DNA of 64,000 nucleotides, taken from contig JBAXAF010000001.1 of assembly GCA_037142675.1 (NCBI GenBank), forward strand, positions 28,543 through 92,542. Reading direction: 5' to 3'. The position numbers were made by a program, and so were the translations under genes. Below, piece after piece: positions 1 to 64,000 of this stretch. This DNA is from Candidatus Berkelbacteria bacterium (GTDB taxonomy: Bacteria; Patescibacteriota; UBA1384; XYA2-FULL-43-10; CAINNR01). Below the pieces are notes generated by a model. It had not been told where the DNA came from. It saw only the letters and a list, made by a program, of their open reading frames with translations, and made no database searches. Positions within the stretch are counted from its first letter, which is position 1, and every line of letters starts with the position of its first letter.

Positions 1-1
1 G

Positions 2-130
2 GGGCTAACCGGTGAACTCAAAAAGGTTATGGCTAGTGATAAACGCAAGAAAGAAGCCGAAGCATTAGGATTTAGTGTCTATTTCGGCTACAAGAATATT
101 AGTGCAGCACTAGAGAAGAATTTATTTTGA
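2..130 (+). CDS. 3' end of an unidentified CDS running off the window start (...KRKKEAEALGFSVYFGYKNISAALEKNLF*)
   Basis: Open frame from position 2 to TGA at 128-130, convergent with the PBP gene; no recognisable motif. Confidence 0.25.
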   Translation, partial: GLTGELKKVMASDKRKKEAEALGFSVYFGYKNISAALEKNLF

Positions 131-136
131 CTTCTA

Positions 137-2950
137 CTAGAGAGTAGTTTTGAAAGAGTAGTCGTTCGAGCTAACTATATCGCCTGTAGAATTTATTGAT
201 ACAACTCGAAAATGGTAGGTTGTATTTGGTATCAGGGCTGACAGAGCTATTGAATGGTTGGCAATCAGAGATGAATTTTTGGAACTTGATTTGGTGTAAT
301 CGTTATAATTATCGTGGCCGATTGTATCGTAGAAAACTTGGCTAGTGCCGCCGGCGGAAGTTGACCAAGCAATAGTTGCGTCCGTGCTAGTTATACCCCC
401 GGATGAAGTACCCGAAATAGTGAAACTATTGTCAATAGAGAAGAAAGAGACCTCTTTGGTGTCAGCTGTGCCATTGTTGCCGGTAGCTGTCACCTTAAGT
501 ACGTGTCGGCCAGATGCTACCGAGTTAAAGTTAAAACTCATTGAATACGGTGCTACAGTGTCGGAGCCGATTGAGGTGGCATCAATAAAGAACTCGACTC
601 TTGAAGTATCTCCTGGTGAATTAGTCGATACACTAAGTGTTGAGTTGCCACTTAAGGTTTGATCAGCAGTCGGTGAGTTAATTGAAACTGAAATACTGGG
701 GCCAATATCACAAGTTCCTGCTGGCTCAGGGTTGTAGAGCCCATTGGCAACTGCCCAATCATGCACTGGGCCCTCCCAGCTAGGATTATTTGGCATTTCT
801 GAATGAATGTTTGAAAAAATTACTGTGTTAATTAGGTTGTCTGGTGTCCCATCCGGGGCCTTAAGGCCATTGGATTTACAAACCCGAACCGCCACATTGA
901 CATCATCTTTTTCGGTTGGCACTTGCCACGATGCAAAAATATCAGTCGTGGTTTCCTTTGAGAATTCTGTTGGTAATTTATTTGACCATTTTTCAACAGT
1001 TAGAGTTTGAATTCCAGCTGGAGCCACAAATTGTTCCACTGGTTTTCCGCTCATCGCTGCCGCCATAAATTGGTGGAAAATTGGAGCGGCAATAATAGAG
1101 CCATCAGCTCCGCTACTCATAGGCTTGCTACTGTTGTTTCCGGTCCATACACCAACTGCCAAAGAAGGAGTGAACCCCATTGTCCAAGCATCGCGAAAAT
1201 CGGAGGTCGTCCCGGTTTTTGTTGCGACTGGTCTATCAGAAAAATACAAAGGCGTTCTGGTCCCAAAGACCAATGACCTGGCGTTGTTGTCTGAAAGAAT
1301 ATTTTGCATTTGATAAGCGATTTGTGGGTCCAGGGCCTGCTTCCCCTTGTCTTCTTCGGGTTTGTATTCGTAAATTATCTTACCGCCATTGTCGAGGACT
1401 TTAAGTATTGGATGTAAGTCGTGATAAACGCCGTTGTTGGCAAAAGTAGCAAAGCCGTTAGTATGTTCTAGTGGCGAAACCTCGCCTACGCCCAGGCCAA
1501 GGGACAGGCCGTAGCGATCTTTTTGTGTCAGTGATGTGATTCCCATATCAGATGTGGTAGTCAAGACGTTTTCAATGCCGTCGATCGCAGTAGTTTTAAC
1601 CGCAGGAATATTTAGAGAGTTATCGAGTGCTAGTCTTGCAGTTATTGGTCCGTGAGTTCTGCCGTCATAGTTATGGGGAATGTAGCCACCGCCAAAGTCG
1701 GTTGTAAAATCAAATAGTATTTTGCTGGGTGAAAAATCTTTTCGCTTAAGTGCCGTGGCGTAAATATACGGTTTGAACGATGACCCCGGCTGGCGAAGCG
1801 AAGTTGCTACATTAACATTGCCATCGATTCCGGTATCAAAAAAATCTTTACTCCCGACCATCGATAAGACTTCACCGGTCTTGGGATCAATTGCTACCAG
1901 TGCGCCGTTTGATCCACCATATTTTGAAACTTTCGCCATGCCGTCGGTGACTGCTTGTTCAGCGAGTTTTTGAGTATTATAATCAAGCGATGTATAAATT
2001 GAAAGTCCTTCTTTTTCAGCTCGTTGTTCGCCAAACTGTGCCGCTGCCTGTTCCAAAACGTACATTGAAAAATGTGGTGCGAGCATAGACATTTTCCTCG
2101 GTTTGACAGCGGTACCAACCGTTGTTGTATCTTGTTTTTTGGCTGTATCAGCTTGATCCTTGGTGATATATTTCATTTTTACCATTTGGTCAAGGACGTA
2201 GTTTCTGCGGTAAATAAGTTTGTCGGTGTGTGTTCCGTATGGATTATAGTAAGTCGGTGATTGTGGAATAGCTGCGAGAGTTGCTGCTTGTGCCAAATCT
2301 AAGTCTTTGGCTGGCTTACCGTAATACATTGTTGCCGCAGCTTCGACGCCAGCAATCTGTCCGCCGTATGGGATTTCATTTAGGTACATAGTCATAATTT
2401 GATCTTTGGAGTACATGAATTCAAGTTCAACTGCCAAGATTGCTTCTTTAATTTTTCTAGAAATTGTTTGGTTGGAATATAGTAGGGCATTCTTAACATA
2501 TTGTTGAGTAATTGTTGATCCACCCTGTGATCCAGCTCCAATGTGAAAAATATCGTGAATTGCTGCTCTGGCGATGCCTTTAAAATTCAAACCATGATTT
2601 TGGTAGAATGATTGATCTTCAACTGAAACAGTAGCATCTTTAATGTTTTGCGGCATTTGATCAGAGGTAATAATTGTACGTTTTAGATCACCAGTCTCAT
2701 AGAGTAAAACTCCGTTTCTATCAAAGATCTTCGTCGATTGCGACGGCTTCATTTTAGAAATTTTATTTGGGGTTGGGAGATCTTTGGAATACCAAGCAAA
2801 AACCAGTGAAATAGACAGCAAAACCGCCAGCAGGGAGTAGCCGGTAATTATTAGTACCCGCTTTTTATCAATTGGCTTGCGCTTTTTCTTTGCACTATTC
2901 GACTTTGAGCGCAGCTTTAGTGGATTTAGCAGTCCAAAATTAAATGCCAT
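137..2950 (-). CDS. Class A penicillin-binding protein (bifunctional transglycosylase/transpeptidase, PBP1A-like) with C-terminal Ig/FN3-like extension
   Basis: N-terminal TM anchor; GT51 motif EDQSFYQNHG; transpeptidase SxxK (GSSFKP) and KTGTT motifs; RBS GAAGGAAAAAT upstream of ATG. Confidence 0.9.
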   Translation of the reverse strand: MAFNFGLLNPLKLRSKSNSAKKKRKPIDKKRVLIITGYSLLAVLLSISLVFAWYSKDLPTPNKISKMKPSQSTKIFDRNGVLLYETGDLKRTIITSDQMPQNIKDATVSVEDQSFYQNHGLNFKGIARAAIHDIFHIGAGSQGGSTITQQYVKNALLYSNQTISRKIKEAILAVELEFMYSKDQIMTMYLNEIPYGGQIAGVEAAATMYYGKPAKDLDLAQAATLAAIPQSPTYYNPYGTHTDKLIYRRNYVLDQMVKMKYITKDQADTAKKQDTTTVGTAVKPRKMSMLAPHFSMYVLEQAAAQFGEQRAEKEGLSIYTSLDYNTQKLAEQAVTDGMAKVSKYGGSNGALVAIDPKTGEVLSMVGSKDFFDTGIDGNVNVATSLRQPGSSFKPYIYATALKRKDFSPSKILFDFTTDFGGGYIPHNYDGRTHGPITARLALDNSLNIPAVKTTAIDGIENVLTTTSDMGITSLTQKDRYGLSLGLGVGEVSPLEHTNGFATFANNGVYHDLHPILKVLDNGGKIIYEYKPEEDKGKQALDPQIAYQMQNILSDNNARSLVFGTRTPLYFSDRPVATKTGTTSDFRDAWTMGFTPSLAVGVWTGNNSSKPMSSGADGSIIAAPIFHQFMAAAMSGKPVEQFVAPAGIQTLTVEKWSNKLPTEFSKETTTDIFASWQVPTEKDDVNVAVRVCKSNGLKAPDGTPDNLINTVIFSNIHSEMPNNPSWEGPVHDWAVANGLYNPEPAGTCDIGPSISVSINSPTADQTLSGNSTLSVSTNSPGDTSRVEFFIDATSIGSDTVAPYSMSFNFNSVASGRHVLKVTATGNNGTADTKEVSFFSIDNSFTISGTSSGGITSTDATIAWSTSAGGTSQVFYDTIGHDNYNDYTKSSSKNSSLIANHSIALSALIPNTTYHFRVVSINSTGDIVSSNDYSFKTTL

Positions 2951-3066
2951 ATTTTTCCTTCTCTTTACATTATAATCGTTTGTCGGTACTATGTAAAATA
3001 GTTAATCGCTGTTTGTGAAAACTTTAATATTTTATGCCACAATTTGTGGACTGTCAAGCGTGAAAA

Positions 3067-4743
3067 ATGGAAGAATTAAAAAAACAAATTGAAGACGCAA
3101 TCAAGAATGTCGGATATGATCTTCCGGATAATTTTGATTTATCTGTACCGCCAAAGGACGATCTGGGTGATTATTCTACTTCCGTTGCTCTGACTATCGC
3201 TTCGATGAATAATGAAAATCCCAAAGAAACCGCTGAGAAGATTGTTGGTGAGCTAAAATCAGCTGAAATAGAAAAAGTTGAAATTGCCGGTCCGGGATTT
3301 ATTAATATAAAATTATCGAATAAGTTTTTTCATAATTATCTAGCATCAGTTTTGCAAATAGGTAGTAATTACGGAAAAAGTGATGTAGGCAAGGGGCAAA
3401 AAGTTTTAGTTGAATTTATTTCAGCTAATCCAACCGGCCCACTGCATATTGGAAATGCTCGTGGTGGCCCAATCGGCGAAGTGTTGTCCAATATCCTCGC
3501 TTGGCAGGGCTACACCGTTGAAAAAGAATTCTACGTTAATGATACCGGTAACCAAATTAAAAAGTTTGCTGATACGTTGTCTTATTATTACACAGTCAAA
3601 TCTGATCCAAAGTTTCATTTTCCTGAAGGTGGCTATCCGGGCGACTTCTTGAAGGAAGTTTCGGAAGAAATACAGACTGAGTACAAAACTGAGCTTTCCG
3701 ATCTTCATGATCATGAATTGTCGGGCTTTTTTGCTAAGGTGGGGCTGGAAAAAACTATTCGCCGAATTAAAGAAGATATTGAGGCCCTTGGGATTTCATT
3801 TGATCGCTTTGTTTATGAAAGTGATTTTTTAAACTCCGGCAAAAGTATGGAAATAGTCGATCAGCTGAAGGCCGATGGGCATACCGACAGTAGGGAGGGT
3901 GCTCTTTGGTTTACATCAAATGATTTGGACCCTAATGATCGCGAAACTGTGTTGCTGCGTTCCGATGCCGAAAAAACGCCGACATATTTTGCCACCGACA
4001 TTGCTTACCATAAAGATAAATTTGAGCGGGGGAATGATCGTTCAATCGACGTTTGGGGTGCTAATCATCACGGACATATTGCCCGGTTGAAAAGTGCGAT
4101 GAAAGCCATTGGCTGTGACGAAAGTAAATTATCGATTATTCTTTACCAAAATGTTCGGTTGAAAAAAGATGGTGAAACTAAACAAATGGGTAAGCGGCTG
4201 GGGAACTTTATCAATATTGCTGATTTAATTACCAAATTAAAAGTTCCGGCCGATGTCTTTAAATACACAATTATTTCTCAGGCGACTTCTTCAATAATTG
4301 ATTTTGATTTAGATTTAGCTCTTGAGCGTTCGGATAAAAACCCAGTCTACTACTTGCAATATGCTTATGCCAGAATTTGCAGTATATTGCGCAATGCTGA
4401 AAAAGGGGGCATTGCAGAGTTGGAAAAAATTGCAAACGGACAGGGGACGGTTAAGTCGGTCGATCTGGAAAAACTGACCGATAAAAAGGAAATTGCGCTA
4501 ATCAAAACTTTGGCTGGGCTCTCTGAGGCGTTGGAAAAGGCCTCCAGCGAATTTCAAATTCAGGCTCTCCCCCACTTCGCAACCGAAATTGCCAGGGGCT
4601 TCCATAACTTCTATGCCAACTGTCATGTACTTTCGGACGATAAAGAGTTAACTTGCTCTCGTCTGCTTTTAGTCTTAGCAACTCGCAATGTGTTGAAAAT
4701 ATCTCTGATGTTAATGGGGATATCAGCCCCAGAGAAGATGTAA
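3067..4743 (+). CDS. argS: Arginyl-tRNA synthetase
   Basis: Class I HIGH-like motif (PTGPLHIGNARGG), ArgRS length and layout, conserved C-terminal anticodon-binding region. Confidence 0.9.
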   Translation: MEELKKQIEDAIKNVGYDLPDNFDLSVPPKDDLGDYSTSVALTIASMNNENPKETAEKIVGELKSAEIEKVEIAGPGFINIKLSNKFFHNYLASVLQIGSNYGKSDVGKGQKVLVEFISANPTGPLHIGNARGGPIGEVLSNILAWQGYTVEKEFYVNDTGNQIKKFADTLSYYYTVKSDPKFHFPEGGYPGDFLKEVSEEIQTEYKTELSDLHDHELSGFFAKVGLEKTIRRIKEDIEALGISFDRFVYESDFLNSGKSMEIVDQLKADGHTDSREGALWFTSNDLDPNDRETVLLRSDAEKTPTYFATDIAYHKDKFERGNDRSIDVWGANHHGHIARLKSAMKAIGCDESKLSIILYQNVRLKKDGETKQMGKRLGNFINIADLITKLKVPADVFKYTIISQATSSIIDFDLDLALERSDKNPVYYLQYAYARICSILRNAEKGGIAELEKIANGQGTVKSVDLEKLTDKKEIALIKTLAGLSEALEKASSEFQIQALPHFATEIARGFHNFYANCHVLSDDKELTCSRLLLVLATRNVLKISLMLMGISAPEKM

Positions 4744-4744
4744 T

Positions 4745-5155
4745 ATGAGTGAACATAAACTTCGAATTTCAGTTAAAGGCATTTTTAAGGACGCGAACAA
4801 TCGCGTTCTTTTGGTCAAGCTTGAAAGAAACAATCAGGATTTTTGGTCAGCACCTGGCGGCGGAGTAGAAGAAAACGAAACTGTTAAAGACACGTTGCTG
4901 CGGGAACTACGAGAAGAAACCGGATACTCCGGCGAAGTAGGGGAACTGATCTTTGTTCAAGATATTCGCTTTTCTTCCGGTACGCGTCAATTGGAACTAT
5001 TTTTTGAAGGAACTATTGACGAGCAAATCGACAAAAAACCGGAAGAGAGATATCAGTTTTTCACTGAAGAAGAATTCGGCGACATAGAATTCATGCCAAA
5101 GGATCTAAATCCATTTTCCGAACACAAAAAAATCCCCTTTTTCTCAGAGATCTAA
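4745..5155 (+). CDS. NUDIX hydrolase
   Basis: Nudix box GGGVEENETVKDTLLRELREETGY; start overlaps argS stop. Confidence 0.8.
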   Translation: MSEHKLRISVKGIFKDANNRVLLVKLERNNQDFWSAPGGGVEENETVKDTLLRELREETGYSGEVGELIFVQDIRFSSGTRQLELFFEGTIDEQIDKKPEERYQFFTEEEFGDIEFMPKDLNPFSEHKKIPFFSEI

Positions 5156-5165
5156 GTAAAAATTC

Positions 5166-7316
5166 CTAAGTATCGAGTTCGAAGACTTTGGTGTCGGAGA
5201 TGAGCCAAAGTTTTTTTAGTTTTTCGTTGACAGCGAAACTGGTCAAATTCATACCATCTAAAACATATTGTTTTTGATAAGCGCCTGTTTTGGCGAATTG
5301 CAGAACACGGTTGGCTGATTTGTCCAAAATATATAGTGAGTTAGAACTTTGGTCGGTGAAGAACTTTGTCGGAGTGGTAATTTTTGTGTCTGGTGTGGGG
5401 ATTTCGGAAACGGCGAAAGTTGAGTCTTCTACTGATTTGGCGATTTTCACAACTGCCCCGTCTGATTTCAAGACCCAGACGTTACCGTCAACTGCCACGC
5501 TAGTGCTAGCCTTGAGTGAAATTGGCTGTTTGGTAATATAACTTACACCTTTTGAATAACTGCCGGAAGATAAGGTGTGTTTCCAAATTTGTCCTGCGTC
5601 ACCATCAAGTAAATAAATATTTGAGGAATAAACGGCAATGCCAGTTGATTTTTCCCAAGTCGCGTCGGCAGCCAGCTTGGTTTCGGCTATGGATTTAGCG
5701 CTAATATCTAATTTAACCACCGTCGGTTTATCGGTTAGCATTAGTAGTGAACTATCACTATCGTTATATACGGCGTCAGTAACCTTTCCTAGCTCTGCGC
5801 TCACCTGTCCATAGCTTTCGGAGGTTTTTGCCCTGGTGTCGTACTCGGCAATTTTACCGTCTGCCGATACTGAGAAAAGATTAGCGCCGACGGCATAGGT
5901 TTCAATTGAGTTATCGGAAAAAGAGAATATCGGGCTTACCCCAGTGGTAATTCTGGTTGCCATGTTAAGCGTGTCTAATTTTGCCTGTATTTGTGATAGC
6001 AAATTCTTGGCTTCATCAGCAATCGCTGGGGTTGAGGTTGCTTTAGCGGCGGCATCGCGAGCGGAAATTAATTTGTCTTTACCGTTGGTTTTTTTCAGCC
6101 CTAAATCGTCCAGCGCTTTAGAGTACAAACTTCTAGCAGAATCCAGGCTGGCGATGTTTTCGCCAGAAACGCCAACGCTTTGGTTTTTTTTGCTGTTCAT
6201 TTGGATCTTAATAAAACCAACTACAAGGAGCAAAACTAAAATGGCGATGTACAAGTATTTTCTGCTCTTTGGTTTGATTAAGGCCTTGGACCAAAGTGCC
6301 AAATTTGAAAAGAAATAAACTATATTTGATAGAAAGCTGGACCCGCTATTTGTTTTTCTATTAAAGTAATTTACTTTTGGCACACTGCCAAGACGTTCAG
6401 TAACCGGTCGCAAGGTTTTCCCGGAGGTGTCTTTGATTTTGCTGCCAACTTTTTCGGCCCCGGAATAAATTTTCGGCTGAATGTTTTTAGCCCAAAATTC
6501 TCCGGCTTTTCTAGCACCTCGGCCAGTAGCCTTGGCTCCACTGCTTAAGCTCTTAAAAAACATTTTTGTGTAATGAAGTGGCACGGAGTCGGGGATGTCG
6601 TCAAGAAAAATAATATCTGGCTTCTCATCTTCTTCAAGTTGGCTCTCAATGTCTCGTAAATCAAAAACCATTAAGTTAACGTCACGAATTTTGGACTTGC
6701 GAAGATTTTTTGTAATTTCAGTAATTGCGTCTTTGTAAGAAAAAGTCGCAAAAATCTGCCTTAGTCTATCTAACGACAAGTGCGAATAAAACTCGGTGTT
6801 TGCAATTATTACTTTATCTAACGCCGCTACGCTACCATCGATAATTGAAACAAAGGTTTTAAGTGGATGTGCTTCTTCGCCCTCGACTGGTTTTTCAGTA
6901 ATGTGAGAGATTTTATTGCCACGGAAAAGATAGCCGGAAATTCGGCCTGTTTGGGAAAAAATAAGCTCGTCGCCAGATATCAAGCCAATAATAGCGTTTA
7001 GCTTTCCAACCCATTCATGTTCGCCGGACTGTGAAACTTCACCAAGCGCGGCGTTTATTTTTTTAATTACAGTTTCGAAACTCTCGGCTTTGTCGGCACC
7101 CAGGTGCCAATCATCTCCCAAAGTTCCGACGATAGCATTTTTGATTTTTTCACCATCAACCCAGGGGGAGTCGATTTCAATTAAATAGAAAAAGCGATCC
7201 AAAGTGTCCTTTGGCTCGATTGTTCCAACGAAGAGAAATCGTTCCTTGTGCTTTCCCTTGGTCGCAATAGCCCCTATTCCAGCTACAAGATTTTTATCTG
7301 ACATATGTGTATGCAT
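5166..7316 (-). CDS. Hypothetical bitopic membrane protein (cytoplasmic N-domain, one TM, about 350-aa extracellular C-domain)
   Basis: Long ORF, hydrophobic segment YLYIAILVLLLVVGFIKI mid-protein; no recognisable catalytic motif. Confidence 0.55.
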   Translation of the reverse strand: MHTHMSDKNLVAGIGAIATKGKHKERFLFVGTIEPKDTLDRFFYLIEIDSPWVDGEKIKNAIVGTLGDDWHLGADKAESFETVIKKINAALGEVSQSGEHEWVGKLNAIIGLISGDELIFSQTGRISGYLFRGNKISHITEKPVEGEEAHPLKTFVSIIDGSVAALDKVIIANTEFYSHLSLDRLRQIFATFSYKDAITEITKNLRKSKIRDVNLMVFDLRDIESQLEEDEKPDIIFLDDIPDSVPLHYTKMFFKSLSSGAKATGRGARKAGEFWAKNIQPKIYSGAEKVGSKIKDTSGKTLRPVTERLGSVPKVNYFNRKTNSGSSFLSNIVYFFSNLALWSKALIKPKSRKYLYIAILVLLLVVGFIKIQMNSKKNQSVGVSGENIASLDSARSLYSKALDDLGLKKTNGKDKLISARDAAAKATSTPAIADEAKNLLSQIQAKLDTLNMATRITTGVSPIFSFSDNSIETYAVGANLFSVSADGKIAEYDTRAKTSESYGQVSAELGKVTDAVYNDSDSSLLMLTDKPTVVKLDISAKSIAETKLAADATWEKSTGIAVYSSNIYLLDGDAGQIWKHTLSSGSYSKGVSYITKQPISLKASTSVAVDGNVWVLKSDGAVVKIAKSVEDSTFAVSEIPTPDTKITTPTKFFTDQSSNSLYILDKSANRVLQFAKTGAYQKQYVLDGMNLTSFAVNEKLKKLWLISDTKVFELDT

Positions 7317-7361
7317 TCATTCTAACAGATTTTTTAGAAGTCAATCAAGCCACAGAAAACG

Positions 7362-7390
7362 TTGACAAAATATTCAATTAATGATATTCT
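7362..7390 (+). promoter_or_regulatory. Sigma70-like promoter TTGACA-N17-TATTCT upstream of GC-rich ORF 7445
   Basis: Exact -35 hexamer, 17-nt AT-rich spacer, -10 TATTCT, about 55 nt before ATG. Confidence 0.5.
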
Positions 7391-7444
7391 ATCTTAGCAA
7401 TTCAGCTTACCAATGAAGTTGCTAACGAGAGGACGTGATAAGCC

Positions 7445-7867
7445 ATGAATATGGCGAAGATTCAGGAAGCGCTTGCTGATGGTAAGAAGTTGGTGCTCAC
7501 GACGCGGGGCGGCAATTCGCGCGTTGCCGCACTTTGTCATCGGCGCTGCGAACCAGATCTCGGGTTCGATGTCGCCGGTACCTGGGCTGAGGCCGGTACA
7601 ATCTGGGATGCATTGGCCCAGCTCAATTTGAGTTTGATGTTCGGGCCGTGGACCTTTGAGCAGATGTATGGTGTTAATGGTCTGTTCCCGACGTGGTGGA
7701 TGGGCTACTCACCTGACTCGTATGGTCCGTTGGATAAGCTCATCCATGCTGGACATGTAGTGGATGTTCGCCAAACCGCCAACGGAAAGATCGAGCTGAC
7801 CGTTCCGGGTCTGGACTTCGAGATCGAGGCCGACAGCATCGAATTGGCATTCCTGGCAGTCAAGTAA
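7445..7867 (+). CDS. Hypothetical protein encoded by a high-GC ORF (about 60-65% GC by eye) between AT-rich flanks
   Basis: ORF with GC-rich codon choice (GCC, CTG, CGC), RBS GAGGACGTG, followed by intrinsic terminator (GC hairpin plus T-run, about 7893-7925). Confidence 0.5.
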   Translation: MNMAKIQEALADGKKLVLTTRGGNSRVAALCHRRCEPDLGFDVAGTWAEAGTIWDALAQLNLSLMFGPWTFEQMYGVNGLFPTWWMGYSPDSYGPLDKLIHAGHVVDVRQTANGKIELTVPGLDFEIEADSIELAFLAVK

Positions 7868-7934
7868 GGCGCCGACGGTGATATTTGCTGGCGGCGGTTC
7901 GCAGTTTGAACCGTCGCTTTTTTTATCCGAAAAA

Positions 7935-8114
7935 CTACTTTGCCAAATCGCCTTCGTGGCCGTGGCCGGGTTTCACGATTTTCTTGGCATGATTTCTTGA
8001 ATCTTCTTGAATTGAATCACCAATATTAACAATCTTCTCAAACTTGCCGTCTTTGTCACGAACGGCATAAAAGTTCTTTTTACCGCCGACTTTAACGATG
8101 TCTCTTTTTGACAT
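7935..8114 (-). CDS. Small hypothetical protein (59 aa, MSKRDIVKVGGKKNFYAVRDKDGKF...)
   Basis: ATG at 8114 preceded by GGAGG at correct spacing; the longer track ORF (to 8171) lacks an RBS. Confidence 0.45.
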   Translation of the reverse strand: MSKRDIVKVGGKKNFYAVRDKDGKFEKIVNIGDSIQEDSRNHAKKIVKPGHGHEGDLAK

Positions 8115-8182
8115 AATTCCTCCATGCTTACTTTTATCTACCATAATTTTACCACATATGATATTATACAAATCATGATCAA

Positions 8183-8234
8183 CCCTGTTAAATGCGCCGT
8201 TAGCGCAATCTGCAGGGCAGATTATTTAACAGGG
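8183..8234 (+). repeat. Family-2 structured palindromic element (CCCTGTTAAAT - two inner hairpins - ATTTAACAGGG), copy 1, in the 5' UTR of the ABC permease
   Basis: Outer 11-bp inverted repeat enclosing hairpins GCGC-CGTTA-GCGC and ATCTGC-AGGG-GCAGAT; related copy at 33080-33131 with compensatory inner stems. Confidence 0.55.
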
Positions 8235-8247
8235 TAAAAGGAGACAA

Positions 8248-9447
8248 ATGGAAATTTTAAGAAACATGTGGCGGAGGAAGTTTAGAACAGCTTTGACAAT
8301 TTTTGGAATTGTTATCGGAATCTTTGCATTTACCGTTATGGGTTCAATGGCTCTAAAGTTGAACAAAATGATCGATGGTGGAAAAAAGTATGTCACCGGT
8401 CAAATATCAGTTTCGCCAAAAGGTTCAGCTGGCTACGGAACTGCAACTGGGACATTGCCAATTGATACATTAAATAAAATTTCTGAGATTGATGGTGTTG
8501 ATAAGGTCGGAGCGCTGGTTTCGCTTTTAGTTGAGGACATGGACCCTGATAATATGTCAATGAATATGAGCGAGCCACCATCAGTGTACGGTCAGGATCT
8601 AAATTCCGATTTCAAAAACCGCAATTGGGAAACCATGACTATGAAGTCAGGAAAAATGCCTGACAAAGATTCAAAAGACAGCGATATTGCAGTCGGGGTA
8701 AATATTGCCACTGACAAGAAACTTGGCATCGGCGACAGTTATAAAATTCGCGGAAAAGATTTTAACGTTATCGGCATTGTCGACAAAACAATGACTGGGC
8801 CAGATAGCTATGTATTTATGGCAATTACACCGGCAAGGGAAATGCTAATTGAATCAAATCCGTTCATGAAATCACTTTACGCCAGCGGAAAATTAAAACT
8901 TGAAGATGTTAATTCCATGGCGGCAGTTTCCTGGAAAGATGGTGCTGATTCAGAAAAAGTAGCCAATGAAATCAAAAATAAATTTGGTAAGGATGTAACT
9001 GTTATGTCGCCAGTGAAAATGGGTGAGTTAATCGATAAAGCGTCTGCAACTATGAACGCAATTATTCTAGGTAGTGCAATGCTGGCGTTAATCGTTGGCC
9101 TATTCTCAATAGTAAATACTATGGTAATGTCAATTTCTGAACGAACTAAGGAAATTGGAATTAAAAAAGCTATTGGCGCATCGCCTTCTTCCATCGCCTG
9201 GGAGTACACAATGGAGGCCGGTATTATTGGCCTGGTTGGCGGAGCAATTGGCATGGGGTTCGGAGTTTTGGCTGCTACTATAATAAATAACAAATTGGCG
9301 GAAAAAGGGGCGGAAATATTTTTATTAGAACCTAGCTTTCTAATTGCGGTAATAGTATTCTCGTTTGTTGTTGGAATTATTGCTGGGGTAATTCCAGCGG
9401 TTAGAGCATCAAAACTGAAAGTGGTTGAGGCTATACGCGAACTATAA
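8248..9447 (+). CDS. ABC transporter permease, FtsX/MacB family
   Basis: N-terminal TM, large extracytoplasmic loop, three C-terminal TMs typical of the MacB/FtsX fold; RBS AAAGGAG. Confidence 0.85.
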   Translation: MEILRNMWRRKFRTALTIFGIVIGIFAFTVMGSMALKLNKMIDGGKKYVTGQISVSPKGSAGYGTATGTLPIDTLNKISEIDGVDKVGALVSLLVEDMDPDNMSMNMSEPPSVYGQDLNSDFKNRNWETMTMKSGKMPDKDSKDSDIAVGVNIATDKKLGIGDSYKIRGKDFNVIGIVDKTMTGPDSYVFMAITPAREMLIESNPFMKSLYASGKLKLEDVNSMAAVSWKDGADSEKVANEIKNKFGKDVTVMSPVKMGELIDKASATMNAIILGSAMLALIVGLFSIVNTMVMSISERTKEIGIKKAIGASPSSIAWEYTMEAGIIGLVGGAIGMGFGVLAATIINNKLAEKGAEIFLLEPSFLIAVIVFSFVVGIIAGVIPAVRASKLKVVEAIREL

Positions 9448-9453
9448 ATGTTT

Positions 9454-9522
9454 TGTCATTCCGGACTTGATCCGGAATCTCTATCAAAAGTAATTAGATC
9501 CTGAATCAAGTTCAGGATGACA
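9454..9522 (+). repeat. Family-1 double-hairpin REP-like element, copy A (TGTCAT-[TTCCGGA..TCCGGAA]-spacer-[CCTGAA..TTCAGG]-ATGACA)
   Basis: Terminal 6-bp inverted repeat TGTCAT/ATGACA plus two internal hairpins; intercistronic between the ABC permease and ATPase. Confidence 0.6.
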
Positions 9523-9542
9523 ATCTGAAAAAAGGAAATATT

Positions 9543-10220
9543 ATGAATAAAATAGTTGTTGAAGCTAAGGGCATAGAAAAAAGTTATAAAATGTCAAAGC
9601 AAAATGTTGTTTGCGCCCTTTGTGGTGTTGATATTGAGGTGAAAGAAGGTGATTTCTCGGCGATAATTGGCCCTTCTGGTTGTGGCAAATCAACTCTAAT
9701 GCATATATTAGGTTTGCTAGATCGTCCAGACTCAGGAGTTCTCAAGATTGATGGAATTGATATGACAAAATTACCAGAGAAACAAGCTTTCAAAATGCGG
9801 GCAAAAAAGATCGGCTTTATTTTTCAAGGATTTAATTTGATTCCAACCTTAACTGCGATAGAAAATGTTGTCCTTGCTGGCCGTTATGGTGGAATGAAAA
9901 AAGCTGCCAGGCTGAATCGAGCAAAAGAACTTTTGAAGATGCTTGGCTTGACTGATCGTATTAATCACAAGCCAAGCGAGCTTTCTGGTGGCCAACAGCA
10001 AAGAGTGGCAATCGCTCGGGCTTTAATGAATGATCCGGCAATTATATTAGCCGATGAGCCAACAGGGGAGCTTGATTCAAAAACATCCATGGAGATCATG
10101 GATATATTAAAGAAACTTAACAGAGAAGATAACAAAACCTTTTTAATTGTTACTCACAATATGGAAGTCGCTGAAGCCTGCAAGAAGATTGTCAAACTAC
10201 GCGACGGTAAAAACGCCTAA
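9543..10220 (+). CDS. ABC transporter ATP-binding protein
   Basis: Walker [13 protein letters not shown] signature [15 protein letters not shown], Walker B ILADEPT. Confidence 0.9.
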
Positions 10221-10238
10221 GGTTTTTTAACAAGGTGG

Positions 10239-11009
10239 TTAAAGATCTAAATTTCTGATGAATGTGTGCCAAGTTAGGCGTAGCCCTAAAGGAATATAGA
10301 AAAACAAATATTTTATCAGGGCTAGAACTGACCAAGTTCCGTAAATTGCTTTGGTTTGGTGGTTTTTTAGCGCCCGTTTTAAATCGGCGGCAGTTTTGCC
10401 TTCAAAAACCGTGTATGCTCGGCCAATTGCCTCAACAATATGGGCATCAGATCCGCCGGTTTCGCCACGAAAAAGAATAGTCTTATTTAGTGCTGATGCG
10501 GCTAGATTTTCATCGGCCAGAGTTGGTGTCCCATTTACAACCTCAACAGCATCTATTAAATATTTATTACTTATCAATTGTTTTGCGCCAATGCCGTCCA
10601 TGGTTGCTTGCGTCGGGTCATTAAAATTGGTGTGCATAAAAGGATGAGAGGGGACAGCAATTCCGCCTTGCTTGTGAATTTGTTCCAGAGTTGTATGAGC
10701 TGAATGTCCAGGTTCAATTGCTTCCTTCAAAAAAAGGCCAAGAATATGGCCGTGTTTCGAAGATATTTCTTCTCCAATTATTACATCAAAACGGTAATTA
10801 TTTCTTTCTGCGATTTTTACCGCCTGTTGCGCGCCTTCAATAGTGTCGTGATCAGTAATAGCGATAACGTTCAGATCAGTGTAATTTTGAACATATTCCA
10901 AAATTTGTTCAATTGTTGGCCGGCCATCAGAAAAATTACTGTGGATATGCACATCAGCACTGCTCAAACCTATAAAGTTCTCAAGTTTTTTTACCCCTCG
11001 CTTGTGCAT
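10239..11009 (-). CDS. PHP-domain metal-dependent phosphoesterase
   Basis: HIHSNFSDG ... AITDHD histidine/aspartate motifs typical of the PHP family. Confidence 0.75.
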   Translation of the reverse strand: MHKRGVKKLENFIGLSSADVHIHSNFSDGRPTIEQILEYVQNYTDLNVIAITDHDTIEGAQQAVKIAERNNYRFDVIIGEEISSKHGHILGLFLKEAIEPGHSAHTTLEQIHKQGGIAVPSHPFMHTNFNDPTQATMDGIGAKQLISNKYLIDAVEVVNGTPTLADENLAASALNKTILFRGETGGSDAHIVEAIGRAYTVFEGKTAADLKRALKNHQTKAIYGTWSVLALIKYLFFYIPLGLRLTWHTFIRNLDL

Positions 11010-11422
11010 TACTCGCCTTTATTGCTCTGGCCGAAACCACCCTGCTCCTCGTATCTTTCAGCGCCTTTAACCAAGGTGGCGCCAATCTTAAATTTGCGAA
11101 TTTTTCCTTCTGAGTCTAGAAATTCTTCTTTGTTGGATTTTTGATAAAAATCCAAAAGTTCAGCCGATAGAATATCTTTTAGAACACTAAGGTCTTGAGT
11201 GTTGTTTTTAATTTCCTCAACGTATTTTTGATTCTCTGGCAGGTTTAGAATTGTGTCTTTTACTTGCTTCTTTTTAATATTGGCAGTTTTTGCTTCTTCG
11301 CGAGCCTGAACATATTCCAAATCATTTTCGAGCTGCTGCTTAATAGCGTCTTTAGCGGCCTTAATTTCTTTTTGGTTTTTTTCTAACTCAGCGATTCGGT
11401 TTCGAATTTGGTCAACTTCCAT
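11009..11422 (-). CDS. Hypothetical coiled-coil protein
   Basis: Charged, Lys/Glu-rich ORF, stop overlapping the PHP start (operon-like). Confidence 0.45.
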   Translation of the reverse strand: MEVDQIRNRIAELEKNQKEIKAAKDAIKQQLENDLEYVQAREEAKTANIKKKQVKDTILNLPENQKYVEEIKNNTQDLSVLKDILSAELLDFYQKSNKEEFLDSEGKIRKFKIGATLVKGAERYEEQGGFGQSNKGE

Positions 11423-11547
11423 TTTATCCTCGATTCTTTAAATTATTTTTAACTCTTTTCATCAGCATGGCAGATATAGACACCAGGATCAAGTTTCGCT
11501 TGCTTCTTGAAGCGTTTTTGAACCAAACCCAACATGAGTTTTTGTCT

Positions 11548-11625
11548 TGGTCGGAGAGAGAGGATTCGAACCTCCGATCTTCGGACCCCCAGCCCGACGC
11601 ATTAACCGGACTATGCTACTCTCCG
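11548..11625 (-). tRNA. tRNA-Pro (anticodon GGG), CCA encoded
   Basis: Manual cloverleaf: 7-bp acceptor stem CGGAGAG/CTCTCCG, D-stem GCAT/ATGC, anticodon loop CUGGGGG, T-arm GGAGG-TTCGAAT-CCTCT, 3' ACCA. Confidence 0.8.
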
Positions 11626-11904
11626 TAATGTTCTACCCGTAAGCCCCAGCACCAGAGCAAAGCTCGGTACGGGGTGAATAAATTGGACTAGTGATAAAAG
11701 TGGGTGCCTCAGCACCAAGACCACGGTCCTAGCGCAATATTGAGCCAACCTTTCCATATCTTGCGACACAGATCAGCGCCCCGCATAACCTTGCGGCTAT
11801 TTGGGATCCCGACGTTAAAAAAATTGTGGTCCAATTTATTGAATCGGATAGAACATCATTAATATTAGCAGAAACTATTTTAACTTTTAAGATGCTCCAG
11901 AATT

Positions 11905-11945
11905 AAAAAATCGCCCGAAATACAGTTAGGCTGTCAGGCGATTTT
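11905..11945 (-). terminator. Intrinsic terminator downstream of rpmB
   Basis: AAAATCGCC..GGCGATTTT 9-bp stem followed by a T-run on the minus strand. Confidence 0.55.
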
Positions 11946-12107
11946 CTACTTGTCAGATTTGACAGCGGTACGCAAACAACGGGTGCAGAGAACTGTACCG
12001 TTAACTTTTTGTAGATTTGGCTTGAAAAGACGTTTGGTATGTCGCTGTGAATGGGAAACATTCGAGCCGACAACCTTGGCTTTTCCACAGATTGAGCAAA
12101 TGGCCAT
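11946..12107 (-). CDS. rpmB: 50S ribosomal protein L28 (53 aa, below the ORF-track cutoff)
   Basis: Translation [53 protein letters not shown] matches the L28 pattern (N-terminal Cys pair, SHSxxxTKRxFxPNLQ). Confidence 0.8.
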
Positions 12108-12279
12108 GATATTTAGTTTAAAACTAATAACGAATAACTAACAACCGCAACTTATAACAATTCAACTTCCAAAATTGAATCAAATTTGTTACAATACTTA
12201 AGAATTCTAACATAAATGTTTTAAAAATTCAACTTTCCAAAACTATTTGTTATTCACTTTTAGCTATTAGTTAATTATT

Positions 12280-12927
12280 ATGTTTCTACTTAACCTAATT
12301 TCTTCGCCATTTTTTGCCGTTGCAGCCATTGTTGGTTTGCTTTTGGCAATCACGGTTCATGAGTTTGCTCATGCTTGGATGGCCAATTACTTAGGCGATC
12401 CGACGGCAAAAAAACTTGGGCGGCTGACATTAAATCCTTTTAAACATTTGGATCCCCTGGGAACATTATTTTTATTGGTTGCTGGTTTTGGTTGGGGAAA
12501 ACCGGTGCCGTACAATCCATCAAATTTAAAATCCGATGCTGATGAAGTTAAGGTTGCACTGGCTGGAGTTTTTGCTAACCTAATATTTGCCTTAATTCTT
12601 GGTATCCCGCTACGGATTGCTACACTTAGCCACGTCGCAATTAATTCAAATATGTGGTTAATGGCAATTGAATTTGTGCTGGAAATGAATTTGATTTTAA
12701 TTGCTTTCAATATTATACCAATTCCACCACTCGACGGTTCGAAAATAATTTTTCAGTTTATTAGTTTTAACGCCCGAATGAGTTTTGAGCGATACGGTCC
12801 AATAATCTTATTCGCTTTAATAATTGCCAGCAATGTTTTTGGCTTTCCGTTTTTAGTCCGTTTTATGGAGCCAATAATCCGTGTACTCTCGTTTGCGGCT
12901 AAAGGAACATACACGGCGATATTTTAG
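12280..12927 (+). CDS. Site-2 protease family membrane metalloprotease (peptidase M50)
   Basis: HEFAHAWMA (HExxH) in a TM helix and a second-site LDG motif (NIIPIPPLDGSKI); multiple TMs. Confidence 0.8.
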   Translation: MFLLNLISSPFFAVAAIVGLLLAITVHEFAHAWMANYLGDPTAKKLGRLTLNPFKHLDPLGTLFLLVAGFGWGKPVPYNPSNLKSDADEVKVALAGVFANLIFALILGIPLRIATLSHVAINSNMWLMAIEFVLEMNLILIAFNIIPIPPLDGSKIIFQFISFNARMSFERYGPIILFALIIASNVFGFPFLVRFMEPIIRVLSFAAKGTYTAIF

Positions 12928-13043
12928 CATTATCATCATCGGTGATCTAAGATTCCTGTTTGCACAGCAATGACAGAATAAAAAACGCCCTGCCGGTGGT
13001 AAGACCGGCAGGGGTTGTGTTCGTGATTGAGCCGTTGCCAGTG

Positions 13044-13742
13044 CTACACAGCAGCGACTTCGTCGGCAGGGCCCTCGAGCAACGCATGGATCCTGTCGGC
13101 GTCGGTGGCATCCATGCCAGCCGACCGACGCAAGGCAACTAGCTCATTGAGCCGATGCTTCAATCGCTTGAATGCCTGGTTGGCGGTGACGATCCGGTCG
13201 TCGGCGCCCGAGCGAAGCGCTGACTCGATTTCAGCCAGCGTTTCCTTGACGATCTGGTTGCCCCGGATTTCATCCATGGTGAGTCCTGCTTCAACGGCCT
13301 CGTCGACGATCTTCTTGATCCGCTCGGAGAAGATCGGTCGGGAGTTGGCGATCAGGCTGTCGGCAGCTTGGCCAACGGTCGGTCGCTGGACCCGCTGACA
13401 CTTCTCGTGTTTCAGATCAGCATCAATTGCTGTCCAGGGCGTCTCGCTCTGGTGAGGGCCATCAGTTGGCTTCACCGTCAGAGCGACTTGGTCGGACGGC
13501 AACCAATTGCCATGAGGGTCGCCCATCAACTTCTTGCGCGTGTCGGGGCCAATGAAGACCTTTGCTCCCTGGTTGGCCCCTTCGCCGCTGAGACACTCGA
13601 CAATAGTGGCGCGGCCGAAGCGCTCGTGGAGCGCCTCGATTTCGACCACCACTGCTAGTACGTCTGACTTTCGGTAATGCTGGCGGCGCTTGCCCTGTTC
13701 CATGATTACACTTTCTGTGCAAATATGATCTGGCTTCGTCAA
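13044..13742 (-). CDS. Hypothetical protein from a high-GC ORF (likely true start at internal Met, about 13703)
   Basis: ORF with high GC; intrinsic terminator downstream (12988-13020, CCCTGCCGG..CCGGCAGGG plus T-run); no recognisable domain. Confidence 0.45.
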   Translation of the reverse strand: MTKPDHICTESVIMEQGKRRQHYRKSDVLAVVVEIEALHERFGRATIVECLSGEGANQGAKVFIGPDTRKKLMGDPHGNWLPSDQVALTVKPTDGPHQSETPWTAIDADLKHEKCQRVQRPTVGQAADSLIANSRPIFSERIKKIVDEAVEAGLTMDEIRGNQIVKETLAEIESALRSGADDRIVTANQAFKRLKHRLNELVALRRSAGMDATDADRIHALLEGPADEVAAV

Positions 13743-13868
13743 GTCGAAGCTCTCAATTCACGCGCTTTGTGCGGCGGATGGTCAGAATTGTAGCATAAAA
13801 TTATATATTTGTCAATAAAAAAAGCCTGCCACGGACGGCAGGCAGTGCTTGGTTGTTGGTGGGGCCGG

Positions 13869-14507
13869 TTAGGTCTCAGCCTGTACCGGGATTTCAAGCC
13901 CGGCTATCGGTTTCCTTGGCTGTGTCGCAGGGTCGGACAGGTGATCGATCAGTGGCGCGAATGTTCCCTGAAGTAGCGCCGCGACTGTCATTGGCTTGTG
14001 CCAGTCTTGATGATCGTCTTTGTAGGAGATATCGATCATCATCTCCTCGGACTTGGGCGCCTTGCGAGCTCCCTTGATGTGGCCGGGGTCATCAGCGAAG
14101 AGGATTTCTGCGTTCCGCAGGCTGTCTCGCTGATCACAATCACCATACATCAATCGAAGCAGTTTCAGGACTCTGGCATCGATTTGTGGAAATATCGGGG
14201 AGATGTCCGACAGGTCGACGTCGATTGTACCTGGACGGATAATGTCCTTGACGCTAAACCCCCGAATTGCCCATTCTCCTTCGTCGTCGGCGTACTCGAC
14301 GCGGAGTACTGTGTCGCTGGTGCCCATGCCAAAGGCTGGGTTTGTACTGAAGATCTTGCCGGTCAGTGACTCATCTTTACCCCACCCTCGGTACCGAACT
14401 GTGATCGGTCGACCTTGCAGAGACCGCCTAACTACATCAAGCTCGCAGTTCATGGCGATGAGTAGGTAGAGTGCGGCCGAATCTTCTGGCGACAATTGGG
14501 CTATCAT
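13869..14507 (-). CDS. Hypothetical protein from a high-GC ORF, adjacent to the previous one
   Basis: 212-aa ORF in the same GC-rich block; no recognisable domain. Confidence 0.45.
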   Translation of the reverse strand: MIAQLSPEDSAALYLLIAMNCELDVVRRSLQGRPITVRYRGWGKDESLTGKIFSTNPAFGMGTSDTVLRVEYADDEGEWAIRGFSVKDIIRPGTIDVDLSDISPIFPQIDARVLKLLRLMYGDCDQRDSLRNAEILFADDPGHIKGARKAPKSEEMMIDISYKDDHQDWHKPMTVAALLQGTFAPLIDHLSDPATQPRKPIAGLEIPVQAET

Positions 14508-14560
14508 ATGTCAATACACTCCCACTGGATGCAGAATTGTTGGATCAACTAATATATATC

Positions 14561-14590
14561 AAAAAAATGGCTTGCAAGCCATTAATAATA
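14561..14590 (-). terminator. Intrinsic terminator (perfect palindrome AATGGCTTGCAAGCCATT plus T-run) after the zinc-ribbon gene
   Basis: 18-bp perfect palindrome flanked by an A-run and T-run. Confidence 0.5.
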
Positions 14591-14663
14591 TTGATTTAGA
14601 TTGTCCGCAGGATCATCTTCGATAGACCGCGCCCTTCGGGCTTGCAATGACAAAACAAAGAAA

Positions 14664-15032
14664 CTATTCCGGGAGGGTTAGCCCTTTTTCGTAGATTTTT
14701 TCGTTGCGTTTTACGATTTCTTTATTGAAACAATCTTCACAAAGAATATTTTCAGATTTTGGTTCAAAAGGAACTTCGGCCTTTTTGCCGCACTTTTTGC
14801 ACTTAATCCAGTTCATTGGGTGTTTTTCGCGCAGTTGTGATTTGAATTTCTCGGCACAAGGTTTGCAGCGCTTGGGCACATTTTGCAATCCCTTATCATA
14901 GAAAAACTGCTGCTCTCCGACGGTCCAAATGAATTTGTCGCCGCAGTCCTTGCAGACCAGAACTTGATCCTCGAATTGTTTTTCGCTTGTTGCCATTACA
15001 TAAATCGTACCGTCAAATGGTTTCATTGTCAA
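14664..15032 (-). CDS. Zinc-ribbon protein with four CxxC pairs
   Basis: CKDCG..CKPC..CKKCG..CEDC spacing; start uncertain (possibly leaderless from the internal Met MATSEK behind a TTGACA-N17-TACGAT promoter). Confidence 0.55.
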   Translation of the reverse strand: MTMKPFDGTIYVMATSEKQFEDQVLVCKDCGDKFIWTVGEQQFFYDKGLQNVPKRCKPCAEKFKSQLREKHPMNWIKCKKCGKKAEVPFEPKSENILCEDCFNKEIVKRNEKIYEKGLTLPE

Positions 15033-15063
15033 TTCAGGGCAAATCTGTTAAATTTTGGAGTAG

Positions 15064-15777
15064 ATGGATAAAAATTCCGAAGCACAAAATTTGGCTGATA
15101 AAAAAGTATCATCTTATATTTATTATGGTTCGAATTCGGAAGCTTCTTATTTAGCGGTCAAAGATTTTGCCAAAAATGCCGGCATTTCCGAATTTGATAC
15201 AGTAGAAATTGAGCCGGAGGTAGGGGAGAAAAATTCCAAGGGTGAAATTGGTGTTAAAGCGGTTCGTGAAATGATTCGGCAAATAAACTTGACTCCAGGC
15301 CATGGCAGCGGTAAACTGGCGATAATCAAAGAAGCTGATCGATTGGGGCTTGAGGCGGCAAATACGCTGCTTAAAACCTTGGAGGAGCCGCCAAGAACGG
15401 CTACAATTATTCTATTGTCGGCCGATCTTAGATTGTTGCCAACTATTCGTTCGCGTTGCCAAATAGTCCGTTTTGATGATAAAACCACTGATGCTGACGA
15501 GGAAGTATTAGCTGAATTTCGGGAGATAATTCGCGGCAACTTGGGCAAGTCGTTTAAAAGTGCTGATAAAATGAGCACCAGTGCCGACTTGGACCAGCGA
15601 TTGAATACAATTCTTTCATCATTGCGTAATCAATTGCCAGATGACCCTAACATTAACAAAGTTAGAGTTATCAAATCAATATTGATGGCGAGGCGAAATT
15701 TAAAAATTACCACTAGCAAAAGATTAGTTTTAGAAAATTTATTTATGGAAATTAAATATGGCAAAAGTAGCAGTTAA
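15064..15777 (+). CDS. holB: DNA polymerase III delta' subunit
   Basis: AAA+ clamp-loader fold without an intact Walker A; LLKTLEEPP and sensor TIRSRCQ motifs. Confidence 0.8.
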   Translation: MDKNSEAQNLADKKVSSYIYYGSNSEASYLAVKDFAKNAGISEFDTVEIEPEVGEKNSKGEIGVKAVREMIRQINLTPGHGSGKLAIIKEADRLGLEAANTLLKTLEEPPRTATIILLSADLRLLPTIRSRCQIVRFDDKTTDADEEVLAEFREIIRGNLGKSFKSADKMSTSADLDQRLNTILSSLRNQLPDDPNINKVRVIKSILMARRNLKITTSKRLVLENLFMEIKYGKSSS

Positions 15778-16552
15778 AATAAAAAGTACAGGTCAGATTA
15801 TTGAAGTTGACAGTGGAAAATTTGATTTTTCTACTGGCGATTGGCTGTTGGTAGAAACGCGTGAGTGCAAAGAGGTGGCAATTGTCGCAGATGGTGACCA
15901 CTCGGACACTGCGAAATCGGAAAGCGGGGAAGCTGCCGAGCCGGAAATTGAAATTATTCGAAAATTGTCAGAAAAAGATTTGGAGCAGTATAAAGAATAC
16001 AAAAAAATTGCCCAAGGTATGATTCCTGAATGCCAGAAAAAAATTGAGTTTCATAAATTACCGATGGAATTAATGGATGCTGAGCTTTCATTCGATGAAA
16101 AAAAATTAACCTTCTATTTTTCAGCCGAAGGCCGAGTAGATTTTCGCTCGTTGGTATCTGATTTGGCATCAACTTTCAAAAAATTAATTCGCTTGCAGCA
16201 AATAGGTGCTAGGGACGAAGCTAGATTTATCGGTGGCTGTGGTCGTTGTGGCCAGCCTCTTTGTTGCCGGAGGTTTCTAAAAGGTGATTTAGACTCTGTT
16301 ACCATTGATATGGCGCAAATTCAAGGATTAGCAGCCATGGGATCTACCAGAGTTACCGGCTGTTGCGGTAAGTTAATGTGTTGCTTAAAGTATGAGTTGG
16401 GCGAATATGAAGAATCAGCTAAAAGTATGCCAAAGATCGGCGACAAAATTAAAACTGAGAAGGGGCCAGGGTTTGTAATTTCGCAAAATTTATTAACCAA
16501 GAAAGTTTTGGTCGAGGTTGAAGACGGAACAAAATTGGAGGTAGAGTGCTAG
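15758..16552 (+). CDS. PSP1 C-terminal domain protein (RicT/YaaT-like)
   Basis: Conserved Cys-rich PSP1 block CGRCGQPLCCRRF...GCCGKLMCCLKYE; the conserved holB-yaaT gene pair. Confidence 0.8.
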   Translation: MAKVAVKIKSTGQIIEVDSGKFDFSTGDWLLVETRECKEVAIVADGDHSDTAKSESGEAAEPEIEIIRKLSEKDLEQYKEYKKIAQGMIPECQKKIEFHKLPMELMDAELSFDEKKLTFYFSAEGRVDFRSLVSDLASTFKKLIRLQQIGARDEARFIGGCGRCGQPLCCRRFLKGDLDSVTIDMAQIQGLAAMGSTRVTGCCGKLMCCLKYELGEYEESAKSMPKIGDKIKTEKGPGFVISQNLLTKKVLVEVEDGTKLEVEC

Positions 16553-17262
16553 AAATAGCTATAATAGTATGTGTTGCAGCAGTTTTTGTCATAATTGCCT
16601 TTCGTTTCCCGAAGACGGGCAATTTATCTTTGGCAAAACGGGAAAAATCTTTTGACGATGAGGCGGCAATACTTGAGGCAAAAAAGATTTTGAATGAAAA
16701 GTCGCCCGAAGATTTACCGGAGGTTCTGCCCGCAGGAGTTGAGCCGACAGATGAACTTGATGCTTATGATGAAGAATTATCTGAGCTTCTAAAATCTGCT
16801 AGGGAAAAAATCGACAGTGGGAAATACGCTTCAGCAGAGAATATCTTAATCGATGCCATCTGCAAGGATAGCAAATGCGCTTGGGCATATGAGCGGCTGG
16901 GTCATGTGTATTTAATGATTGGGAAGAATTTGAATGACGCAACCGAGTCATTTCTTATGGCAACCAAAATTGATCGCGGCAATGACAGCGCTTGGTTTGG
17001 TCTCGGGCAAATTTATTTTTCTGAAGCTCATTTTAATAAAGCGATCGATGCTTTTTCCAAAGCAGTAAATATTTCTCGCACAGACGCGCAGTATTTGGCG
17101 GCGTTAGGCAAAGCGTACTTGGAAGTCCGACAATATGGCAAGGCGTCAAAATCATTGAAGCGTGCGGCATCACTCGACATTTCGAACGTTGAATATAAAA
17201 AATTGGCCTCATTCGCTGAAGATAAACATCGCGAGCACTCACGCGCATCAAAGCTTAGTTAA
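16546..17262 (+). CDS. Membrane-anchored TPR-repeat protein
   Basis: N-terminal TM, then TPR-like repeats (AWxxLGxxY patterns). Confidence 0.55.
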   Translation: MLEIAIIVCVAAVFVIIAFRFPKTGNLSLAKREKSFDDEAAILEAKKILNEKSPEDLPEVLPAGVEPTDELDAYDEELSELLKSAREKIDSGKYASAENILIDAICKDSKCAWAYERLGHVYLMIGKNLNDATESFLMATKIDRGNDSAWFGLGQIYFSEAHFNKAIDAFSKAVNISRTDAQYLAALGKAYLEVRQYGKASKSLKRAASLDISNVEYKKLASFAEDKHREHSRASKLS

Positions 17263-17266
17263 TTCG

Positions 17267-17295
17267 TTGAAATTATATGTAAATTCTGATAGAAT
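17267..17295 (+). promoter_or_regulatory. Promoter TTGAAA-N17-TAGAAT for the tRNA/rpmG cluster
   Basis: Near-consensus hexamers with 17-nt spacer about 45 nt upstream of the first tRNA. Confidence 0.45.
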
Positions 17296-17337
17296 AGTGA
17301 GCGTTGAGGGTAATTTTTTATATTGAGGGGTAAATTT

Positions 17338-17413
<76 letters not shown>

Positions 17414-17506
17414 CCTCGACAAAATTGTCTCGGGTGGTACCAGTACCTGGAGATTATTATTGCCAGAATTGGCTCGGCTGATAACAACACCTTTAAAATT
17501 GCATAT

Positions 17507-17592
17507 GCTGGGATAGCGAAGTGGTCAAACGCATTGGACTGTAAATCCAACGGCTTACGCCTTCGTAGGTTCGAGTCCTACTCCCAGCACCA
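17507..17592 (+). tRNA. tRNA-Tyr (anticodon GTA) with long variable arm
   Basis: Acceptor GCTGGGA/TCCCAGC, anticodon loop CTGTAAA, long extra arm, T-loop GGTTCGAGTCC, ACCA. Confidence 0.85.
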
Positions 17593-17743
17593 GCCAAAAT
17601 TGCTAATTCAATTAGCGGTTTTGGCTGGTGAGTTGAATAGTAAGAAGGCGAGAAAGTCGGAGGCGCGACTGGCGCCGAGACGGGGTCGACGAATCCCGAA
17701 GCATCGGGATATCGGTGACCGAGTCCTACTCCCAGCACCACTT

Positions 17744-17819
17744 GCCGATATAGCTCAGTTGGTAGAGCAACACTTTTGTAAAGTGAAGGTCGTGGGTTCG
17801 AATCCCTCTATCGGCTCCA
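17744..17819 (+). tRNA. tRNA-Thr (anticodon TGT)
   Basis: Acceptor GCCGATA/TATCGGC, anticodon loop TTTGTAA, T-loop GGTTCGAATCC, CCA encoded. Confidence 0.8.
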
Positions 17820-17861
17820 TTTAAATCGTTTTAAAAAACAGAATAAACCCGAAAGGAATAT

Positions 17862-18023
17862 ATGGCAAAAGATGCACGCAATGTTGTAACTTTGGAATGC
17901 GAAGTCTGCAAGGAAAGAAATTATCAGACTGAGAAAAATACCAAATTGCAAAAAGAGCGATTACTTTTGAAAAAATATTGTAAACGCTGCAAAAAACAAA
18001 CTCAGCACAAAGAAGCTAAATAA
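17862..18023 (+). CDS. rpmG: 50S ribosomal protein L33 (53 aa, below the ORF-track cutoff)
   Basis: MAKDARNVVTLECEVCKERNYQTEKNTKLQKERLLLKKYCKRCKKQTQHKEAK; two CxxC pairs and the L33 length; located in the Thr-Tyr-Thr tRNA cluster. Confidence 0.8.
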   Translation: MAKDARNVVTLECEVCKERNYQTEKNTKLQKERLLLKKYCKRCKKQTQHKEAK

Positions 18024-18038
18024 AACATAGCTTCACTT

Positions 18039-18112
18039 AGGGGTATAGTTCAATGGTAGAACGACGGTCTCCAAAACCGTTAATCGGGGTTCGAGCCCTC
18101 GTACCCCTGCCA
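18039..18112 (+). tRNA. tRNA-Trp (anticodon CCA)
   Basis: Acceptor AGGGGTA/TACCCCT, anticodon stem ACGGT/ACCGT loop CTCCAAA, T-loop GGTTCGAGCCC, CCA encoded. Confidence 0.85.
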
Positions 18113-18264
18113 AAAATTCCTCAATCAATTTGTTTGGGGAATTTTTGATTAATAAGTGATAATTTATCAAAAACACGATATTTTTGGTTAAATTTTTAAA
18201 AAACGTATTGTTTTTTTTAAAATATGATAAGATTTAGCTAAATTATTAAAAAAATGGAGAAAAA

Positions 18265-19596
18265 ATGGAGAAAACGAAGGTTTTGGAGCTTTGCAAGAAA
18301 GAAAAAATTAAATTTATCCATTTGCAATTCTCTGATTTAGACGGAATCGTAAAAAGTGTTGAAATTCCAATTTCTCAATTATCAGACACATTAGAGAAGG
18401 GCAAGTGGTTCGACGGATCATCAATTGAAGGTTTTGCCCGTATTGCTGAGTCGGATATGTTTTTGCAGCCAGACCTGTTAACTTTTGCCATAATTCCATG
18501 GGATCAGGAAGAGGGGATTAAATCTGCTCGAATTATTTGTGATGTTATGACACCGGACAAAACACCGTTTATTGGTGATCCTCGTCAGATTTTAAAAAGA
18601 AATCTTTTGGAGATTAAGAAAACCGGTTACGAGTACTTTGTCGGTCCGGAACTCGAATTTTTCTTATTTAGAAAAGACGATGATGGTGAAATTGACTTAA
18701 GCCCGACAGATAGCGCTGGCTATTTCGATTACTCTGATGACTGGGCGTCGGTGGTCAGAAAAGAAATTTCAAATGCTGCAGAGCAGATGGGAATAGAAAT
18801 TGAAACGGTTCATCATGAAGTTTCAACATCTCAGCACGAGATAGACTTTAAATACTCAAATGCGTTGCAAGCAGCTGACAATGTTATTACACTAAAATTT
18901 ATCATTAAGGCAATTGCCGATCGTTACGGTTTGCATGCAACATTTATGCCAAAACCAGTGTTTGGCATAAATGGATCAGGAATGCACGTTCATCAGAGCT
19001 TATGGAAAGGCGGCAAGAATGCTTTCTTTTCGGCATCGGACAAATATTTTCTCTCGACTTTAGCAAAACAGTTTATCGCTGGCCAGCTAAAAGAGGCTCC
19101 GGGGATTTGCGCTGTGACTTCGCCTTTGGTAAACTCATATAAAAGATTAGTCCCGGGGTATGAGGCACCAGTCTATCTTTCTTGGGCTAGAGTTAATCGT
19201 TCGGCTTTAATCCGCATCCCACGTTTTTCAGCTGACAACCAAAGTGCTGCTCGTATTGAGCTTCGCTGCCCAGACCCGTCGTGCAATCCTTATTTGGCAT
19301 TCTCTGCAATGCTTTTGGCTGGTATCTCTGGGATTAAGGATAAGCTTGATCCGCCAAAACCGGTTGAAGAGAACATCTACGAGATGAATGATAATCAGCG
19401 AAAATTGCGAAAAATCAAAACCTTGCCGGATTCACTTGGGTCAGCTTTAGCGGTTTACGAAAAGAGTAAATTGGTAGAACTGGCTTTGGGACAACATATA
19501 TTTGATAGGTTGCGTGAATCGAGGCGACGGGAATGGAATGAATATCGGATCAGAATCTCCAGTTGGGAAGAAGAAGCTTATTTAAAAAAATTTTGA
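18265..19596 (+). CDS. glnA: Glutamine synthetase family protein
   Basis: GS catalytic-domain motifs GPELEFFLF, NGSGMHVHQSLW, and the C-terminal region. Confidence 0.8.
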   Translation: MEKTKVLELCKKEKIKFIHLQFSDLDGIVKSVEIPISQLSDTLEKGKWFDGSSIEGFARIAESDMFLQPDLLTFAIIPWDQEEGIKSARIICDVMTPDKTPFIGDPRQILKRNLLEIKKTGYEYFVGPELEFFLFRKDDDGEIDLSPTDSAGYFDYSDDWASVVRKEISNAAEQMGIEIETVHHEVSTSQHEIDFKYSNALQAADNVITLKFIIKAIADRYGLHATFMPKPVFGINGSGMHVHQSLWKGGKNAFFSASDKYFLSTLAKQFIAGQLKEAPGICAVTSPLVNSYKRLVPGYEAPVYLSWARVNRSALIRIPRFSADNQSAARIELRCPDPSCNPYLAFSAMLLAGISGIKDKLDPPKPVEENIYEMNDNQRKLRKIKTLPDSLGSALAVYEKSKLVELALGQHIFDRLRESRRREWNEYRIRISSWEEEAYLKKF

Positions 19597-19615
19597 TCAC
19601 AGGTAATGGAGGGCA

Positions 19616-20044
19616 ATGCAATTAACATCAACTGATTTTGAAGATGGGGGAGAACTGGCGGATAAATTTTCTTGCAATGGTGAAGGAGCTCGGCCGCTTC
19701 TAACCTGGTCGGAAATTCCACCGGATACGAAAACACTGGCAATTACTCTTGTTGACCCGGACGCCCCTGACGGCAGTTTTGTTCACTGGATAGCAATAAA
19801 TATTCCAGTAGACACATTAAGCATTGCTAGTGGCGAAATAGTCGGAGAAGAGCTAATTAATTCTTCTGGAAAATCATCGTACATCGCGCCTTGCCCACCC
19901 GCAGGTAATCATCATTACATTTTCACTCTGTACGCCCTGGACGCAGGCAGGATCAGCGCTTCATCATCGGAGAGTTTTTTGCTTGCTGTTGGTCCACATA
20001 TTGTAAGTCAAGCTAAGCTGACTGGGCTCTACGGTAAAAGCTAG
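19616..20044 (+). CDS. YbhB/YbcL (PEBP/RKIP) family protein
   Basis: DPDAPDG..HW motif and GNHHYIFTLYALD typical of bacterial PEBP. Confidence 0.75.
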   Translation: MQLTSTDFEDGGELADKFSCNGEGARPLLTWSEIPPDTKTLAITLVDPDAPDGSFVHWIAINIPVDTLSIASGEIVGEELINSSGKSSYIAPCPPAGNHHYIFTLYALDAGRISASSSESFLLAVGPHIVSQAKLTGLYGKS

Positions 20045-20106
20045 TTGTTTGATTTTTATCTAGTTGGTATAATAAAGAAAATCAGGGTTAATAAAGTTGA
20101 GGGGAT

Positions 20107-22539
20107 ATGCAGCCTATTAGGATTTTTGATATTATTGCTCGTCGCCGGATTATGATTTTCGGCGTGGTTTTAGTTATAATTTTTGGCACAGCTATTGGCT
20201 TGGCTGCGAACTTTTTTGCCAATTCTAAAAAAGCTCATGCCGACAGTTACACTCTCGGTGACGGTGGCTACATTGGCCCAAATGATGCTTCCAGGGATTG
20301 GGCCAATACCGATGTCACTGTCACTGCTTCTGCTGATAATCCCGCAGCAATTGATGGCAAACATACATTCAAGAACTTGACTGTTCAAGGAACACTAACG
20401 ACGTCGGATTACAACCGCTACGGTGTTGATGGTATGTACTATGAAAAAAATTTAGCAGATGCTCGCGACGCTAAATCGTTATTTGAACTTACTAACGACC
20501 GTTATGTGTTTATAATGCGAGGGTTTATCAACACTGGTGGCGTCGCAAAAGACTATTATCTGACGAGTGAAACCGATGGCACAGTAAGCGGGCATCCTGA
20601 TTCCTTTCGAGTCGATGATACAGCTGTAATGCGTTTCTACCCGGCTGTTTCAGAATCAACTGAAAAATCTGCAGATTTGTTTACTGGTGAAGTTGGTTAT
20701 GCAATGACCAACTATGGTAGCATTTATGACGGAACGAACGGAAAATTTCAGCAGTATTCTGATGCTTTAACCAGCGCAGGAAGTCCAATACTACCTTTCG
20801 AGTTGGTCTATGCAAATAGTGGCGGCGGCCAGCACTACTTTGGTGTTTCAACATGCGCTGCTGCATGTTCAACTACAATAGGAAATCACACATTTGTTCG
20901 AACGGTGGATAATGAAACTACTTTTGCTGGTATGCCCGACGGTTCAATCGAGACCTATCAGGCTTGGCAGGGTAGCCGCACTGACACAGATGTTAGCGCT
21001 GTGAAGCAAGATTTGGTAAATATTTTCAATAAAAATTGGACTATCTCCAAAGCCGATTTGATTAGCGGGGTTTCTGCCCACCGAAAAAATAATCTATATG
21101 AAGATTACTACTTTGCAGATAATTACAACTTTTTCTCTGATCCTAAGGTTTATCTTCAGAACGACAAAAATATGCTGGATTCTCCTGTGACAGTTGCTTT
21201 GTCAGATGACCAACAATACCAATGGTCGAGCGCTGTTGGTGACATTAAATACGCTTTTTTTCTACCTAAAACTGATTGGTATACAACTTCCCCTTTAGCA
21301 AGGCGGGGGAACGCAAATGCGGGTTTTCCGATTATTGCTCAGTCACTATTTAGAACTATGCACAATCTTCCTTCGACGGCAGGTAAGCGAACCGAGATTA
21401 CGGTTACGGAAACTCTTTCAATTTTGGGAACTGGCAGAATAAACGTAAATGGCAAAGGTTTTGCTAACTCATTTATAACCGCTAGCGGTGGCAGAACACG
21501 TTTTGGGGCGGGTCCAGGAGCTGGCTATGGCGACCACAACTCTTCTCCTGCGGCTTCTCATGCGGGGCTAGGCGGCGGTCAAAATGATGCGACTGTTCGC
21601 TACGATAACGCTGTCGGCAATCAACCAACTTTGCCTGGGTCTGCTGGTGGATTTAATAGTGATGATATGGGTTGCGCTTATAGAATATCCGTAGGCTATC
21701 TTGATACTCTCTGTATTAGAGGCATTGACTATTATCTTGGATTTGGTGGTGGATACATCTCTCTATCAGCCAATGTGGTTAATTTATCTCCTGGCTCAGC
21801 TATTACAGCCAACTCGACAGCTGGGCGTTCTTATCAGCCAACTCCTGGTGGGTCAGGTGGAGCTATTATCATTCAAGACGCAGATTCTGGCTCACAGTAT
21901 GGCGGCGCAATCGAAGCTATGGGCGCAGGCTCAGATGAGTCTGAGGACCATACTATTTCACCTGGCGGCGGCGGCGGCAGTATTTACATTGCCACGTCCG
22001 GTAGCGTTGCGGGTTTAAGGGCTAAAGAAAATACAGCACTGGCTCCTTCATTTTATAATGCCTCAGATTGGTTTAGGAATAACCGCCCTGGCCAATTTGA
22101 TGTTCTGAAAATTTCAGCTTCAGGAGGTGATTCGGAGCGTGGCGTTGATGGTTCATACGGAATAGTAAATATCGTTGGTAGCCAACCACCAATGGCTGGA
22201 ATTCACAAAATCATTGACAAGATTTATCCGCTTGATGGTACGTCGCCGTATAACCTAAAACCTGCTGATAAAATACGCGTTACTTTACATGTGACCAATT
22301 TGGTCGCTGGCCAGCCAATTACAATACGGGACGAGTTTTTCAGTGATGGTACAGCCGCTGGTATTAGCAAGTTCACGTTAATCGCTAGCAGCAATGATTG
22401 TAAAACTCATCTCGGTGGCGCTAGCGTTGACCTTTCGTCGTGCACCATGACTCCGTCGACTTCGGACATCTCCTGGACGTTTACTCCAGCTGCTGGACAA
22501 GAAACCGTCGATCTTCAATACAGTCTTTTGGTCAAGTAA
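20107..22539 (+). CDS. Large secreted/surface protein, Gly-rich repeats (hypothetical)
   Basis: N-terminal signal anchor, G-rich low-complexity stretches (GGGY, GAGPGAGYG), no enzymatic motif. Confidence 0.55.
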   Translation: MQPIRIFDIIARRRIMIFGVVLVIIFGTAIGLAANFFANSKKAHADSYTLGDGGYIGPNDASRDWANTDVTVTASADNPAAIDGKHTFKNLTVQGTLTTSDYNRYGVDGMYYEKNLADARDAKSLFELTNDRYVFIMRGFINTGGVAKDYYLTSETDGTVSGHPDSFRVDDTAVMRFYPAVSESTEKSADLFTGEVGYAMTNYGSIYDGTNGKFQQYSDALTSAGSPILPFELVYANSGGGQHYFGVSTCAAACSTTIGNHTFVRTVDNETTFAGMPDGSIETYQAWQGSRTDTDVSAVKQDLVNIFNKNWTISKADLISGVSAHRKNNLYEDYYFADNYNFFSDPKVYLQNDKNMLDSPVTVALSDDQQYQWSSAVGDIKYAFFLPKTDWYTTSPLARRGNANAGFPIIAQSLFRTMHNLPSTAGKRTEITVTETLSILGTGRINVNGKGFANSFITASGGRTRFGAGPGAGYGDHNSSPAASHAGLGGGQNDATVRYDNAVGNQPTLPGSAGGFNSDDMGCAYRISVGYLDTLCIRGIDYYLGFGGGYISLSANVVNLSPGSAITANSTAGRSYQPTPGGSGGAIIIQDADSGSQYGGAIEAMGAGSDESEDHTISPGGGGGSIYIATSGSVAGLRAKENTALAPSFYNASDWFRNNRPGQFDVLKISASGGDSERGVDGSYGIVNIVGSQPPMAGIHKIIDKIYPLDGTSPYNLKPADKIRVTLHVTNLVAGQPITIRDEFFSDGTAAGISKFTLIASSNDCKTHLGGASVDLSSCTMTPSTSDISWTFTPAAGQETVDLQYSLLVK

Positions 22540-22548
22540 TTAATATCA

Positions 22549-23607
22549 ATGAAAAAATATTTGATGCCAATTGGGATTTTGTTTTTGCTGGCAGTCTTTT
22601 GTTTGCCAAGTATTTGTGCGTTTGCTCTCGACGCTAGCAATGAAACTCCAACACTAAATTGGGGCAGTCCGTCGGCGTTCTGGACGGACGGCAGTCAAAA
22701 TTACATAACTTACTACCAAGGAATTACAACTGGGCCGCCTGACGCTTCTATTTCTCATGCGACTGACGTTTTTCGAAACGTCGCGCCAGCAACTTTGCCT
22801 GATTTAATTTTCAATAAAAACTGTTTGTTAGATGCTAAAGACTCCAGCCTTACTTCGGTAGGGCAGTGTGTCAATTTTAACGGCCCAAGCTCGACGACAG
22901 TTTTTAATAGCCGAACATACGCTAATGGTTTCTTGAAATCGGCAACTGCAGTTATTAAATATCCATCGATAAATGTTATCGGTGACTCATTTAACTCGTC
23001 TGGTAACTTTGCCTATTGGGGGCAGCACTTACGTCAAACAGACCCTTCAAATTCTACTGATTCCAATGCTTATTGGCAGATGAAAGGTTATCAGTTTAAT
23101 CAAGCTGCTCAATCATATTGGGATAACACCGACGCAAATAACAATAAGACAATGACTGCCACTATTGCCAGGTTAATGCAAAACGCAAAGGCGCTATCTG
23201 CAGGGACGTCTAATTTAATTACAACTTCGTTTAACGGGATATGCTATCCGCTATCTTTTTCTGATAATTCTTGCACTGAGGTCAACCAGTATTCAGACGG
23301 CCGCGTGTGGTATTCGAGAGGCCCTCTCATTCTAAATGGTGGGGTCACTTATTCTAATAAAGCAAGTATAATAGTGCAAACTGGTGATTTGAAAATAGAT
23401 AGCTCAGTTAAAGCTTCTGCTAGCAGCCCGAATTCAAGCCTTGGTTTAATCGTTCAGAGCGGCAATGTTACAATTACCAACAATTCAGCTAGTCTAATGA
23501 CAGTCAGAGCATCTATTTTTGCCCCACAGGGGACAATTAAACTTGTTGGTAGCAATATTACCTTAATCGGCTCATTCATTGCTAAAGACTTTGATGTCGG
23601 TAGTTAG
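22549..23607 (+). CDS. Secreted hypothetical protein
   Basis: Signal peptide MKKYLMPIGILFLLAVFCLPSICAFA; Ser/Thr/Asn-rich. Confidence 0.5.
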   Translation: MKKYLMPIGILFLLAVFCLPSICAFALDASNETPTLNWGSPSAFWTDGSQNYITYYQGITTGPPDASISHATDVFRNVAPATLPDLIFNKNCLLDAKDSSLTSVGQCVNFNGPSSTTVFNSRTYANGFLKSATAVIKYPSINVIGDSFNSSGNFAYWGQHLRQTDPSNSTDSNAYWQMKGYQFNQAAQSYWDNTDANNNKTMTATIARLMQNAKALSAGTSNLITTSFNGICYPLSFSDNSCTEVNQYSDGRVWYSRGPLILNGGVTYSNKASIIVQTGDLKIDSSVKASASSPNSSLGLIVQSGNVTITNNSASLMTVRASIFAPQGTIKLVGSNITLIGSFIAKDFDVGS

Positions 23608-23633
23608 CTAGGAAAATTAGACAGAATTAAAAG

Positions 23634-25760
23634 ATGAGTAAATTAAATCAAATAAAAAAAATAGTGTTCATTGCCATACTGGTGTTTTCTCCACTGGTTA
23701 TTTCTTTTGTCGGGCCGACAAAGGCTAGCGCGGCGGCTTCTTTAACTGGCCACGAAGCCGACGGGACAGAAATTTGGACCATTGCCAAGAATCCTGCAGC
23801 ATTTCCAGATATTCAAACTATTCCGGTGGGAAGTTATGGCAATGGTATTACCGCTCCACTCATTAGCTTGCGCGTTAGTGGTAATACCACGCTAAAAATT
23901 TTAGGCCCTCATACCTTTTATAACCTAACGGTAGACGATGGTGCCACTATCACTAGCGACGCACTTTCTATGGGCGTTGATTATCAAGGAGGCATTTATA
24001 GTATTGGGAGCAGTTACCCGTTGAACCCAAGTGCTCAAAATAAAATAATCGACCTGACGGTCAAAGAGAAGCTTACCGTTAATGGCACAATTTCAGCGGA
24101 CGGACTTGGCTTCAGTGGCGGACATTTACCATATAATCAATTTTGTGTGCGCTATGGGGATGGTACATGTGCTGGCTGGTATGCTCACACCCAAGCGTTT
24201 TTCACCAACCCCGATGTATATTTATGGGGGCGTGGTCAAGGCCCTGGCGGCGGTGCTTCTAGAGTAACTTACGCAAACGAACACAGCGCCGGTGCTGGCG
24301 GCGGCTTTGGCGGTAAGGGTGGAGCCGGTTTTGCCTGTGATGATGCCTATTGCACTAGAGAACAGACCGAGGTACCGGCAGGTATGCCGGCTCCAGGTGT
24401 TGTCTACGGTAGCGTTGGTGATTTTGGTTCTGGCGGCGGCTATGCAAATCATGACCAGCTAAACGAACCAGTCGATGGTGGCGCCGGTGGTGGTGTAATA
24501 AAAATTCAGGCGAAAGAAATTTCAATGTCAACTGATAGCAAAATTTCTGCTAACGGATTATCTGGTACTGGTAGTGGTGAAACTGCTGGCGGCGCCGGTT
24601 CCGGTGGTTCAATTTCGCTACAGTTCAACCAGGGTTCAATAAAGCAACCTTTTGTTAAAGCAGGAGTTAACCCACAGAATTATTTAGCGTGGAAAGCCGA
24701 TGATGGCCAGGTGACAATTAACGCGATGAATGACCATGTTAATGGGGGGACAGACAATATTACTGCGAATGGTGGGAACGGAGCGGCATATGCTGGTGCT
24801 GGCGGCGGCGGAAGAATTTATGTTGGGCCTCTATCACTTATCGGAAGCTTGTCAGCTGACCCGGCCAGTGGGATTGCTCCACTAAGCACTACCTTAACGG
24901 CCACTGCCAGTGGATCCGACGAGGGCACATTAAATTATACTTTTTGGTGGAACTGTGAAAGTGCATCTAGTAACGTTGGCGAAGTTTCTGCGGCTGGAGT
25001 TTGTGGCAGCCCAAATGATCCGACAAAAGGAGCCAAATTTGATGCTGTTGATGTTTTGACAAAATCAGTTTCTCGTACATACGGATCAGCTGGAGTATAT
25101 CATCCTAAAGTAATTATTGAGCGTGGCGCAGCAACCCCGGTAACGGCATCCACTACTGTCACAGTAACAGCGCCAACATTAACCAGCGCTTTATCAGCGA
25201 ATCCGACCAGCGGTGTATCGCCCCTGAGCACAACATTAACTGCAAGCGCAGGAGGTACGGCTACTGGTACCTTAAATTATTCTATCTGGTGGGATTGCGA
25301 TAACGGAACCACAAGTGTAGCTAGCGCAATTGCCGCATGCGGCAATCCTTCTGATCCAGCCAAAGGAGTGAAATATGATGCTACATCTAGCACGACTAAG
25401 ACGGTTTCACACATTTACTCTACCGGCTTCATTCATGCTAAAGTTATCATTGAAAGAGGTACCGCTGCGCCGGCAACTTCTATTGCTCTAGTTAACGTTC
25501 AGGCACCTCCTTGCGTAGCTTTCCCCGATCAGACGCAGACAGTCTCTTGCCCAGCTGGCCAGGTAGGCGCTATAACACAAGGTAGAAGATCTACCTGTCC
25601 TGGACCCGTTTGGGGCGCTTGGACAACAACGTCAACCACCTGCGCCGTTGCTCCGCCTACTTCGAGCGGGAACATTAATTTTACTCAAGATAGCAGAAAT
25701 GAATCTACTTGGCCGCCAGGATTTCGAGATTTGCAGCCACTGTCCAGTATAAGTAAGTAG
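23634..25760 (+). CDS. Secreted Gly-rich protein with two tandem PKD/Ig-like domains
   Basis: Signal peptide; duplicated about 110-aa block (ASGIAPLSTTLTATASGSDEGTLNYTFWWNCE... / TSGVSPLSTTLTASAGGTATGTLNYSIWWDCD...). Confidence 0.6.
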   Translation: MSKLNQIKKIVFIAILVFSPLVISFVGPTKASAAASLTGHEADGTEIWTIAKNPAAFPDIQTIPVGSYGNGITAPLISLRVSGNTTLKILGPHTFYNLTVDDGATITSDALSMGVDYQGGIYSIGSSYPLNPSAQNKIIDLTVKEKLTVNGTISADGLGFSGGHLPYNQFCVRYGDGTCAGWYAHTQAFFTNPDVYLWGRGQGPGGGASRVTYANEHSAGAGGGFGGKGGAGFACDDAYCTREQTEVPAGMPAPGVVYGSVGDFGSGGGYANHDQLNEPVDGGAGGGVIKIQAKEISMSTDSKISANGLSGTGSGETAGGAGSGGSISLQFNQGSIKQPFVKAGVNPQNYLAWKADDGQVTINAMNDHVNGGTDNITANGGNGAAYAGAGGGGRIYVGPLSLIGSLSADPASGIAPLSTTLTATASGSDEGTLNYTFWWNCESASSNVGEVSAAGVCGSPNDPTKGAKFDAVDVLTKSVSRTYGSAGVYHPKVIIERGAATPVTASTTVTVTAPTLTSALSANPTSGVSPLSTTLTASAGGTATGTLNYSIWWDCDNGTTSVASAIAACGNPSDPAKGVKYDATSSTTKTVSHIYSTGFIHAKVIIERGTAAPATSIALVNVQAPPCVAFPDQTQTVSCPAGQVGAITQGRRSTCPGPVWGAWTTTSTTCAVAPPTSSGNINFTQDSRNESTWPPGFRDLQPLSSISK

Positions 25761-25817
25761 GTAAAAAAAATTTTATTCTGTGCGCAATCTGTATTTTTAT
25801 AAAAAGTATTAAAAGTG

Positions 25818-25847
25818 TTGCACAACAAAAAACTATTGTTGTATAAT
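25818..25847 (+). promoter_or_regulatory. Promoter TTGCAC-N18-TATAAT for the pilus-assembly operon
   Basis: Consensus -10, good -35, followed by RBS AGGAGGG before ATG 25874. Confidence 0.5.
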
Positions 25848-25873
25848 AGAAGAAATGAATTGTAGGAGGGTTA

Positions 25874-26509
25874 ATGCCGGGTGAAAATGAGCACGGTGCT
25901 CGAGTAGAAGAGCCGTTTTTGGAAATTAATACTAGCGAAGACGAAGGCGGAGGAGCGGCTAATATTGTTTTTGTCTCCTCAATAATTCTGGTAGTTTTAA
26001 TTACCGGATTTTTTATTTTCTATAAATATAGAACTGATTCAGAGGTTAAAGACAAGCAGCAGGCGCTCAATAGCGTGATGGATCAAATCAATAGCAGTGA
26101 AAATAAAGCAATTACTGTTAAGGCTCAAAACTTAAATTCTGCGCTCGGAATACTAACCGTTGCATCAAAATCGAAATACTCATTTAAAACTTTTATTGAC
26201 GCCTTAAAAACAAAAATTACTAAAGATACAAAGTTAAACTCAATATCAATTTCTGATGCAGGGCTGGTTTCTATGGATGGCATTACTACAAATTTTCGTT
26301 CTGTCGCCGACTTAGCCGTGGCACTTGGAGCTTCGCCAAAGTTAAAAAATGTTCAAATAGTTGGCCTTACCAAGTCAGATGACGAATCTTCTAGCTTGGT
26401 CGGTTTTTCCATGACGGCAGAAATCAAAGATTGGTCTACTGCTTCGTCGGCTGATTCTAACACTGATTCTGCCGATAGCGCTGGTAGCGTTGGAGGTGCA
26501 AGTGAATAA
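25874..26509 (+). CDS. PilN-like type IV pilus inner-membrane assembly protein (tentative)
   Basis: Single N-terminal TM, coiled-coil then periplasmic domain, located upstream of pilB. Confidence 0.4.
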   Translation: MPGENEHGARVEEPFLEINTSEDEGGGAANIVFVSSIILVVLITGFFIFYKYRTDSEVKDKQQALNSVMDQINSSENKAITVKAQNLNSALGILTVASKSKYSFKTFIDALKTKITKDTKLNSISISDAGLVSMDGITTNFRSVADLAVALGASPKLKNVQIVGLTKSDDESSSLVGFSMTAEIKDWSTASSADSNTDSADSAGSVGGASE

Positions 26510-27068
26510 AAAAGATTTAAATCTATTATTGCCGGCCATAACAGCCATTTTGGCCATTGCCAGCTATTTTATTTGCAGTGATCTTTTTATGCCCACAATT
26601 GCAGACAACACCTCAAAAATTACTGCATATGATCAAGAAATTACCTCAGCCAATGAAAAGCTTGACTCTATCTCTGCTGCTGACAAATCAATGACGGAAT
26701 TGTCATCGGTGGTAAACAATCTGTTAATTGCTGTTCCTGAGAGTGCTAATGCTCCTGATTTAATCACCGAAATTGAAGTAATTGCTAGCCAGAGCCAGGT
26801 ACTGTTGCCTAGTTTGTCGCCGCCATCTGCTGCTATTGTTGGTGGAGCATCGGGTGTCGCGTCAGGCAAAAGTTTCTTAACCAGCCTAACGGTTTTTGGC
26901 ACCTTCCAGAACATCAATACCTTTATTAATTCCTTAGAAACTTCAATTCGTTTTTCAAAGATTAATAATTTGAGCTTGTCTGCTTCAGAGAATGGCTTAT
27001 CTGCCTCAATCACAATTGAGGTCTATAGCCGTCCAGCAATTTCTAGCTCTATCGGGGTGTCACAATGA
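26490..27068 (+). CDS. PilO-like type IV pilus assembly protein (tentative)
   Basis: Single TM, coiled-coil, overlapping gene pair with the preceding ORF. Confidence 0.4.
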   Translation: MEVQVNKKDLNLLLPAITAILAIASYFICSDLFMPTIADNTSKITAYDQEITSANEKLDSISAADKSMTELSSVVNNLLIAVPESANAPDLITEIEVIASQSQVLLPSLSPPSAAIVGGASGVASGKSFLTSLTVFGTFQNINTFINSLETSIRFSKINNLSLSASENGLSASITIEVYSRPAISSSIGVSQ

Positions 27069-27337
27069 AACAAAATACTTTTTCTGATAAGGCAATGCTA
27101 GTGGTAAGCTTGGCTTTGCTGGTACTAATTATTGTCACATTTGTTTGGATGTGGTTCTGGTCAAGCCGACCGTCAGTAGATAGCTTCAAAACAACAGATA
27201 ACTTGCAGCCGATTAGTGTGGCCGGGCTTGAGACTCGGGCTCAAAAAATTCTTGATGGTTTAAAAAATAATTCTGGCATTCCAATCCCCGAACCTACCTC
27301 GAAGGAGGGACGGGATGATCCATTTGCCAGTCTTTAA
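27065..27337 (+). CDS. Small membrane protein in the pilus operon (PilP-like?)
   Basis: 90 aa, one TM, translational coupling with the upstream gene. Confidence 0.35.
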   Translation: MKQNTFSDKAMLVVSLALLVLIIVTFVWMWFWSSRPSVDSFKTTDNLQPISVAGLETRAQKILDGLKNNSGIPIPEPTSKEGRDDPFASL

Positions 27338-27339
27338 AT

Positions 27340-27470
27340 GAAATTATAATATCAAAATTCTAAATTCTAAACAAACCCAAATGATCAAATTCTTGAATAT
27401 TAAAGAAGATAAAACATTTTAATTTTGATATTGTTTAGGAATTAGATATTAGAGTTTAGAAATTTGTATT
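27340..27470 (+). repeat. AT-rich, roughly 130-bp element with terminal inverted repeats (AATTCTAAATTCTAAAC ... GTTTAGAAATT), copy X, upstream of pilB
   Basis: Shares TTCTAAACAAAYCCAAATGAYCAAA core and inverted ends with copy Y at 36386-36525. Confidence 0.45.
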
Positions 27471-27477
27471 TATAAAT

Positions 27478-29904
27478 ATGGATAGTCAAAAAAAAAATTC
27501 TCCAATTATTAATTCGCAATTTAGCGGTCTTTATCAGGCCCTTTCTTCTCAATCAATTATCGACGTATTTGTAGTTCAGGGCTTGGTTCTGCCGGCCGAT
27601 GGTGAAAAGATTAAATCTAAATATCAAAACAATCTTGCGATTGAACGTTTTTTATTATCAAATAAATTAATTTCTCGCGAGGCGATTAACAAGGCCTACA
27701 GCATCATATTAAAACTGCCGTTTATTTCACTTCATAACGTTGCGATTCCGGAAGATGTTAAAAAAGTTGTCCCAGAGCGCTTGGCTAAGAAGTTCCAGGT
27801 AGCGGCTTTTGCAAAAAAAAATCAAATACTCAATTTGGCGATTGCAAATCCTGGAGAGTTATTTTTGCCGCAAAATCAAACGTTGGAGAGTTTAGTCGCC
27901 AGTAAAAATTTAACTTTGGAACTATTTATTACCACACCTGAGGATTTGATTCAGGTTCTTGGTCGTGGCAAAGAGGCTGTGTCCCTAGATAAAGGTAACT
28001 TGCCAGTAATTTTTTTACGCAATAGAAATGTTGACCAAAAAGTTTTGCAATTATTGCCGCTGGAATTTATCTTGAAAAATAGGTTAGTTATTTTTGACAA
28101 ACTAGGTCCAAAAACATTTAGAATTGCCCAGGAAGATCCGTACAATGCTAAAACTAAGCAAATCATTGAATATCTAAAAACCAATAACAATTTGGAGCTA
28201 GAGGAGTTTTCTACTTCAAAGGATGACATAGATTATCTTATTTCTCTCTATCAAAAAGCTGCAGCTGGTGTTGTTTTAGACAAACCCGAAGTTTTGGAGA
28301 AAAAAGCTGACGGCGGAGCCTTTAGCGGCTTGTTGGAATCATTGGTCTCTGACAATAAGCCTGGAATCGCCAGCGAAGAGTCCATCAGTAAAGCTGTCCC
28401 AATGCAAACCAGCAAATTTGGCGAACTATCCGGGCCAAAAAAAAGTTCTGATCAGCCAGCGTCAGCTCAAGATGAAGTTAGGTATGAACTTGAGGCAACA
28501 AAAAAATTAGAAAATGAGGAAAAAGACATAGGAAAACTTTTGGGTAAGGATGTGAAGACAGTGGAAGAGTTAAAGGAAATTGCCAGTGAAAATTCAACCC
28601 CAAAGTTTGTAGCTGGAATAATCAGTTTTGCTCTGACTATCGGTTCTTCTGATATTCATGTTGAGCCAGAGGCCAAAAGACTTAGAATCCGTTGCAGAGT
28701 CGATGGGATATTGAAAGATATTTTTCAATTGCCGCCGGAATATGGTCCTCAAATTATAAGTCGAATAAAAATACTTGCAGGCATGAAACTTGATGAAACC
28801 AGGATCCCACAGGATGGTCGTTTTTCAGTTGACTTCATGGAGCGAGAAGTTGATGTCCGCGTTTCTATGTTGCCAACTGTCTACGGCGAAAAAACCGTAA
28901 TGAGAATCTTGGATAAGACTCAAGGAATAAGGTCGCTGGAGGATTTGGGGTTTGTCGGTTCGGCTTTCAAAATTGTAATGGAGCAAATCAAACAGCCGTA
29001 TGGAATTATTATGTCCACTGGCCCAACTGGATCAGGAAAATCCACAACCTTGTACGCGATACTTAATCGATTAAACCAGCCAGGAGTGAATGTTGTTACC
29101 CTTGAGGACCCAGTTGAATACGAAGTTCCTGGTGTTAACCAGTGCCAAATTAAGCCAAAAATTGGTTTTACTTTTGCTGAAGGCCTTCGAAGCATTTTGC
29201 GACAAGACCCAAACATCATTATGGTTGGTGAGGTTCGCGATGCTGATACGGCTTCAATGGCTACACACGCAGCTCTAACTGGTCATTTGGTCCTAACCAC
29301 TCTGCACACTAATGATGCGGCGTCAGCACTGCCTCGGCTGATCAACATGGGAGTTGAGCCATTTCTAATTACCTCTAGTATAAATTTAATTATTGCACAA
29401 AGATTACTTCGTCGCATTTGCCCTAAGTGCAGGGAAAAGGTTGAAATTCCAGAAGCCCTAAAGCAAGCCATTCAAAAAGAAGTTAACAGCATTTCTAAAA
29501 CCAATCAGGACGATATCGCCAGGGTGAAAGAGTTACAATTTTATAAGGGTCGAGGATGCAAAGAGTGCACAGAGGGTTATAAGGGGCGAGTCGGCATTTA
29601 TGAACTTTTGGTTATGGATGATCAAATCGAGAACTTAGCAGTTTCTCGTCGACCAGCTTCAGAAATTAAAGACGCGGCAATAGCAGCTGGAATGCTAACA
29701 ATGAAGCAAGATGGCATTTTAAAGGCAATAGACGGGTTGACTACAATCGATGAAGTACTGCTGGCTACTGGTGAAGTTGGGATGGGTGAGGCCATCAATG
29801 CGGCTAAAGCTCAAGTTGCCCCGAAACCGGCAATGCCAGACTGCGAACCAGAAGAAAAAAAGGAAAACATAGAACCAAAAGTAAACAATGATAAAAATGA
29901 TTGA
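27478..29904 (+). CDS. pilB: Type IV pilus assembly ATPase PilB (GspE family) with long N-terminal extension
   Basis: Walker A GPTGSGKST, Asp/His boxes, tetracysteine CPKC..CKEC, GspE core. Confidence 0.85.
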   Translation: MDSQKKNSPIINSQFSGLYQALSSQSIIDVFVVQGLVLPADGEKIKSKYQNNLAIERFLLSNKLISREAINKAYSIILKLPFISLHNVAIPEDVKKVVPERLAKKFQVAAFAKKNQILNLAIANPGELFLPQNQTLESLVASKNLTLELFITTPEDLIQVLGRGKEAVSLDKGNLPVIFLRNRNVDQKVLQLLPLEFILKNRLVIFDKLGPKTFRIAQEDPYNAKTKQIIEYLKTNNNLELEEFSTSKDDIDYLISLYQKAAAGVVLDKPEVLEKKADGGAFSGLLESLVSDNKPGIASEESISKAVPMQTSKFGELSGPKKSSDQPASAQDEVRYELEATKKLENEEKDIGKLLGKDVKTVEELKEIASENSTPKFVAGIISFALTIGSSDIHVEPEAKRLRIRCRVDGILKDIFQLPPEYGPQIISRIKILAGMKLDETRIPQDGRFSVDFMEREVDVRVSMLPTVYGEKTVMRILDKTQGIRSLEDLGFVGSAFKIVMEQIKQPYGIIMSTGPTGSGKSTTLYAILNRLNQPGVNVVTLEDPVEYEVPGVNQCQIKPKIGFTFAEGLRSILRQDPNIIMVGEVRDADTASMATHAALTGHLVLTTLHTNDAASALPRLINMGVEPFLITSSINLIIAQRLLRRICPKCREKVEIPEALKQAIQKEVNSISKTNQDDIARVKELQFYKGRGCKECTEGYKGRVGIYELLVMDDQIENLAVSRRPASEIKDAAIAAGMLTMKQDGILKAIDGLTTIDEVLLATGEVGMGEAINAAKAQVAPKPAMPDCEPEEKKENIEPKVNNDKND

Positions 29905-29982
29905 TCAAATACGCTAGACATTGTTTGACTGCAGTGGTTTTTCTTTGGTATCATAATATTAAGTTAACATCCTGGAGGGAAT

Positions 29983-31065
29983 ATGGAGCCTACTGGCAAT
30001 GATACTTCGAAGTTCCCGGCGTTTTCACGCCTGCTTAGTTTGGCGATCTCGAAAGGTGCCTCTGACATCCATATTGTTGTTGGTTCTCATCCACTACTGC
30101 GGATAGATGGTAGGTTGCTGCCAGTTACCTCTGAGCCACCTTTGACGCTTGATAAGGTTAATAATCTACTGTCGGAAATCGCCAGCCCAGAGATTTTAGA
30201 AAAAGTTAAATCTAAAACAGAAATGGATTTTTCTTTTGAATTTGATCACACTCGATTCCGCACAAATGTGTATTTGCAAAAGAATCTGCCGGCTGCATCA
30301 CTGCGGTTAATTCCTAGCAAGGTAAAAACTTACACAGAACTTGGTTTGCCGCCAATCGTTGAATTTTTTACCTCTCAGTCTCAAGGCCTGGTTATTATTA
30401 CCGGCCCAACTGGCCATGGAAAATCAACCACACTGGCTTCAATGGTGCAAAAAATTAATTTAGAGCGGCGCGAGCATATTATTACTATTGAAGATCCAAT
30501 TGAGTATTTGTTTACCAGCGAAAAGAGCTTGGTTTCCCAACGTGAAATTGGCACTGACAGTCAAAGTTTTCCAGCAGCGCTTCGGAGTGCTCTTCGTGAG
30601 GACCCAAATGTTATACTCATTGGTGAAATGCGAGATCTGGAAACCATCGAATCCGCGCTAACAATGGCGGAAACTGGACACTTAGTTTTGACGACTCTGC
30701 ACACAAATTCAGCTGCTCAAACCATAGATCGAATCGTTGGAGTTTTCCCAGCTTATCAGCAACAGCAAATTAGGAGCCAGCTGGCGTCAGTTCTCTTGGG
30801 AGTTATGTCCCAAAGGCTGATTCCAAAAATATCAGGTGGCCGAGCGGTTGCCGCTGAGGTAATGATTGCAAATCCTGCAATTCGCACCTTGGTTCGTGAT
30901 AACAAAATACATCAAATTCCGAATGTTATTCAAACATCTGCTTCAGAAGGTATGATTTTGCTTGATAAGGTTCTGGCTGAATTAATTTCTCGCGGAGAAG
31001 TTTCGCTCGAAGATGCACTGACCTGGTCAATATCTCCGAAGTCTCTAAAAATGATGGTGTATTAA
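29983..31065 (+). CDS. pilT: Twitching-motility retraction ATPase PilT
   Basis: Walker A GPTGHGKSTT, PilT-type His box, about 360 aa. Confidence 0.85.
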   Translation: MEPTGNDTSKFPAFSRLLSLAISKGASDIHIVVGSHPLLRIDGRLLPVTSEPPLTLDKVNNLLSEIASPEILEKVKSKTEMDFSFEFDHTRFRTNVYLQKNLPAASLRLIPSKVKTYTELGLPPIVEFFTSQSQGLVIITGPTGHGKSTTLASMVQKINLERREHIITIEDPIEYLFTSEKSLVSQREIGTDSQSFPAALRSALREDPNVILIGEMRDLETIESALTMAETGHLVLTTLHTNSAAQTIDRIVGVFPAYQQQQIRSQLASVLLGVMSQRLIPKISGGRAVAAEVMIANPAIRTLVRDNKIHQIPNVIQTSASEGMILLDKVLAELISRGEVSLEDALTWSISPKSLKMMVY

Positions 31066-31066
31066 T

Positions 31067-32269
31067 ATGATGAGATTTAAATACAGGGCGAAAAATGATC
31101 GCGGCGACATGGTCGGCGGCGTTGTTCGAGCTGATAATGTTTTGGCCGCAGAAAAGATTCTGCGTTCAAATAATCTGGTTACCGTCGACATTTTCCCCGA
31201 AACCACTGAGGTTTTTTCGGTTTTTGGAATTCGCAAAAAGGTTTCTCTTAGAGACAAGGCTATTTTTTCCAGCCAGCTTTCCACTATGGTTTCTGCTGGT
31301 TTGTCGTTGCCAAAGTCAATCAACATTATTGCGGCCCAAACTGATAATCAGTATCTCAAAAGTATTTTTTATAACGTCAACCGCGACCTAGAAGAAGGGT
31401 TGAATTTCTCATCTTCATTGGCAAAATACCCGGATGTTTTCGACGAGCTTTTTGTTAATGTTGTTAGGTCGGGCGAATCAACCGGTAACCTTGAAACAGT
31501 AATGCAGCGAATGTCAGAGAAAATTGATAAAGATCAAAATTTGTCTGCCAAACTTTTCTCAGCAATGATTTACCCAATCTTCATTATTGTAGCTTTAATT
31601 GGTGTCGGCTGGTTATTACTGGTGAAAATTGTGCCGCAAATTGAATCTGTTTTTAAAGATTCCAACGCCGCTCTTCCTTGGGCGACATCGACCTTAATTT
31701 CCATTTCCCATTTTCTCTCCGGCTACTGGTGGATAATATTATTAGCTGTGCTTTTACTTGTATTTTTTGGTCGCTATTATCTGGCCACAAATCAAGGTAA
31801 GGCCTTTTACGCCAAGGCACAATTAAGCATCCCAGGGTTCAAGAAGGTGTCATCAGATGTCTATATGGCAAGGTTCTGTCGAACAATTCAAATGCTTTTT
31901 GAGTCGGGTGTGCCGCTTTTGGACGCAATTAACACAACCGGTAACGTTATGGTAAACAGCTACTACAAAAGTTCGCTCCAAAGAATTTCAAAAGAGGTTC
32001 AAAAAGGTGTATCATTAAGTGTAGAACTTTCTAAGGATCCATTGTACCCACCGCTAATTAGCCAAATGATGGCGGTTGGCGAGCAAACCGGTAAATCTGC
32101 TGATGTAATGGAGAAATTGGCTAAGTTTTATGAAGACGAAGCTCAGAACGCAATCAGTGGTGTATATTCATTGGTTGAGCCGCTAGCTATGGTTCTTGTA
32201 GGCATTGGAGTGGCTGTCTTAGTTTTTGCTATATTAGTTCCAATATATCAAATAGCACAAATGCAGTAA
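31067..32269 (+). CDS. pilC: Type IV pilus platform protein PilC (GspF family)
   Basis: Two GspF repeats, three TM segments, position after pilT. Confidence 0.85.
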   Translation: MMRFKYRAKNDRGDMVGGVVRADNVLAAEKILRSNNLVTVDIFPETTEVFSVFGIRKKVSLRDKAIFSSQLSTMVSAGLSLPKSINIIAAQTDNQYLKSIFYNVNRDLEEGLNFSSSLAKYPDVFDELFVNVVRSGESTGNLETVMQRMSEKIDKDQNLSAKLFSAMIYPIFIIVALIGVGWLLLVKIVPQIESVFKDSNAALPWATSTLISISHFLSGYWWIILLAVLLLVFFGRYYLATNQGKAFYAKAQLSIPGFKKVSSDVYMARFCRTIQMLFESGVPLLDAINTTGNVMVNSYYKSSLQRISKEVQKGVSLSVELSKDPLYPPLISQMMAVGEQTGKSADVMEKLAKFYEDEAQNAISGVYSLVEPLAMVLVGIGVAVLVFAILVPIYQIAQMQ

Positions 32270-32330
32270 GCCGCGGTCGGTCGGTAGCATTGAATTGCTA
32301 ATTTAGTTAAATATTTATTTAGGAGGAAAA

Positions 32331-32849
32331 ATGAAGAGTAGAAAAGCCTTTACATTAATTGAGCTTCTTATTGTTATCGCCATTATTGGCATTTTGGCTG
32401 CTGTTATCTTTGTCAGCTTGAACGCTGCTAGAAAGAAAGCCTATGATGCGCAAGTTAAGAGCGACATGACATCGCTTTCACAGGCCCTTGAGATTGTTAA
32501 GATAGACAGAACCTTGCCAGGATTTAATTGGTCCACACTTGTAGATGTCCCTTCAACCGTTGCCACTTCAAATGATGCCAATATTGCTCGCTGGACAGAC
32601 AGTGGTGATGCTACAACCGGTAATCGATTGGTTCCGAAACTACCTACTAATCCAAATGGTGGCGTTTATGGCATTCACATTATTGCTGGCAACTCTTACT
32701 CCATGGTTGGCGCACTTAGTGTCGCGAACAAATTTTACTGCATTAAAGACGGCCAATCCAAAGAGTTTACTGCGGTTGCAACCGCCGCCGCTGGGACAAC
32801 TCCAGCAGCCACCAATCTTCAAAATGCTCATACGGCGTGTGATTCCTAG
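32331..32849 (+). CDS. Type IV pilin (copy 1)
   Basis: Class III signal MKSRKA|FTLIELLIVIAIIGILAAV, C-terminal Cys pair, RBS AGGAGG. Confidence 0.8.
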   Translation: MKSRKAFTLIELLIVIAIIGILAAVIFVSLNAARKKAYDAQVKSDMTSLSQALEIVKIDRTLPGFNWSTLVDVPSTVATSNDANIARWTDSGDATTGNRLVPKLPTNPNGGVYGIHIIAGNSYSMVGALSVANKFYCIKDGQSKEFTAVATAAAGTTPAATNLQNAHTACDS

Positions 32850-32873
32850 AAGTGATTCTTAGCTTTTGTTAAT

Positions 32874-32909
32874 GTTTGTCCCGCTTCTAGCGGGACAAAC
32901 TTGTTTTTT
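32874..32909 (+). terminator. Intrinsic terminator after pilin 1 (identical copy after pilin 2 at 33730-33765)
   Basis: TTTGTCCCGC-TTCTA-GCGGGACAAA stem-loop plus T-run. Confidence 0.6.
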
Positions 32910-32924
32910 CTACCATATATTTAT

Positions 32925-33030
32925 GGTAAATAGCTACTACAAAAGTTCACTGTAAATAATTTCAAAAGAGCTCCAAAAAGTGTATCATTATAAGTGTAGA
33001 ACTTTACAAATAGCACAAATGCAGTAAGCC
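32925..33030 (+). pseudogene. Degenerate partial copy of the pilC 3' end (duplication remnant)
   Basis: About 80% identity to pilC 31940-32010 plus the last 35 nt of pilC/intergenic (AAATAGCACAAATGCAGTAAGCCGCGGTCGG...), internal deletion, frame destroyed. Confidence 0.55.
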
Positions 33031-33079
33031 GCGGTCGGTCGGTAGCATTGAATTGCTAATTTAGTTAAATATTTATTTA

Positions 33080-33131
33080 CCCCTGTTAAATGCGCCTACG
33101 GCGCAACTCGCGAAACGAGTATTTAACGGGG
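33080..33131 (+). repeat. Family-2 structured palindromic element, copy 2, inserted between the duplicated pilin promoter and its RBS
   Basis: CCCCTGTTAAAT...ATTTAACGGGG enclosing hairpins GCGCC-TAC-GGCGC and ACTCG-CGAAA-CGAGT; absent from the otherwise identical region upstream of pilin 1. Confidence 0.55.
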
Positions 33132-33143
33132 TGTAGGAGGAAA

Positions 33144-33701
33144 ATGCGAAAAGTAATGCAGTCCGCCTGTGGCGGAAAGAGTAGAAAAGCCTTTACATTA
33201 ATTGAGCTTCTTATTGTTATCGCCATTATTGGCATATTGGCTGCCGTTATCTTTGTTAGTTTGAACGCTGCCAGAAAGAAAGCCTACGATGCGCAAGTTA
33301 AGAGCGATATGACATCACTTTCACAGGCCCTTGAGATTGTTAAAATTGATAGGCCTCTAACCCCAATGCCACTAGCTTTCACGCAGCTTATATATGATAA
33401 GGATAATCTTGGCACATCTGACAGAAATATTGCTCGCTGGACAGACAGTGGTGATGCCGCAACTGGAGGCAGGTTAGTGCCAAAGCTTCCAATTAACCAA
33501 AATAATTCTTCATATTTTATCAACATCGGACCTACATCGAGCGATTATGCGCTTATTAGCGCGCTTAGTATTCCTAACAAGTTTTTCTGTGTTCACAATG
33601 GACAGTCGTTTGAAATTATTGGTGTAGCCACAGCTGCGGCTGGCACCACTCCTGCCGTTCCTGTTTTTACAGATGCAAAAAATCAGTGCGCTACGTCCTA
33701 G
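33144..33701 (+). CDS. Type IV pilin (copy 2, divergent C-terminus)
   Basis: MRKVMQSACGGKSRKA|FTLIELLIVIAIIGILAAV; N-terminal 50 aa nearly identical to pilin 1; RBS GGAGGAAA. Confidence 0.75.
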   Translation: MRKVMQSACGGKSRKAFTLIELLIVIAIIGILAAVIFVSLNAARKKAYDAQVKSDMTSLSQALEIVKIDRPLTPMPLAFTQLIYDKDNLGTSDRNIARWTDSGDAATGGRLVPKLPINQNNSSYFINIGPTSSDYALISALSIPNKFFCVHNGQSFEIIGVATAAAGTTPAVPVFTDAKNQCATS

Positions 33702-33772
33702 CCTAGCGTGTCCTTTGCGTATATGGAAAGTTTGTCCCGCTTCTAGCGGGACAAACTTGTTTTTGCTAAGAT

Positions 33773-34534
33773 ATGTTTATGGCAGTAGCTTTAATTTTTT
33801 TGCTGGTCGGCTTGTTTGTTGGCAGTTTTTTAAATGTGCTAATTTTTCGCTTTCCTGAGATGAAAGGCTTGGTTTCTGGCCGCTCCTATTGTCCTCACTG
33901 TAAAAAAACCATTGCTTGGTTCGATCTTATTCCGGTTGCGAGCTATATTATTCTTTGGGGTAAGTGTCGAAATTGTCGAAAACAAATATCATTGCAATAT
34001 CCACTGGTTGAAATATCTACTGGAATCGTCTTTTTTTTCTTGGCAAAAACAATTGGTGTTGACTACCCACTAATCGGCTATTTGTTGATCGCTTGTGTAT
34101 CTATGTTAATTTTCGTATATGACGCCAAGTTTCTTGAAATTCCTGAAGTTTTTTCCTGGTTGCTGTTGATTTCCGCAATCGTGCTTACGGTACTTAGTTC
34201 AAGTTTTTCTATAAACGATTTTCTATTAGGTGGCTTAATTGGCGGTGGTGTACTGGGAATTATGGTGGGTATTTCGGAAGAACGGATGATGGGATCAGGC
34301 GACATCAAAATTGGTCTAGCTTTTGGTTTTTTGCTCGGTGCCCACAGATCAATCCTGTTTTTATTTTTATCGTTTATTATTGGTGCTATTGTCGGTTTAA
34401 TCCTAATGATGTCTAGCAAGAAAAAAGTGCAGTCAGAAATTGCTTTTGCGCCTTTTTTAATTATAGCAGCCCTAATTTGTATTATTTGGGGTAACCAGCT
34501 AGTTAATTTGTGCCAAAAATTTGCTATGATATAA
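33773..34534 (+). CDS. pilD: Prepilin peptidase PilD (A24 family)
   Basis: N-terminal CxxC..CxxC zinc motif (CPHCKK..CRNCRK), eight TMs, catalytic Asp region. Confidence 0.85.
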   Translation: MFMAVALIFLLVGLFVGSFLNVLIFRFPEMKGLVSGRSYCPHCKKTIAWFDLIPVASYIILWGKCRNCRKQISLQYPLVEISTGIVFFFLAKTIGVDYPLIGYLLIACVSMLIFVYDAKFLEIPEVFSWLLLISAIVLTVLSSSFSINDFLLGGLIGGGVLGIMVGISEERMMGSGDIKIGLAFGFLLGAHRSILFLFLSFIIGAIVGLILMMSSKKKVQSEIAFAPFLIIAALICIIWGNQLVNLCQKFAMI

Positions 34535-34536
34535 TC

Positions 34537-35115
34537 ATGAAAATTACGCAGCGCTACTATGCCGCTTTTTTGCAAGTGCCGAATAAAAGGAAGGGGATGA
34601 CGCTGATTGAGCTTCTGATCTCTCTTGCTATAATCGGCATGATGACTGGAATTGCCTTCCCTATTTTTTCTTATTATCAAAAAAGAAGCACTGCGGACAG
34701 CGACATCCGAAATTTTGTTTCACTTTTCAATTACGCCAGGTCGCTGCAGAACAATCCGGAGAATGTCTCCAGGCTTGATTCAAACAAGAATTACAATTAC
34801 GAAATTAAGTTCACTAATTCATCGAATATAAATCGCGCTGAGCTGTATCTAAAAACTGATGATCCGGCTGGGCCAATAATTATTGATAAAATTGATTTTG
34901 CCGAAGATATCATGGTGAATGGCGATGTTGGTGGTAACGAGCTTAAGATTACTTTTGGTGGGACCCTGCCAGATGAAAATATTTCCTGCTCTCCAACTGA
35001 TTGCTCAACTTCAATTGCAATAGGGCTCACGACCAGGGGTGCGGGCTCAATTATCAAAACCGCAACGATACTAAATACAACCGCTTCCCAGCTGCTATCA
35101 ATATCAAATAATTAA
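34537..35115 (+). CDS. Minor pilin / pseudopilin
   Basis: Prepilin-type N-terminus ...KRKG|MTLIELLISLAIIG; start codon choice uncertain. Confidence 0.6.
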   Translation: MKITQRYYAAFLQVPNKRKGMTLIELLISLAIIGMMTGIAFPIFSYYQKRSTADSDIRNFVSLFNYARSLQNNPENVSRLDSNKNYNYEIKFTNSSNINRAELYLKTDDPAGPIIIDKIDFAEDIMVNGDVGGNELKITFGGTLPDENISCSPTDCSTSIAIGLTTRGAGSIIKTATILNTTASQLLSISNN

Positions 35116-35123
35116 TTTTTTAG

Positions 35124-35696
35124 ATGAAATTTTTAGTTAAAAAATCTCGGGGCTTCGGTTTAATAGAAACTCTGGTTGCTTGCGCAATATTGATTTTGAT
35201 TTGTGGTTCTCTGCTGGCGATCAATGTCCTGGTAGCTCGCGATATTATTTTTGCCAGAGGACGATCTGTTGCTTTTAATTTGGCACAAGAAGGAATCGAA
35301 AGTGTAAGACAAATCCGTGATACTAATTTAGTTGATAGGCAGGATACAACAAATTGGAACACTTTTGTTTGTAGCGCCACTGGGCTTTCGCCACTAGATT
35401 ACTCTAGTGTATATAAAGTTACTGAAGGTCGCTTGAACTCATGCTATCCAGACAATACTACCTCAAGAATTGCCTTAACGCCAGACAGCGCCGGAGAGCC
35501 AATTACTATTGGTCCCGTAACATATATCAGAAAGATTAGTTTTATAGTTTCTGGTATTAATCCAGCCATCAGCAACGCAACAATTACAAGTGCTAACTCG
35601 GTTCGAGTTAAAGTTCAGGTTGATTGGACCGAAAACGGAAGCGACCGCACAATTCAAGCCACTGAATTACTTACCAACTGGAAGCGGGGACTGTGA
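35124..35696 (+). CDS. Minor pilin
   Basis: MKFLVKKSRG|FGLIETLVACAILIL prepilin signal. Confidence 0.65.
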   Translation: MKFLVKKSRGFGLIETLVACAILILICGSLLAINVLVARDIIFARGRSVAFNLAQEGIESVRQIRDTNLVDRQDTTNWNTFVCSATGLSPLDYSSVYKVTEGRLNSCYPDNTTSRIALTPDSAGEPITIGPVTYIRKISFIVSGINPAISNATITSANSVRVKVQVDWTENGSDRTIQATELLTNWKRGL

Positions 35697-35728
35697 GCAA
35701 TTTTCAAACAAGAACAGTGTTAAAGAAT

Positions 35729-36385
35729 ATGAAATCAAAAAAAGCCTTTACCTTAATTGAGATTCTAGTTGCTGTAGCGATATTTTCGACTGCAATGATT
35801 ATTGCTACAGGCATTTTTTCCAATGTTATAGGTAGCCAAAGCTTGGTTACCGCTAGCTCAACTGTGAATAATGAAGCTCAGCGTATTTTGCGTCAAATAT
35901 CAGACGACACAGTAAACGCTATCGGAACTGGAACAACAAATATTCCAGCCGGAACGGCTGGAAGTGATATTCAGGCCAAAGGTATTTTGTTTTTGAAAGA
36001 TGATGGATCAATCGCAAGCGCGGCCGATATTCCAACTGGAGTAGTTCTTTTTTCCAGTGCTGGCTTAAAAATTTACAGAATAAAAAATAATAATATCGAA
36101 TATACTGCCGATACGACATCAAATAAGTTGAGATTCAACTCCCTGGCTTCACCACCTAAAGTTGACGAGCGGCCGAGCGGCTACAATTTCCTCAGACTCA
36201 ACAGCTCGAATGTTGAAATCAGCACACTCAATCTTTCCGGGTTTTTCTGTTACAATTCTAGTTGTTTGCAGGCGCCGTATCTTAAAATTGATATGACGAT
36301 TCAAACAAAAAACTATTCATCTCAAGCTGCAAGACATCGGGCAAAGATTCAACTGCGAACAATGGTTACTGGCAGAAGCTATTGA
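35729..36385 (+). CDS. Minor pilin
   Basis: MKSKKA|FTLIEILVAVAIF prepilin signal; alternative GTG start at 35693 overlapping the upstream stop. Confidence 0.6.
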   Translation: MKSKKAFTLIEILVAVAIFSTAMIIATGIFSNVIGSQSLVTASSTVNNEAQRILRQISDDTVNAIGTGTTNIPAGTAGSDIQAKGILFLKDDGSIASAADIPTGVVLFSSAGLKIYRIKNNNIEYTADTTSNKLRFNSLASPPKVDERPSGYNFLRLNSSNVEISTLNLSGFFCYNSSCLQAPYLKIDMTIQTKNYSSQAARHRAKIQLRTMVTGRSY

Positions 36386-36525
36386 TAAAATCAATTTCTA
36401 ATATCTAATTCCTAATTTCTAAACAAATCCAAATGACCAAAATCCAAATTTTTAAAACTTTAAGATATTTGAATTTTGAAATTGTCTGGAGTTTAGAGGT
36501 TGGAATTTAGAATTTAATTTTGCGG
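36386..36525 (+). repeat. AT-rich, roughly 140-bp element, copy Y, downstream of the last pilin
   Basis: Related to copy X (27340-27470): CTAATATCTAATTCCTAA at its left end is the reverse complement of TTAGGAATTAGATATTAG at the right end of X, and the two copies share a core. Confidence 0.45.
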
Positions 36526-36533
36526 AGCAAAAT

Positions 36534-37517
36534 ATGAAACGAATCTTTTCAGGCATTCAACCAACTGGTATCCTGCATTTAGGTAATTATCTCGGTGCCA
36601 TTAAGCAATGGGTGGATTTGCAGCATAAAGTTGATGAATCAATTTTTTGCGTTGTTGATTTGCACGCCATTACTGTTGATCGCGATCCTAAATTGCCTGA
36701 GAATATTCTAAATGTCGCTGCTTGGTATCTGGCTTGCGGTGTCGACTTATCGAAATCAAAAATCTTTGTTCAGTCAATGCGTCCGGAGCACACCGAATTG
36801 GCCTGGGTTTTGAATTGCTTCGCCACTATGGGGGAGTTGGGCAGAATGACACAGTATAAAGAAAAGTCTGAGGGGAAAAAGGACTTAGTTTCCGTTGGGC
36901 TTTTTGACTATCCAATTCTAATGGCTGCCGACATACTATTATACGGCGCGACTGACGTGCCCGTTGGCGACGACCAAAAACAGCATGTCGAGTTAGCCCG
37001 TGATTTAGCAATCCGTTTCAATAATAAATATGGTAACGTTTTTACCGTGCCCGAGCCAATAATTCGCCAAGATGTTCAGCGGGTTAAGGGCTTGGACAAC
37101 CCGGAAAAGAAAATGGCAAAGTCCGCCGGCTCGGAATACAACTTTATTGCTTTGTCGGATGAACCAGACGTTGTGCGAAAAAAAATTAGTCGAGCAGTTA
37201 CAGATTCTGGAAGTGAAATTGTTGCACGCGAAGATAAACCAGCAATGACAAACTTGCTAAATATTTTCTCTGGAATTTCCGGCCGCGATATAAAAAGTTT
37301 GGAAGCCGATTTTGCTGGTAAAGGCTACGGGGACTTTAAAAAGGCTCTGGCTGAAGAAATTATTTTATTTTTAGAGCCAAAGCAAGCAAAATACAAAGAA
37401 ATCATCGCCGATAAGGATAAGTTGCGCAAAACTCTAATCGATGGCGCCAAGTCAGTCGAGCCAATTGCCCAAAAAACGCTAGAAGAAGTGAGGAAAAAAA
37501 TCGGGTTGGGAATTTAA
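36534..37517 (+). CDS. trpS: Tryptophanyl-tRNA synthetase
   Basis: GIQPTGILHLGNYLGA (HIGH-like) and KMAKS motifs; TrpRS length. Confidence 0.9.
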   Translation: MKRIFSGIQPTGILHLGNYLGAIKQWVDLQHKVDESIFCVVDLHAITVDRDPKLPENILNVAAWYLACGVDLSKSKIFVQSMRPEHTELAWVLNCFATMGELGRMTQYKEKSEGKKDLVSVGLFDYPILMAADILLYGATDVPVGDDQKQHVELARDLAIRFNNKYGNVFTVPEPIIRQDVQRVKGLDNPEKKMAKSAGSEYNFIALSDEPDVVRKKISRAVTDSGSEIVAREDKPAMTNLLNIFSGISGRDIKSLEADFAGKGYGDFKKALAEEIILFLEPKQAKYKEIIADKDKLRKTLIDGAKSVEPIAQKTLEEVRKKIGLGI

Positions 37518-37945
37518 TGGATAAGATTTATATAAATACAGACGGTGGATCTCGGGGAAATCCAGGTCCTGCAGCGGTTGGCGTAGTTTTTTTTGATGCC
37601 GATCAAAAAGTTATTCATGAATACAAGGAGTGTATTGGCCACGGAACAAATAATGAGGCGGAGTACCTTGCAATTATCAAAGCATTGGAGATATTAACTA
37701 AATCCAAGTGGTTTGCTGAAAATAATATTGTCGAGAAAGAAGTAATCTGTCGGCTTGACTCACAGCTTGTGGTTGAACAGATCAATGGTAATTATAAAAT
37801 TAAACAGGACCACTTAAAGCTTTTTATTGCTCAAATTCGACAAATGATTGCCCAAATGCAGCTAAGTATCTCTTTCATTCACATCCCACGGGAGGAGAAC
37901 AAGTTGGTCGACAAATTGGTCAATAAAGCGCTGGACGAGGCTTAA
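37517..37945 (+). CDS. rnhA: Ribonuclease HI
   Basis: DGGSRGNPGPAAVG and the catalytic D/E/D framework; about 140 aa. Confidence 0.85.
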   Translation: MDKIYINTDGGSRGNPGPAAVGVVFFDADQKVIHEYKECIGHGTNNEAEYLAIIKALEILTKSKWFAENNIVEKEVICRLDSQLVVEQINGNYKIKQDHLKLFIAQIRQMIAQMQLSISFIHIPREENKLVDKLVNKALDEA

Positions 37946-37985
37946 TTTGTCATTGCGAGGAGATGTGCGACGTGGCAATCTCATT

Positions 37986-38054
37986 TGTCATTCCGGACTT
38001 GATCCGGAATCTATCTAATAGTTTTTTGGATCCTGAATCAAGTTCAGGATGACA
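37986..38054 (+). repeat. Family-1 double-hairpin element, copy B (nearly identical to copy A), preceded by an extra partial left end (37948-37956 TGTCATTGC)
   Basis: TGTCATTCCGGACTTGATCCGGAAT...CCTGAATCAAGTTCAGGATGACA; ends 10 nt before the DUF167 ATG. Confidence 0.6.
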
Positions 38055-38064
38055 GAAAAATACC

Positions 38065-38286
38065 ATGAAAGTCTCCATCAAAGTTATTCCATCTGCTAAA
38101 GTTGAACAAATCCAGCCAGCTCTAGATGGCTCTCTAAAAGTTTGGTTACGTGCTCGCCCAAAAGAAGGCGAGGCTAACAAAGCACTTGTAAAATTACTTT
38201 CAAAACATTTTGATGTCCCAAAAACATCAATAGATATCGTTTCTGGTCTAACCTCTCGGAACAAAGTTGTTGAAATAGAAAAATAG
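38065..38286 (+). CDS. DUF167 (YggU/UPF0235) family protein
   Basis: About 73 aa; I..KV.P.AK......DG.L.V.L.A.P..G.AN..L...L pattern. Confidence 0.7.
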   Translation: MKVSIKVIPSAKVEQIQPALDGSLKVWLRARPKEGEANKALVKLLSKHFDVPKTSIDIVSGLTSRNKVVEIEK

Positions 38287-38349
38287 TACTATATAAGCAC
38301 AGCTTTTAACGCCTCGTGTCCGCTTCGCGGGGCTATTGAATCTTGTTAT

Positions 38350-38378
38350 AAAAAAAGCCGCGCCCCAGTTGGGGCACG
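38350..38378 (-). terminator. Intrinsic terminator for the GC-rich minus-strand gene, followed (minus sense) by TTTTTTTATAACAAGA (7 T's; complement of plus-strand AAAAAAA 38350-38356)
   Basis: GCCCCA-ACT-GGGGC hairpin plus T-run; the downstream T6-ATAACAAGAT string is shared with the terminator at 47021-47052. Confidence 0.5.
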
Positions 38379-38392
38379 AGCCAGATGAACTA

Positions 38393-38881
38393 TCACTCTT
38401 TCCAGCCGACATATTTCAGCTGGCGGACTGCTTGTAGCGGCTTCAGTTGAACTGCAGGAAACTTTTGAGCGTGGCGGACGATGGTGCGGCCCTCCACTTT
38501 CCCCATAATGAACACCCGCGTGAAGCCACATCGGGGGCAACCTTGCAGATCTGCCATTCCGTGACTGTATCCGTCGAAGTCGCGGGCGGGTTTTTGCGAT
38601 AATGCAACTTCGCTGAAGCATCGCAGACAGACTTTGCTCATGTCAATGATAAAGTTTTCCGCGGAACACTTCAGGCAAGATACAGGCTGTGCTCCTATTA
38701 CAATGTAAGCATCAGCCACCAGCGTCGGGTACGCTTCTACTGCTTCAGCCAACCGGTAGTCGTGCTCGCAGTTGTTCTGGATCTCCTCGAGCTGCTTGGC
38801 GAGCTTGTCCAGTTCTGTCTGGAGCCTGATGGCTTCGTTCTTTGGCCGTTTGCATTTAGGTGCTAGCGTTAGGTTGTGCAT
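38393..38881 (-). CDS. Hypothetical Cys-rich protein from a moderately GC-rich ORF (about 55% by eye)
   Basis: Start MHNLTLAP with RBS AAAGGAG at 7-nt spacing; CxxC..CxxC pairs; terminator downstream. Confidence 0.45.
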   Translation of the reverse strand: MHNLTLAPKCKRPKNEAIRLQTELDKLAKQLEEIQNNCEHDYRLAEAVEAYPTLVADAYIVIGAQPVSCLKCSAENFIIDMSKVCLRCFSEVALSQKPARDFDGYSHGMADLQGCPRCGFTRVFIMGKVEGRTIVRHAQKFPAVQLKPLQAVRQLKYVGWKE

Positions 38882-39017
38882 TACAAACTCCTTTTGGAAA
38901 CGATAAAATATTATCATTTTATTGTATATATGTCAACATTGAAAAACGAGCTTGGGAAGTGTAAAATAAAACTAAATAATTAAGGAGATGTTCCGAAGTA
39001 AATTCGGGATAACATTA

Positions 39018-41948
39018 ATGTCATTTAAAAAGGTTGATCCACAACTTAACTTACCGAAACTTGAGGAGAAAATCCTTAAATTTTGGGATGAGAATAAAAC
39101 CTTCCAGAAATCTTTGGATATTCGCAAGGACGCGCCACGATACACTTTTTATGACGGGCCGCCATTCGCCACTGGAACGCCTCACTACGGCCATATTCCC
39201 TCATCACTAATGAAAGATGCTGTACCGCGTTATTGGACAATGAAGGGCAAACTGGTAGAGCGCAAGTGGGGTTGGGATTGTCATGGGCTGCCAATTGAGA
39301 ACATTGCTGAAAAAGAACTTGGAATTAAAACTAAAAAAGAGATCGAAGAAATTGGTGTAGATAAGTTCAACGAATTTTGCAGGTCAAAAGTTTTGGGTTA
39401 TGTTGATGAATGGAAAAAAGTTATTCGTCGTATGGGGCGCTGGGCTGATATGGACAACGCCTACAAAACAATGGATTTGGATTACATGGAGTCGGTTTGG
39501 TCAGTTTTTAAAGATTTATATGACAAAGATTTGATTTATGAAGGCTATCGCTCCATGCATATTTGCCCTCGTTGCGAGACCACTTTGTCGCAATCTGAAG
39601 TTGCAGAGGGCTACAAAGATATTAAAGATTTGTCAGTAATCGCAAAATTTCATTTAGATGCTGGCCAGAAATTCGGCGATCATGAAACAAAAGATGCGGC
39701 ATATATTTTGGCGTGGACTACTACCCCGTGGACATTGATAGGAAATGTTGCATTGGCTGTTGGAGCTGACATAAAATATTCTGCACTTAGAATTAATGGC
39801 ATCAAAGAACTACTAATATTGGCATCAGATAGAGTGGAAGACGTTACTAAGGATAATGATATTGAAATTGTTCACGATGATATCAAAGGATCGGATTTAG
39901 TCGGATTAAAATATCAGCCGTTATTCGATGTTGATAAAAATGTCAAAAATGCTGAAAATGGATGGTGTGTTGTTGCGGCCGATTTTGTAACTACCGAAGA
40001 TGGCACCGGCGTTGTTCATATTGCTCCGGCATTTGGTGAAGACGATATGAATTTGGGAAAAAAATTAGATTTGCCATTTATTCAGCACGTCGGTATGGAT
40101 GGAATTATCAAGCCTGGTTACGGCGAATTCTCTGGTTTGTCAGTCAAGCCGGCAGAGGATGTCCAGTCTACTGATGTTGCCATTATTAAATACCTTGCCG
40201 GAAAAAATTTATTATTCGATAAAAAGCAATACGAGCATTCATATCCGCACTGTTGGCGTTGTGACACTCCACTAATTAACTACGCAACATCTTCCTGGTT
40301 TGTGGCAGTTGAAAAAGTAAAAACTCAAGCTTTGGAGTTAGCAAAAGACATTAATTGGTCGCCAAAACATGTAAAGGCCGGGCGTTTTGGCATGTGGCTA
40401 GAAGGTGCACGCGACTGGTCAATTTCAAGGCAGAGATATTGGGCATCAGTAATGCCTATTTGGAAATGCGAAAAATGCAACGAAATAAAAGTTGTTGGAT
40501 CAGTTTCCCAGTTAGAAGAATTATCTGGCGAAAAGGTGACCGATTTGCATAAACATATTGTTGACAAAATTTCTTTCAAATGTGAAAAATGTAACAGCGA
40601 AATGAAACGAATCCCTGATGTTTTGGACACCTGGTTTGATTCCGGTTCAATGCCATACGCCCAAATGCATTATCCCTTTGAAAATAAAGAAAAATTTGAA
40701 AATAATTTTCCTGCGGATTTTATTGCTGAGGGCGTGGACCAAACTCGCGCTTGGTTTTATTATTTACATATTTTAGCGACTGCAACCCAGCATAAACCAG
40801 CTTTCAAAAATGTTATTGTTAACGGTATTGTTTTGGCCGAGGATGGCAAGAAGATGTCAAAGCGATTGCAGAATTATCCTGACCCAATGGAGATGTTTAA
40901 TAAATATGGCGCTGATGTAATGCGGATGTATTTCCTGACTTCACCTGTTGTTGCCGCTGAAAATTTGAATTTTTCAGAATCTGATATGTCAGAATTCTCC
41001 CGTGGTATGTTTAGGATGCTGTGGAATTCGTATTATTTTTTCATACTTTATGTGACAACTGATAATTGGACCCCGGCAGAAAATTATAAGCCGGGCAACT
41101 TGCTAGATGTTTGGATCGTTTCCAAACTTGAAACTTTGAATCTGGAAATTGAGAAAAACATGCAAGCGTATAACTTACCAGGGGCGACCAGATTGTTTGC
41201 GGAATTTATTGATGAGCTTTCAAATTGGTATATACGCAGAAGCAGAAAAAGATTTTGGAAGTCAGAAAACGATGACGATAAAAATGCAGCGTACGCTACT
41301 TTGCATTATGTTTTAACAAAATTATCTCAACTTTTGGCACCATTCGCACCATTTGTTTCTGAAGAAATTTATCAAAATTTGACTGGCAAAGAATCAGTTC
41401 ACTTGTCTGATTTTCCAGTCGCAAACAAGGGCTTTATTAAAGACGATGTTATTGCTGACATGGATTTAGCGCGAAAAATTGTCGAGCTTGGTCTTTCCAA
41501 AAGAGCAGAAGCGGCAATTAAAGTTCGCCAGCCGCTTATGACGATTAAATACAAGGCTAAACAATTGTCTGTGGAGCTGGAATCAATTATTGCAAGTGAG
41601 GTCAATGTTAGAAGCATATATTATGACAAGGAAATTTCTGATGATATTGAGCTGGACACGCAGTTGTCTGATGATCTAATTTTGGAAGGCAAGGCGCGAG
41701 AATTTGTTAGAATTGTTCAGGGGTTACGCAAAAAAGCCGACTTTGATATCTCTGATAGAATAGAAACTTACTATATAACTGAAGACCAGACACTTTTAAG
41801 CGCAATTTCTAAAGAATTGGAATATATCAAAAAAGAAACCTTGTCCGAGAAGTTGGAAGGCAAAAGAAATGATTCTTTAGATATCTCTGAGGAGTCTAAA
41901 ATTGATGGGGTAAGCATATTTATTGGGGCAAGAAGGACTAAAACATAA
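39018..41948 (+). CDS. ileS: Isoleucyl-tRNA synthetase
   Basis: HIGH (PHYGHI) and KMSKRL motifs, CP1 editing domain, C-terminal zinc CxxC pairs; start at MSFKK (RBS GGGA at 8 nt) rather than the upstream ATG that abuts GGAG. Confidence 0.9.
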   Translation: MSFKKVDPQLNLPKLEEKILKFWDENKTFQKSLDIRKDAPRYTFYDGPPFATGTPHYGHIPSSLMKDAVPRYWTMKGKLVERKWGWDCHGLPIENIAEKELGIKTKKEIEEIGVDKFNEFCRSKVLGYVDEWKKVIRRMGRWADMDNAYKTMDLDYMESVWSVFKDLYDKDLIYEGYRSMHICPRCETTLSQSEVAEGYKDIKDLSVIAKFHLDAGQKFGDHETKDAAYILAWTTTPWTLIGNVALAVGADIKYSALRINGIKELLILASDRVEDVTKDNDIEIVHDDIKGSDLVGLKYQPLFDVDKNVKNAENGWCVVAADFVTTEDGTGVVHIAPAFGEDDMNLGKKLDLPFIQHVGMDGIIKPGYGEFSGLSVKPAEDVQSTDVAIIKYLAGKNLLFDKKQYEHSYPHCWRCDTPLINYATSSWFVAVEKVKTQALELAKDINWSPKHVKAGRFGMWLEGARDWSISRQRYWASVMPIWKCEKCNEIKVVGSVSQLEELSGEKVTDLHKHIVDKISFKCEKCNSEMKRIPDVLDTWFDSGSMPYAQMHYPFENKEKFENNFPADFIAEGVDQTRAWFYYLHILATATQHKPAFKNVIVNGIVLAEDGKKMSKRLQNYPDPMEMFNKYGADVMRMYFLTSPVVAAENLNFSESDMSEFSRGMFRMLWNSYYFFILYVTTDNWTPAENYKPGNLLDVWIVSKLETLNLEIEKNMQAYNLPGATRLFAEFIDELSNWYIRRSRKRFWKSENDDDKNAAYATLHYVLTKLSQLLAPFAPFVSEEIYQNLTGKESVHLSDFPVANKGFIKDDVIADMDLARKIVELGLSKRAEAAIKVRQPLMTIKYKAKQLSVELESIIASEVNVRSIYYDKEISDDIELDTQLSDDLILEGKAREFVRIVQGLRKKADFDISDRIETYYITEDQTLLSAISKELEYIKKETLSEKLEGKRNDSLDISEESKIDGVSIFIGARRTKT

Positions 41949-43073
41949 ATGTTTGCGAAACTCAGGGGTCTAGATTTTCCGCTGCTGATCACTTCTACTC
42001 TTTTATCGTTTGTCGGAATTGCCGTAATTTACAGTTTGGTTTTTGCTCAAGTTGAAAGCAATTTGGCTCTAAAGCAATTAATATTTTTTTTAATTGGTTT
42101 GGTAATATTGTTTGCGCTCGCAAATTTTGACTACAGAATACTTTCTGGTACTAGCTGGTATTTATATTTAATTGTGATTGCTCTTTTGGTTATAGTTGAT
42201 CTATTTGGAAAAACTACCGGTGGGGCAACCCGCTGGATTGACCTGAAAATCTTTCAACTACAGCCTTCGGAATTTTATAAATTTGTTTCTGTTATCTTTA
42301 TGGCGTCCTTTCTTTCCCGCCGGCTTGGTCGGGTAAAAACTGCGGATATTTTGTATATGTTTTTAATGTTATTGCCGCCATTGTTTTTGGTGCTGATTGA
42401 ACCGGATTTGGGAACAGCATTGGTGATTATTTTTTCCTGGTTTGTGATGATTATTTTTTCAAAATTAACCGCAAAGCAGTATGTGCTGATTTTCGGCTCT
42501 CTGGTAGCTTTAATTGCTATATTCTTTTTGTCGGTCTACAAAATCCCACCCTTTACACCACTGCTTATGGATTATCAACGCACAAGGGTTGAAACATTAA
42601 TTCATCCATCAAAGGACAAAAAATACATTTATGAAAAAGGATACAATGTTGCTCAGGCTCAAATTGCCATCGGTTCTGGTGGAATATTCGGTAGAGGTTT
42701 AAGTCACGGTTCGCAATCTCAGCTACAATTCTTGCCAAAACCGGAGACCGACTTTATTTTTTCTAGTTATTCCGAAGCTTTTGGGTTGATTGGGGGCTTA
42801 ATATTATTGGCAGCTTTTGTACATCTTCTTATTCGGACGATTGACGTTGCAAGGTTGGCGAAAGATAACTTCGGATATCTTTTGGCGGTTGGCGCTGGGG
42901 CAACTTTTGCTTTCCAAATTGTCGTGAATGTTGCTATGAATTTAGGCTTGGCTCCCGTCACAGGGATACCACTACCATTTGTCAGTGCTGGCGGTTCTTC
43001 GCTTATTACATCGTTCATTCTAATCGGCATATTAGAAAGTATTTATATCCATCGGAAGAAACTCAGCTTTTAA
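41949..43073 (+). CDS. SEDS-family peptidoglycan polymerase (FtsW/RodA)
   Basis: About ten TMs, conserved SEDS C-terminal motifs (PLPFVSAGGSS). Confidence 0.8.
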   Translation: MFAKLRGLDFPLLITSTLLSFVGIAVIYSLVFAQVESNLALKQLIFFLIGLVILFALANFDYRILSGTSWYLYLIVIALLVIVDLFGKTTGGATRWIDLKIFQLQPSEFYKFVSVIFMASFLSRRLGRVKTADILYMFLMLLPPLFLVLIEPDLGTALVIIFSWFVMIIFSKLTAKQYVLIFGSLVALIAIFFLSVYKIPPFTPLLMDYQRTRVETLIHPSKDKKYIYEKGYNVAQAQIAIGSGGIFGRGLSHGSQSQLQFLPKPETDFIFSSYSEAFGLIGGLILLAAFVHLLIRTIDVARLAKDNFGYLLAVGAGATFAFQIVVNVAMNLGLAPVTGIPLPFVSAGGSSLITSFILIGILESIYIHRKKLSF

Positions 43074-43152
43074 CCTCTTGACTATTTTTTCTGAATTTGC
43101 TAAGATTAGTTTGTATTCCGTCGGGGATTTTTTAAATTAGAGGGTTGAAATT

Positions 43153-43188
43153 ATCTATCAGTAGATTCCCGTTTCAGCGGGAATGACA
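43153..43188 (+). repeat. Family-1 element, right half only (ATCTATCAGTAGATTCCCG-TTTCAG-CGGGAATGACA)
   Basis: Matches the right hairpin and terminus of copies C/D with a compensatory stem; abuts the rplU RBS AGGAG. Confidence 0.5.
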
Positions 43189-43200
43189 GGAGCTCATATA

Positions 43201-43518
43201 ATGTTCGCAATCGTAAGCCTTGCTGGCAAGCAGTTTACTGTTGAAACTGGCAAGAAAATCAAAATTGATTCCAAGCTAGAATCCAAAGACATGAAAATTA
43301 AACTTTCTGAGGTTTTGTTAATTGCCGACGAAAAAAAACTAATTATCGGCAAGCCTACAGTTGACGGTGCTTCAGTTGATGCTGAAATTTTGGAAGAGAA
43401 AAAAGCAGCAAAAGTTTTGATCGTTAAGCATCATCCGAAAAAAAGGTACAGACGAACAATTGGCCACAGACAAGATCTAACAACTTTAAAAATCCTAAAA
43501 ATAAATGAAGGAAAATAA
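43201..43518 (+). CDS. rplU: 50S ribosomal protein L21
   Basis: MFAIVSLAGKQFTV...KHHPKKRYRRTIGHRQDLT matches the L21 pattern; RBS AGGAG. Confidence 0.8.
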   Translation: MFAIVSLAGKQFTVETGKKIKIDSKLESKDMKIKLSEVLLIADEKKLIIGKPTVDGASVDAEILEEKKAAKVLIVKHHPKKRYRRTIGHRQDLTTLKILKINEGK

Positions 43519-43702
43519 AGTAACCAAATATTTTATTGACTCGTATCTTGAGCTAAAGAAAGTTACCTGGCCAACACGAAAACAGCTCATTCGAGATACC
43601 CTAATTGTAATCGTTTCAGCTGCTATCGCTACGGCAATTTTGGCACTAATAGACTTAGGACTAACAAATACATTGCAATATTTTGTTTCTTTGAAAGGAT
43701 AA
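43505..43702 (+). CDS. secE: Preprotein translocase subunit SecE
   Basis: 65 aa, single C-terminal TM, ELKKVTWPTRKQ motif, upstream of nusG. Confidence 0.75.
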   Translation: MKENKVTKYFIDSYLELKKVTWPTRKQLIRDTLIVIVSAAIATAILALIDLGLTNTLQYFVSLKG

Positions 43703-43705
43703 ATT

Positions 43706-44371
43706 ATGACAAGCTCAAAATCCAAAGCTGAAGATCCACAAGTTGAAGAAGTAAAATCTGAAGTTGTTGATGTTGAAGAATCTGCGGCAGAGGAAATTCC
43801 AGCTGAGGAAGTTAAGCCGACAATTTTGAAAACCAACCGTCAGTCTGGTGAGCGCAACTGGTATGTGATTCATACTTATTCTGGCTACGAAGAGCAGGTA
43901 TCAGACAATCTAAAACAACGGATTGAATCATTTGGCATGGAAGATAAAATTTTTGATGTTATCGTTCCGAAAGAAAAACAAATTGAAATCCGAAACGGTA
44001 AACGCAGAACTGTTGAGAAAAGAATATTTCCAGGTTATGTTTTGGTTGATATGATAGTCGATGATGATTCTTGGTATGTTGTTAGAAATACACCAAACGT
44101 CACCGGCTTTATTGGCTTCGGCGTTAGACCGACACCAATGTCAATCGAAGAAATTGAACGAATCAAAAAACGAATGGGCGTTGAAGAACCAAAATATAAA
44201 ATTGAATTCACAATTGGTGACTTGGTTAAAATCACCGACGGCGCACTTAAAGGATTTGACGCTAAGGTTGAAGATATTGATCACGAAAAAGGTAAGATTA
44301 AAGTTTTGGTTAATATGTTTGGACGCGAGACCCCAGTGAATCTCGACTTCCTGCAAGTAAAGAAAGTATAA
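43706..44371 (+). CDS. nusG: Transcription antiterminator NusG with acidic N-terminal extension
   Basis: NGN domain ([11 protein letters not shown]) and C-terminal KOW ([18 protein letters not shown]). Confidence 0.85.
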
Positions 44372-44381
44372 GGAAAAAACA

Positions 44382-44807
44382 ATGGCAAAAGAAGTAAAAG
44401 CAATAATTAAATTACAGTGTGCTGCCGGTAAAGCTAACCCAGCACCACCAGTTGGCCCAGCTTTGGGACAGCATGGTGTAAACATTATGGAATTTTGTAA
44501 TTCCTTTAATGAGCAAACCAGAGAATTAGGTGACACTATTATTCCGGTAGAAATAACAGTTTTCGAAGATCGAACTTTTTCTTTCATCTTGAAAAATCCA
44601 CCAGCAGCAATTCTATTGAAAAAAGCTATCAATATTGAAAAGGGTTCAGGAAGCTCAAAAAAAGAAAAAGTTGGTAAAATTTCTCAGGCAAAACTTCGAG
44701 AAATCGCTGAAATTAAATTACCGGACTTAAATGCTAAAACCGTAGACGCAGCAATGAATACTTTGGCTGGAACTGCAAAGAACATGGGTATCGAAGTAGA
44801 GAAGTGA
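44382..44807 (+). CDS. rplK: 50S ribosomal protein L11
   Basis: [39 protein letters not shown] - canonical L11 N-terminus. Confidence 0.9.
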
Positions 44808-44815
44808 CCCATTGG

Positions 44816-44881
44816 GTCATCCCGCACTTGATGCGGGATCCACAAATAGTTTAGTAGATTCCCGCCTTCGCGGGAATGACA
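44816..44881 (+). repeat. Family-1 double-hairpin element, copy C (GTCAT-[CCCGCA..TGCGGG]-spacer-[ATTCCCGC..GCGGGAAT]-GACA)
   Basis: Same architecture and spacer (ATCCACAAATAGTTTAGTAG) as copy D; both stems differ from copies A/B but remain paired. Confidence 0.6.
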
Positions 44882-44890
44882 TTGAATACA

Positions 44891-44926
44891 AAAATCTCCC
44901 TATGAAAACAGGGAGATTTTTGGTAG
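44891..44926 (+). terminator. Intrinsic terminator after rplK
   Basis: AAATCTCCCT-ATGAAAAC-AGGGAGATTT 10-bp stem followed by TTTTGG. Confidence 0.55.
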
Positions 44927-46908
44927 AATGGTATGTTAGTCAAAAAAATCGCACCTACTTTGCTATCCACGACCCGTTTAAGCCAAAGGAGGGGCAAAGG
45001 CTTTCTAGATACGTAGATAGCAAATTAGATACGATTACTATTAACTTAATCATAGCAAAATTGTCAGCGATGTCAAATAAAACTCTAAAGATAGAAAACG
45101 GTCAAAGTATGAAAATTGATGATCTTATCATAGGTCTTCATACTTTGGGTTATGAGCGAGTCGAACACTTGACTAACTTTGGGCAGTTTTCTGTTTCTGG
45201 TGGGCTAGTAACGATTTACTCTTCAGCTAATTTTTATCCAATAACACTGGATTTTTTTGGCAACCAGATTGATCAAATTTATTCATTTGATATTTTAACT
45301 AATTACAAAAAGGAAAAAATCAGTTCGCTAGAAATTGCTGACAACAAAATTAAGTTAGATGAGAATATTGTTAAGCCTGCAGAACTAGTAGTCCATATTG
45401 ACCACGGAATTGGAATATATCGTGGCAGGATCTTAAAAAAATTGGGGGCAAAATGTCAGGAATTTTTAGCCATTGAATATGCAAATGGCGATTTTTTGTA
45501 TGTGCCAGAGAAAGTTATTGCCAAATTAACAAAGTATCTTGGTATCAGTCGAAAAACTCCGCGACTCTCAAGATTGGGTTCTACCGTTTGGGAAAAAACT
45601 AGAAAAAAAATTGAGGAAAGTATTTTAGCCCTGGCCAAAGAGTTGCTGTTGGTATATGCCAAAAGAGAGCTCATTACCCGACCAAAATATAAGATTGATC
45701 TTGCCTGGGATAAGAAATTAAAAGCAACTTTTAAACACATCGAAACTCCTGATCAAGAGCGAGCAATTTCAGAAATTTACCAAGACTTAGAGTTGGGCCG
45801 TCCAATGGACAGGCTGCTAATCGGTGATGTTGGATTTGGTAAAACCGAAGTTGCTGTTCGGGCTGCTGCTCAGGTAATTGAAAATGGTGGCCAGGTGGCA
45901 ATTTTGGCCCCAACAACAATCCTTTCCCGTCAGCATTTTGTTACCATTACCGATCGACTAAAGGACTTGCCAATTCAGGTTGCTGAGCTTTCAAGGTTCG
46001 TCAAGAGACAAGATCAAGAAAAAATTGTCGCCGGTTTAAAATCTGGAAAGATTGACTTGGTTGTTGGAACTCACCGGCTGATTAAATCGGATATTGCTTT
46101 CAAAAATCTTGGTCTCTTAATCGTTGATGAGGAACAACGGTTTGGTGTCAAAGACAAAGAAAAATTGAAAGGTTTCAAAAACGATGTCGATATTTTATCC
46201 CTTTCGGCGACTCCAATTCCTAGAACGTTGTTTATTTCACTCTCCGGAATTCGCCAGCTTTCAGTTATCAAAACTCCACCAGCCGGACGCAGGCCAATTG
46301 AAACTAAAATTGAAAAGTACGATGTCAAAAAAATTGAAGAGTATATGCTGTTAGAATTAAATCGTGGCGGTCAAGTATATTTTCTTCACAATGATGTCAA
46401 AACTATTGAAGCCAGAGCGGCAGAATTTCGTCGAATTTTTCCCAAAGCAAATATTGCCGTTGGTCATGGGCAGATGCCTGAAGAAAAACTGTCACAAGTT
46501 ATGGCCGATTTTGCGGCAATGAAAATTGATATTTTGTTTTGCTCAACAATCATTGAAAATGGTTTAGATATTCCAACAGCTAATACTTTGATAGTCGAGG
46601 ATGCTGATAATTTTGGATTGTCGCAGCTGTACCAAATTCGGGGACGAATCGGCAGGGGAGAGAATCAGGCATTTTCTTATTTCACATACAAAAAAAATCT
46701 AGTTGGTAATGCTTACAAAAGATTGCAGGCCTTGGCCGAAAAGACTGATTTAGGTAGTGGTTTTGATATTGCCTATTCCGACTTGGAAATTCGTGGTGGT
46801 GGTAACATTTTAGGCAAAGAACAACATGGAAACATGGAAGAACTTGGATTGATACTATATACAAAGCTTTTAAATCAAGCAGTTGGAAGATTAAAGTCGA
46901 AGAAATAA
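44902..46908 (+). CDS. mfd: Transcription-repair coupling factor, N-terminally truncated relative to canonical Mfd (start uncertain; 44902 lies in the terminator loop, next in-frame ATG 45070)
   Basis: UvrB-like D1b block (GQFSVSGGLVTIYS..ITLDFFGNQIDQIYSFD), CarD/RID domain (HIDHGIGIYRG), SF2 translocase motifs (GDVGFGKTEVA, DEEQRFG, TRG-like) ; only about 25 aa after motif VI. Confidence 0.65.
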   Translation: MKTGRFLVEWYVSQKNRTYFAIHDPFKPKEGQRLSRYVDSKLDTITINLIIAKLSAMSNKTLKIENGQSMKIDDLIIGLHTLGYERVEHLTNFGQFSVSGGLVTIYSSANFYPITLDFFGNQIDQIYSFDILTNYKKEKISSLEIADNKIKLDENIVKPAELVVHIDHGIGIYRGRILKKLGAKCQEFLAIEYANGDFLYVPEKVIAKLTKYLGISRKTPRLSRLGSTVWEKTRKKIEESILALAKELLLVYAKRELITRPKYKIDLAWDKKLKATFKHIETPDQERAISEIYQDLELGRPMDRLLIGDVGFGKTEVAVRAAAQVIENGGQVAILAPTTILSRQHFVTITDRLKDLPIQVAELSRFVKRQDQEKIVAGLKSGKIDLVVGTHRLIKSDIAFKNLGLLIVDEEQRFGVKDKEKLKGFKNDVDILSLSATPIPRTLFISLSGIRQLSVIKTPPAGRRPIETKIEKYDVKKIEEYMLLELNRGGQVYFLHNDVKTIEARAAEFRRIFPKANIAVGHGQMPEEKLSQVMADFAAMKIDILFCSTIIENGLDIPTANTLIVEDADNFGLSQLYQIRGRIGRGENQAFSYFTYKKNLVGNAYKRLQALAEKTDLGSGFDIAYSDLEIRGGGNILGKEQHGNMEELGLILYTKLLNQAVGRLKSKK

Positions 46909-46942
46909 AATACTCTGGGCTGAAGCCACAGAGTATTTTTTA
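46908..46942 (+). terminator. Intrinsic terminator after mfd
   Basis: AATACTCTG-GGCTGAAGCCA-CAGAGTATT plus T6. Confidence 0.55.
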
Positions 46943-47020
46943 GCGCTCTGTATGCTTTCAGCTTCATTATTAATCGCTTCATCCTCGAACTAAAGTTTGA
47001 GGTTTTCGCTATCTTGTTAT

Positions 47021-47052
47021 AAAAAACACCGCCCATTACGTCGGACGGTGTG
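47021..47052 (-). terminator. Intrinsic terminator after the GC-rich gene 47080..47508, followed by TTTTTTATAACAAGAT
   Basis: CACCG..CGGTG hairpin plus T-run on the minus strand. Confidence 0.5.
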
Positions 47053-47079
47053 ACAACTCGGAAAGTTGTCGGGTTCGCG

Positions 47080-47508
47080 CTAGAAGCCGTTGGTGTGATC
47101 ACCGCTCTGATGACCAGCCGGCGGGTCGGTGAGGCGAAGGTCATTCGGATCGGGTTGCGGCGGGATGCCATGTTGAGGAGGTGGGGCATTCTTGTTCAAG
47201 GCCTCAATCATAGCGCGGTCGTCGATTACAACTGTGATGATCGGTCCAGAACTGTCATGAACTGGTGCCAGTGCCGCTTGCGCAGGTGATGGCGACCGCT
47301 TGACAGCCTGGTACTGCTCCTCGTCGACCATTACCATCCAGCGATACCACCGACCAAGGTGGTCAAGTTTCCAGACAATGTCGGAGCCGGTGACCTTTCC
47401 GACCTGGTTGGAGCGGCAGAGCCGATAGTTGTCCATGCCGGCCGAAATGCCAAACAGGACAACCGCTACCCACAGAACCAACCCGATAAACGTCAGGTTA
47501 TCTTTCAT
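47080..47508 (-). CDS. Hypothetical membrane-anchored protein from a high-GC ORF
   Basis: Start MKDNLTF with RBS GAGGCGAGAG; N-terminal TM FIGLVLWVAVVLFGI; Pro-rich C-terminus. Confidence 0.45.
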   Translation of the reverse strand: MKDNLTFIGLVLWVAVVLFGISAGMDNYRLCRSNQVGKVTGSDIVWKLDHLGRWYRWMVMVDEEQYQAVKRSPSPAQAALAPVHDSSGPIITVVIDDRAMIEALNKNAPPPQHGIPPQPDPNDLRLTDPPAGHQSGDHTNGF

Positions 47509-47622
47509 CTCTCGCCTCACTACGTGTGATTTTCAGCGTATGTATAAACTATAGCACATTATCATAAAAAAGTCAACTAAAAAATGCCTTCGATACTTTA
47601 TCTCAGGCATTTTTCGATCAAT

Positions 47623-47838
47623 TTAGAACTTGTCTATGTATGGATTTGGGGCATCTTCTTTACCAGTGAGCTTTTTCATTGCCTTGGCGACCCTGGCCTC
47701 TTCTGGAGTCCGATAAGTTACAGGCTCAGACGGCAATAATTCTCTCTTTAGTGGTTCAGCTTTTGACATTGATGGTGGTAGTGGAGCTGGATCATTGTAC
47801 TCAAACCCTATTTGTCCTCCGGCTTCAGGATTTCCCAT
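47623..47838 (-). CDS. Small hypothetical protein (71 aa)
   Basis: Strong RBS GAGGAGG 4-5 nt before ATG; intrinsic terminator (47577-47615) directly after the stop. Confidence 0.45.
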   Translation of the reverse strand: MGNPEAGGQIGFEYNDPAPLPPSMSKAEPLKRELLPSEPVTYRTPEEARVAKAMKKLTGKEDAPNPYIDKF

Positions 47839-47893
47839 AGTGCCTCCTCAAAAATATATATTTAAGTTACTATTATAGTATAGCAAAAAAATT

Positions 47894-47964
47894 TGTCATC
47901 CTCGGACGGCGTAGCCAGATCCGGGGATCCACTAATAGTAGATTCCCGCCTTTGCGGGAATGAC
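47894..47964 (+). repeat. Family-1 double-hairpin element, copy D (left hairpin with enlarged loop)
   Basis: TGTCATCCTCGGA-CGGCGTAGCCAGA-TCCGGGGATCCACTAATAGTAGATTCCCGC-CTTT-GCGGGAATGAC; abuts the dprA RBS GGGGGAAAG. Confidence 0.6.
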
Positions 47965-47974
47965 GGGGGAAAGT

Positions 47975-49084
47975 ATGACCAGAGTTCTATCGGAAACTGA
48001 AAAAGAAGCCTTGTTGATTTTGGATCAAAGCCCAAAAGTTGGGGCGAAAACTTTAAAAAAGGTAATCCATCATTATAAAAATGACTTGACAAAAGTTTTA
48101 GTGGATTCGAAGGAAAACTTGTCTAATTTTTTTCTCGGCGCACCGCTTGAAGGGATTATTGAAGCGAGAAAATTGAAACTGGATAAAAGGGTTTATGAAA
48201 AGCTCAATATTGCCCCGGTGTTTTTTGGCGAAAAGGCATATTCTAAACTTTTATCTGAAATATTTGATCCGCCGATAATTTTGTATTGTCGCGGTAATAT
48301 TGAACTTCTGAACACAATTTCTATCGCCGTTGTTGGTAGCAGAAAATATACCAGTTACTCGAAATCAGTGTTGGATAAAATTATTCCCTCATTAGTATCT
48401 GCCGATGTTACAATAATTTCCGGTTTGGCACTTGGCGTTGACGGTATGGCCCACTATTTAACTTTAGAAAATAGTGGCAAGACAATTGGAGTTTTAGGTT
48501 GCGGCGTCGATGAAATATACCCAACATCAAATCGTCAGTTGGGCGAGCGAATGCTGAATAGCGGCGGACTCATAATTTCTGAATTTCCGCCGGGTACGCC
48601 GCCATTGAAACAAAATTTTCCGCTGCGTAACCGAATCATCGCTGGGATGTCTTCAGGAACATTTGTCGTTGAAGCCAGACATGATTCCGGATCACTAATC
48701 ACCGCCGGTTTGGCCAATGAATATGGCAGGGAAGTTTTTGCCGTGCCGGGGAACATTGACAGTTTTGCTTCCGAAGGAACAAACGAATTAATTAAACAAG
48801 GCGCAAAAATGGTAACTGGCGCCGCTGACATTTTATCCGAACTCGATATTGCATTTTCTGTCGGCAAAAGCTCGATTATCATGCCGGAAAATATTGAGGA
48901 AGAAAAAATCTTTAAAGCCATTGAACTTGAGGCACTTGAAGTTGACAAAATCTCGAAATTAACTAAGCTGGATATTGTGACAGTAAATTCGCTAATGTCA
49001 GTTTTCGAGATTTCTGGTAAAGTAGAAAAAGTCGGAGGCGGATTTCGTTTGAGGGGAAAATTAAAAACAAAAGGAGCTGAATGA
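47975..49084 (+). CDS. dprA: DNA processing protein DprA (Smf)
   Basis: Rossmann-like core GSRKYTSY..GLALGVDG..GGLIISEFPPGT; the conserved dprA-topA gene pair. Confidence 0.85.
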   Translation: MTRVLSETEKEALLILDQSPKVGAKTLKKVIHHYKNDLTKVLVDSKENLSNFFLGAPLEGIIEARKLKLDKRVYEKLNIAPVFFGEKAYSKLLSEIFDPPIILYCRGNIELLNTISIAVVGSRKYTSYSKSVLDKIIPSLVSADVTIISGLALGVDGMAHYLTLENSGKTIGVLGCGVDEIYPTSNRQLGERMLNSGGLIISEFPPGTPPLKQNFPLRNRIIAGMSSGTFVVEARHDSGSLITAGLANEYGREVFAVPGNIDSFASEGTNELIKQGAKMVTGAADILSELDIAFSVGKSSIIMPENIEEEKIFKAIELEALEVDKISKLTKLDIVTVNSLMSVFEISGKVEKVGGGFRLRGKLKTKGAE

Positions 49085-51312
49085 ATTTGGTTATTGTTGA
49101 ATCGCCAGCAAAGGCAAAAACGATTGAGAAATATTTGGGCAAGGATTTTAAGGTCCTGGCCTCTTTTGGTCATGTTCGTGATTTGCCAAAAAAAGTTCTT
49201 GGCGTTGACGTTGCCAATAATTACGAACCAACCTACGAAATCCCAACTGATTCGAAAAAAACAATTGCCGCACTGAAAAAAGAGCAAGCAAAAGCAAAAA
49301 TTATTTACCTTGCAACTGACTTGGACCGTGAAGGAGAAGCAATTTCTTGGCATGTGGCCAAGGCGCTTAAATTGCGCGAAGATGATGAAAATGTAAAGCG
49401 AATTACTTTTTCCGAGATTACCGGCACGGCGCTAAAACACGCTGTTGCCCATCCGCGAAAAATTGATATGAATTTAGTAGATGCTCAGCAGGCCCGCCGA
49501 GTACTCGACCGCTTAGTCGGCTACAAACTCTCACCATTGTTGTGGAAAAAAGTTAAATCCGGTTTGTCTGCTGGCCGCGTTCAATCAGTCGCTGTCCGCT
49601 TAGTTGTTGAGCGCGAGAGAGAAATCAAAGCTTTTAACCCAGAAGAGTTTTGGATATTGGCTGTTGTTTTGTCGCAGAAAGGCGATGAACTAAAATTCAA
49701 AGCTTTTTTGGTTGAAGAGAACGGCAAGCCTATTAAAAAGCTTGATATCAAGAATGAAAAAGATGCAAAAAGGTTGGAGAAGACTTTGTCTGGTGCTAAA
49801 TATAAAGTGTTATCATTGGACAAAAATGATTCGGTTAGAAACCCTTCGGCGCCGTTTACTACTTCAACTTTGCAGATGGAATCCTCGCGCAAGCTTGGCG
49901 TTTCGGTTAAGCAAACTATGATGTTGGCACAACGTCTGTATGAGGCTGGAAAAATTACTTATATGAGAACTGATTCGATTAATTTATCCACTGCTGCTGT
50001 TGCTGAAATTCGCAAGGTGGTGGAAAAAGATTACGGCAAAAAATATTTGCCAGAAACTGCTCAAAAATATACAACAAAAACCAAACATGCACAGGAAGCT
50101 CATGAAGCAATCCGTCCAACTCATTTTAATGAGAGAATTGCATCTGAGGATCCACGCGAACAAAGATTATACGATTTAATTTGGAAACGCACAGTTGCTT
50201 CGCAAATGTCTTCAGCGATTTTTCAAGTTATTGAGGCTAGGGTTTTGGCCGAAGTTAAAGAGAAATTAGTTTTTCTTGCTCGTGGTGAGTCAATTAAGTT
50301 TGACGGTTTCATTAAAGTCTATACCGAAGGTAAAGATGACGAAGCCGAGGAGGAAAAAGTTACAATTCCAGAATTGACTAAGGATGAGATTTTAGATTTT
50401 CATCAATTCGAAAAATTACAAAAGTTCACTGAGCCGCCAAAGCGCTACACCGAGGCCACGCTGGTTAAAAAATTGGAAAGCCTGGGAATTGGCAGACCGT
50501 CAACTTACGCGCCAACGATGTCAACAATTCAGGACAGAGGTTATGTTCGCCTTGAGGAAAAAAGATTTTATCCTGAAGAAATTTCAGAAATAGTTAATGA
50601 CCTTTTGGTCGAGCATTTTCCTAAAGTCGTAGATTTTCAGTTCACAGCAAAAATGGAAGATGAATTCGACGAAATTGCTGAAGGAAAATTAAAGTGGCAA
50701 GATGTGATTGGTGAATTTTATGTTCCATTTGCAGCCACATTGAAAGAAAAGAATAAAGAATTAGATAAAAAAGATATTATGCCAATTGTTGAGATTGGCG
50801 AAAAATGCCCAGAGTGTAAGAAGCCATTGATTGAACGTTTTGGCCGCTTTGGAAAGTTCATAGCTTGCTCCGATTATCCGACTTGTAAATATTCCCGTCC
50901 TCTGGAAAACAAGAAAGAAATGAAAAATGCGGTTGTCGCCGATGAAGACGGCGGCACCACTAAGGTTTCCGAAGCTGAGGGTGAGAAATGTGAGAAATGC
51001 GGTGGGAAAATGGTGTTGAAAGAGGGGAGATTTGGCAAATTCCTGGCCTGTGAAAATTATCCAAAGTGCAAAAATACCAAAACCATTATTACCGATACAA
51101 AAGTAAAATGCCCAGAGTGCGAAAAGGGGACATTGGTTGAGCGCCGAACAAAACGCGGCCGCACTTTCTGGGGCTGCTCGGCTTATCCAAGCTGTAAATA
51201 CGCCAGTTGGGAAGACCCGAATAAGAAAGCGGAAGAAGTCGGAACTGACGGTGCTGTAGATAATTTAGAAACAAAAAGTCCGCAGGAAATCGACGAAAAA
51301 CCAGAGGAATAA
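49081..51312 (+). CDS. topA: DNA topoisomerase I with C-terminal zinc ribbons
   Basis: Toprim N-terminus (IVESPAKAKTI), active-site region, three C4 zinc ribbons (CPECKK..C..C). Confidence 0.9.
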   Translation: MNLVIVESPAKAKTIEKYLGKDFKVLASFGHVRDLPKKVLGVDVANNYEPTYEIPTDSKKTIAALKKEQAKAKIIYLATDLDREGEAISWHVAKALKLREDDENVKRITFSEITGTALKHAVAHPRKIDMNLVDAQQARRVLDRLVGYKLSPLLWKKVKSGLSAGRVQSVAVRLVVEREREIKAFNPEEFWILAVVLSQKGDELKFKAFLVEENGKPIKKLDIKNEKDAKRLEKTLSGAKYKVLSLDKNDSVRNPSAPFTTSTLQMESSRKLGVSVKQTMMLAQRLYEAGKITYMRTDSINLSTAAVAEIRKVVEKDYGKKYLPETAQKYTTKTKHAQEAHEAIRPTHFNERIASEDPREQRLYDLIWKRTVASQMSSAIFQVIEARVLAEVKEKLVFLARGESIKFDGFIKVYTEGKDDEAEEEKVTIPELTKDEILDFHQFEKLQKFTEPPKRYTEATLVKKLESLGIGRPSTYAPTMSTIQDRGYVRLEEKRFYPEEISEIVNDLLVEHFPKVVDFQFTAKMEDEFDEIAEGKLKWQDVIGEFYVPFAATLKEKNKELDKKDIMPIVEIGEKCPECKKPLIERFGRFGKFIACSDYPTCKYSRPLENKKEMKNAVVADEDGGTTKVSEAEGEKCEKCGGKMVLKEGRFGKFLACENYPKCKNTKTIITDTKVKCPECEKGTLVERRTKRGRTFWGCSAYPSCKYASWEDPNKKAEEVGTDGAVDNLETKSPQEIDEKPEE

Positions 51313-51368
51313 AAAAGCACCATTGGGAATAAATTCCCGCAGGTGCCTGGTTCTCTGTCAGCCCTTGA

Positions 51369-51566
51369 TTACTTCTTGGCGGTTGGCGTTGGGAAGCTAA
51401 TACCAACTGCGGCAACAGCCAGCCCGAGCAACATGCAGATAAGACTCATCGCATATTGAGCGATGACATGTGCAGGCGATGTCCCAGCGCACGTGTAGAC
51501 GTTGGGGTAAATCGCCATGGACAGCGCTATGAGCACTATCATGTAAATCAGCCTAACCGGAATCAT
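51369..51566 (-). CDS. Small two-TM membrane protein (65 aa)
   Basis: RBS GGGAGATGA; two hydrophobic helices; hairpin plus T-run downstream (51312-51345). Confidence 0.4.
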   Translation of the reverse strand: MIPVRLIYMIVLIALSMAIYPNVYTCAGTSPAHVIAQYAMSLICMLLGLAVAAVGISFPTPTAKK

Positions 51567-51628
51567 TTGGTTTCATCTCCCTGACCAGTTGTTCGAAATC
51601 GTATCTATTGCATCATAAATAAACTTAT

Positions 51629-52240
51629 TTGTCAATGCTTCCAAAACCAGTACAGAATTTAATCGATGAGTTTTCCAAACTTCCAGGTGTGGGCCCCAAA
51701 ACCGCAGCCAGGCTGGTTTTCTTTTTGCTAAAAAAACCAAAAATCGATGTTCTAGCTTTTGGAAATGCTGTAACTGAGCTCATGGAAAATATTATGTATT
51801 GCAAGGAGTGTTTTTCCATTACAGATGTGGATATTTGCGAAATTTGTTCCAGCGATAGCCGAGACGAGTCAATTTTGGCTGTTGTTGAAGAGCCACTAGA
51901 TATTGTGGCCCTAGAAAGAACCCGCGCAATAAACGGTCTATATCATGTGCTTGGCGGAGCAATTTCTCCAATTGATGGAATTGGCCCAGAAAATTTAAGA
52001 ATCATTGAGCTACTTGACAAAGTGGCGAATAATCCTAAAATAAGAGAAGTAATTCTCGCCACGAATCCATCGCTCGAAGGAGAGGCCACTGCGACCTACA
52101 TTAAAACTCAAATAGAGAAAAATGGACGCGAAGTAGAAATTACACGGATTGCCAGAGGTTTGCCGGTTGGCGGAGACCTTGAGTATGCGGACGAGGTTAC
52201 ATTGTCGAGATCCTTGGAGGGAAGAAAAAAATACAAATAA
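51629..52240 (+). CDS. recR: Recombination protein RecR
   Basis: HhH (LPGVGPKTAARL), C4 zinc finger (CKEC..CEIC), Toprim domain. Confidence 0.9.
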   Translation: MSMLPKPVQNLIDEFSKLPGVGPKTAARLVFFLLKKPKIDVLAFGNAVTELMENIMYCKECFSITDVDICEICSSDSRDESILAVVEEPLDIVALERTRAINGLYHVLGGAISPIDGIGPENLRIIELLDKVANNPKIREVILATNPSLEGEATATYIKTQIEKNGREVEITRIARGLPVGGDLEYADEVTLSRSLEGRKKYK

Positions 52241-52316
52241 TGACCCTCGGTCATTTTAATGCCTTGCGATGCCTTTAGTCAGATTAATATATCTTGTTAT
52301 AATTAGGAGGAGGAGA

Positions 52317-52508
52317 ATGCCTGACAGATTTATTTGCGACTGCGGATATAGCAGTGAAGCGTTTGCTGAAAGTTGCCCAATGTGTGGGGCAATGATGATG
52401 ACTATCGACGGTGACGATGATGTTGATGACCCGAAACTAGCCGAGAAGTACGATGACAGCAATGATGACGACGCCGAAATGGAAATGTCGGCGGCAAAAG
52501 CCGCTTAA
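52317..52508 (+). CDS. Small acidic zinc-ribbon protein (63 aa)
   Basis: RBS AGGAGGAGGAG; CDCG...CPMCG then an Asp-rich tail; intrinsic terminator at 52521-52551. Confidence 0.5.
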   Translation: MPDRFICDCGYSSEAFAESCPMCGAMMMTIDGDDDVDDPKLAEKYDDSNDDDAEMEMSAAKAA

Positions 52509-52580
52509 CTAAAATTTAAAAAAAGCCCCGAGGTTCTAGCGGGGCTTTTTTAATTAGCGTTGATCTGATACTATTTAGCT

Positions 52581-53921
52581 ATGAAATTGTATAACACTTT
52601 GTCAAAATCTGTTGAGGAATTTAAGCCGCAGGACGAAAAAAACGTTAAGCTCTACACTTGCGGCCCAACAGTTTATAACTATGCTCACATTGGTAATTTG
52701 CGGACGTATATTTTTGAAGACGTTTTGCGTCGATCGCTGGAATTCTTAGGATATGCCGTTGATCACGTAATGAACATGACTGATGTTGACGATAAAACCA
52801 TTAAAGCTTCTGGTGGCAAGCAGGTAGAATTTAAGGAACTAACGCAAAAGTTTGAAGAAGCATTCTTGTCGGATCTGAAAAAATTAAACATTGAAAAGCC
52901 GACGGAAATTACCAGGGCAACGGAATATATTGAGCAAATTGTTGATTTCGTTTCTGATCTAATAGATCGGGGTTTTGCATACAAGGGTGAAGATGGCTCA
53001 ATTTATTTTTCAATCGAAAAATTTGCTGGCTACGGAAAATTATCTGGTCTGGACAAGGATGGAATAAAATCCGGCGCCAGAGTTTCTCAGGACGAATATA
53101 CTAAAGAGAATCCTGCAGATTTTGCACTTTGGAAGGCTTGGGACGAAGTTGATGGCGAGATCTTTTGGGATACTAAGCTGGGCAAGGGCCGACCTGGTTG
53201 GCATATTGAGTGTTCGGCTATGAGTCAGGACAAATTGGGTAACACGCTAGATATTCATGCCGGCGCAGTTGACCTAATTTTTCCTCATCATGAGAATGAA
53301 ATTGCTCAGTCCGAAGCCCGAACCGGCAAAAAATTTGTAAATTATTGGGTTCATGCGGAACATCTTTTGGTTGATGGCAAAAAAATGTCCAAGAGTTTAG
53401 ATAATTTTTACAAGCTTTCCGGCATTGAGGCCAAAGGTTTTTCACCGCTGGATTTTCGCTATATGTGTTTGTCGGCCAGTTATCGCGATAAACTCAACTT
53501 CACTTGGGAATCGCTGGAAGCCGCAGCCAATGCGTTAAAACGAGCAAGAAAAATTATAACTAGCATCGATGATGGCAGAAAAGTTAACGAAGAATACATG
53601 TCAAAATTCAAATCAGCGGTTGAAAATGATCTGAATACTCCGGAGGCGCTGGCAGTTTTTTGGAACCTTTTGCGTGATGAGAAAGTGTCAGCAGGTGATA
53701 AAAAAGCTACCGCGTTGGAAATGGATAAAATTTTCTCTTTGGATCTAAATAAAATTTCCAATGATGAAATTCCTGCCAATGTTTTGAAATTAGTTAATGA
53801 AAGGATTGCAGCTCGCAAAGAGAAAGATTTTGAGTTATCTGATAAAATTCGTGGTCAAATTGAAGAACTCGGGTTTTCGGTCGAAGACGCTGGTGACCAG
53901 TCAAAAGTTGTGAAGAAGTAG
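52581..53921 (+). CDS. cysS: Cysteinyl-tRNA synthetase
   Basis: HIGH (AHIGNLRTY), KMSKSLDN, zinc-binding Cys (C..C..H..E). Confidence 0.9.
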   Translation: MKLYNTLSKSVEEFKPQDEKNVKLYTCGPTVYNYAHIGNLRTYIFEDVLRRSLEFLGYAVDHVMNMTDVDDKTIKASGGKQVEFKELTQKFEEAFLSDLKKLNIEKPTEITRATEYIEQIVDFVSDLIDRGFAYKGEDGSIYFSIEKFAGYGKLSGLDKDGIKSGARVSQDEYTKENPADFALWKAWDEVDGEIFWDTKLGKGRPGWHIECSAMSQDKLGNTLDIHAGAVDLIFPHHENEIAQSEARTGKKFVNYWVHAEHLLVDGKKMSKSLDNFYKLSGIEAKGFSPLDFRYMCLSASYRDKLNFTWESLEAAANALKRARKIITSIDDGRKVNEEYMSKFKSAVENDLNTPEALAVFWNLLRDEKVSAGDKKATALEMDKIFSLDLNKISNDEIPANVLKLVNERIAARKEKDFELSDKIRGQIEELGFSVEDAGDQSKVVKK

Positions 53922-53975
53922 CACTATAAAAAGAAAAGCGCCACAGTGGCGCATGCCATGTGGCGGGAAGTGTGT

Positions 53976-53996
53976 AAGGCCCAGTGGGCCTTTTTT
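53976..53996 (+). terminator. Intrinsic terminator after cysS
   Basis: GGCCCA-GT-GGGCC followed by T6. Confidence 0.5.
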
Positions 53997-55108
53997 GATT
54001 GTGGGGCTGCCCAGTTTGTCGCCGGTTTAGCTGGTGACAACTCTGATCCGAAGATCACAGTACTGGGTTTTGCTGGTTTGGAACCAGCTGGTTTCGGATC
54101 CTTCCGATGCTTGTTGCCAGCATTTCTGCCGGCAAATCGGGAAGAGGAATTTCCCATAGTAACTGTCCCAAGCGTCCGAGCCAACCGATCACCGAAGTGA
54201 TCAAGAATACTTCTGCGGCTTTTATGAACGAGTACAAAGACCGTCCAAGCGCGCATCGGAAATGTCCGATTGAAGCATCTTTTGGTGGCCCAGGCGTCAG
54301 GGACAGACTTGTAATAAGTGTCCCGACGGGGCCACCAGGTGAACTTTGAACGGGGACTTGTTCGCAGTTCATTTGGGGCTCAGCATGGTCAGTGCTAATG
54401 TCCTTTTATTGGCGACAATCGCCAGACCATGGCCATTAAAGTCGGCGCTAGCTGGGATTTAAGCGCTTTCCTTTTGACAGCTGCACTTTAGCATATACTA
54501 TATAGATCTGTCAATAGGCACGGTGAAATAAAAAAGCACCCGAGGGAACGTTGAGTTGTCCCAAGGGTGCCGCTGGTCTGCGACTTGGCGTGCCTAGGCT
54601 ACGCCAACCGCGTTCTGCGCTCGGTTCCCCGAGTGCGGAATCGGTACTTCATGAAGTGAAATTCCTCCACCCCGTATTGGGGTCCATGGAATGATTCGGC
54701 TGCTTGTTGCTGGCCGGATTATCAGCATCTAATCGCGTTGATTGATGCCAATATTTCCGGCCGGGCCGGGCCCGCGCTGGTCTAGCTGCCGCCGGTGCTG
54801 ATCGCCGCCGCGCCCACGTCGTCCTGGACGAGCTGGGGAATCATACCGATGCTGGTGGCCTTGTTCTCGCCGCTGCTGCAGTTATTCACTATCGGAGTCA
54901 TGCCCAAACATAACCTGCGTCTGTGCCTCATGGCACTCACCTTGTCCACTCCCATTGCCGGGAGGTAATGAAGCTCCGCTGCTTTCCGCGCTGTCAACTT
55001 CCCAGTCTTGCCCACGGATTGCAACTTTGCTTTTGCTATGTTGGCGGAGCCCACCAATTTTTGTGGGTCACTGTGTGTCTACCCTCGATCCTCCACCAAA
55101 CTGAAAAC

Positions 55109-55138
55109 ATATTATCATATACTAAAAGTTTTGTCAAT
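55109..55138 (-). promoter_or_regulatory. Minus-strand promoter TTGACA-N18-TAATAT directing transcription into the GC-rich block 54535-55100
   Basis: Reverse complement reads TTGACAAAACTTTTAGTATATGATAATAT; matching minus-strand intrinsic terminator at about 54535-54575. Confidence 0.4.
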
Positions 55139-55206
55139 AGTTTTTCTAAAAAACTAATAGCTGTCAGCTGCTAGCTTTTAGAAAGAAAATCAGTTATAAT
55201 TCTGGC

Positions 55207-56199
55207 ATGAAAAATTGTTGGCAGAAATTAAAAAGACCAATTCTAATGTTGTCGCCGATGGCGGGGTACACCGACTCGGCTTTTCGGATTGTTTGCAAAA
55301 ACCAAGGTGCGAATTTGTTGATGACCGAATTAATTTCTGCCGACGCTATTGCTCATTGGGCGAAGAAAGCTAATGGCTATCAGCTGTCAGCTAGCAGCTT
55401 TTCGAAAAGCCCGACATACAAGCTAATGGAATTTCAAAAAGCCGAAATGCCAATTATTGTTCAGCTATTTGGCAAGCACCCGGAGAAGTTCGCTATTGCC
55501 GCTAAGTGGATTGAAGAAAATTTGAAACCGGCGGGAATTGACATTAATATGGGATGTCCGGCAAAAAAAGTTGTAAAATCCGATCACGGAGCTACGCTAC
55601 TGCGCGACCAAGAACGAGGTGTTGCGGTTGTCGAAGCGGTGCGAGCAGCAACAAAATTGCCGCTGTCAGTCAAAACTAGGCTGGGCTGGGAGAGCGATAA
55701 TGAAATTCTAGAATTTGCCCCAAAACTAATTGCGGCTGGAGTTGACGCATTAATTATCCATGGCAGAACATATAAAGATGGGTTCGCTGGAGATGCGCGA
55801 TGGGAAAATATATATAAGGTAAAAGCTAATAGTTGTCAGCTGTCAGCTGTTAAGGTAATTGGCAATGGAGACATTCGAAATCAAACGAATATAAAAGAAA
55901 GGTTAGGGAATTTAGACGGTGTGGCGATTGGTCGCGGCGCGGTTGGTAATCCTTTTATATTTAACAGTGACTTTGCCAAACTGTCCGAAAGCCAAGTGCT
56001 GGAACTAAAAAAGAAAACAATTTTAGAGCATGCAAAGTTAGCTTTTGAAATTAAAGGCGAGAAGGGGATTGTTGAACTAAGGAAACATTTGCTGGCCTAT
56101 TTCAAAGGACACCCAAGGGCAAAAGAACTACGAAAATCGTTTGTAACAGTTAAAAATGTTTCAGAAATTAAAATTGCGCTAACTGCTATTGACAAATAG
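55207..56199 (+). CDS. tRNA-dihydrouridine synthase (Dus/NifR3 family)
   Basis: SPMAGYTDSAFR, FMN-binding TIM-barrel motifs (INMGCPAKKV, catalytic Cys); carries two in-frame copies of a short repeat (see findings). Confidence 0.85.
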   Translation: MKNCWQKLKRPILMLSPMAGYTDSAFRIVCKNQGANLLMTELISADAIAHWAKKANGYQLSASSFSKSPTYKLMEFQKAEMPIIVQLFGKHPEKFAIAAKWIEENLKPAGIDINMGCPAKKVVKSDHGATLLRDQERGVAVVEAVRAATKLPLSVKTRLGWESDNEILEFAPKLIAAGVDALIIHGRTYKDGFAGDARWENIYKVKANSCQLSAVKVIGNGDIRNQTNIKERLGNLDGVAIGRGAVGNPFIFNSDFAKLSESQVLELKKKTILEHAKLAFEIKGEKGIVELRKHLLAYFKGHPRAKELRKSFVTVKNVSEIKIALTAIDK

Positions 56200-56246
56200 C
56201 TAACAAAGTGCTAGACTTGATTTGTTCAAGGAAAGGGGATTAAAAA

Positions 56247-56270
56247 AGAGGAGCGGGAACCTCCTTTTTT
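56247..56270 (+). terminator. Intrinsic terminator after dus
   Basis: AGGAG-CGGGAAC-CTCCT followed by T6. Confidence 0.5.
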
Positions 56271-56602
56271 GTATCACTGGAGCGTTTAATTCGAGAAGTA
56301 GAAGTTTGATTCGAAAAATGTTCAAAACATTTTTCTGGGGAGAATTATCAAATTTCACTACTCGATATACTGACTTGTAGGCAGAAGTATAGCTGGGATT
56401 TAGGGACCTATGGGCAGAAGGATTTTTAAACTAGCGGCATTTCGACCCCATAAACTATGTGGGTCAGCCGCGAAGTTGCCTTCTGCTTCTCTCCTTTTTC
56501 CTGGCTAGACTTCTGCCTTCTTTTTTTCCGGCTTGCCGGTTCAAGATAGAGGAACAGACCTGCGCCGCAACGCGGGCAGGACCACATTGGAGGTGACGCA
56601 TC

Positions 56603-57694
56603 ATGCGTCGCACAGGTTTGGCAGTTGTAGTCGCTCTGGTGCTGGCCCTCACCGCTACGGCGGTATTGGGCGGGGGATTCGTCCTCGACAGCATCGTGGC
56701 TCAAGTGTATTCCGAGAAAGTGACGATGGTGGATGCAGGAGTATCCACTTACGCCAACTACTCGGATACGATGAGCGGCACGATCAACGGAGTCGCGCCC
56801 AACGCCGGCAATGTCACGGCGCTTTGGGACAAGTTTGGCGTAACGAACGAGACACGGTGGCTGCGAATTGTCACTGTTGTCAAGGACGTTAAGAGCCAAC
56901 AGATCATCGACATCAAGCAGGCCTTTGTCACTCCGGAGAACAAGCAGACCAACGACGGCATCGTATGCAAGGTCGTTAGTCCGTACGAGATCTGGATCGA
57001 CACACAGAGCCTGCCCGAATTCACGAGGTTTTCGCCCGTTGTGGTTCAGAACGCCTCGACCAAGGAGCACCGCATCATCTGGATCTTCCGCTCGGTTAGC
57101 CATATCGAGCGCGAGAACTCGGCCGACGTGTTCATCACTCGGCTCGATATCTCAGATGAGTTGTCGGAGGATCTGGTCGGAGGACAGCCGCAACTGGGTC
57201 TGACGCAGACACTGCTCGAGAGCAAGGACCGCCCCAAGGCAGTCTCGCGCCTACTTCGGGCGTACGTTTACTCGAGGTACCCGATTCAGCTGACCAGGAC
57301 ATCGGCGCCGTATCAAATCGTGGCCGATGGTCGGGCCCAGGCTGTTCAGGGCATGGCCCAGGACCAGACGCGCGATGCTATCGCCAGGCTGACTGCTGCC
57401 TATGAGAAACAGGCCGCGGAAAGCAAGGCGACTATCGACAACTTGGTCCAGAAGCTGAACGCGTCAAAGCCTCAGAATTGGAGTATTGGGGTCGGCCCCT
57501 CTCCGACTGGCGCTTGGTACGTTTGGCTCGATGGCGGGCCCAAAATGCGCGTTGCCGCTGACACTGTCAGTTTCAACACGCTGCTGGGCACTCACTGGGT
57601 CGAAGTTGTACCTGAAGGTGACGCGTTCAAGAGTTGGCACCGCTGCGTTGTGACGCAAGCGGGCCAGCAGCTCGACTACGCGGAGGTGAAGTAG
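56603..57694 (+). CDS. Secreted hypothetical protein from a high-GC ORF
   Basis: RBS GGAGGTGACGC, signal peptide MRRTGLAVVVALVLALTATAVLG; about 60% GC by eye. Confidence 0.5.
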   Translation: MRRTGLAVVVALVLALTATAVLGGGFVLDSIVAQVYSEKVTMVDAGVSTYANYSDTMSGTINGVAPNAGNVTALWDKFGVTNETRWLRIVTVVKDVKSQQIIDIKQAFVTPENKQTNDGIVCKVVSPYEIWIDTQSLPEFTRFSPVVVQNASTKEHRIIWIFRSVSHIERENSADVFITRLDISDELSEDLVGGQPQLGLTQTLLESKDRPKAVSRLLRAYVYSRYPIQLTRTSAPYQIVADGRAQAVQGMAQDQTRDAIARLTAAYEKQAAESKATIDNLVQKLNASKPQNWSIGVGPSPTGAWYVWLDGGPKMRVAADTVSFNTLLGTHWVEVVPEGDAFKSWHRCVVTQAGQQLDYAEVK

Positions 57695-57695
57695 G

Positions 57696-58634
57696 ATGAA
57701 GTCGCAAAGGTTGTTTCTGTTTGGTTTTGCACTGTTGCTCTGCGTTGCAGGTTTTGCGCAGGGGCAGCAGGCCTTGACCGCTAATGTCGCCGTGACTGAG
57801 GCTAGGACCGATACCCCGTTTAGCATCACCTGGGGAACGGTTATGCCTCTGGCCGGCCACATCTTCGCGCAGCCTTGGCTCAAATCATGCAAGGCAGTGT
57901 GGAGCGACTATTACCCGTCCCCGGCTCGTTTGACCACGGTCTACGATTGCCCTGCAAAGGGTGACAGTCTGACCCCGGTCAACGACGTCGCTGGGCAGAG
58001 GCCCTGCTGGGTTTTCTGGAAGGAAAAGGGGGTCTGCGGTGCCGCGGTGGAGAGAGGCGATAGGGGGAACTTTATCGTTTCGACGTTCACCATCATCGGC
58101 GGTATCAAGGAAGTCGTACACGAAACCACGGTGGAGAGAACGCGTACTGAGTATGTCGAAACACCAGGACGCGTGGACACAGTCTTTGTCAGCACTCGGG
58201 GGTACATTCCTCCTGCTGGCATAACTGCCGTCGGAACTACCAACCTGTCTATCCCCTCGGGGCATGAGAACATTGGCCCTGAAGAAGGAAAGCTCTATCT
58301 TGGTTTCCGTCGCACTGTGAACACTCCGGCGGTTTGTCCGCCGAAACCGCCCAACCCGCCTCCTCCGCCCCCAAGTGGGCCGACCTGTCCGCCGGGGACC
58401 CCGAATCCCCCTAACCCGCCCAGCTCGCCCGAGGTGAACGTGCCTCCGCACGATCCTTCTACCCCTGTGGTGCCTGGCGGGGACTCCGTTCCCCCAGGCG
58501 TTGGGCCACCCCCGCCGGCACCGCCGGACCACGGGATTATCACACCCGACCCGGGCGAACCACCTACGCCTCCGCATATGCCCACCCCAGATGGTGAGCA
58601 TCAAGCGGACCCGGTGGATCCGACAACGCTGTAA
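57696..58634 (+). CDS. Secreted hypothetical protein from a high-GC ORF with Pro-rich C-terminal tail
   Basis: Signal peptide MKSQRLFLFGFALLLCVAGFAQG; C-terminal PPKPPNPPPPPPSGP...; start codon 1 nt after the upstream stop. Confidence 0.5.
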   Translation: MKSQRLFLFGFALLLCVAGFAQGQQALTANVAVTEARTDTPFSITWGTVMPLAGHIFAQPWLKSCKAVWSDYYPSPARLTTVYDCPAKGDSLTPVNDVAGQRPCWVFWKEKGVCGAAVERGDRGNFIVSTFTIIGGIKEVVHETTVERTRTEYVETPGRVDTVFVSTRGYIPPAGITAVGTTNLSIPSGHENIGPEEGKLYLGFRRTVNTPAVCPPKPPNPPPPPPSGPTCPPGTPNPPNPPSSPEVNVPPHDPSTPVVPGGDSVPPGVGPPPPAPPDHGIITPDPGEPPTPPHMPTPDGEHQADPVDPTTL

Positions 58635-58757
58635 CTGTAGCCGCCCAAAGCGGCACAGAGTTCTGCTGGGAGCGCCTCTTTACCGAGGCTCTCCCAGATT
58701 TATCCAAGTCTACAAACCGTTGCAGATTTGGAATAAAAAAAGAAAACAAAAATGCTA

Positions 58758-58786
58758 TTGACAAACAAAAATTAACATGGTATATA
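58758..58786 (+). promoter_or_regulatory. Promoter TTGACA-N17-TATATA for the surface-protein genes
   Basis: CTATTGACAAACAAAAATTAACATGGTATATATT about 80 nt upstream of ATG 58866. Confidence 0.45.
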
Positions 58787-58865
58787 TTAATGTTAATACA
58801 AGTTTCAATTTAAGTTATTAATTAAGTAAGTTTTATTAAAAAGCTGCTGGGAGAAAAGGACAAAA

Positions 58866-60353
58866 ATGAAAATAGGGGAAATGTTTGCAAAGGTTGGGGG
58901 AAGTATCAAAGGTTTCGTTACAAACAGAAAGAAAATGGTTGCAACTGTAGCCGTAGCCGCAACACTTGTTGCAGGAGTTTTTGGTTTGCAAGCAAAGCAG
59001 TCTGCTAATGCTACTGGCACACCAAGATTCAACTTCTTGACTGGTGACTCAGAAATGTTACGAGTCGGCAAAGTTACCGATTCTACTTGGGGCGACCCAA
59101 TCAGCGCCAATATTGGTGACAGAGTTGCCTTTCTTTTCTATTACCACAACGGTATGTTAAACACTACCGCCCACAATACGACTCTTTGTGTTGATTTGCC
59201 TGTAGATCAAGGAACACAGCTAAAAGCTACAAGTTACCTTTGGTCTTCAGAAACAGCTTATATTCAAGACACTGTTGTTGACGGTGCTATTGTTGGCCAA
59301 GCTGGCGCAACAATCAACCTTCCAACAAACGGTAGAATTTCCTATGTTCCAGGTACTTCACGATGGTTTGCAAATGGTTCCAGCACTGGTCAAAATTTGC
59401 CAGATGGAATTGTTTCCGCTTCCGGTATCAACATTGGTGACATTCAGGGTTGCTGGCAGTATTCAGGCTATGTTACTTTCTTGGCCGATATTGGTGGCCA
59501 ATCAAATCTAGTTTTGGATAAAAAAGTTGCTCATCCAGGTGAAACCACTTGGCATGACGAAATTGTTGCCAATCCTGGCGACAGCGCAGTTTACAACGTT
59601 GGCGTTCGAAATGACGGCGATGTTACCGCTGCACAAGTTTCCGTTAAAGACGTTTTGCCTACTCATATGACCTATGAAACCGGTACAACTTATCTATATA
59701 CCAAAGATCATCCAGAAGGTTTGAAACAGGCAGACACTTTGTTTTCAACAGGAATTGCACTTCCTAACATGCTTCCTGGTCAGGCAAATGCCGACTACAT
59801 CACTTACCGAGCGAAAGTCGATTCCAATATCCCTGCTGGTACTTGGGCCTTGAATAATCAAGCTCGAGTTTATCAAGCTGGTGTTGAAAAAGACATGGAC
59901 CAAGCCAAAGTTACAGTGACCGCCAACCGTGGTTTAGTTATCGCAAAAACAGTTTCAAACGGTACGAGCTGGGTTGAGCAGAACACTGCAAAAATTGGTG
60001 ATACTGCATCTTATAGAATTATAGTTAAAAATACTGGTAATATCGCCGTCACCGGTGTGTATGTCAAAGACATCTTGCCGATGTATGTAAACTATATTCC
60101 AGGCACAACCAAAATTGATGGTGTTGCTGTAGGCGACCAAATAATCACTACTGCTGGACTTTTAATCGGTGATTTGGCTCCAGGCGCACAAAAAGTTATC
60201 ACTCTACAAGGCATAGTATTTGGTTGTCCTCCTATTGGTGGATTCAACGCGACCAATACTGGTTATACTTGGGCAACCGGTGTAGCACAGATTTCTGATA
60301 CAGCAATTACTGTCATCAACGTTACCGCTCCGACAGCACCTGCTACTCATTGA
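58866..60353 (+). CDS. Secreted DUF11-repeat (CARDB/Ig-like) surface protein, paralog of the next gene
   Basis: Signal anchor; N-terminal 120 aa homologous to the next ORF (PRFNFL.GD.EM...DPIS....D...YYHNGM.NTTA.NTT); DUF11-like VKNTGNIAVTGVYVKDILP. Confidence 0.65.
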   Translation: MKIGEMFAKVGGSIKGFVTNRKKMVATVAVAATLVAGVFGLQAKQSANATGTPRFNFLTGDSEMLRVGKVTDSTWGDPISANIGDRVAFLFYYHNGMLNTTAHNTTLCVDLPVDQGTQLKATSYLWSSETAYIQDTVVDGAIVGQAGATINLPTNGRISYVPGTSRWFANGSSTGQNLPDGIVSASGINIGDIQGCWQYSGYVTFLADIGGQSNLVLDKKVAHPGETTWHDEIVANPGDSAVYNVGVRNDGDVTAAQVSVKDVLPTHMTYETGTTYLYTKDHPEGLKQADTLFSTGIALPNMLPGQANADYITYRAKVDSNIPAGTWALNNQARVYQAGVEKDMDQAKVTVTANRGLVIAKTVSNGTSWVEQNTAKIGDTASYRIIVKNTGNIAVTGVYVKDILPMYVNYIPGTTKIDGVAVGDQIITTAGLLIGDLAPGAQKVITLQGIVFGCPPIGGFNATNTGYTWATGVAQISDTAITVINVTAPTAPATH

Positions 60354-60386
60354 TAATTTATTACTCATAATTGAACGGGGACTCAC

Positions 60387-62471
60387 ATGAACAGATTCAA
60401 AAAATTTCTTAAGCGGATGCAGCCAAAAGCCAAGTATATACTAGGTATTTTGGGAATCGCCGCAATCGTTTCGCAGGGAGCGTTTGCCTTCACAAAAATT
60501 TCAGCCACCGAACCGAGATTTAACTTTCTCTCCGGTGACTATGAAATGTTCCGTGGGGCAAACTTAACTGCCGCTGACACAGCTTGGAAAGATCCTATTT
60601 CCGGAACTGCTAATGACACCTACCAGGGCCTGATTTATTATCACAATGGTATGGTTAATACTACAGCCGAGAATACTACGATCAAAGTTACAATTCCAAG
60701 TCAGACAACTAGCAAAACCGCGACTCTATCAGCTTCAATTTCTGCTGATAATGCCGCAACCGTCACTGATACTATTATTGACGGTCAAGTAGTTGGACTG
60801 TCTGGTTTAACTGTAAGCCTGGACAAAGACGCAAGCCTTGCGTTGGTTCCTGGTTCGGTTAAATGGTATCCTGGCAACGGAACATCTGCCCAAAACGATA
60901 AAGCTTTGAATTCAGAGTCAGCTTTACCAAATGGCCAGAGTGGTAATTCAATTGATGACGCGGGTATTAACATTGGTGGTATTCAAGGTTGTTGGGACTT
61001 CGCAGGTTATGTTACCTTCGATTTCAAAGCTACCCCAATTACCAATGTTGCCCTCGACGTTGATAAAACAGTTCGCAATGTTACCGCTGGTGAAACAAAC
61101 TTTGTTGAGCTAACAAATGCTGCGAAGTCTGAAGTGGTTGAATTCAAAATTGATGCAACCAATACTGGTGACACTACAGCTAATAATCTTAAAGTTAAAG
61201 ACGCGTTGCCAGCTGATTTGACCTTTGTCCCGGGATCAATGAAAATTGCCCGCGACGGTTCAAGTACTTTTGACAATGTTACCGATGCCAATGCTGCGCT
61301 AGTTTTTGCTGGCGGTTGGACTGCTGGTAATCTTCAGGCTGGAGACGATAAAGCCGATGTTATTACTTTTGAAGCCAAAGCTCCAACCAGTATCAGCGCT
61401 GTTAAAACTGTTACAAATACAGCAACTGTTTCCTCCGGTGCGATTTCAGATTCTGACACCGCTCAGGTAAAGTTGCAGGTAACTGCTGCTCCAAACCTAA
61501 TCAAAAACAAAAGTGCCAAGAATCTATCAACTGGCCAAGTTTCAGCACAAAGCGGCGAAGTTAAAGCGCTTGATGCTAAGCCGGGCGACACAATCGAATA
61601 TACTTTGATTACTAAAAATATCGGCGATGCCGCTTCCAATAACCATGTTATTAAAGACGGTGTCAACGATGTTCTACAGGAATCAAACTTTGTTTCCGCT
61701 TCAAACGGTGGACATGTTGTTAACACGGGATTGACTGGAAATGATTCTAAGCAAATCCAATACGACGCAGTAGACATTGCTCCAGATCAAACTGTTGAGC
61801 GAACATTCACTGTCAAGGTTATGGATCCTTTGCCAAACAATCCAGCTTCCGGATATGACTTCGACCACAAACTGTATAACATCTATGGTGATACAGTTTT
61901 GGTTACGATTTCTATCCCAGCACCTCCTCCAGTTGCTCCAATTCTTCACATCAGCAAAACTGTTCGCGATTTCACTATTAACGAATTAAACTTTGTCGAT
62001 AGTAATACCGCAACAGCTGGCGATACACTAGAGTATATGATTTCCTTCTCCAATACCGGTAACGGCCCAGCCGACTTAGTTAAATTCTCAGATATTCTGC
62101 CTGCCGGCGTTGCCTATATTCCTGGCACAACCATTCTTTCAGTTAATGGTGGCCAAGAACATACAATGCCAGACGGAATCATTGCTGACGGTGTAATGTT
62201 TGATACTGTTGCTGCCGGAGATACTGGCTATATTAAGCTTAAAGCAGTCTCTGCCGCAACAATTGCCGCCAACACAGTTTTGACCAATACTGCCAACCTA
62301 ATTGATAACAACGTCACAATTTCCGATACAGCACAGACCACAGTTAAAGCTCCGATCGTTGTTGCTTCAGCTCCACTTCCACGAACAGGCGCAGACAGCC
62401 TTCCAATCGCTGCTGTCGCCTCAGTTCTTCTGTCAGCTGGTTCAATGTTGGTTATCCGCAGATTCGTCTAA
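60387..62471 (+). CDS. DUF11-repeat surface protein with LPxTG-type cell-wall sorting signal
   Basis: C-terminus LPRTG + hydrophobic stretch + RRFV; repeated ...NTGD..A.N..VKD.LP.. units. Confidence 0.7.
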   Translation: MNRFKKFLKRMQPKAKYILGILGIAAIVSQGAFAFTKISATEPRFNFLSGDYEMFRGANLTAADTAWKDPISGTANDTYQGLIYYHNGMVNTTAENTTIKVTIPSQTTSKTATLSASISADNAATVTDTIIDGQVVGLSGLTVSLDKDASLALVPGSVKWYPGNGTSAQNDKALNSESALPNGQSGNSIDDAGINIGGIQGCWDFAGYVTFDFKATPITNVALDVDKTVRNVTAGETNFVELTNAAKSEVVEFKIDATNTGDTTANNLKVKDALPADLTFVPGSMKIARDGSSTFDNVTDANAALVFAGGWTAGNLQAGDDKADVITFEAKAPTSISAVKTVTNTATVSSGAISDSDTAQVKLQVTAAPNLIKNKSAKNLSTGQVSAQSGEVKALDAKPGDTIEYTLITKNIGDAASNNHVIKDGVNDVLQESNFVSASNGGHVVNTGLTGNDSKQIQYDAVDIAPDQTVERTFTVKVMDPLPNNPASGYDFDHKLYNIYGDTVLVTISIPAPPPVAPILHISKTVRDFTINELNFVDSNTATAGDTLEYMISFSNTGNGPADLVKFSDILPAGVAYIPGTTILSVNGGQEHTMPDGIIADGVMFDTVAAGDTGYIKLKAVSAATIAANTVLTNTANLIDNNVTISDTAQTTVKAPIVVASAPLPRTGADSLPIAAVASVLLSAGSMLVIRRFV

Positions 62472-62626
62472 TCGACTTATAACAAGATGTGATAGTGTGC
62501 CCTTGGGCACCACAAGGCGTTAAAAGCCGAATGAAATGAGGCTTATAGGGAAAATTATTTAGGGGGATAATCGTCCTGTCAGATAGAAAAAAGCCTTCGA
62601 GAAATCGGAGGCTTTTTTCGTACGTA

Positions 62627-62655
62627 TTGACAAAACAACAAAAATAATATATACT
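62627..62655 (+). promoter_or_regulatory. Promoter TTGACA-N17-TATACT upstream of GC-rich ORF 62733
   Basis: Exact spacing; preceded by terminator 62587-62619; module duplicated at 63374-63402. Confidence 0.5.
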
Positions 62656-62732
62656 GCTGCCATAACTGCTTTGGCAGTTCAATCCTGCATAGCTGATGAT
62701 CATACGTGATCTTAGGCGATTGGAGACTGAAA

Positions 62733-63260
62733 ATGAGACCAATGACGTGGGACGAGCTTAACCGTATCTACTGGGGCAGGGACTTGATACGAGTCTCATG
62801 GGAAGAGAACGGCTGCGTGAGGAAGGTCAGGATCCTCATAATGCACCATGAGGACCGATACGGGAGCCATGGTGCGTATGTCTTTAGCCAGAGCCTCACA
62901 TATGCCGATAACCCCAACTGGCGTGGCGCTGACAGTGGCTTCCACTGGCAGTTTGATCCTCAGGTATCAGCTGAGAACCCGTCGCAGGGCCTCGTCACCT
63001 TCCTGAATGATCTGGCTGTCCCCGAACTTTGGCGGACGATGGATGACATCGTTTTCTGCCAGAAGATCGGCAAAGGGTCCTATAAGAAGATCGGCAACTG
63101 CAGCCTGAAGGTTCTTCGGCAGTTGGAGCGCTTTGTCGGGCGGCTTGAGACCACCCAGGGCCTCGATCACCGTGTGCTTCACCGCACGAAGGGGATGCTC
63201 GACCAGGCGTTCAATGAGATCATGGCGTCCTCGGCGAAGCTCCACACTGCCTTGAGCTAA
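62733..63260 (+). CDS. Hypothetical protein from a high-GC ORF
   Basis: RBS GGAGACTGAAA; nested-hairpin terminator with T7 at 63270-63307. Confidence 0.45.
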   Translation: MRPMTWDELNRIYWGRDLIRVSWEENGCVRKVRILIMHHEDRYGSHGAYVFSQSLTYADNPNWRGADSGFHWQFDPQVSAENPSQGLVTFLNDLAVPELWRTMDDIVFCQKIGKGSYKKIGNCSLKVLRQLERFVGRLETTQGLDHRVLHRTKGMLDQAFNEIMASSAKLHTALS

Positions 63261-63373
63261 CTTGTCCGTCCGCCGCGCCCCACGTATTGGGGTCCGGCGG
63301 TTTTTTTATTACCCCAAGAATCGGAGGCCTTTTTCGTGTCTTGCCGTGAAGTGAAATTGGTTTGTTCCATCGG

Positions 63374-63402
63374 TTGACAAAGTATATCAAATATGATATA
63401 CT
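63374..63402 (+). promoter_or_regulatory. Promoter TTGACA-N17-TATACT upstream of GC-rich ORF 63583
   Basis: GGTTGACAAAGTATATCAAATATGATATACT; shares the AATCGGAGGCYTTTTTCGT upstream block with the 62627 module. Confidence 0.5.
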
Positions 63403-63582
63403 TATTTCACGTTGCTGGAACGATTACGTTTCAGCAGTAAAAGCTAAATCTGCTCTTTCGTTGCGGCAACTGAGCAGATGTCAAGAAGTTCCGGAAGCAC
63501 ACCGGATTATCAAAAACTGCACAATGCCGCCCGATCGCTAATATGCGATCTGGTAATTTCCCCACTAATAGGGGGAAGTCAA

Positions 63583-64000
63583 ATGTCTCAGCATAAGTCA
63601 GAGATGTTTCGGGTTCACATGCCGTTTCGTGCACGCCTGGCGCAGTTCATTGCGCTAAGGGCGTACCGGGGGTTCTGTACCGAGGTTCTGGAGGAGACGA
63701 ATTTCGAGCAGGATCCGATCCTGCTGACGGTACACGAAAGCCAGCTCAAAGAGTCTGGCATGGAGAGAGGACGTACAACTCGAATCGTGGTACGCTACGA
63801 CGGCGGCATCGTCGTCGAAATGCGACTGCTATCGTGGGGTGAACAAGGCGACAGTTTCGGCGAGCAGTGGTCAGTCCAATCGATCACTGTCCGTGTTCAG
63901 CGACAGCTTGTCGGCCACACGTCGTGGGATGACGAAGACGTGGAATGGAGGTTTCGTTCGTATGCAGAGGAAGACCTTCAGTCATCCATCGAGAGGTGGT
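63583..64000 (+). CDS. Hypothetical protein from a high-GC ORF, 5' part (runs off the window end; absent from the ORF track)
   Basis: RBS GGGGGAAG 5 nt before ATG; open frame with no stop to the window end. Confidence 0.4.
   Translation, partial: MSQHKSEMFRVHMPFRARLAQFIALRAYRGFCTEVLEETNFEQDPILLTVHESQLKESGMERGRTTRIVVRYDGGIVVEMRLLSWGEQGDSFGEQWSVQSITVRVQRQLVGHTSWDDEDVEWRFRSYAEEDLQSSIERW

Follow-up and report, generated by a model that had tools for sequence, protein, structure and literature searches.

How single genes can be GC-rich between AT-rich neighbors is the question raised by the window analysed here, a stretch of 64,000 nucleotides on contig JBAXAF010000001.1 of a Candidatus Berkelbacteria bacterium, to which all positions below refer. 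The GC content of the whole window is 42.7%. About a dozen stand-alone GC-rich genes, to which no function is assigned, are found in this AT-rich, ultra-small genome. A preliminary description of the window inferred that they were acquired horizontally and repeatedly, and gave two hypothetical origins, a high-GC host of an episymbiont (for example an actinobacterium) and phage or plasmid cargo.

The gene composition of the window is bimodal and discrete. Ten GC-rich ORFs show a GC content of 0.51–0.61 and a GC content at third codon positions (GC3) of 0.59–0.76 (for D, E, and H, the spans 38393–38917, 47080–47520, and 62706–63260 were used), while 44 flanking host genes show 0.35–0.48 and 0.25–0.47, respectively, with no intermediates. 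The contrast reported in the preliminary description thus stands, but its figures, 55–65% against 35–40%, are replaced by about 51–61% against about 37–45%. The different codon usage reported there is also observed; it is inverted relative to the host in every amino acid family. R, P, Q, H, and W are increased and K, I, and N are decreased in the encoded proteins, a shift which fits any GC-ward force, mutational included. The tetranucleotide comparison proposed earlier, normalized for composition, revealed a signature common to the islands and unlike that of the host (host-host r = 0.76, island-island r = 0.61, host-island r = 0.34). In the called frames GC3 exceeds GC1, and GC1 exceeds GC2; the GC enrichment extends to every codon position and to the untranslated leader. 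GC content is 0.45 in the 5' leaders of the islands; in the host it is 0.28 in leaders and 0.34 in intergenic DNA. Seven of the 12 GC-rich units are on the minus strand, although the window is otherwise mostly plus-strand. Compared with shuffled controls, island mRNAs show only a slight excess of structure (mean z of -1.3, versus -0.5 for host genes). Ribosomal protein L1, pilins, CLIPPER proteins, and glnA use A/U-ending codons, and classical translational selection is therefore excluded. A GC bump at 17369–17824 was rejected as a GC-rich gene, since it is a tRNA cluster. Spurious ORFs in several frames also arise within GC-rich regions.

Most GC-rich units are self-contained cassettes with a near-consensus TTGACA promoter, a leader, an ORF, and an intrinsic terminator. 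They occupy intergenic slots between core genes (argS, mfd, topA/recR, cysS/dus). The promoters are of the sigma-70 type, AT-rich like those of the host, and lie inside the inserted unit; the leaders are 20–80 nt long, and Shine-Dalgarno motifs accompany the ORFs. The earlier proposal that each ORF has its own promoter and terminator holds in part. Near-consensus promoters (10–11 of 12 positions) precede six of 11 ORFs (A, B, D, E, H, and the 91-aa ORF). Terminators downstream of A to E were detected by an automated scan, and those of G and H were spotted only by eye.

Cassette A (unit 7351–7930, ORF 7445–7867, plus strand) encodes 140 aa with GC 0.55 and GC3 0.64. It has the promoter TTGACA-17-TATTCT, a leader of ~47 nt, and a terminator of a hairpin and a T-run; family searches with its protein gave no match. 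Cassette B (13044–13742, minus strand, probable start at 13703) encodes 219 aa with GC 0.59 and GC3 0.70, between the promoter TTGACA-17-TACAAT (11/12) and a terminator. Its AF2 model (pLDDT 78) predicts an OB/cold-shock-like barrel followed by a helical bundle, and the best Foldseek match of the N-terminal domain in PDB is the Lin28 cold-shock domain, at an E-value of 2.4e-3, above the 0.001 mark of the tool. Homologues of B are 25–57% identical, the distant ones being matched at E-values of 1e-11 to 1e-6; they adjoin M50, zf_Tbcl, or RNase J genes and have GC3 of 0.70–0.85. Cassette C (13869–14507, minus strand) encodes 212 aa with GC 0.54 and GC3 0.61. Its orthologue in L094 is in the same M50/zf_Tbcl slot (59% identity, GC3 0.66), and that in L095, on a short contig, adjoins M50 (79% identity, GC3 0.63). 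Cassette D (38393–38881, minus strand) encodes 162 aa with CxxC zinc-ribbon-like motifs, GC ~0.51, and GC3 0.59; its promoter is TTGACA-17-TAATAT, its ribosome-binding site is AAGGAG, and a terminator is present downstream. Cassette E (unit 46912–47620, ORF 47080–47508, minus strand) encodes 142 aa, with an N-terminal transmembrane segment and a Pro-rich tail (GC 0.57, GC3 0.65). The promoter is TTGACT-17-TATAGT, a terminator is present downstream, and additional terminators flank the cassette. A small hydrophobic ORF of 65 aa (51369–51566, minus strand, GC 0.52, GC3 0.62), absent from the preliminary description, was found by the composition scan and is called as a gene in L005.

Genes F (56603–57694) and G (57696–58634), both on the plus strand, are separated by one base between the stop codon of F and the start of G. 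The product of F (GC 0.58, GC3 0.73) has 363 aa, starts with a signal or transmembrane segment, and gave a poor AF2 model (pLDDT 47); syntenic orthologues of F in L011/L013, L012, and L096–L100 have GC3 of 0.72–0.78. The product of G (GC 0.61, GC3 0.65) has 312 aa, a signal peptide, and a C-terminus rich in proline. A hairpin terminator lies downstream of G, and orthologues of G are ~47–66% identical, with GC3 of 0.63–0.76. Cassette H (62733–63260, plus strand) encodes 175 aa with GC 0.56 and GC3 0.73, between the promoter TTGACA-17-TATACT (11/12) and a terminator. Cassette I (63583–64000, plus strand, GC 0.56, GC3 0.65) continues past the window edge. It is complete in L005 (16981–17478, 165 aa), with its stop codon 80 bp past the edge, and was not seen in L011 or L012.

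The block 53925–55100 is GC-rich as described, but instead of a gene island it comprises a candidate ncRNA and a 91-aa ORF. The right half contains the 91-aa cassette (54782–55057, minus strand, GC 0.59, GC3 0.76), with the promoter TTGACA-17-TAATAT at 55137–55109 and an A-run and hairpin at ~54560–54600. L096 and L099 have a GC-rich counterpart of this region, with a 68-aa ORF and poor nucleotide conservation. The left half is a candidate structured ncRNA of ~550 nt (53928–54480, minus strand), with a near-consensus promoter at 54514–54485 and a terminator at 53952–53938 on the same strand. It is 75% identical to L096 at the nucleotide level with many indels, and includes a core of ~100 nt at ~98%. 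Comparison with relatives revealed no conserved ORF in it. The folding-energy z-score is -7.8, and RNAalifold on two sequences gave 148 pairs, without a broken one and with six that are compensatory. A rod-like hairpin of 145 nt (56376–56520, plus strand) lies in the leader of the F-G operon; it is ~85–95% conserved over four lineages, with 52 RNAalifold pairs, five of them compensatory. Neither RNA matched any family in the Rfam search.

The GC-rich ORFs are real protein-coding genes restricted to the Berkelbacteria/Patescibacteria clade. Identity by codon position is highest at the second and lowest at the third position for F, G, and C (for C, 0.67/0.79/0.45), a coding pattern. At least six independent assemblies, drawn from four sources (ENA, Logan, JGI, and NCBI), share 100% identical junctions between host and GC-rich sequences, and the same gene arrangement recurs in other species, which excludes chimeric assembly, as the preliminary description had judged. 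All protein products are ORFans; two NCBI MAGs list them with no annotation beyond hypothetical protein. No homologue outside Patescibacteria was found among 5.8 billion proteins or 1.8 billion representatives, and there was no match in IMG/VR, INPHARED, PHROGs, PADLOC, Pfam, or NCBIfam. The absence of recognizable domains is thereby borne out; D gave sub-threshold zinc-binding matches only. The same searches gave no support for a high-GC donor. No phage gene was found near the cassettes, and no integrase, other mobility gene, repeat, tRNA target, or target-site duplication was found at their borders.

Turnover of the slots, by gain, loss, or re-filling, takes place on the time scale between species; all close strains are 100% identical. 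Clean empty sites in the sister-species loci L014 and L096 were observed for five cassettes (A, B and C together, E, and the 65-aa ORF). L014 lacks the whole 580-bp unit of A, with cleanly aligned flanks, as well as B and C. In L096, the ~710-bp segment of E is missing, with mfd and a 71-aa gene 6 bp apart, and the 65-aa ORF is missing, with topA and recR 8 bp apart. The slot of H, after the CLIPPER genes, contains four unrelated GC-rich ORFs in four lineages; those of L096, L011, and L012 (GC3 0.65–0.72) detectably resemble neither H nor each other. The part of the earlier proposal that concerns gain and loss at gene boundaries is thus supported, but recent import from a high-GC donor is not.

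The composition of the cassettes is stable where relatives can be compared, that is, in four of 11 protein families (F, G, C, and B), with two to five lineages per family. F, G, and C are in the same slots in diverged relatives, and homologues of B are in a similar neighborhood at 25–30% identity. In L011, L012, L094, L095, L096, L098, L101, and L102, these homologues have GC3 of 0.61–0.85 against 0.31–0.62 in their neighbors, and the excess is about 0.2–0.4 in every genome examined. In both gene classes, the codon differs at about half of the residues that are conserved, which is close to saturation. In three-taxon parsimony, the decay from GC to AT is not above the mirror-image artefact of host genes. 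In a two-state decay test with the host substitution process, which takes host synonymous sites as neutral, F and G require a GC4 of 1.09 at the split between the window and L096. This is impossible, and it indicates that a GC-ward force acts on these units. GC-richness is a stable property of this gene class, not the decaying footprint of a recent high-GC transfer.

The proteins of these persistent families (F, G, C, and B) change rapidly. Between the window and L096, F retains 54% identity, while its neighbors are 84–95% identical (topA 95%, CLIP1 94%), and the identities of F are star-like, 49–59% regardless of host distance. Divergence at four-fold sites is 0.62 in F and G versus 0.47 in flanking genes; C shows no excess synonymous divergence. 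Local hypermutation or exchange of alleles would explain the high divergence of F and G and the star-like identities of F no less well than selection. CLIP1, which adjoins G, has an unusually low synonymous divergence, 0.29 versus about 0.5, consistent with recent recombination between lineages or with codon constraint.

It is highly probable that the cassettes are a persistent class of GC-rich autonomous units, whose slots turn over and whose composition is stable. The full explanation, which adds a GC-ward force through selection on transcript composition, is given about an even chance, and this selection, taken as the specific mechanism, is the preferred but tentative candidate. The force would act on the transcribed unit including its leader and spare the adjacent core genes; its population-scaled strength, back-calculated from GC3 values, would be ~1.3–2. 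GC-rich mRNAs with genome-rare G/C-ending codons may constitute a separately behaving expression class, set apart by stability, by a different subset of tRNAs, or by both. Such a class would contain accessory proteins that evolve fast, and several of these are secreted or membrane-anchored.

Local GC-biased mutation or repair in these units, by GC-biased gene conversion at slots prone to recombination or by transcription-coupled hypermutation biased from AT to GC, would raise GC and accelerate protein evolution at the same time. The enrichment at all codon positions and in the leader, the fast evolution of F, the raised four-fold-site divergence, the strand distribution, and the near-consensus promoters are consistent with this process. 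The borders, however, are very abrupt: the promoters are AT-rich, and core genes at a distance of only tens of bases are unaffected. The PBP gene, pilN, and ileS have equally good promoters and are not GC-rich, and C lacks excess synonymous divergence. Gene conversion reportedly shifts bacterial GC3 by a few percentage points, not 30–40, and the shift here is far above such effects. This process is considered unlikely.

A continuous flux from a GC-rich mobile gene pool, in an unsampled element or lineage of the same clade, is distinctly unlikely. Natural transformation and homologous recombination in flanking core genes would overwrite the chromosomal copies and keep their GC high. The star-like identities of F decoupled from host distance, the raised four-fold-site divergence of F and G, the low synonymous divergence of CLIP1 if it reflects recombination, the turnover at the H slot, and the presence of dprA and a type IV pilus/competence-like cluster in the genome agree with the flux. 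Against it, every homologue is a lone GC-rich gene in a lower-GC contig, with no GC-rich multi-gene neighborhood, and GC3 does not take one pool value. GC3 of B is 0.70 in the window and L098, where neighbors have ~0.37–0.40, and 0.85 in L101 and L102, where neighbors have 0.41–0.62. The neighborhood of B is also maintained at 25–30% identity.

Recent, independent acquisition of each cassette from a high-GC donor, before amelioration, is improbable as a general explanation. Atypical composition, sharp presence or absence relative to L014 and L096, and the replacement at the H slot would be expected from it, and the best viral fold matches of B are uncharacterized phage proteins of similar length, with TM-scores of only ~0.3. 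The lack of homologues outside Patescibacteria and in viral databases, the borders free of mobility signatures, and the host-type promoters within the inserted units oppose it. For F, G, C, and B it is refuted, as they are conserved in relatives with undiminished GC, in the same slot or neighborhood, at near-saturated synonymous divergence. It may apply to A, D, E, H, and I, because no relatives of these cassettes were recovered. An artefact, either assembly chimeras or chance long ORFs in non-coding GC-rich DNA poor in AT-rich stop codons, is hardly credible: spurious frames do occur and the block 53925–55100 has no long conserved ORF, but the identical junctions, the codon-position patterns, the expression signals, and the protein-level homologues refute it for the ORFs.

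The cassettes resemble several known systems in part. Morons are reportedly autonomous promoter-ORF-terminator insertions in lambdoid and other tailed phages. Like them, the cassettes carry a single ORF with its own promoter and terminator, are inserted between genes adjacent in relatives, and differ from their flanks in composition. Unlike them, the cassettes are among chromosomal housekeeping genes without a prophage, and their atypical composition is conserved in orthologues and is not a sign of recent arrival. Acquired genes of atypical composition are said to ameliorate toward the host, and they are usually AT-richer than it. The cassettes share the atypical composition and codon usage, variable presence, and ORFan content of such islets, but the polarity is reversed, no mobility genes, tRNA targets, or border repeats were found, and GC3 is unchanged over near-saturated synonymous divergence, down to 25–30% identity. 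GC-biased gene conversion has reportedly been observed in recombining bacterial genes, and raised GC3 in apparently recombination-prone or exchanged genes is similar; the difference of +0.3–0.4 in GC3 is far above reported effects, and it affects only individual transcription units, whose borders are sharp. In mycobacterial hypoxia, changes in the tRNA pool and tRNA modification are said to translate selectively transcripts with unusual codons. By analogy, a discrete gene set in genome-rare codons could be a separately translated class, although the shift here is global, across codon families, amino acids, and leaders, and not in particular codons.

Selection on transcript composition would account for a GC-ward force on these units. 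For F, G, C, and B, relatives show that the high GC is maintained through deep divergence, and recent import, whose mark would be fading, does not explain it.

The GC3 of the genes in the window is bimodal. The window as a whole has a GC content of 42.7%. The 44 AT-richer flanking genes (host genes) show a GC of 0.35-0.48 and a GC3 of 0.25-0.47, whereas the nine GC-rich ORFs listed in the preliminary description, A (7445-7867), B (13044-13742), C (13869-14507), D (38393-38881), E (47080-47508), F (56603-57694), G (57696-58634), H (62733-63260) and I (63583->64000), show a GC of 0.51-0.61 and a GC3 of 0.59-0.73. A scan of all ORFs found no gene between the two modes. It added two small ORFs on the minus strand that were absent from that list, one of 65 aa (51369-51566, GC3 0.62) and one of 91 aa (54782-55057, GC3 0.76), which extends the GC3 range of these islands up to 0.76. 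Codon usage is inverted in the islands in every amino-acid family (ATC over ATT, CTG/CTC over TTA, AAG over AAA, and CGC/CGG over AGA), and the amino-acid composition of the encoded proteins is also shifted GC-ward. GC, GC3 and codon counts confirm the earlier description of GC-rich ORFs with different codon usage amid AT-rich genes. In tetranucleotide profiles normalised for base composition, the two halves of the island set correlate at r = 0.61, and host genes correlate with islands at r = 0.34 versus r = 0.76 between size-matched host subsets. The island signature is distinct from that of the host. The GC bump with a 151-aa "ORF" at 17369-17824 was rejected as a gene island, as it corresponds to a tRNA cluster (Thr-GGT, Tyr-GTA, Thr-TGT and then Trp-CCA, 17338-18112).

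The window is 100% identical to positions 55324-119323 of contig CAZGMR010000011.1 in GCA_964526775.1, and all close contigs are 100% identical. The junctions between host and GC-rich DNA are 100% identical among independent contigs from ENA (two samples), Logan (two runs), JGI (two metagenomes) and NCBI (two MAGs), which bears out the earlier argument against assembly chimerism. In the called frame of the GC-rich ORFs, GC3 exceeds GC1 and GC1 exceeds GC2, and Shine-Dalgarno motifs are present at most of them. When F, G and C are compared with their orthologues, nucleotide identity is highest at the second codon position and lowest at the third (0.68, 0.76 and 0.47 at positions 1, 2 and 3 for F). 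The reproducible junctions, the codon-position periodicity and the Shine-Dalgarno motifs indicate that the GC-rich stretches are not artefacts. Neither are the ORFs structured RNAs in disguise, given this periodicity and folding z-scores that are only mildly negative (mean -1.3), compared with -5 to -8 for a noncoding RNA candidate between cysS and dus.

Most islands are stand-alone transcription units. Of the 12 units, seven have a promoter of the form TTGACA-N17/18-TATAAT that matches at 10-11 of 12 positions, usually with a perfect -35 box: cassettes A, B, D, E and H, the 91-aa ORF and the RNA unit. It precedes the start codon by 6-83 nt, the distance in the RNA unit being counted from the transcript start. 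A match of at least 10 positions occurs in just 4 of the 24 upstream regions of host genes. Under the strict criteria, the scan found no match for C, F, I and the 65-aa ORF. Terminators with a hairpin and a T-run were found by an automated scan for A to E, and by eye for G and H. The earlier claim that each ORF has its own promoter and intrinsic terminator thus holds in part: for promoters in 6 of the 11 ORFs and for terminators in A-E, G and H. F and G constitute a two-gene operon; B and C, and H and I, are adjacent but separate units. D and E have in common a 15-22-nt T-run sequence, TTTTTTATAACAAGAT, just past their terminators (38340-38361 and 47011-47032), which could be due to chance or represent a common end.

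The products of the nine listed ORFs have no significant match in Pfam, PHROGs, PADLOC, NCBIfam or PDB sequences, as expected from the earlier statement that they lack recognisable domains. N-terminal hydrophobic segments are present in F, G, E and the 65-aa ORF. All-against-all blastp revealed no paralogues among the cassette proteins. In the AF2 model of B (13047-13703, minus strand; pLDDT 78), a five-stranded OB/cold-shock-like barrel forms the N-terminal part and a helical bundle the C-terminal part. The barrel contains a motif resembling the "YGFA" of B homologues. Among viral folds, B is best matched by uncharacterised phage proteins ~200 aa long, at low TM-scores. For F, the AlphaFold model is poor (pLDDT 47).

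Comparison with contigs of relatives shows that the cassettes come and go at gene boundaries. L014 (Ga0247841_10000709), a sister-species locus, is collinear with positions 1-22 kb of the window, with core proteins 63-94% identical, and lacks both A and B+C. Both flanks of the A site align to the base, and the extra 580 bp of the window correspond exactly to promoter, leader, ORF and terminator. The contigs L096 (the other sister-species locus) and L099, whose TopA, RecR and CysS are 95%, 94% and 86% identical to those of the window, are without E and the 65-aa ORF; mfd/small71 (a 71-aa gene) and topA/recR are 6-8 bp apart where these ORFs sit in the window, topA/recR being 8 bp apart in L096. 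The slot between the M50 and zf_Tbcl genes is occupied in L015 by another GC-rich ORF, ~70 aa long, which has a promoter and a terminator of its own. After the CLIPPER genes lies a slot with a different GC-rich ORF in each of four lineages: the window (62733-63260), L096 (16129-16656), L011 (6541-7068) and L012 (7675-8133). These four ORFs encode 152-175 aa, have a GC3 of 0.65-0.73 and are unrelated to one another. This slot looks like a replacement hotspot. The clean empty sites and this replacement support the gain and loss at gene boundaries proposed previously. At the borders there is no integrase, no tRNA target, no target-site duplication in the junction alignments and no common repeat. 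There are no border repeats, MITEs or attC-like sites tied to the islands.

Four of the 11 protein families provided comparative evidence, with 2-5 lineages per family. Orthologues of F (49-59% identical) and G (~47-66%) are found in the same order, dus-F-G-CLIPPER, in L011/L013, L012 and L096-L100. Their GC3 is 0.63-0.78, compared with 0.22-0.45 for the other genes of the same contigs. C has an orthologue in the M50/zf_Tbcl slot of L094 (59% identity, GC3 0.66) and another adjoining M50 on the short contig L095 (79% identity, GC3 0.63). An exhaustive HMMER search with B yielded only six matches at E<=0.001, five of which are plausible relatives. Three of them, on readable contigs, are 25-30% identical to B, monocistronic, and have a GC3 of 0.70, 0.85 and 0.85. 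Each has a TTGACA promoter and a terminator, and lies beside M50, zf_Tbcl or RNase J genes (GC3 0.40-0.62). A scan of GTDB genomes with the F profile hit a single species genome, one already known. In large protein databases F, C and B have no homologue outside Patescibacteria. No homologue of F, C or B was found in viral and phage collections, by protein scans of IMG/VR and tblastn against INPHARED for phage origin. A full-text literature search found no description of such a pattern in Patescibacteria. Acquisition from a high-GC host, or as phage or plasmid cargo, had been put forward as a hypothesis for the GC-rich ORFs. No donor is found, the homologues of F, C and B are restricted to Patescibacteria, and F, G, C and B are conserved in relatives with equally high GC, contrary to that hypothesis for these families.

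The composition also shows no sign of decay. Between the compared genomes, about half of the conserved residues differ in codon in both gene classes. Three-taxon parsimony implies an equilibrium GC3 of 0.63 for the islands versus the current 0.71, and 0.48 for the host genes versus the current 0.39. Because the two deviations are mirror images, of the size expected from parsimony bias, they are no sign of net decay. A two-state model, which assumes that host synonymous sites approximate a neutral process, was applied to host four-fold sites between the window and L096 (W<->S difference 0.33-0.36, GC4 0.32-0.34) and gives a per-lineage decay factor of 0.45-0.49. The current GC4 of F and G is 0.68, which under the host process would require a GC4 of 1.09 at the split of the two lineages. 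This is impossible. The offset of islands over the local host GC3 is similar in every genome, about +0.2 to +0.4; taken as a fixation bias, it would correspond to a scaled strength of roughly 1.3-2. The composition of F, G, C and B is not a transient mark of import.

Several explanations of this composition were rejected. Classical translational selection does not apply: A/U-ending codons prevail in the genes for ribosomal protein L1 (rplA), pilins, CLIPPER proteins, glnA and aminoacyl-tRNA synthetases, whereas C/G-ending codons are preferred throughout the codon families of the islands. Selection for a particular RNA fold is rejected as well, the mean z-score being -1.3 for island ORFs and -0.5 for host genes, versus -5 to -8 for the RNA candidate. 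The effect is not purely at the codon level, since the 5' leaders have a GC of 0.45 in the islands versus 0.28 in host genes, with host intergenic DNA at 0.34. Promoter strength alone is not sufficient either: GC is normal in the PBP gene, pilN and ileS despite their good promoters. We infer a GC-ward force on the transcribed unit. Selection on transcript composition, leading to a distinct expression class, would be its most likely form, although this is proposed only tentatively.

A local process of GC-biased mutation, repair or conversion is a rather unlikely explanation. Divergence at four-fold sites is 0.62 in F and G, compared with 0.47 in their neighbours. The pairwise identities of F are star-like, at 49-59% whatever the distance between hosts. 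CLIP1, the CLIPPER-domain protein gene next to G (58866-60353), shows a low four-fold-site divergence of 0.29 from L096:12320-13807, compared with ~0.5 in all other core genes of the same genome pair. This suggests either recent recombination between lineages or unusually strong codon constraint in CLIP1, beside the highly diverged F-G unit. Taken together, these three observations make allele exchange or locally raised mutation live alternatives to selection on transcript composition. Flux from an unsampled GC-rich gene pool is slightly less likely still. Recent import from high-GC donors is improbable in view of the GC3 retained in F, G, C and B, and would concern mainly the cassettes without comparable relatives.

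The GC-rich block at 53925-55100 was also mentioned previously. It is not a protein island: no long ORF is conserved, and it consists of an RNA candidate and, in its right half, the 91-aa cassette with its own promoter. The RNA candidate (~53928-54480, minus strand) is located between cysS and dus. Its promoter (54514-54485) is conserved, and its terminator is at 53952-53938. The nucleotide identity to L096:7432-7980 is 75%, and the alignment has many indels whose length is not a multiple of three and a core of ~100 nt at ~98% identity. All six frames score alike, and the comparison with L096 revealed no conserved ORF. The folding-energy z-score is -7.8. RNAalifold on only two sequences predicted 148 pairs, of which 6 are compensatory and none is broken. 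The only elements of the window that reach an Rfam 15 gathering score are tRNAs. An IMG/VR DNA-pattern scan for the core had no match. The lack of a conserved ORF, the own promoter and terminator, the folding energy and the lack of an Rfam match make this element a candidate new structured RNA of ~550 nt. The second candidate new RNA is a rod-like hairpin of 145 nt in the leader of the F-G operon (56376-56520, plus strand), ~85-95% conserved in four lineages. Among its 52 pairs predicted from four sequences, 5 show compensatory changes. This hairpin may be a regulatory or processing element. The best sub-threshold Rfam 15 matches of both elements are at chance level (E 0.017-10), far below the gathering scores.

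The host gene set is typical of a CPR bacterium. It includes genes for a class A PBP, argS, NUDIX, a MacB/FtsX-ABC pair, PHP, M50 protease, holB, PSP1 and glnA; a type IV pilus cluster, trpS/tyrS, RNase H, ileS, mfd, dprA, topA, recR, cysS and dus; and two CLIPPER-domain surface proteins and five tRNAs. Three large proteins without Pfam match (810, 352 and 708 aa) are encoded at 20107-25760, with high GC2 and normal GC3. Directly downstream is a complete type IV pilus cluster at 25874-36385 (PilN/O, two T2SSE ATPases, PilC, prepilin peptidase and at least four pilins). The pilin genes at 32249-33503 arose by recent tandem duplication, and a 73-nt intergenic duplicate, 100% identical (32249-32321 and 33007-33079), is located upstream of two paralogous pilin genes. 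REP-like palindromic repeats, most of them intergenic, form two small families: TTGTCATTSC...GGATGACA and GTAGATTCCCGC...GCGGGAATGAC. They are observed at 9452-9522, 37984-38054, 14644-14653, 37242-37251 and 37947-37956, and also at 43155-43190, 44848-44883 and 47932-47967. The first motif occurs 5 times against a chance expectation of 0.45. These repeats do not consistently flank the cassettes.

The cassettes resemble several known systems in part. Like genomic islands, they are atypical in composition and codon usage (GC3 0.59-0.76 versus 0.25-0.47), and the syntenic site in L014 or L096 lacks A, B, C, E and the 65-aa ORF. Other relatives carry F, G and C, and homologues of B occur in more distant ones. 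Unlike genomic islands, they show no sign of mobility, as no integrase or transposase is encoded in the window; no donor lineage or homologue in other taxa was found in the large-database search, which covered F, C and B; and there is no amelioration with age, the GC3 of orthologues and distant homologues being 0.61-0.85. A phage moron is a single ORF with its own promoter and factor-independent terminator, an organisation seen here as well (promoters in 6 of the 11 ORFs and the RNA unit). Morons sit in phages or prophages, whereas the cassettes here lie amid chromosomal genes (argS, ABC transporter, M50 protease, holB, RNase H, ileS, mfd, dprA, topA, recR, cysS and dus) and have no PHROG matches. 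Integron gene cassettes have attC at the end and form an array with an integrase; the cassettes here are scattered, with no integrase and no common end repeat, the sole end motif in common being the T-run sequence of D and E. Flexible genomic islets show similar gain and loss, but the cassettes here are GC-richer than the host, without donors and, above all, persistent in their bias. The codon preferences of ribosomal-protein genes, representing highly expressed genes, are not those of the cassettes.

Genes of atypical base composition are routinely regarded as recent horizontal acquisitions, whose composition is assumed to approach that of the host with time. Atypical genes that are GC-richer than their host represent an unusual direction. 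Those described here are restricted to one clade and retain their composition over synonymous divergence close to saturation; one family (B) does so down to 25-30% protein identity. The cassettes are compositionally atypical accessory genes, and there is a real chance that they reflect a previously undescribed gene-class-specific regime. Some Patescibacteria would then have a two-compartment genome, in which fast-evolving accessory genes, many of them stand-alone cassettes, have long been held at a separate, much higher GC equilibrium by a dedicated mechanism. This is conceivable, at somewhat less than even chances. The mechanism would be either an expression regime defined by composition or codons, or targeted GC-biased mutation or repair limited to these transcription units. 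Such a gene-class-specific compositional regime, if true, has not been described in bacteria. If it holds genome-wide, composition-based detection of transfer would mislabel these genes, and a strong gene-specific GC-ward force in an AT-biased bacterium would bear on the long-standing debate over selection, gene conversion and mutation as determinants of GC. It would also single out a defined group of ORFan proteins that evolve fast, are strongly promoted and in several cases secreted, as candidates for the poorly understood surface and host-interaction biology of CPR bacteria.

Follow-up and report, generated by a model that had tools for sequence, protein, structure and literature searches.

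The window (the whole 64-kb stretch of DNA that was analysed) contains two copies of a small structured element, one preceding an ABC permease gene and the other preceding the second of two near-identical pilin genes, whose identity is based on an N_methyl Pfam match. The features at the two sites are:

8164-8182, no strand assigned: 19 nt neighbouring copy 1; in alignment, they take the place of 20 unrelated nt that the empty sites of relatives conserve
8183-8234, no strand assigned: element copy 1, CCCTGTTAAAT / GCGC-CGTTA-GCGC / AATCTGC-AGG-GCAGATT / ATTTAACAGGG; left arm 8183-8193, hairpins 8194-8206 and 8207-8223, right arm 8224-8234
8235-8238, plus strand: TAAA (TTTA on the minus strand), target flank of copy 1, already present in the empty sites
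8239-8248: permease start region, with Shine-Dalgarno AGGAG (8239-8243) directly after TAAA and the permease ATG at 8248
33076-33079, plus strand: TTTA, target tetranucleotide of copy 2, directly 5′ of the insertion and present in the empty sites
33080-33135, plus strand: 56-nt block inserted before pilin 2, comprising a 5′ C (33080), element copy 2 and a 3′ TGTA (33132-33135)
33081-33131: element copy 2, CCCTGTTAAAT / GCGCC-TAC-GGCGC / A / ACTCG-CGAAA-CGAGT / ATTTAACGGGG; arms 33081-33091 and 33121-33131, hairpins 33092-33104 and 33106-33120
33136-33146, plus strand: pilin-2 start region, with Shine-Dalgarno GGAGG (33136-33140) and ATG (33144-33146)

The two copies follow the consensus CCCTGTTAAAT-[hairpin][hairpin]-ATTTAAC(A/G)GGG. 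Both lie where the preliminary description had placed them, except that copy 2 begins at 33081, position 33080 being an extra C. The 11-bp outer inverted repeat that it reported is present in both copies, but the right arm of copy 2 has a G where copy 1 has an A, resulting in a T.G pair; likewise, the inner hairpins differ between copies and are self-complementary, as it had claimed, but the second loop of copy 1 is AGG on a 7-bp stem and not AGGG. The outer stem of copy 1 is lengthened by an A-T pair (8182/8235). Both copies can be folded on either strand into a fully paired three-way junction (z of -4 to -8). In particular, RNA folding yields -24 to -26 kcal/mol (z of -4.2 to -5.3), and DNA folding yields -18.5 to -20.3 kcal/mol on both strands (z of -5.7 to -8.2). 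Across both strands of the window, the pattern TGTTAAAT-N20-45-ATTTAAC occurs three times, compared to 0.03 occurrences expected from shuffles, and a covariance model applied with its filters off finds the two copies only. The window also holds another repeat family (43155, 44848 and 47932), which bears GTAG.

Judged by sequence comparison, both window copies are recent insertions, since the orthologous sites of close relatives are empty. At the permease, the sites in L128/L129 and L135/L136, whose proteins are 94% and 79% identical, lack copy 1 and read ...AAAG|TAAAAGGAGACAAATG. The 19 nt at 8164-8182, which are on the non-TTTA side of copy 1, form together with the arm a sigma-70-like site on the minus strand (11/12 matches). 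At the pilin genes, the 73 nt upstream of pilin 1 and pilin 2 are 100% identical, and the empty sites of both paralogous pilin 1 and the pilin-2 orthologue of L137, a relative whose PilC is 97% identical, read TATTTATTTA|GGAGG with nothing between. Copy 2 had been proposed as an insertion and as the sole difference between the two pilin promoters; it is indeed an insertion, although the inserted block is 56 nt long and includes the TGTA beyond the palindrome, and it is the sole difference upstream of the ribosome-binding site, beyond which pilin 2 has a spacer shorter by one A and a separate 30-nt insertion just past its ATG (33147-33176). Neither filled/empty comparison contains a target-site duplication, and a survey of 716 kb of further Patescibacteria pilus loci yielded no copy of the family. 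In the window, both copies stop 4 nt short of a Shine-Dalgarno sequence and probably lie in 5′ untranslated regions, making a local effect on the expression of the permease and pilin 2 possible.

A scan of species-representative genomes matched at least 120 loci, among which roughly 7 are estimated to be chance matches. The matches listed include about 48 from Patescibacteria, 31 from Desulfobacterota, 13 from WOR-3 and 9 from Omnitrophota, besides others, and some are on Mb-scale contigs from several phyla; only 1 match was found in 2.9 million viral contigs. The terminal inverted repeat of the family, (A)CCCTGTTAAAT...ATTTAACAGGG(T), is 11 bp long and nearly invariant; its arms extend to 12-15 bp, and its invariance is partly an ascertainment effect, as the search pattern fixed the arms. 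The repeat surrounds two (rarely one) perfect hairpins of short, arbitrary sequence, so that either strand can form a three-way junction in T or Y shape that is fully paired. Overall, the element is non-coding, non-autonomous and about 43-65 bp long (~52 bp here), with the same ends in many bacterial phyla.

Inside these ends, structure is kept and sequence is not. The interiors are unrelated between copies, and 78 of 125 unique interiors form two abutting hairpins on both strands, with loops mostly 3 nt long. In an alignment, 98.4% of cells are paired, compared to 78% in shuffles and 35-55% with slid partners, and 14/14 inner pairs change on both sides; these counts are inflated by the fitting of the alignment to the model and by its inclusion of both strands of many copies, though the slid-partner controls are still clearly separated from the signal. 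Further, second copies within loci, which were outside the pattern selection (L003, L041, L051 and L020), have compensatory changes in their arms too. G.U pairs make up about 2% of inner cells and are split 26 versus 36 between strands, without bias. The junction has 0-1 unpaired nt, the loops vary freely and there are no conserved unpaired bases, leaving no conserved single-stranded pocket. Moreover, flank polarity does not dictate which inner hairpin comes first: a 'flip/flop' of this kind separates L111 from L010/L052/L077 within identical flanks, and it is also seen between window copies 1 and 2. Within a single genome, the inner hairpins of different copies bear no relation to each other, an unusual state for MITEs that have amplified recently.

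The flanks have a polarity of their own. They contain no direct repeat and follow the consensus TTTA...TGAA; among the matches listed, this pair occurs 32 times and symmetric pairs 5 times. The left flank generalises to TTYR, with which the TTTA at 33076-33079 agrees, and the 15-bp half-site (TTYR)CCCTGTTAAAT is conserved across phyla. In both filled/empty comparisons TTTA was pre-existing and whatever sequence is new or extra falls on the opposite side, while tandem arrays (L056, L065, L042 and L012) have 4-nt TGAA linkers and a single TTTA-like flank at their 5′ end. The flank statistics, the two empty sites and the head-to-tail arrays thus give the element the polarity TTTA | element-TGAA, with no target duplication. 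This model draws on only two filled/empty comparisons, in one of which the left side cannot be aligned and the 3′ tetranucleotide is TTGA instead of TGAA. The bases at -1 and +1 are often complementary (A..T or G..C), contrary to what a purely target-derived flank would predict, and neither window insertion is clean, each having extra or replaced sequence.

The gene context is varied. Among the matches listed, 73 are between co-directional genes, 12 between convergent genes and 11 between divergent genes, and 19 are sense and 32 antisense relative to gene direction, which is a weak bias at most. Taking gene direction as a proxy for replication direction, this weak antisense excess runs opposite to the IS608 precedent. 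The neighbouring genes have no common function. All copies listed are chromosome-internal, with none at replicon ends; they are solitary and in housekeeping loci, although tandem copies also occur (for example, L056 and L065), and in L047 one element is nested within another's hairpin. The element is also the core of larger composite repeats in unrelated gene contexts. Its description as a mobile palindromic element is therefore supported by the empty sites for both copies, the absence from 716 kb, the nested and tandem copies and the number of loci; the suggestion that it targets leaders is not, as it occupies regions of all three kinds in both orientations relative to genes.

Searches for a cognate enzyme or parent were negative. 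Among the scanned ORFs of the 64-kb window, Pfam identified no transposase, HUH nuclease or recombinase, including no RAYT/Y1 transposase, and the window has no integrase. No recurring ORF family was found in the listed loci, nor a Rep-like gene. About 0.9 Mb of loci yielded neither a longer, autonomous element bearing these ends nor arm pairs at insertion-sequence distances. Intrinsic terminators were rejected, as the 3′ flanks (TGAA/TAAA) have no T-run and a terminator scan calls no element. Like classical MITEs (Correia, ERIC, Nezha), the elements are small, non-autonomous and intergenic, have terminal inverted repeats and insertion polymorphism and may sometimes carry promoters; unlike MITEs, they cause no target duplication, keep their interior as structure and not as shared sequence, have no parent insertion sequence that could be found and span phyla. 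Similarly, REP/REPIN sequences mobilised by RAYT (Y1 HUH) enzymes are short, non-coding extragenic palindromes with hairpin folds, tandem or inverted arrangements, presumed single-strand mobilisation in trans and possible secondary effects on mRNA. However, REPs are species-specific single hairpins or doublets with a 5′ GTAG (GT[AG]G), whereas the element has a TTYR flank, an arm beginning with CCCTG, ends identical across phyla, a three-way junction and a low copy number (2 in 64 kb), without a RAYT gene found in that 64 kb of the genome.

A further parallel is to the IS200/IS605-derived palindrome-associated elements (PATEs) and the IS91-type rolling-circle (HUH) elements. In the two filled/empty pairs, the element shares with them a specific adjoining tetranucleotide, the absence of duplication and two different boundary tetranucleotides; hairpin dependence, head-to-tail multimers and carry-over of the 3′ flank (one-ended transposition in IS91) are further likenesses. 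PATEs and IS91-type elements have no long perfect terminal inverted repeats, the two hairpins being alike, whereas the element measures about 52 bp, its terminal stem is 11-15 bp long and the searches found no cognate TnpA.

Taken together, the element behaves like a small mobile DNA of an undescribed type and not like a dedicated gene-control RNA. We favour the reading, with a rough probability of 0.55, that the window copies belong to a cross-phylum family of tiny non-autonomous mobile elements that are moved as folded single-stranded DNA by a putative HUH-type enzyme acting in trans. The folded single strand would be the moving form, and a trans-acting protein would recognise the invariant stem, while the inner hairpins would need only to fold, which would explain their covariation. 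The element would land directly 3′ of a target-owned TTTA-like tetranucleotide without duplicating its target site and would bring its own 3′ tetranucleotide (TGAA, TGTA or TTGA); head-to-tail arrays of [element+TGAA] could then form, and extra 3′-side sequence could come along by read-through. HUH-nuclease transposons (rolling-circle or 'peel and paste') of the IS200/IS605, IS91 and REP-RAYT types behave in this manner. The data show that the family exists, how it is structured and covaries, that its insertions are polymorphic, that it is independent of gene context and that its flanks are polar; the single-stranded intermediate, the enzyme class and the 3′ read-through are what we infer. The insertions in this genome, each 4 nt before a ribosome-binding site (that of the permease and that of the second pilin gene), are recent, and any effect of a -25 kcal/mol 5′-UTR structure on these genes would be a by-product.

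Three other explanations compete with this mobile-DNA reading. The element could be a cis-acting structured RNA of leaders and spacers (a 5′-end stabiliser, an RNase III site, a translation modulator or a protein-binding Y-shaped RNA) that was kept after spreading and, its stem being palindromic, would work in either orientation. The strong covariation, the stable RNA folds and the position of both window copies 4 nt before Shine-Dalgarno sequences fit this proposal, as do copies 15-16 nt upstream of rplC (L001 and L113b), a copy between rpsM and rpsK (L089), two copies (L012) upstream of an ORF that we take to be rplJ (L10) from its N-terminal sequence only, and the flanking stem of Desulfobacterales composites, which has U.G pairs on one strand. 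Against it, the same leaders lack the element in relatives with proteins 79-97% identical, 12 of the listed intergenic cases are convergent, the neighbouring genes share no function and a fixed-sequence 11-bp helix would be an odd need for a generic stabiliser. The preliminary description had offered a riboswitch-like or protein-binding leader RNA, tying it to covarying inner stems and to 5′ leaders; the stems do covary strongly, but the copies are not tied to leaders. A leader-specific RNA finds no support, because the copies occur in all contexts and orientations without fixed position or a functional gene class, G.U pairs are scarce and unbiased, unpaired bases that could form a pocket are not conserved and Rfam yields no match (best DUF2693-FD, 18.3 bits versus a gathering score of 44.5). 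We consider the RNA explanation improbable.

Somewhat less likely still is recognition of the element by a conserved host protein that binds or recombines DNA (a Xer-like tyrosine recombinase, or a nucleoid or replication factor), with an attC-like site for single-strand recombination as a variant; the inner hairpins would then join two outward-facing half-sites in a cruciform or folded strand. Such recognition would account for the 15-bp half-site kept across phyla, and TGTTAAAT appears identical to the outermost 8 nt of the XerD arm in the dif site of E. coli (TTATGTTAAAT); however, the half-sites face outward, and the inner three bases by the would-be Xer cleavage site are CCC, not TTA. Integron attC sites also function as folded single-stranded DNA in which only the stem base is sequence-conserved and a variable, sometimes branched interior is kept as a fold, and GTTAAAT and ATTTAAC fit their R′ and R′′ consensus words (GTTRRRY/RYYYAAC). 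Yet the order GTTAAAT...ATTTAAC is the reverse of RYYYAAC...GTTRRRY (GTT...AAC versus AAC...GTT), the stems are perfect without extrahelical bases, and the element is shorter and forms no cassette arrays; moreover, sites of a universal host factor should not be missing in close relatives. Least probable, in our assessment, is that the element is left over from, or mimics, the T-shaped terminal hairpins of a replicon of the rolling-hairpin kind, of which parvovirus ITRs are an example, or that the palindrome spreads with no dedicated enzyme, through gene conversion or template switching that could, for instance, follow natural transformation. The AAV ITR has the same T-shaped architecture, an outer stem enclosing two inner palindromes whose loops are 3 nt long, and its inner arms also flip and flop; mitochondrial double-hairpin elements are likewise paired hairpins, small and mobile, that sit in intergenic DNA; neither window insertion is clean; and the genome encodes type IV pili and DprA. 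But the element is bacterial, internal instead of terminal, 52 nt long compared to 125-145 nt and not associated with a Rep gene; the single viral match also counts against a replicon origin, and gene conversion alone leaves the identical ends across phyla and the TTTA...TGAA polarity unexplained.

A bolder version of the mobile-DNA reading is doubtful, though we rate it above each of these alternatives: the element class would be new, its ~50-nt members consisting entirely of a T-shaped three-way junction of single-stranded DNA, much as a parvoviral ITR in bacterial miniature. A putative horizontally spreading nuclease, specific for both structure and sequence, would recognise the invariant 11-15-bp stem and transfer the element from one TTTA site to another across five or more bacterial phyla, Patescibacteria with their reduced genomes among them; or else the stem would be a landing pad for a conserved host factor hitherto not linked with such sites. 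If the mobile-DNA reading is true, these would be among the smallest known mobile DNA elements, defined by a structure and the sequence of an 11-bp stem. For annotation, the element is a marker to be masked as a repeat and not treated as a riboswitch candidate, and its invariant stem offers a handle for finding the putative enzyme by phyletic co-occurrence. The near-identical pilin genes that differ by the insert, together with relatives that have an empty site, provide a natural experiment for the effect of a 5′-UTR junction on expression. Finally, the presence of the family in Patescibacteria, Desulfobacterota, WOR-3 and Omnitrophota would imply that the element has recently travelled horizontally among uncultivated bacteria of groundwater and sediment, or else that these phyla share a recognition machinery.

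Two copies of a palindrome of about 52 bp, in which 11-bp arms enclose two inner hairpins, are present in the window, and we put the probability that this element is mobile palindromic DNA at about 0.75. The preliminary description had located two structured copies, one before an ABC permease gene and one before the second of two tandem pilin genes, and the sequence confirms both:

Copy 1, window 8183-8234, before the permease gene: CCCTGTTAAAT / GCGC-CGTTA-GCGC / AATCTGC-AGG-GCAGATT / ATTTAACAGGG.
Copy 2, window 33081-33131 with an extra C before it, before pilin 2: CCCTGTTAAAT / GCGCC-TAC-GGCGC / A / ACTCG-CGAAA-CGAGT / ATTTAACGGGG.

The second-hairpin loop of copy 1, previously given as AGGG, is AGG, and a G in the right arm of copy 2 creates a T.G pair. 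In the window, the arm pair at a spacing of 20-45 nt is found three times when both strands are counted, where 0.03 would be expected, and a covariance model derived from related copies of the element, run with its filters off, matches copies 1 and 2 and nothing else in the 64 kb. Folded on either strand, both copies form a three-way junction whose junction bases are essentially all paired, with free energies of -24 to -26 kcal/mol as RNA (z -4.2 to -5.3) and -18.5 to -20.3 kcal/mol as DNA (z -5.7 to -8.2). Where arm and hairpin meet in copy 2, the sequence creates an ATG (TTAAATGCG) in the pilin-2 reading frame, and a mechanical ORF list starts pilin 2 there, inside the element (window 33090-33701); it lacks a Shine-Dalgarno sequence and is probably meaningless.

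Comparison with relatives indicates that both copies are recent insertions. In particular, relatives whose permease proteins are 94% (L128/L129) and 79% (L135/L136) identical have identical intergenic sequences without the element, reading ...AATTAAAG|TAAAAGGAGACAAATG, and copy 1 is placed exactly ahead of TAAAAGGAG; on its other side, 19 nt (8164-8182) are unrelated to the corresponding 20 nt in the relatives. A relative that shares the pilin duplication (L137; PilC 97% identical) reads TATTTATTTA|GGAGGAAAAATG upstream of pilin 2, as does the pilin-1 paralogue, and the window has 56 additional nt at this site (CCCCTG...CGGGG followed by TGTA). The element had been described as the only difference between the two pilin genes' upstream regions; ahead of the ribosome-binding site it is, and a separate 30-nt insertion also follows the pilin-2 ATG. 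This lineage-specific segment (33147-33176, CGAAAAGTAATGCAGTCCGCCTGTGGCGGA) holds a perfect hairpin, TCCGCC-TGT-GGCGGA, extends the pilin-2 prepilin leader to MRKVMQSACGGKSRKA|FTLIEL, and is missing from pilin 1 and from the L137 relative. No donor of the 19-nt or the 30-nt segment was found within the window, and other Patescibacteria pilus loci totalling 716 kb contain no family member.

Further, the two copies belong to a large family. With one genome taken for each species, scanning for the pattern CCCTGTTAAAT-N20-45-ATTTAACRGGG returned at least 120 loci, with roughly 7 chance matches estimated. By record title, the loci listed include about 48 from Patescibacteria (many classes), 31 from Desulfobacterota, 13 from WOR-3/Stahlbacteria, 9 from Omnitrophota and 4 from Bacteroidota, with single loci from Acidobacteriota, Armatimonadota, Calditrichota, Cloacimonadota and others; several genomes contribute four to eight loci each. 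Contaminated bins do not account for this spread, since a single-cell genome and contigs 0.6-4 Mb long are among the carriers. Phage origin was rejected, as IMG/VR yielded just 1 match in 2.9 million viral contigs. In one locus (L005), two apparent inverted copies are one, since contig positions 1-6934 fold back perfectly over 3467 nt, an artefact of assembly or amplification.

Across the family, the interior is conserved as structure. Of 125 unique interiors, 78 form two directly abutting hairpins on either strand, and most loops are 3 nt long and free in sequence. In an alignment of 150 matches, 98.4% of the cells pair, compared with 78% in shuffles and 35-55% when the partners are slid, and changes on both sides occur at 14 of 14 inner pairs. 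The absolute values err on the generous side, as this model-fitted alignment includes many copies as both strands, but the contrast is large. The invariance of the arms is partly ascertainment, as the search pattern fixes them; second copies in the same loci, unselected by the pattern, retain the arms, in which compensatory changes occur now and then (CCCCGTGAAAT/ATTTCACGGGG, TTAAGT/ACTTAA and TTAGAT/ATCTAA). Variants include one-hairpin forms and forms with a loop of about 100 nt.

The position of both copies invites a reading as leader RNA. The window is core chromosome from a member of the Patescibacteria, one that the names on the closest permease homologues suggest to be Berkelbacteria-like. 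Pfam identifies PBP1, ArgRS, a MacB-type ABC permease with its ATPase, and GlnA, together with a type IV pilus operon (PilN/O/B/T/C, two tandem pilins, a prepilin peptidase and minor pilins), aminoacyl-tRNA synthetases, L21, NusG, L11, Mfd, DprA, TopA and RecR. Each copy ends 4 nt before the Shine-Dalgarno sequence of its gene, and copy 1 also follows an extended -10 (TGaTATTAT, 8159-8167) that was read from the sequence and has a counterpart in the relatives, so both copies are probably transcribed as 5′ untranslated regions; the promoter scan did not call this -10. On the minus strand, the left arm of copy 1 and the new 19-nt segment together make a near-consensus sigma-70-type site (TTAACA-17-TATAAT, 11/12, window 8163-8191) that faces a divergent 59-aa ORF. 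As a portable promoter, the element was rejected: among 250 family half-sites, -10-like hexamers are not enriched at 16-18 nt from the arm.

The family as a whole speaks against an RNA that is riboswitch-like or specific to leaders. The intergenic placement of the loci listed (73 co-directional, 12 convergent, 11 divergent) is roughly that of random placement, orientation relative to the genes varies, G.U pairs account for about 2% of the inner pairs and are equally frequent on both strands, and no conserved unpaired nucleotides occur in the element. Rfam, at gathering and permissive thresholds, returned no match for the window, both copies or 18 related loci. These observations together favour DNA over leader RNA, and the regulatory leader first suggested is thus not supported, whereas the alternative raised alongside it, a mobile palindromic element, gains support from the empty sites in relatives and the cross-phylum family. 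The placement, orientation and pairing data point to a constraint on DNA, under which each strand has to be a perfect palindrome. A strand-specific RNA was also rejected, as neither G.U counts nor fold energies favour the strand with the T.G flank. Since the stem is palindromic, an orientation-independent role in RNA, as a stabiliser or an RNase III site, is kept as a rival.

Several copies listed lie in ribosomal-protein operons (L001 6529-6583, L113 6362-6417, L089 4725-4780 and L012 2051-2161). In two different Patescibacteria (L001, L113) a copy precedes rplC at 15-16 nt; the L089 copy lies between rpsM and rpsK, and in L012 two tandem copies lie 47 nt before an ORF read as rplJ. Such positions suggest insertion hot spots just before ribosome-binding sites, or that highly expressed operons tolerate the element.

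For the element as mobile DNA, its flanks carry a polarity. Conservation reaches 4 nt past the arms (TTYR-CCCTG), and the flanks are asymmetric, with TTTA...TGAA at 32 elements versus 5 symmetric pairs. Three independent lines of observation agree on how to read this polarity. In both comparisons of filled and empty sites (permease on the minus strand, pilin 2 on the plus strand) the pre-existing flank is TTTA, and opposite it lies new or extra sequence, TTGA plus 15 nt in the permease case and TGTA in the pilin-2 case. Head-to-tail arrays (L056, L065, L042, L012) read TTTA[element]TGAA[element]TGAA..., with a TTTA-like 5′ neighbour only at the first unit, so the repeating unit is the element plus TGAA. 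No direct target duplication was found anywhere, and duplication of TA or 4 bp does not fit the consensus flanks. The order of the inner hairpins is uncoupled from flank polarity: copies 1 and 2 have like inner order on the plus strand and opposite TTTA polarity, and L111 differs in inner order from L010, L052 and L077 inside the same composite flanks. This uncoupling is likened to the flip/flop of hairpin-replicating palindromes. At L047 (812-929) one element lies inside the first hairpin of another, in the layout CCCCGTTAAAT GTCGCCTG[CCCTG...CAGGG]CGAACGAC ...ATTTAACAGGG. The right arm is tandemly duplicated (ATTTAACAGGG-T/C-ATTTAACAGGG) in L033 (5448-5514) and L103 (2373-2440), which may be a trace left by aberrant processing there.

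Single-stranded DNA transposition by HUH nucleases is established for IS200/IS605 'peel and paste', REP-RAYT and IS91 rolling-circle systems; its hallmarks are a boundary tetranucleotide supplied by the target and a different one carried along, absence of duplication, dependence on folding, multimers and 3′ carry-over. The element's boundary tetranucleotides, absence of duplication, folding dependence, multimers and 3′ carry-over led us to propose an HUH-type mechanism, which, by this analogy, is tentative and has the odds somewhat against it. The element would be non-autonomous, the invariant stem would be a putative protein-binding site, a single-stranded DNA step would be involved, and circular or tandem element junctions would read ...CAGGGTGAA|CCCTG.... 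No match to transposase, integrase or HUH nuclease families was obtained among the window ORFs scanned, and the 1101 ORFs from the 120 listed loci cluster into housekeeping families only. An autonomous parent was rejected among the loci checked, which have no arm pairs at kb distances.

The element also occurs inside larger repeats:

Desulfobacterales composite: L100 ~90-330; also L082, L098, L037, L026 and others.
Patescibacteria composite: L010 2380-2510; L052 3790-3920; L077 1350-1480; L111 ~6020-6150, minus strand.

In Desulfobacterales, a conserved repeat of about 190 nt is built around the element and has asymmetric flanks, a long, covarying 15-18-bp outer stem (GAGGCTGATGGAAAA.../GACGGCACAGTAAAAAGC...) and extra hairpins (among them GGCGTAC...GTACGCC); it has no Rfam match, and its gene contexts are unrelated. 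A weak Rfam hit to DUF2693-FD at L100 225-274 (18.3 bits versus a gathering score of 44.5) shares only the closing stem aCCCUgc/gcAGGGu, equal to the outer end of the element stem, and is possibly a distant relation or a coincidence. In WOR-3, the element has a conserved 40-nt non-hairpin interior; it lies within a larger palindrome and adjoins a simple hairpin built from the same arms. In some Patescibacteria, the element is fused to a long upstream hairpin (TAAAGGGCTTTGT...ACAAAACCTTTA) that begins at the preceding gene's stop codon, with a common right flank TGCTCA; these four loci were rejected as orthologous retained sites (flanks only 39-48% identical, neighbouring ORFs read differ) and are copies of a larger composite repeat. 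The nesting fits elements inserting into, or captured by, other palindromes.

Two other repeat families occur in the window. One (43155-43190, 44848-44883 and 47932-47967) has a REP-like GTAG followed by the palindrome ATTCCC-N8-GGGAAT (e.g. GTAGATTCCCGCCTTCGCGGGAATGAC), and we take it to resemble Neisseria dRS3-type repeats. The other (9452-9522 and 37984-38054), probably the first family of the preliminary description, has an outer stem TGTCAT/ATGACA and two inner hairpins separated by a spacer; its sequence is unrelated and its architecture element-like, so the genome holds several kinds of T-shaped palindromic repeats.

In its way of working, the element resembles REP/REPIN and IS200/IS605-derived palindromic elements, but it differs from them in lacking GTAG and in its low copy number, cross-phylum ends and three-way junction. 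Unlike a classical MITE, it has no duplication, no conserved interior sequence and no parent insertion sequence that we found. Adeno-associated virus (AAV) ITRs have the same architecture and are terminal, whereas the element is chromosomal and internal. Nor does the element qualify as a riboswitch, and attC was rejected (reversed order of conserved words, no extrahelical bases, no integron). The outer 8 nt of the arm probably match the XerD arm of E. coli dif. Arm sequences in full-text literature gave chance primer matches only, and a keyword search of the searchable literature found no account of the family. Overall, this is a cross-phylum family described by neither Rfam nor the searchable literature, and we see the element as a form of small, non-autonomous palindromic DNA that is mobile; it stands out for its size, an interior conserved as structure only, its spread across phyla and the puzzle of its recognition factor.

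Follow-up and report, generated by a model that had tools for sequence, protein, structure and literature searches.

Double hairpins that recur in a 64,000-nucleotide stretch of a Candidatus Berkelbacteria genome (the window) are, judged by their sequence, members of the NTS/dRS3 'Ssn-related motif' (SRM) family, and extend a known system rather than representing a new kind of element. SRMs, which are NTS-like, form hairpins that small GIY-YIG nucleases named Ssn bind and cleave as ssDNA, and not as dsDNA or RNA (Chenal et al., Nat Commun 2025, PMC11893778). The building block is a single oriented hairpin of the form GTC-[8-bp stem]-loop-[stem']-C; two such units in inverted arrangement, with their 5' ends out, make a full element. 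The window elements are probably gene-less inverted doublets of such oriented DNA hairpins, reliant on an Ssn-type enzyme whose gene lies elsewhere or was formerly present.

Results

Hairpin units and their gene context

Every full copy has the form TGTCAT-stem-loop-stem-ATC, an AT-rich spacer of 11-17 nt, and GAT-stem-loop-stem-ATGACA. The four full copies recognized in an earlier note on this DNA are where it placed them, with ends adjusted to 44815 and 47965. Doublet 1 (9454-9522; covariance-model matches of 42.5 and 43.1 bits) is composed of a plus-strand left unit at 9454-9482, GTCATTCCGGA-CTTGA-TCCGGAATC, an 11-nt spacer, and a minus-strand right unit at 9494-9522, GTCATCCTGAA-CTTGA-TTCAGGATC, and lies between the stop codon of an FtsX-like permease gene (9447) and the start of an ABC ATPase gene (9543). 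Doublet 2 (37986-38054; 46.2 and 42.5 bits) has the same hairpins as doublet 1 and a different spacer, and is located between an RNase H-like gene (stop at 37945) and a DUF167 gene (start at 38065). In tandem with it, at 37948-37980, is a lone plus-strand unit (TGTCATTGCGAGGAGATGTGCGACGTGGCAATC) belonging to the 'ATTGCGAG...GGCAAT' subtype; this unit scores only 9.4 bits with a covariance model built from other subtypes. Its first nucleotides (37948-37956) had been taken for a degenerate end, but they are the beginning of a full hairpin that represents a different, widespread subtype (GTCATTGCGAG...CGTGGCAATC).

Doublet 3 (44815-44881), with a plus-strand left unit GGTCATCCCGCA-CTTGA-TGCGGGATC and a minus-strand right unit TGTCATTCCCGCGAAGGCGGGAATCTAC at 44854-44881, is situated between the rplK stop codon (44807) and a terminator-like hairpin at 44890-44921; the real start of mfd is at about ATG 45070. 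Doublet 4 (47894-47965) fills the 5' UTR of dprA, leaving 9 nt to the ATG at 47975. Its plus-strand left unit (47894-47932), with a loop of 13 nt and a single T·G pair, was found at 23.4 bits though absent from the model-building set, and its minus-strand right unit (47938-47965; CGTCATTCCCGCAAAGGCGGGAATCTAC) matches at 37.1 bits. What had been called a half copy is a solitary right-hand unit, TGTCATTCCCGCTGAAACGGGAATCTAC, on the minus strand at 43161-43188, an exact dRS3 with a covariance-model match of 40.1 bits; it sits in the 5' leader of rplU, with 12 nt separating it from the ATG at 43201. A possible degenerate single unit (TGTCATTGCTGTGCAAACAGGAATC) on the minus strand at 12948-12975, 3' of an M50 peptidase gene in the space separating convergent genes, has one stem mismatch and is uncertain (11.2 bits, E 1.6). 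The degenerate end suggested at 14627-14652 is not supported: it has a fold z of +0.13 and no covariance-model match, and the window contains GCAATGACA five times.

All loci are intergenic, as the earlier note had it, in a window of which 13.3% is intergenic, and the chance of six independent loci all falling there is ~5e-6. A distance of 10-25 nt to the next start codon had also been proposed, and four of the five copies do lie close to one (gaps of 20, 10, 12, and 9 nt); the exception is 44815-44881, between the rplK stop and the terminator. The uniform orientation described in the earlier note is only partly borne out: a sixth doublet, 6.3 kb past the window end and upstream of rplJ, has its two hairpin types swapped between sides, and 49 of the 60 window genes are on the plus strand anyway.

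Hairpin structure and covariation

A unit covariance model run over the window with filters off gives exactly nine significant units, all of which have GTC, an 8-bp stem starting AT, and C. In the alignment of window units 100% of the paired cells are complementary, compared to 6-55% in slid controls, and four of the eight stem pairs have both-sided changes (18 cells), such that the shared double-hairpin architecture with compensatory stems described at the outset is borne out. Folding agrees with this: RNA folds of full copies beat shuffles by 3.3-5.2 sd (z = -3.3 to -5.2) and ssDNA folds by 3.9-5.9 sd, with two local hairpins as the predicted ssDNA fold of each doublet. In public data, a pattern with 4+4 stem positions left free returned perfectly complementary stems in 128 of the 143 matches listed, representing 13 different stems. 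The hairpins are therefore under selection, both in the window and in public data.

Hairpins are common at gene ends and a genuine terminator-like hairpin (44890-44921) follows doublet 3, which might bring to mind ordinary intrinsic terminators or a chance similarity. However, a T-run follows none of the units, the units are missing from the terminator-like sites of the window scan, chance expectations are about zero, and the model E-values are 1e-7 to 1e-9. The statistics rule out this explanation, to which we attach a negligible probability.

Relationship to NTS, dRS3 and SRM

The right-hand units at 44854-44881 and 47938-47965 (both minus strand) match the published Neisseria NTS consensus, CGTCATTCCCGCGMAVGCGGGAATCYRG, at 26 of 28 nt (0 expected by chance), with the two mismatches of each at the first and the last or loop position. 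The NTS authors themselves tolerate one mismatch to the consensus (PMC11893778), and no window unit has one or fewer; the chance expectation is nil even at three mismatches. The NTS consensus contains dRS3, and exact dRS3 sequences (ATTCCC-N8-GGGAAT) are present at 43165-43184, 44858-44877, and 47942-47961. With these matches, the view that the elements resemble known repeats but have a distinct sequence is only partly true. The published SRM pattern, HGTCWYN(0-2)YYVSBRHN(0-5)WNVSBRGN(0-2)RNCYNB, has three window matches as compared with 0.17 in shuffles, namely the two NTS-like right units at 44854 and 47938 and a partial match on 47894. Neither CTTGA-loop nor ATTGCGAG units gave a match to this degenerate pattern in the window scan, although both subtypes adjoin Ssn-like genes elsewhere. 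The C following the palindrome and the 3 nt preceding it are critical in SRMs (PMC11893778), and the window units all carry the SRM frame GTC...C, critical positions included.

Presence and absence in close relatives

At the FtsX|ABC junction, a 94%-identical relative (L478) has just 8 nt and no element, and the corresponding insert in the window is 87 nt, of which the doublet accounts for 69 nt; no target-site duplication is visible at this, the one cleanly comparable empty site. L243 (90% IleRS identity) has overlapping RNase H-like and DUF167 genes and nothing of the 37948-38054 cluster. The solitary unit at 43161-43188 is kept in L243, where its loop differs by one change, but is absent in L244 and L245, and L244 has a matching doublet with compensatory stem changes at the doublet 3 junction. 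No units were found in 63 kb of three relatives. Presence/absence polymorphism is seen at three junctions, different repeat types occupy the same intergenic slots in relatives, and the relatives' genes keep their ribosome-binding sites at element-free junctions. Because they are absent at the same gene junctions in close relatives (90-94% protein identity), the elements are insertions.

Units and Ssn-like genes in public sequence

Two unit patterns are each present in more than 120 IMG/VR contigs among the matches listed, a third in at least 119 metagenome contigs, and the GTCATTGCGAG...CGTGGCAATC subtype has 51 instances in the 35 public loci examined. Neighbouring units are predominantly arranged with 5' ends out, in 107 cases versus 44 reverse and 42 tandem at viral loci, and in 91 versus 24 and 5 at metagenome loci; the doublet architecture is thus general, beyond the present genome. 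Among 31 Ssn-like GIY-YIG genes gathered by protein similarity, a unit lies within 250 nt of 19, and 15 are bordered by units on both sides, the upstream one on the plus strand and the downstream one on the minus strand. CTTGA-loop units flank three of these genes. The ATTGCGAG subtype seen at 37948 flanks Ssn-like genes in two other Berkelbacteria assemblies, GCA_026397205.1 and GCA_026397135.1 (L481 and L482), one of which also has a CTTGA-loop unit nearby. It is likewise found at Ssn-like genes in L431 and L483. Identical 25-mers flank nuclease genes in unrelated contigs. Ssn proteins consist of a single GIY-YIG domain (cd10448), and the motif typically borders their genes (PMC11893778). 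The Ssn-like proteins had no named match in NCBIfam or PDB, and there is no ssn or other GIY-YIG gene in the window and ~10 kb beyond each end (84 kb).

The likeness to REP/BIME and miniature mobile elements drawn in the earlier note, of a repeat family kept as hairpins, is a fair one, and inverted hairpin doublets that are intergenic and multi-copy are what REP/BIMEs or REPINs spread by RAYT, an IS200/IS605-like tyrosine transposase, would look like. We nonetheless consider RAYT-driven spread very improbable here. Typical REP sequences have the motif GTAG, whereas the conserved 5' motif of the units is GTC(A/T); no transposase domains, Y1 included, were found among the scanned window genes or flanks; and it is GIY-YIG genes, not RAYT genes, that are unit-flanked in the 19 of 31 loci.

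A somewhat less remote, yet still improbable, explanation is that the hairpins serve as target sites of a recombinase, as dRS3 does for a filamentous-phage recombinase in Neisseria. Phage integration at dRS3 is documented (PMC1797815; PMC11893778), and the abundance of units in IMG/VR contigs and the replacement of one repeat type by another at the same slots in relatives would fit such a role. It would, however, cover the use of the hairpins and not their existence as many-copy doublets, and none of the window copies has a recombinase or an integrated element next to it.

FtrB and RNA-level roles

Screening of Rfam for a named family gave no match at the gathering threshold, but three window doublets match FtrB (RF02748) at 43.1, 30.0, and 26.3 bits, all below its threshold of 66 bits; doublet 3 has 43.1 bits and doublet 4 has 30 bits, and the two best matches run against the direction of local transcription. 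The outcome that the earlier note had named as refuting, a covariance-model match to a known named family, is thus seen in part. FtrB is a Francisella sRNA of 115 nt, verified by Northern blot (Postic et al. 2010, PMC3091763), which was described as Francisella-only and was not recognized as a repeat (PMC3091763). The FtrB consensus, too, has the form of a doublet, with a core shared with the window doublets.

This Northern-verified sRNA (PMC3091763) is among the observations favouring a view of the elements as mainly RNA elements in 5' UTRs or between cistrons, controlling translation or protecting mRNA in the manner of E. coli REP, with some of them perhaps acting as small RNAs. In four window copies and the rplJ copy, only 9-20 nt separate the end of the element from a start codon, and a promoter or ribosomal-protein leader lies upstream; the RNA folds (z = -3.3 to -5.2) are stable. 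However, each doublet has one sense and one antisense unit and the types swap sides at rplJ; the same junctions are element-free in 90-94% identical relatives with ribosome-binding sites intact; one copy is 3' of rplK and the weak unit is between convergent genes; and single stem mismatches occur with no G·U tolerance (20 G·T versus 29 A·C). Moreover, identical 25-mers lie beside nuclease genes in unrelated contigs, deletion of FtrB had no phenotype (PMC3091763), and SsnA does not bind RNA (PMC11893778). We regard a mainly RNA-level function as unlikely. Nonetheless, because four or five copies are in 5' UTRs near a start codon, an RNA-level effect outside the SRM explanation is possible. The role in mRNA stability or translation considered in the earlier note may be a side effect, but it leaves the family unexplained in view of the two orientations, the absence from relatives, and the lack of G·U excess.

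Discussion

Proposed origin of the doublets

We favour the explanation in which the doublets are gene-less miniatures of SRM-ssn-SRM, inserted in short intergenic spaces; they are read this way because their arrangement is the same as that of the units flanking ssn genes elsewhere. They would depend on an Ssn-type enzyme whose gene lies in another part of the genome or was once present. Ssn cuts a few nt 5' of the hairpin (PMC11893778), and the cut-site ends would face outward in the doublets. Since each doublet has one cleavable unit per strand, either strand would be recognizable when single-stranded, and single-stranded DNA stages such as uptake or replication may allow units to be recognized. 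We infer, rather than show, that an Ssn acts on the window copies, and the same holds for the route by which they spread and for any effects on transformation or on the mRNAs containing them.

The site of an unseen transposase envisaged in the earlier note thus finds a partial counterpart, in that a DNA enzyme encoded outside the window is most plausible, but the established partner of this family is Ssn, a GIY-YIG ssDNA nuclease of roughly 95 aa and not a known transposase (PMC11893778). More speculatively, and with considerable doubt on our part, SRM doublets could be non-autonomous, MITE-like elements derived from SRM-ssn-SRM and moved in trans by the ~95-aa GIY-YIG nuclease, which in the compact CPR genomes would settle between a promoter or leader and the ribosome-binding site, alternate there with other small repeats, and could yield RNAs such as Francisella FtrB. 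GIY-YIG nucleases are not known to perform strand transfer. If true, this would represent an unrecognized class of bacterial mobile element in which the 'transposase' is a minimal GIY-YIG enzyme.

Comparison with known systems

The closest relationship is to SRM/Ssn (PMC11893778), with which the window elements share the oriented frame of GTC, palindrome, and C, an intergenic and multi-copy distribution, two units with 26 of 28 NTS positions, and the SRM-gene-SRM arrangement at small GIY-YIG genes, Berkelbacteria included. They differ in having a host of the CPR/Patescibacteria lineage, which is unmentioned in PMC11893778, in that most copies are closely spaced inverted pairs enclosing no gene and separated by spacers of 11-17 nt, in the CTTGA-loop and ATTGCGAG subtypes that are outside the published degenerate pattern, and in the lack of an ssn gene in 84 kb.

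With Neisseria dRS3 and NIMEs they have in common three exact ATTCCC-N8-GGGAAT sequences, intergenic location, and variability between close relatives. NIMEs, however, are dRS3 arrays flanking 50-150 bp RS elements and are described as Neisseria-specific (PMC1797815), whereas these are isolated doublets with spacers of 11-17 nt in a different phylum. The FtrB (RF02748) consensus, consisting of GUCAUUCCCGCGUAGGCGGGAAUC, a spacer, and an antisense CTTGA-loop hairpin, has the composition of 44815-44881, but its flanks are absent from the window doublets, which score below 66.

REP/BIMEs, REPINs, and MITEs differ in the associated protein, which here is a GIY-YIG nuclease of undemonstrated transposition activity, and REP and REPIN also in that no RAYT was found in the window and flanks and the motif is GTCAT, not GTAG. 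Of the features by which MITEs are defined, inverted ends are present and presence/absence polymorphism is seen at three junctions, and no target-site duplication is visible at the FtsX|ABC empty site. Like all of these, the elements are short intergenic palindromes in inverted pairs that look like non-autonomous kin of a hairpin-flanked gene.

Architecture and position of the hairpin elements

The window contains four full elements (doublets 1-4, at 9454-9522, 37986-38054, 44815-44881 and 47894-47965) and a single right-hand hairpin at 43161-43188, with the sequences and at the places described in the earlier note. When copies are compared in register, the basic unit is seen to be a single hairpin rather than a pair, and a repeat finder independently sorted the hairpin copies into two families (D6 and D8). 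Each unit consists of GTC, an 8-bp stem starting AT, a loop of 4-5 nt (13 nt in one), the complementary stem and a C. A full element is composed of a plus-strand unit, an AT-rich spacer of 11-17 nt and a minus-strand unit, and the GTC ends of a doublet therefore point outward. Outside the window, 6.3 kb beyond its end, a sixth doublet separates the rplJ leader from the ribosome-binding site of that gene. Because the two hairpin types are on swapped sides in this doublet, the uniform orientation claimed earlier is not a rule; 49 of the 60 genes in the window are on the plus strand in any case.

A covariance model of the unit, run with filters off, gives significant scores to nine units in the window, with no other convincing match. 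Position 37948, previously regarded as a degenerate end, is where a complete unit of another subtype begins (GTCATTGCGAG...CGTGGCAATC, 37948-37980), of which there are 51 instances in 35 public loci fetched for other purposes. A weak extra unit (12948-12975, -) lies between convergent genes, and 14627-14652 was removed from the family on both its fold score and the covariance model. All of the element loci are intergenic in a window whose intergenic share is 13.3%. For four copies a start codon follows closely (20, 10, 12 and 9 nt downstream), as had been proposed for every copy; doublet 3 departs from this, being placed between the rplK stop codon and a conserved terminator-like hairpin.

Covariation of the stems

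The proposal that the stems remain complementary through compensatory change is well borne out, and the covariation is genuine. When 11 units of the window and its relatives are aligned with two forms of the Neisseria Transformation Sequence (NTS) consensus, 100% of cells pair, and in four of the eight pairs both members change; with the partner shifted by one to three columns, pairing falls to 6-55%. The elements also fold 3.3-5.2 sd better than shuffles as RNA and 3.9-5.9 sd better as ssDNA, in which each forms two local hairpins. The RNA minimum-energy fold of doublets 1 and 2 is one long hairpin with the left arm pairing to the right; this was rejected, as it is not the fold of doublets 3 and 4, nor of any doublet as DNA, and the covariation is within each arm. 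A search of IMG/VR with 4+4 stem positions left free gave perfect complementarity in 128 of the 143 matches listed, over 13 different stems, which shows strong maintenance of the hairpin far outside the Berkelbacteria genome studied.

Relationship to NTS, dRS3 and Ssn-related motifs

The unit sequence was traced by full-text search to Chenal et al. 2025 (PMC11893778), who describe the NTS as CGTCATTCCCGCGMAVGCGGGAATCYRG, including the classical dRS3 repeat, and define a broader hairpin class of 'Ssn-related motifs' (SRM). SsnA, a single-domain GIY-YIG protein of 94 aa, binds the hairpin exclusively as ssDNA and on a single strand, and cuts it a few nucleotides upstream; the three nucleotides that precede the palindrome and the C that follows it are critical (PMC11893778). 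The ssn genes are typically flanked by the motifs in an arrangement like that of an insertion sequence, and the system is hypothesized to behave like one (PMC11893778).

The units at 44854-44881(-) and 47938-47965(-) each have two mismatches to the NTS consensus, where none are expected by chance, and dRS3 is exact in three units; the sequence is thus not distinct, contrary to what was first thought. The published degenerate SRM pattern matches three window sites (0.17 in shuffles), picking up NTS-like units only. More than 120 IMG/VR contigs have a match to each of two unit-type patterns. We conclude that the element belongs to the known NTS/dRS3/SRM family, here as doublets that carry no gene and in a phylum new to the family. 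A search of the literature on REP-type repeats in Patescibacteria returned nothing relevant.

Doublets and Ssn-like genes in other genomes

Metagenomes were scanned with the NTS-like right unit and the 3′ flank of the Berkelbacteria lineage studied. In most of the 125 matches listed, another unit lies on the opposite strand 15-60 nt upstream, and in several of the contigs listed this partner is a CTTGA-loop unit. Neighbouring units predominantly have their 5′ ends out, both at metagenome loci (91, versus 24 reversed and 5 tandem) and at viral loci (107, versus 44 reversed and 42 tandem) among the matches listed.

Protein similarity, using a 5-sequence alignment, recovered 31 Ssn-like GIY-YIG genes, and the Pfam GIY-YIG domain was confirmed on representatives; NCBIfam and PDB sequence searches gave these proteins no named match. 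A unit lies within 250 nt in 19 of the 31, with units on both sides in 15, the upstream one being a plus-strand unit (-46 to -86) and the downstream one a minus-strand unit (+12 to +41). CTTGA-loop units flank three of the genes. Some Ssn-like proteins are annotated from Candidatus Berkelbacteria, and in two such assemblies the gene sits between ATTGCGAG-type units – resembling the 37948 unit – with 5′ ends out, one locus also having a CTTGA-loop unit 200 nt downstream. At both loci the ORF nearly fills the gap between the units, so a locus that lost the ORF would resemble the window doublets, with a short AT-rich spacer between its two units. No GIY-YIG or ssn gene was found in the 84 kb of this genome read (window plus flanks) by a six-frame pattern search, by phmmer with a single Ssn-like query protein or with an HMM of Ssn-like ORFs.

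Two of the fetched loci have further features. A Berkelbacteria locus (L481 15106-16484) has a bAvd gene adjoining a reverse transcriptase gene, as in diversity-generating retroelements, approximately 5 kb from an Ssn-like gene. A Patescibacteria relative's locus (L251 2154-2870) has a 410-bp tandem repeat in which a 94-aa GIY-YIG gene has been duplicated together with the 3′ half of a tRNA gene; this GIY-YIG gene ends in a perfect palindrome, TCCGCCAGAGGCGGATCCGCCTCTGGCGGA, and has no GTCAT-type hairpins at its end.

Insertion polymorphism and turnover

By exact protein matches the window corresponds to lake metagenome assemblies and to NCBI GCA_964526775.1 (contig CAZGMR010000011.1). The nearest species representatives, compared by IleRS, are Candidatus Berkelbacteria or Patescibacteria assemblies represented by loci L243 (90%), L245 (79%) and L244 (73%). 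In a relative with a 94% identical FtsX, the FtsX stop and ABC ATPase start codons are separated by 8 nt; the window has 87 extra nt at this junction, 69 of which are the doublet, and no target-site duplication is visible at the empty site. The RNase H and DUF167 genes overlap in L243, and a 107-nt three-unit cluster lies between them in the window. L243 shares the rplU-leader unit with the window; L244 and L245 lack it. The more distant L244 has the doublet on the rplK side, with fully compensated stem changes (two left, one right), and ACACAGATA-type repeats take the place of this doublet in L243 and L245. Three relatives have zero units in 63 kb. From these presence/absence differences it follows that turnover is fast and that the neighbouring genes do not need the elements.

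The ACACAGATA-like repeats (L243 15640-15670; L245 about 4540-4560, 6470-6500 and 9760-9800) are another small repeat type, occupying in close relatives the slots of window doublets or units at rplK|mfd, in the rplU leader and upstream of dprA. Upstream of dprA, L244 has yet another hairpin doublet, and landing or turnover seems to recur at these slots.

This dispensability in close relatives speaks against the alternative that the elements act chiefly at the RNA level, as does the presence of both unit orientations inside each doublet. Several copies lie within 5′ UTRs, as that reading would expect, but G·U is not favoured in mismatched stems (20 G·T versus 29 A·C, p = 0.25), and nuclease genes associate with identical units. 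A search of Rfam at gathering thresholds returned nothing but tRNAs in the window. Also in favour of an RNA-level role, the model of FtrB – a Northern-verified 115-nt Francisella sRNA (RF02748) – matches three doublets below threshold, at 44800-44898(-), 47868-47982(-) and 37972-38081(+). It does so because the FtrB consensus itself combines an NTS-like unit with an antisense CTTGA-loop unit. Deletion of FtrB has no phenotype, which counts against that role as the main one. On sequence grounds FtrB looks like a transcribed member of the hairpin repeat family, a link that is in neither the FtrB paper nor the Ssn paper.

Other features of the window

Genes of the window include a type IV pilus cluster (PilN, PilO, PilB, PilT, PilC, pilins and prepilin peptidase) and those for DprA, RecR, TopA and Mfd; none encodes a transposase. 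A pilin gene is tandemly duplicated at 32249-33782 (D1-D4, D11), with an identical 73-nt upstream segment, and a 176-nt 5′ coding part that is 94% identical; each copy is followed by a conserved terminator-like hairpin, TTTGTCCCGCTTCTAGCGGGACAAA. The 69-nt direct repeat AAATTCTAAAC..CAAATGAYCAAA (78% identity; D7, D15) forms a second family of small intergenic repeats. Its copies at 27336-27404 and 36388-36456 occupy gaps between same-strand genes, shortly before pilB and the gene for tryptophanyl-tRNA synthetase. Three CTAATAGCTGTCAGCTGCTAGC-type repeats (55154-55184, 55377-55407 and 55826-55856; D12) were assigned to a 1.3-kb gene-free gap at 53922-55206, and by coordinate arithmetic one metagenome assembly of the genome ends near them.

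A mechanical ORF (44812..46908) extends mfd across doublet 3, where 44812-44890 translates to LGHPALDAGSTNSLVDSRLRGNDIEY; the extension is broken by a stop codon in L243, and the mfd start is likely the ATG at 45070. Open frames across the repeats can be miscalled as protein N-termini or small hypothetical proteins. Between the rplK terminator (44890-44921) and this likely start, 44945-45045 is a conserved structured non-coding candidate, not coding given the in-frame stop in L243. Its core, TTTGCTATCCACGACCCG..AAGCCAAAGGAGGGGCAAAGGCTT..CTAGATACGTAGATAGCAAA, is nearly identical in L243, L245 and L244, its consensus fold has 26 pairs, three with compensatory changes, and it has no Rfam match at E<=1.

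The best promoter-like match of the scanned region, at 47872-47899(-) (ATGACA-16-TATAAT, 11/12), uses the outward-facing left end of doublet 4 as its -35 hexamer and is directed at the divergent gene 47623-47838(-). It may be fortuitous; L245 lacks a doublet at that site.

Discussion

With these findings the Ssn/SRM system, described only recently, is placed in the candidate phyla radiation, in Berkelbacteria, hosts with tiny genomes and DNA-uptake genes, the pilus cluster and DprA being in the window itself. They also tie a named Rfam sRNA family, FtrB, to the hairpin repeats, and account for a class of spurious 'hypothetical proteins' across the repeats (e.g. ...DSRLRGND...). The basic picture of the known system is unchanged. 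Inverted doublets that carry no gene are the common form of the repeat, and their ends are arranged like the flanks of the nuclease genes, an arrangement that fits the insertion-sequence-like hypothesis of the 2025 paper (PMC11893778).
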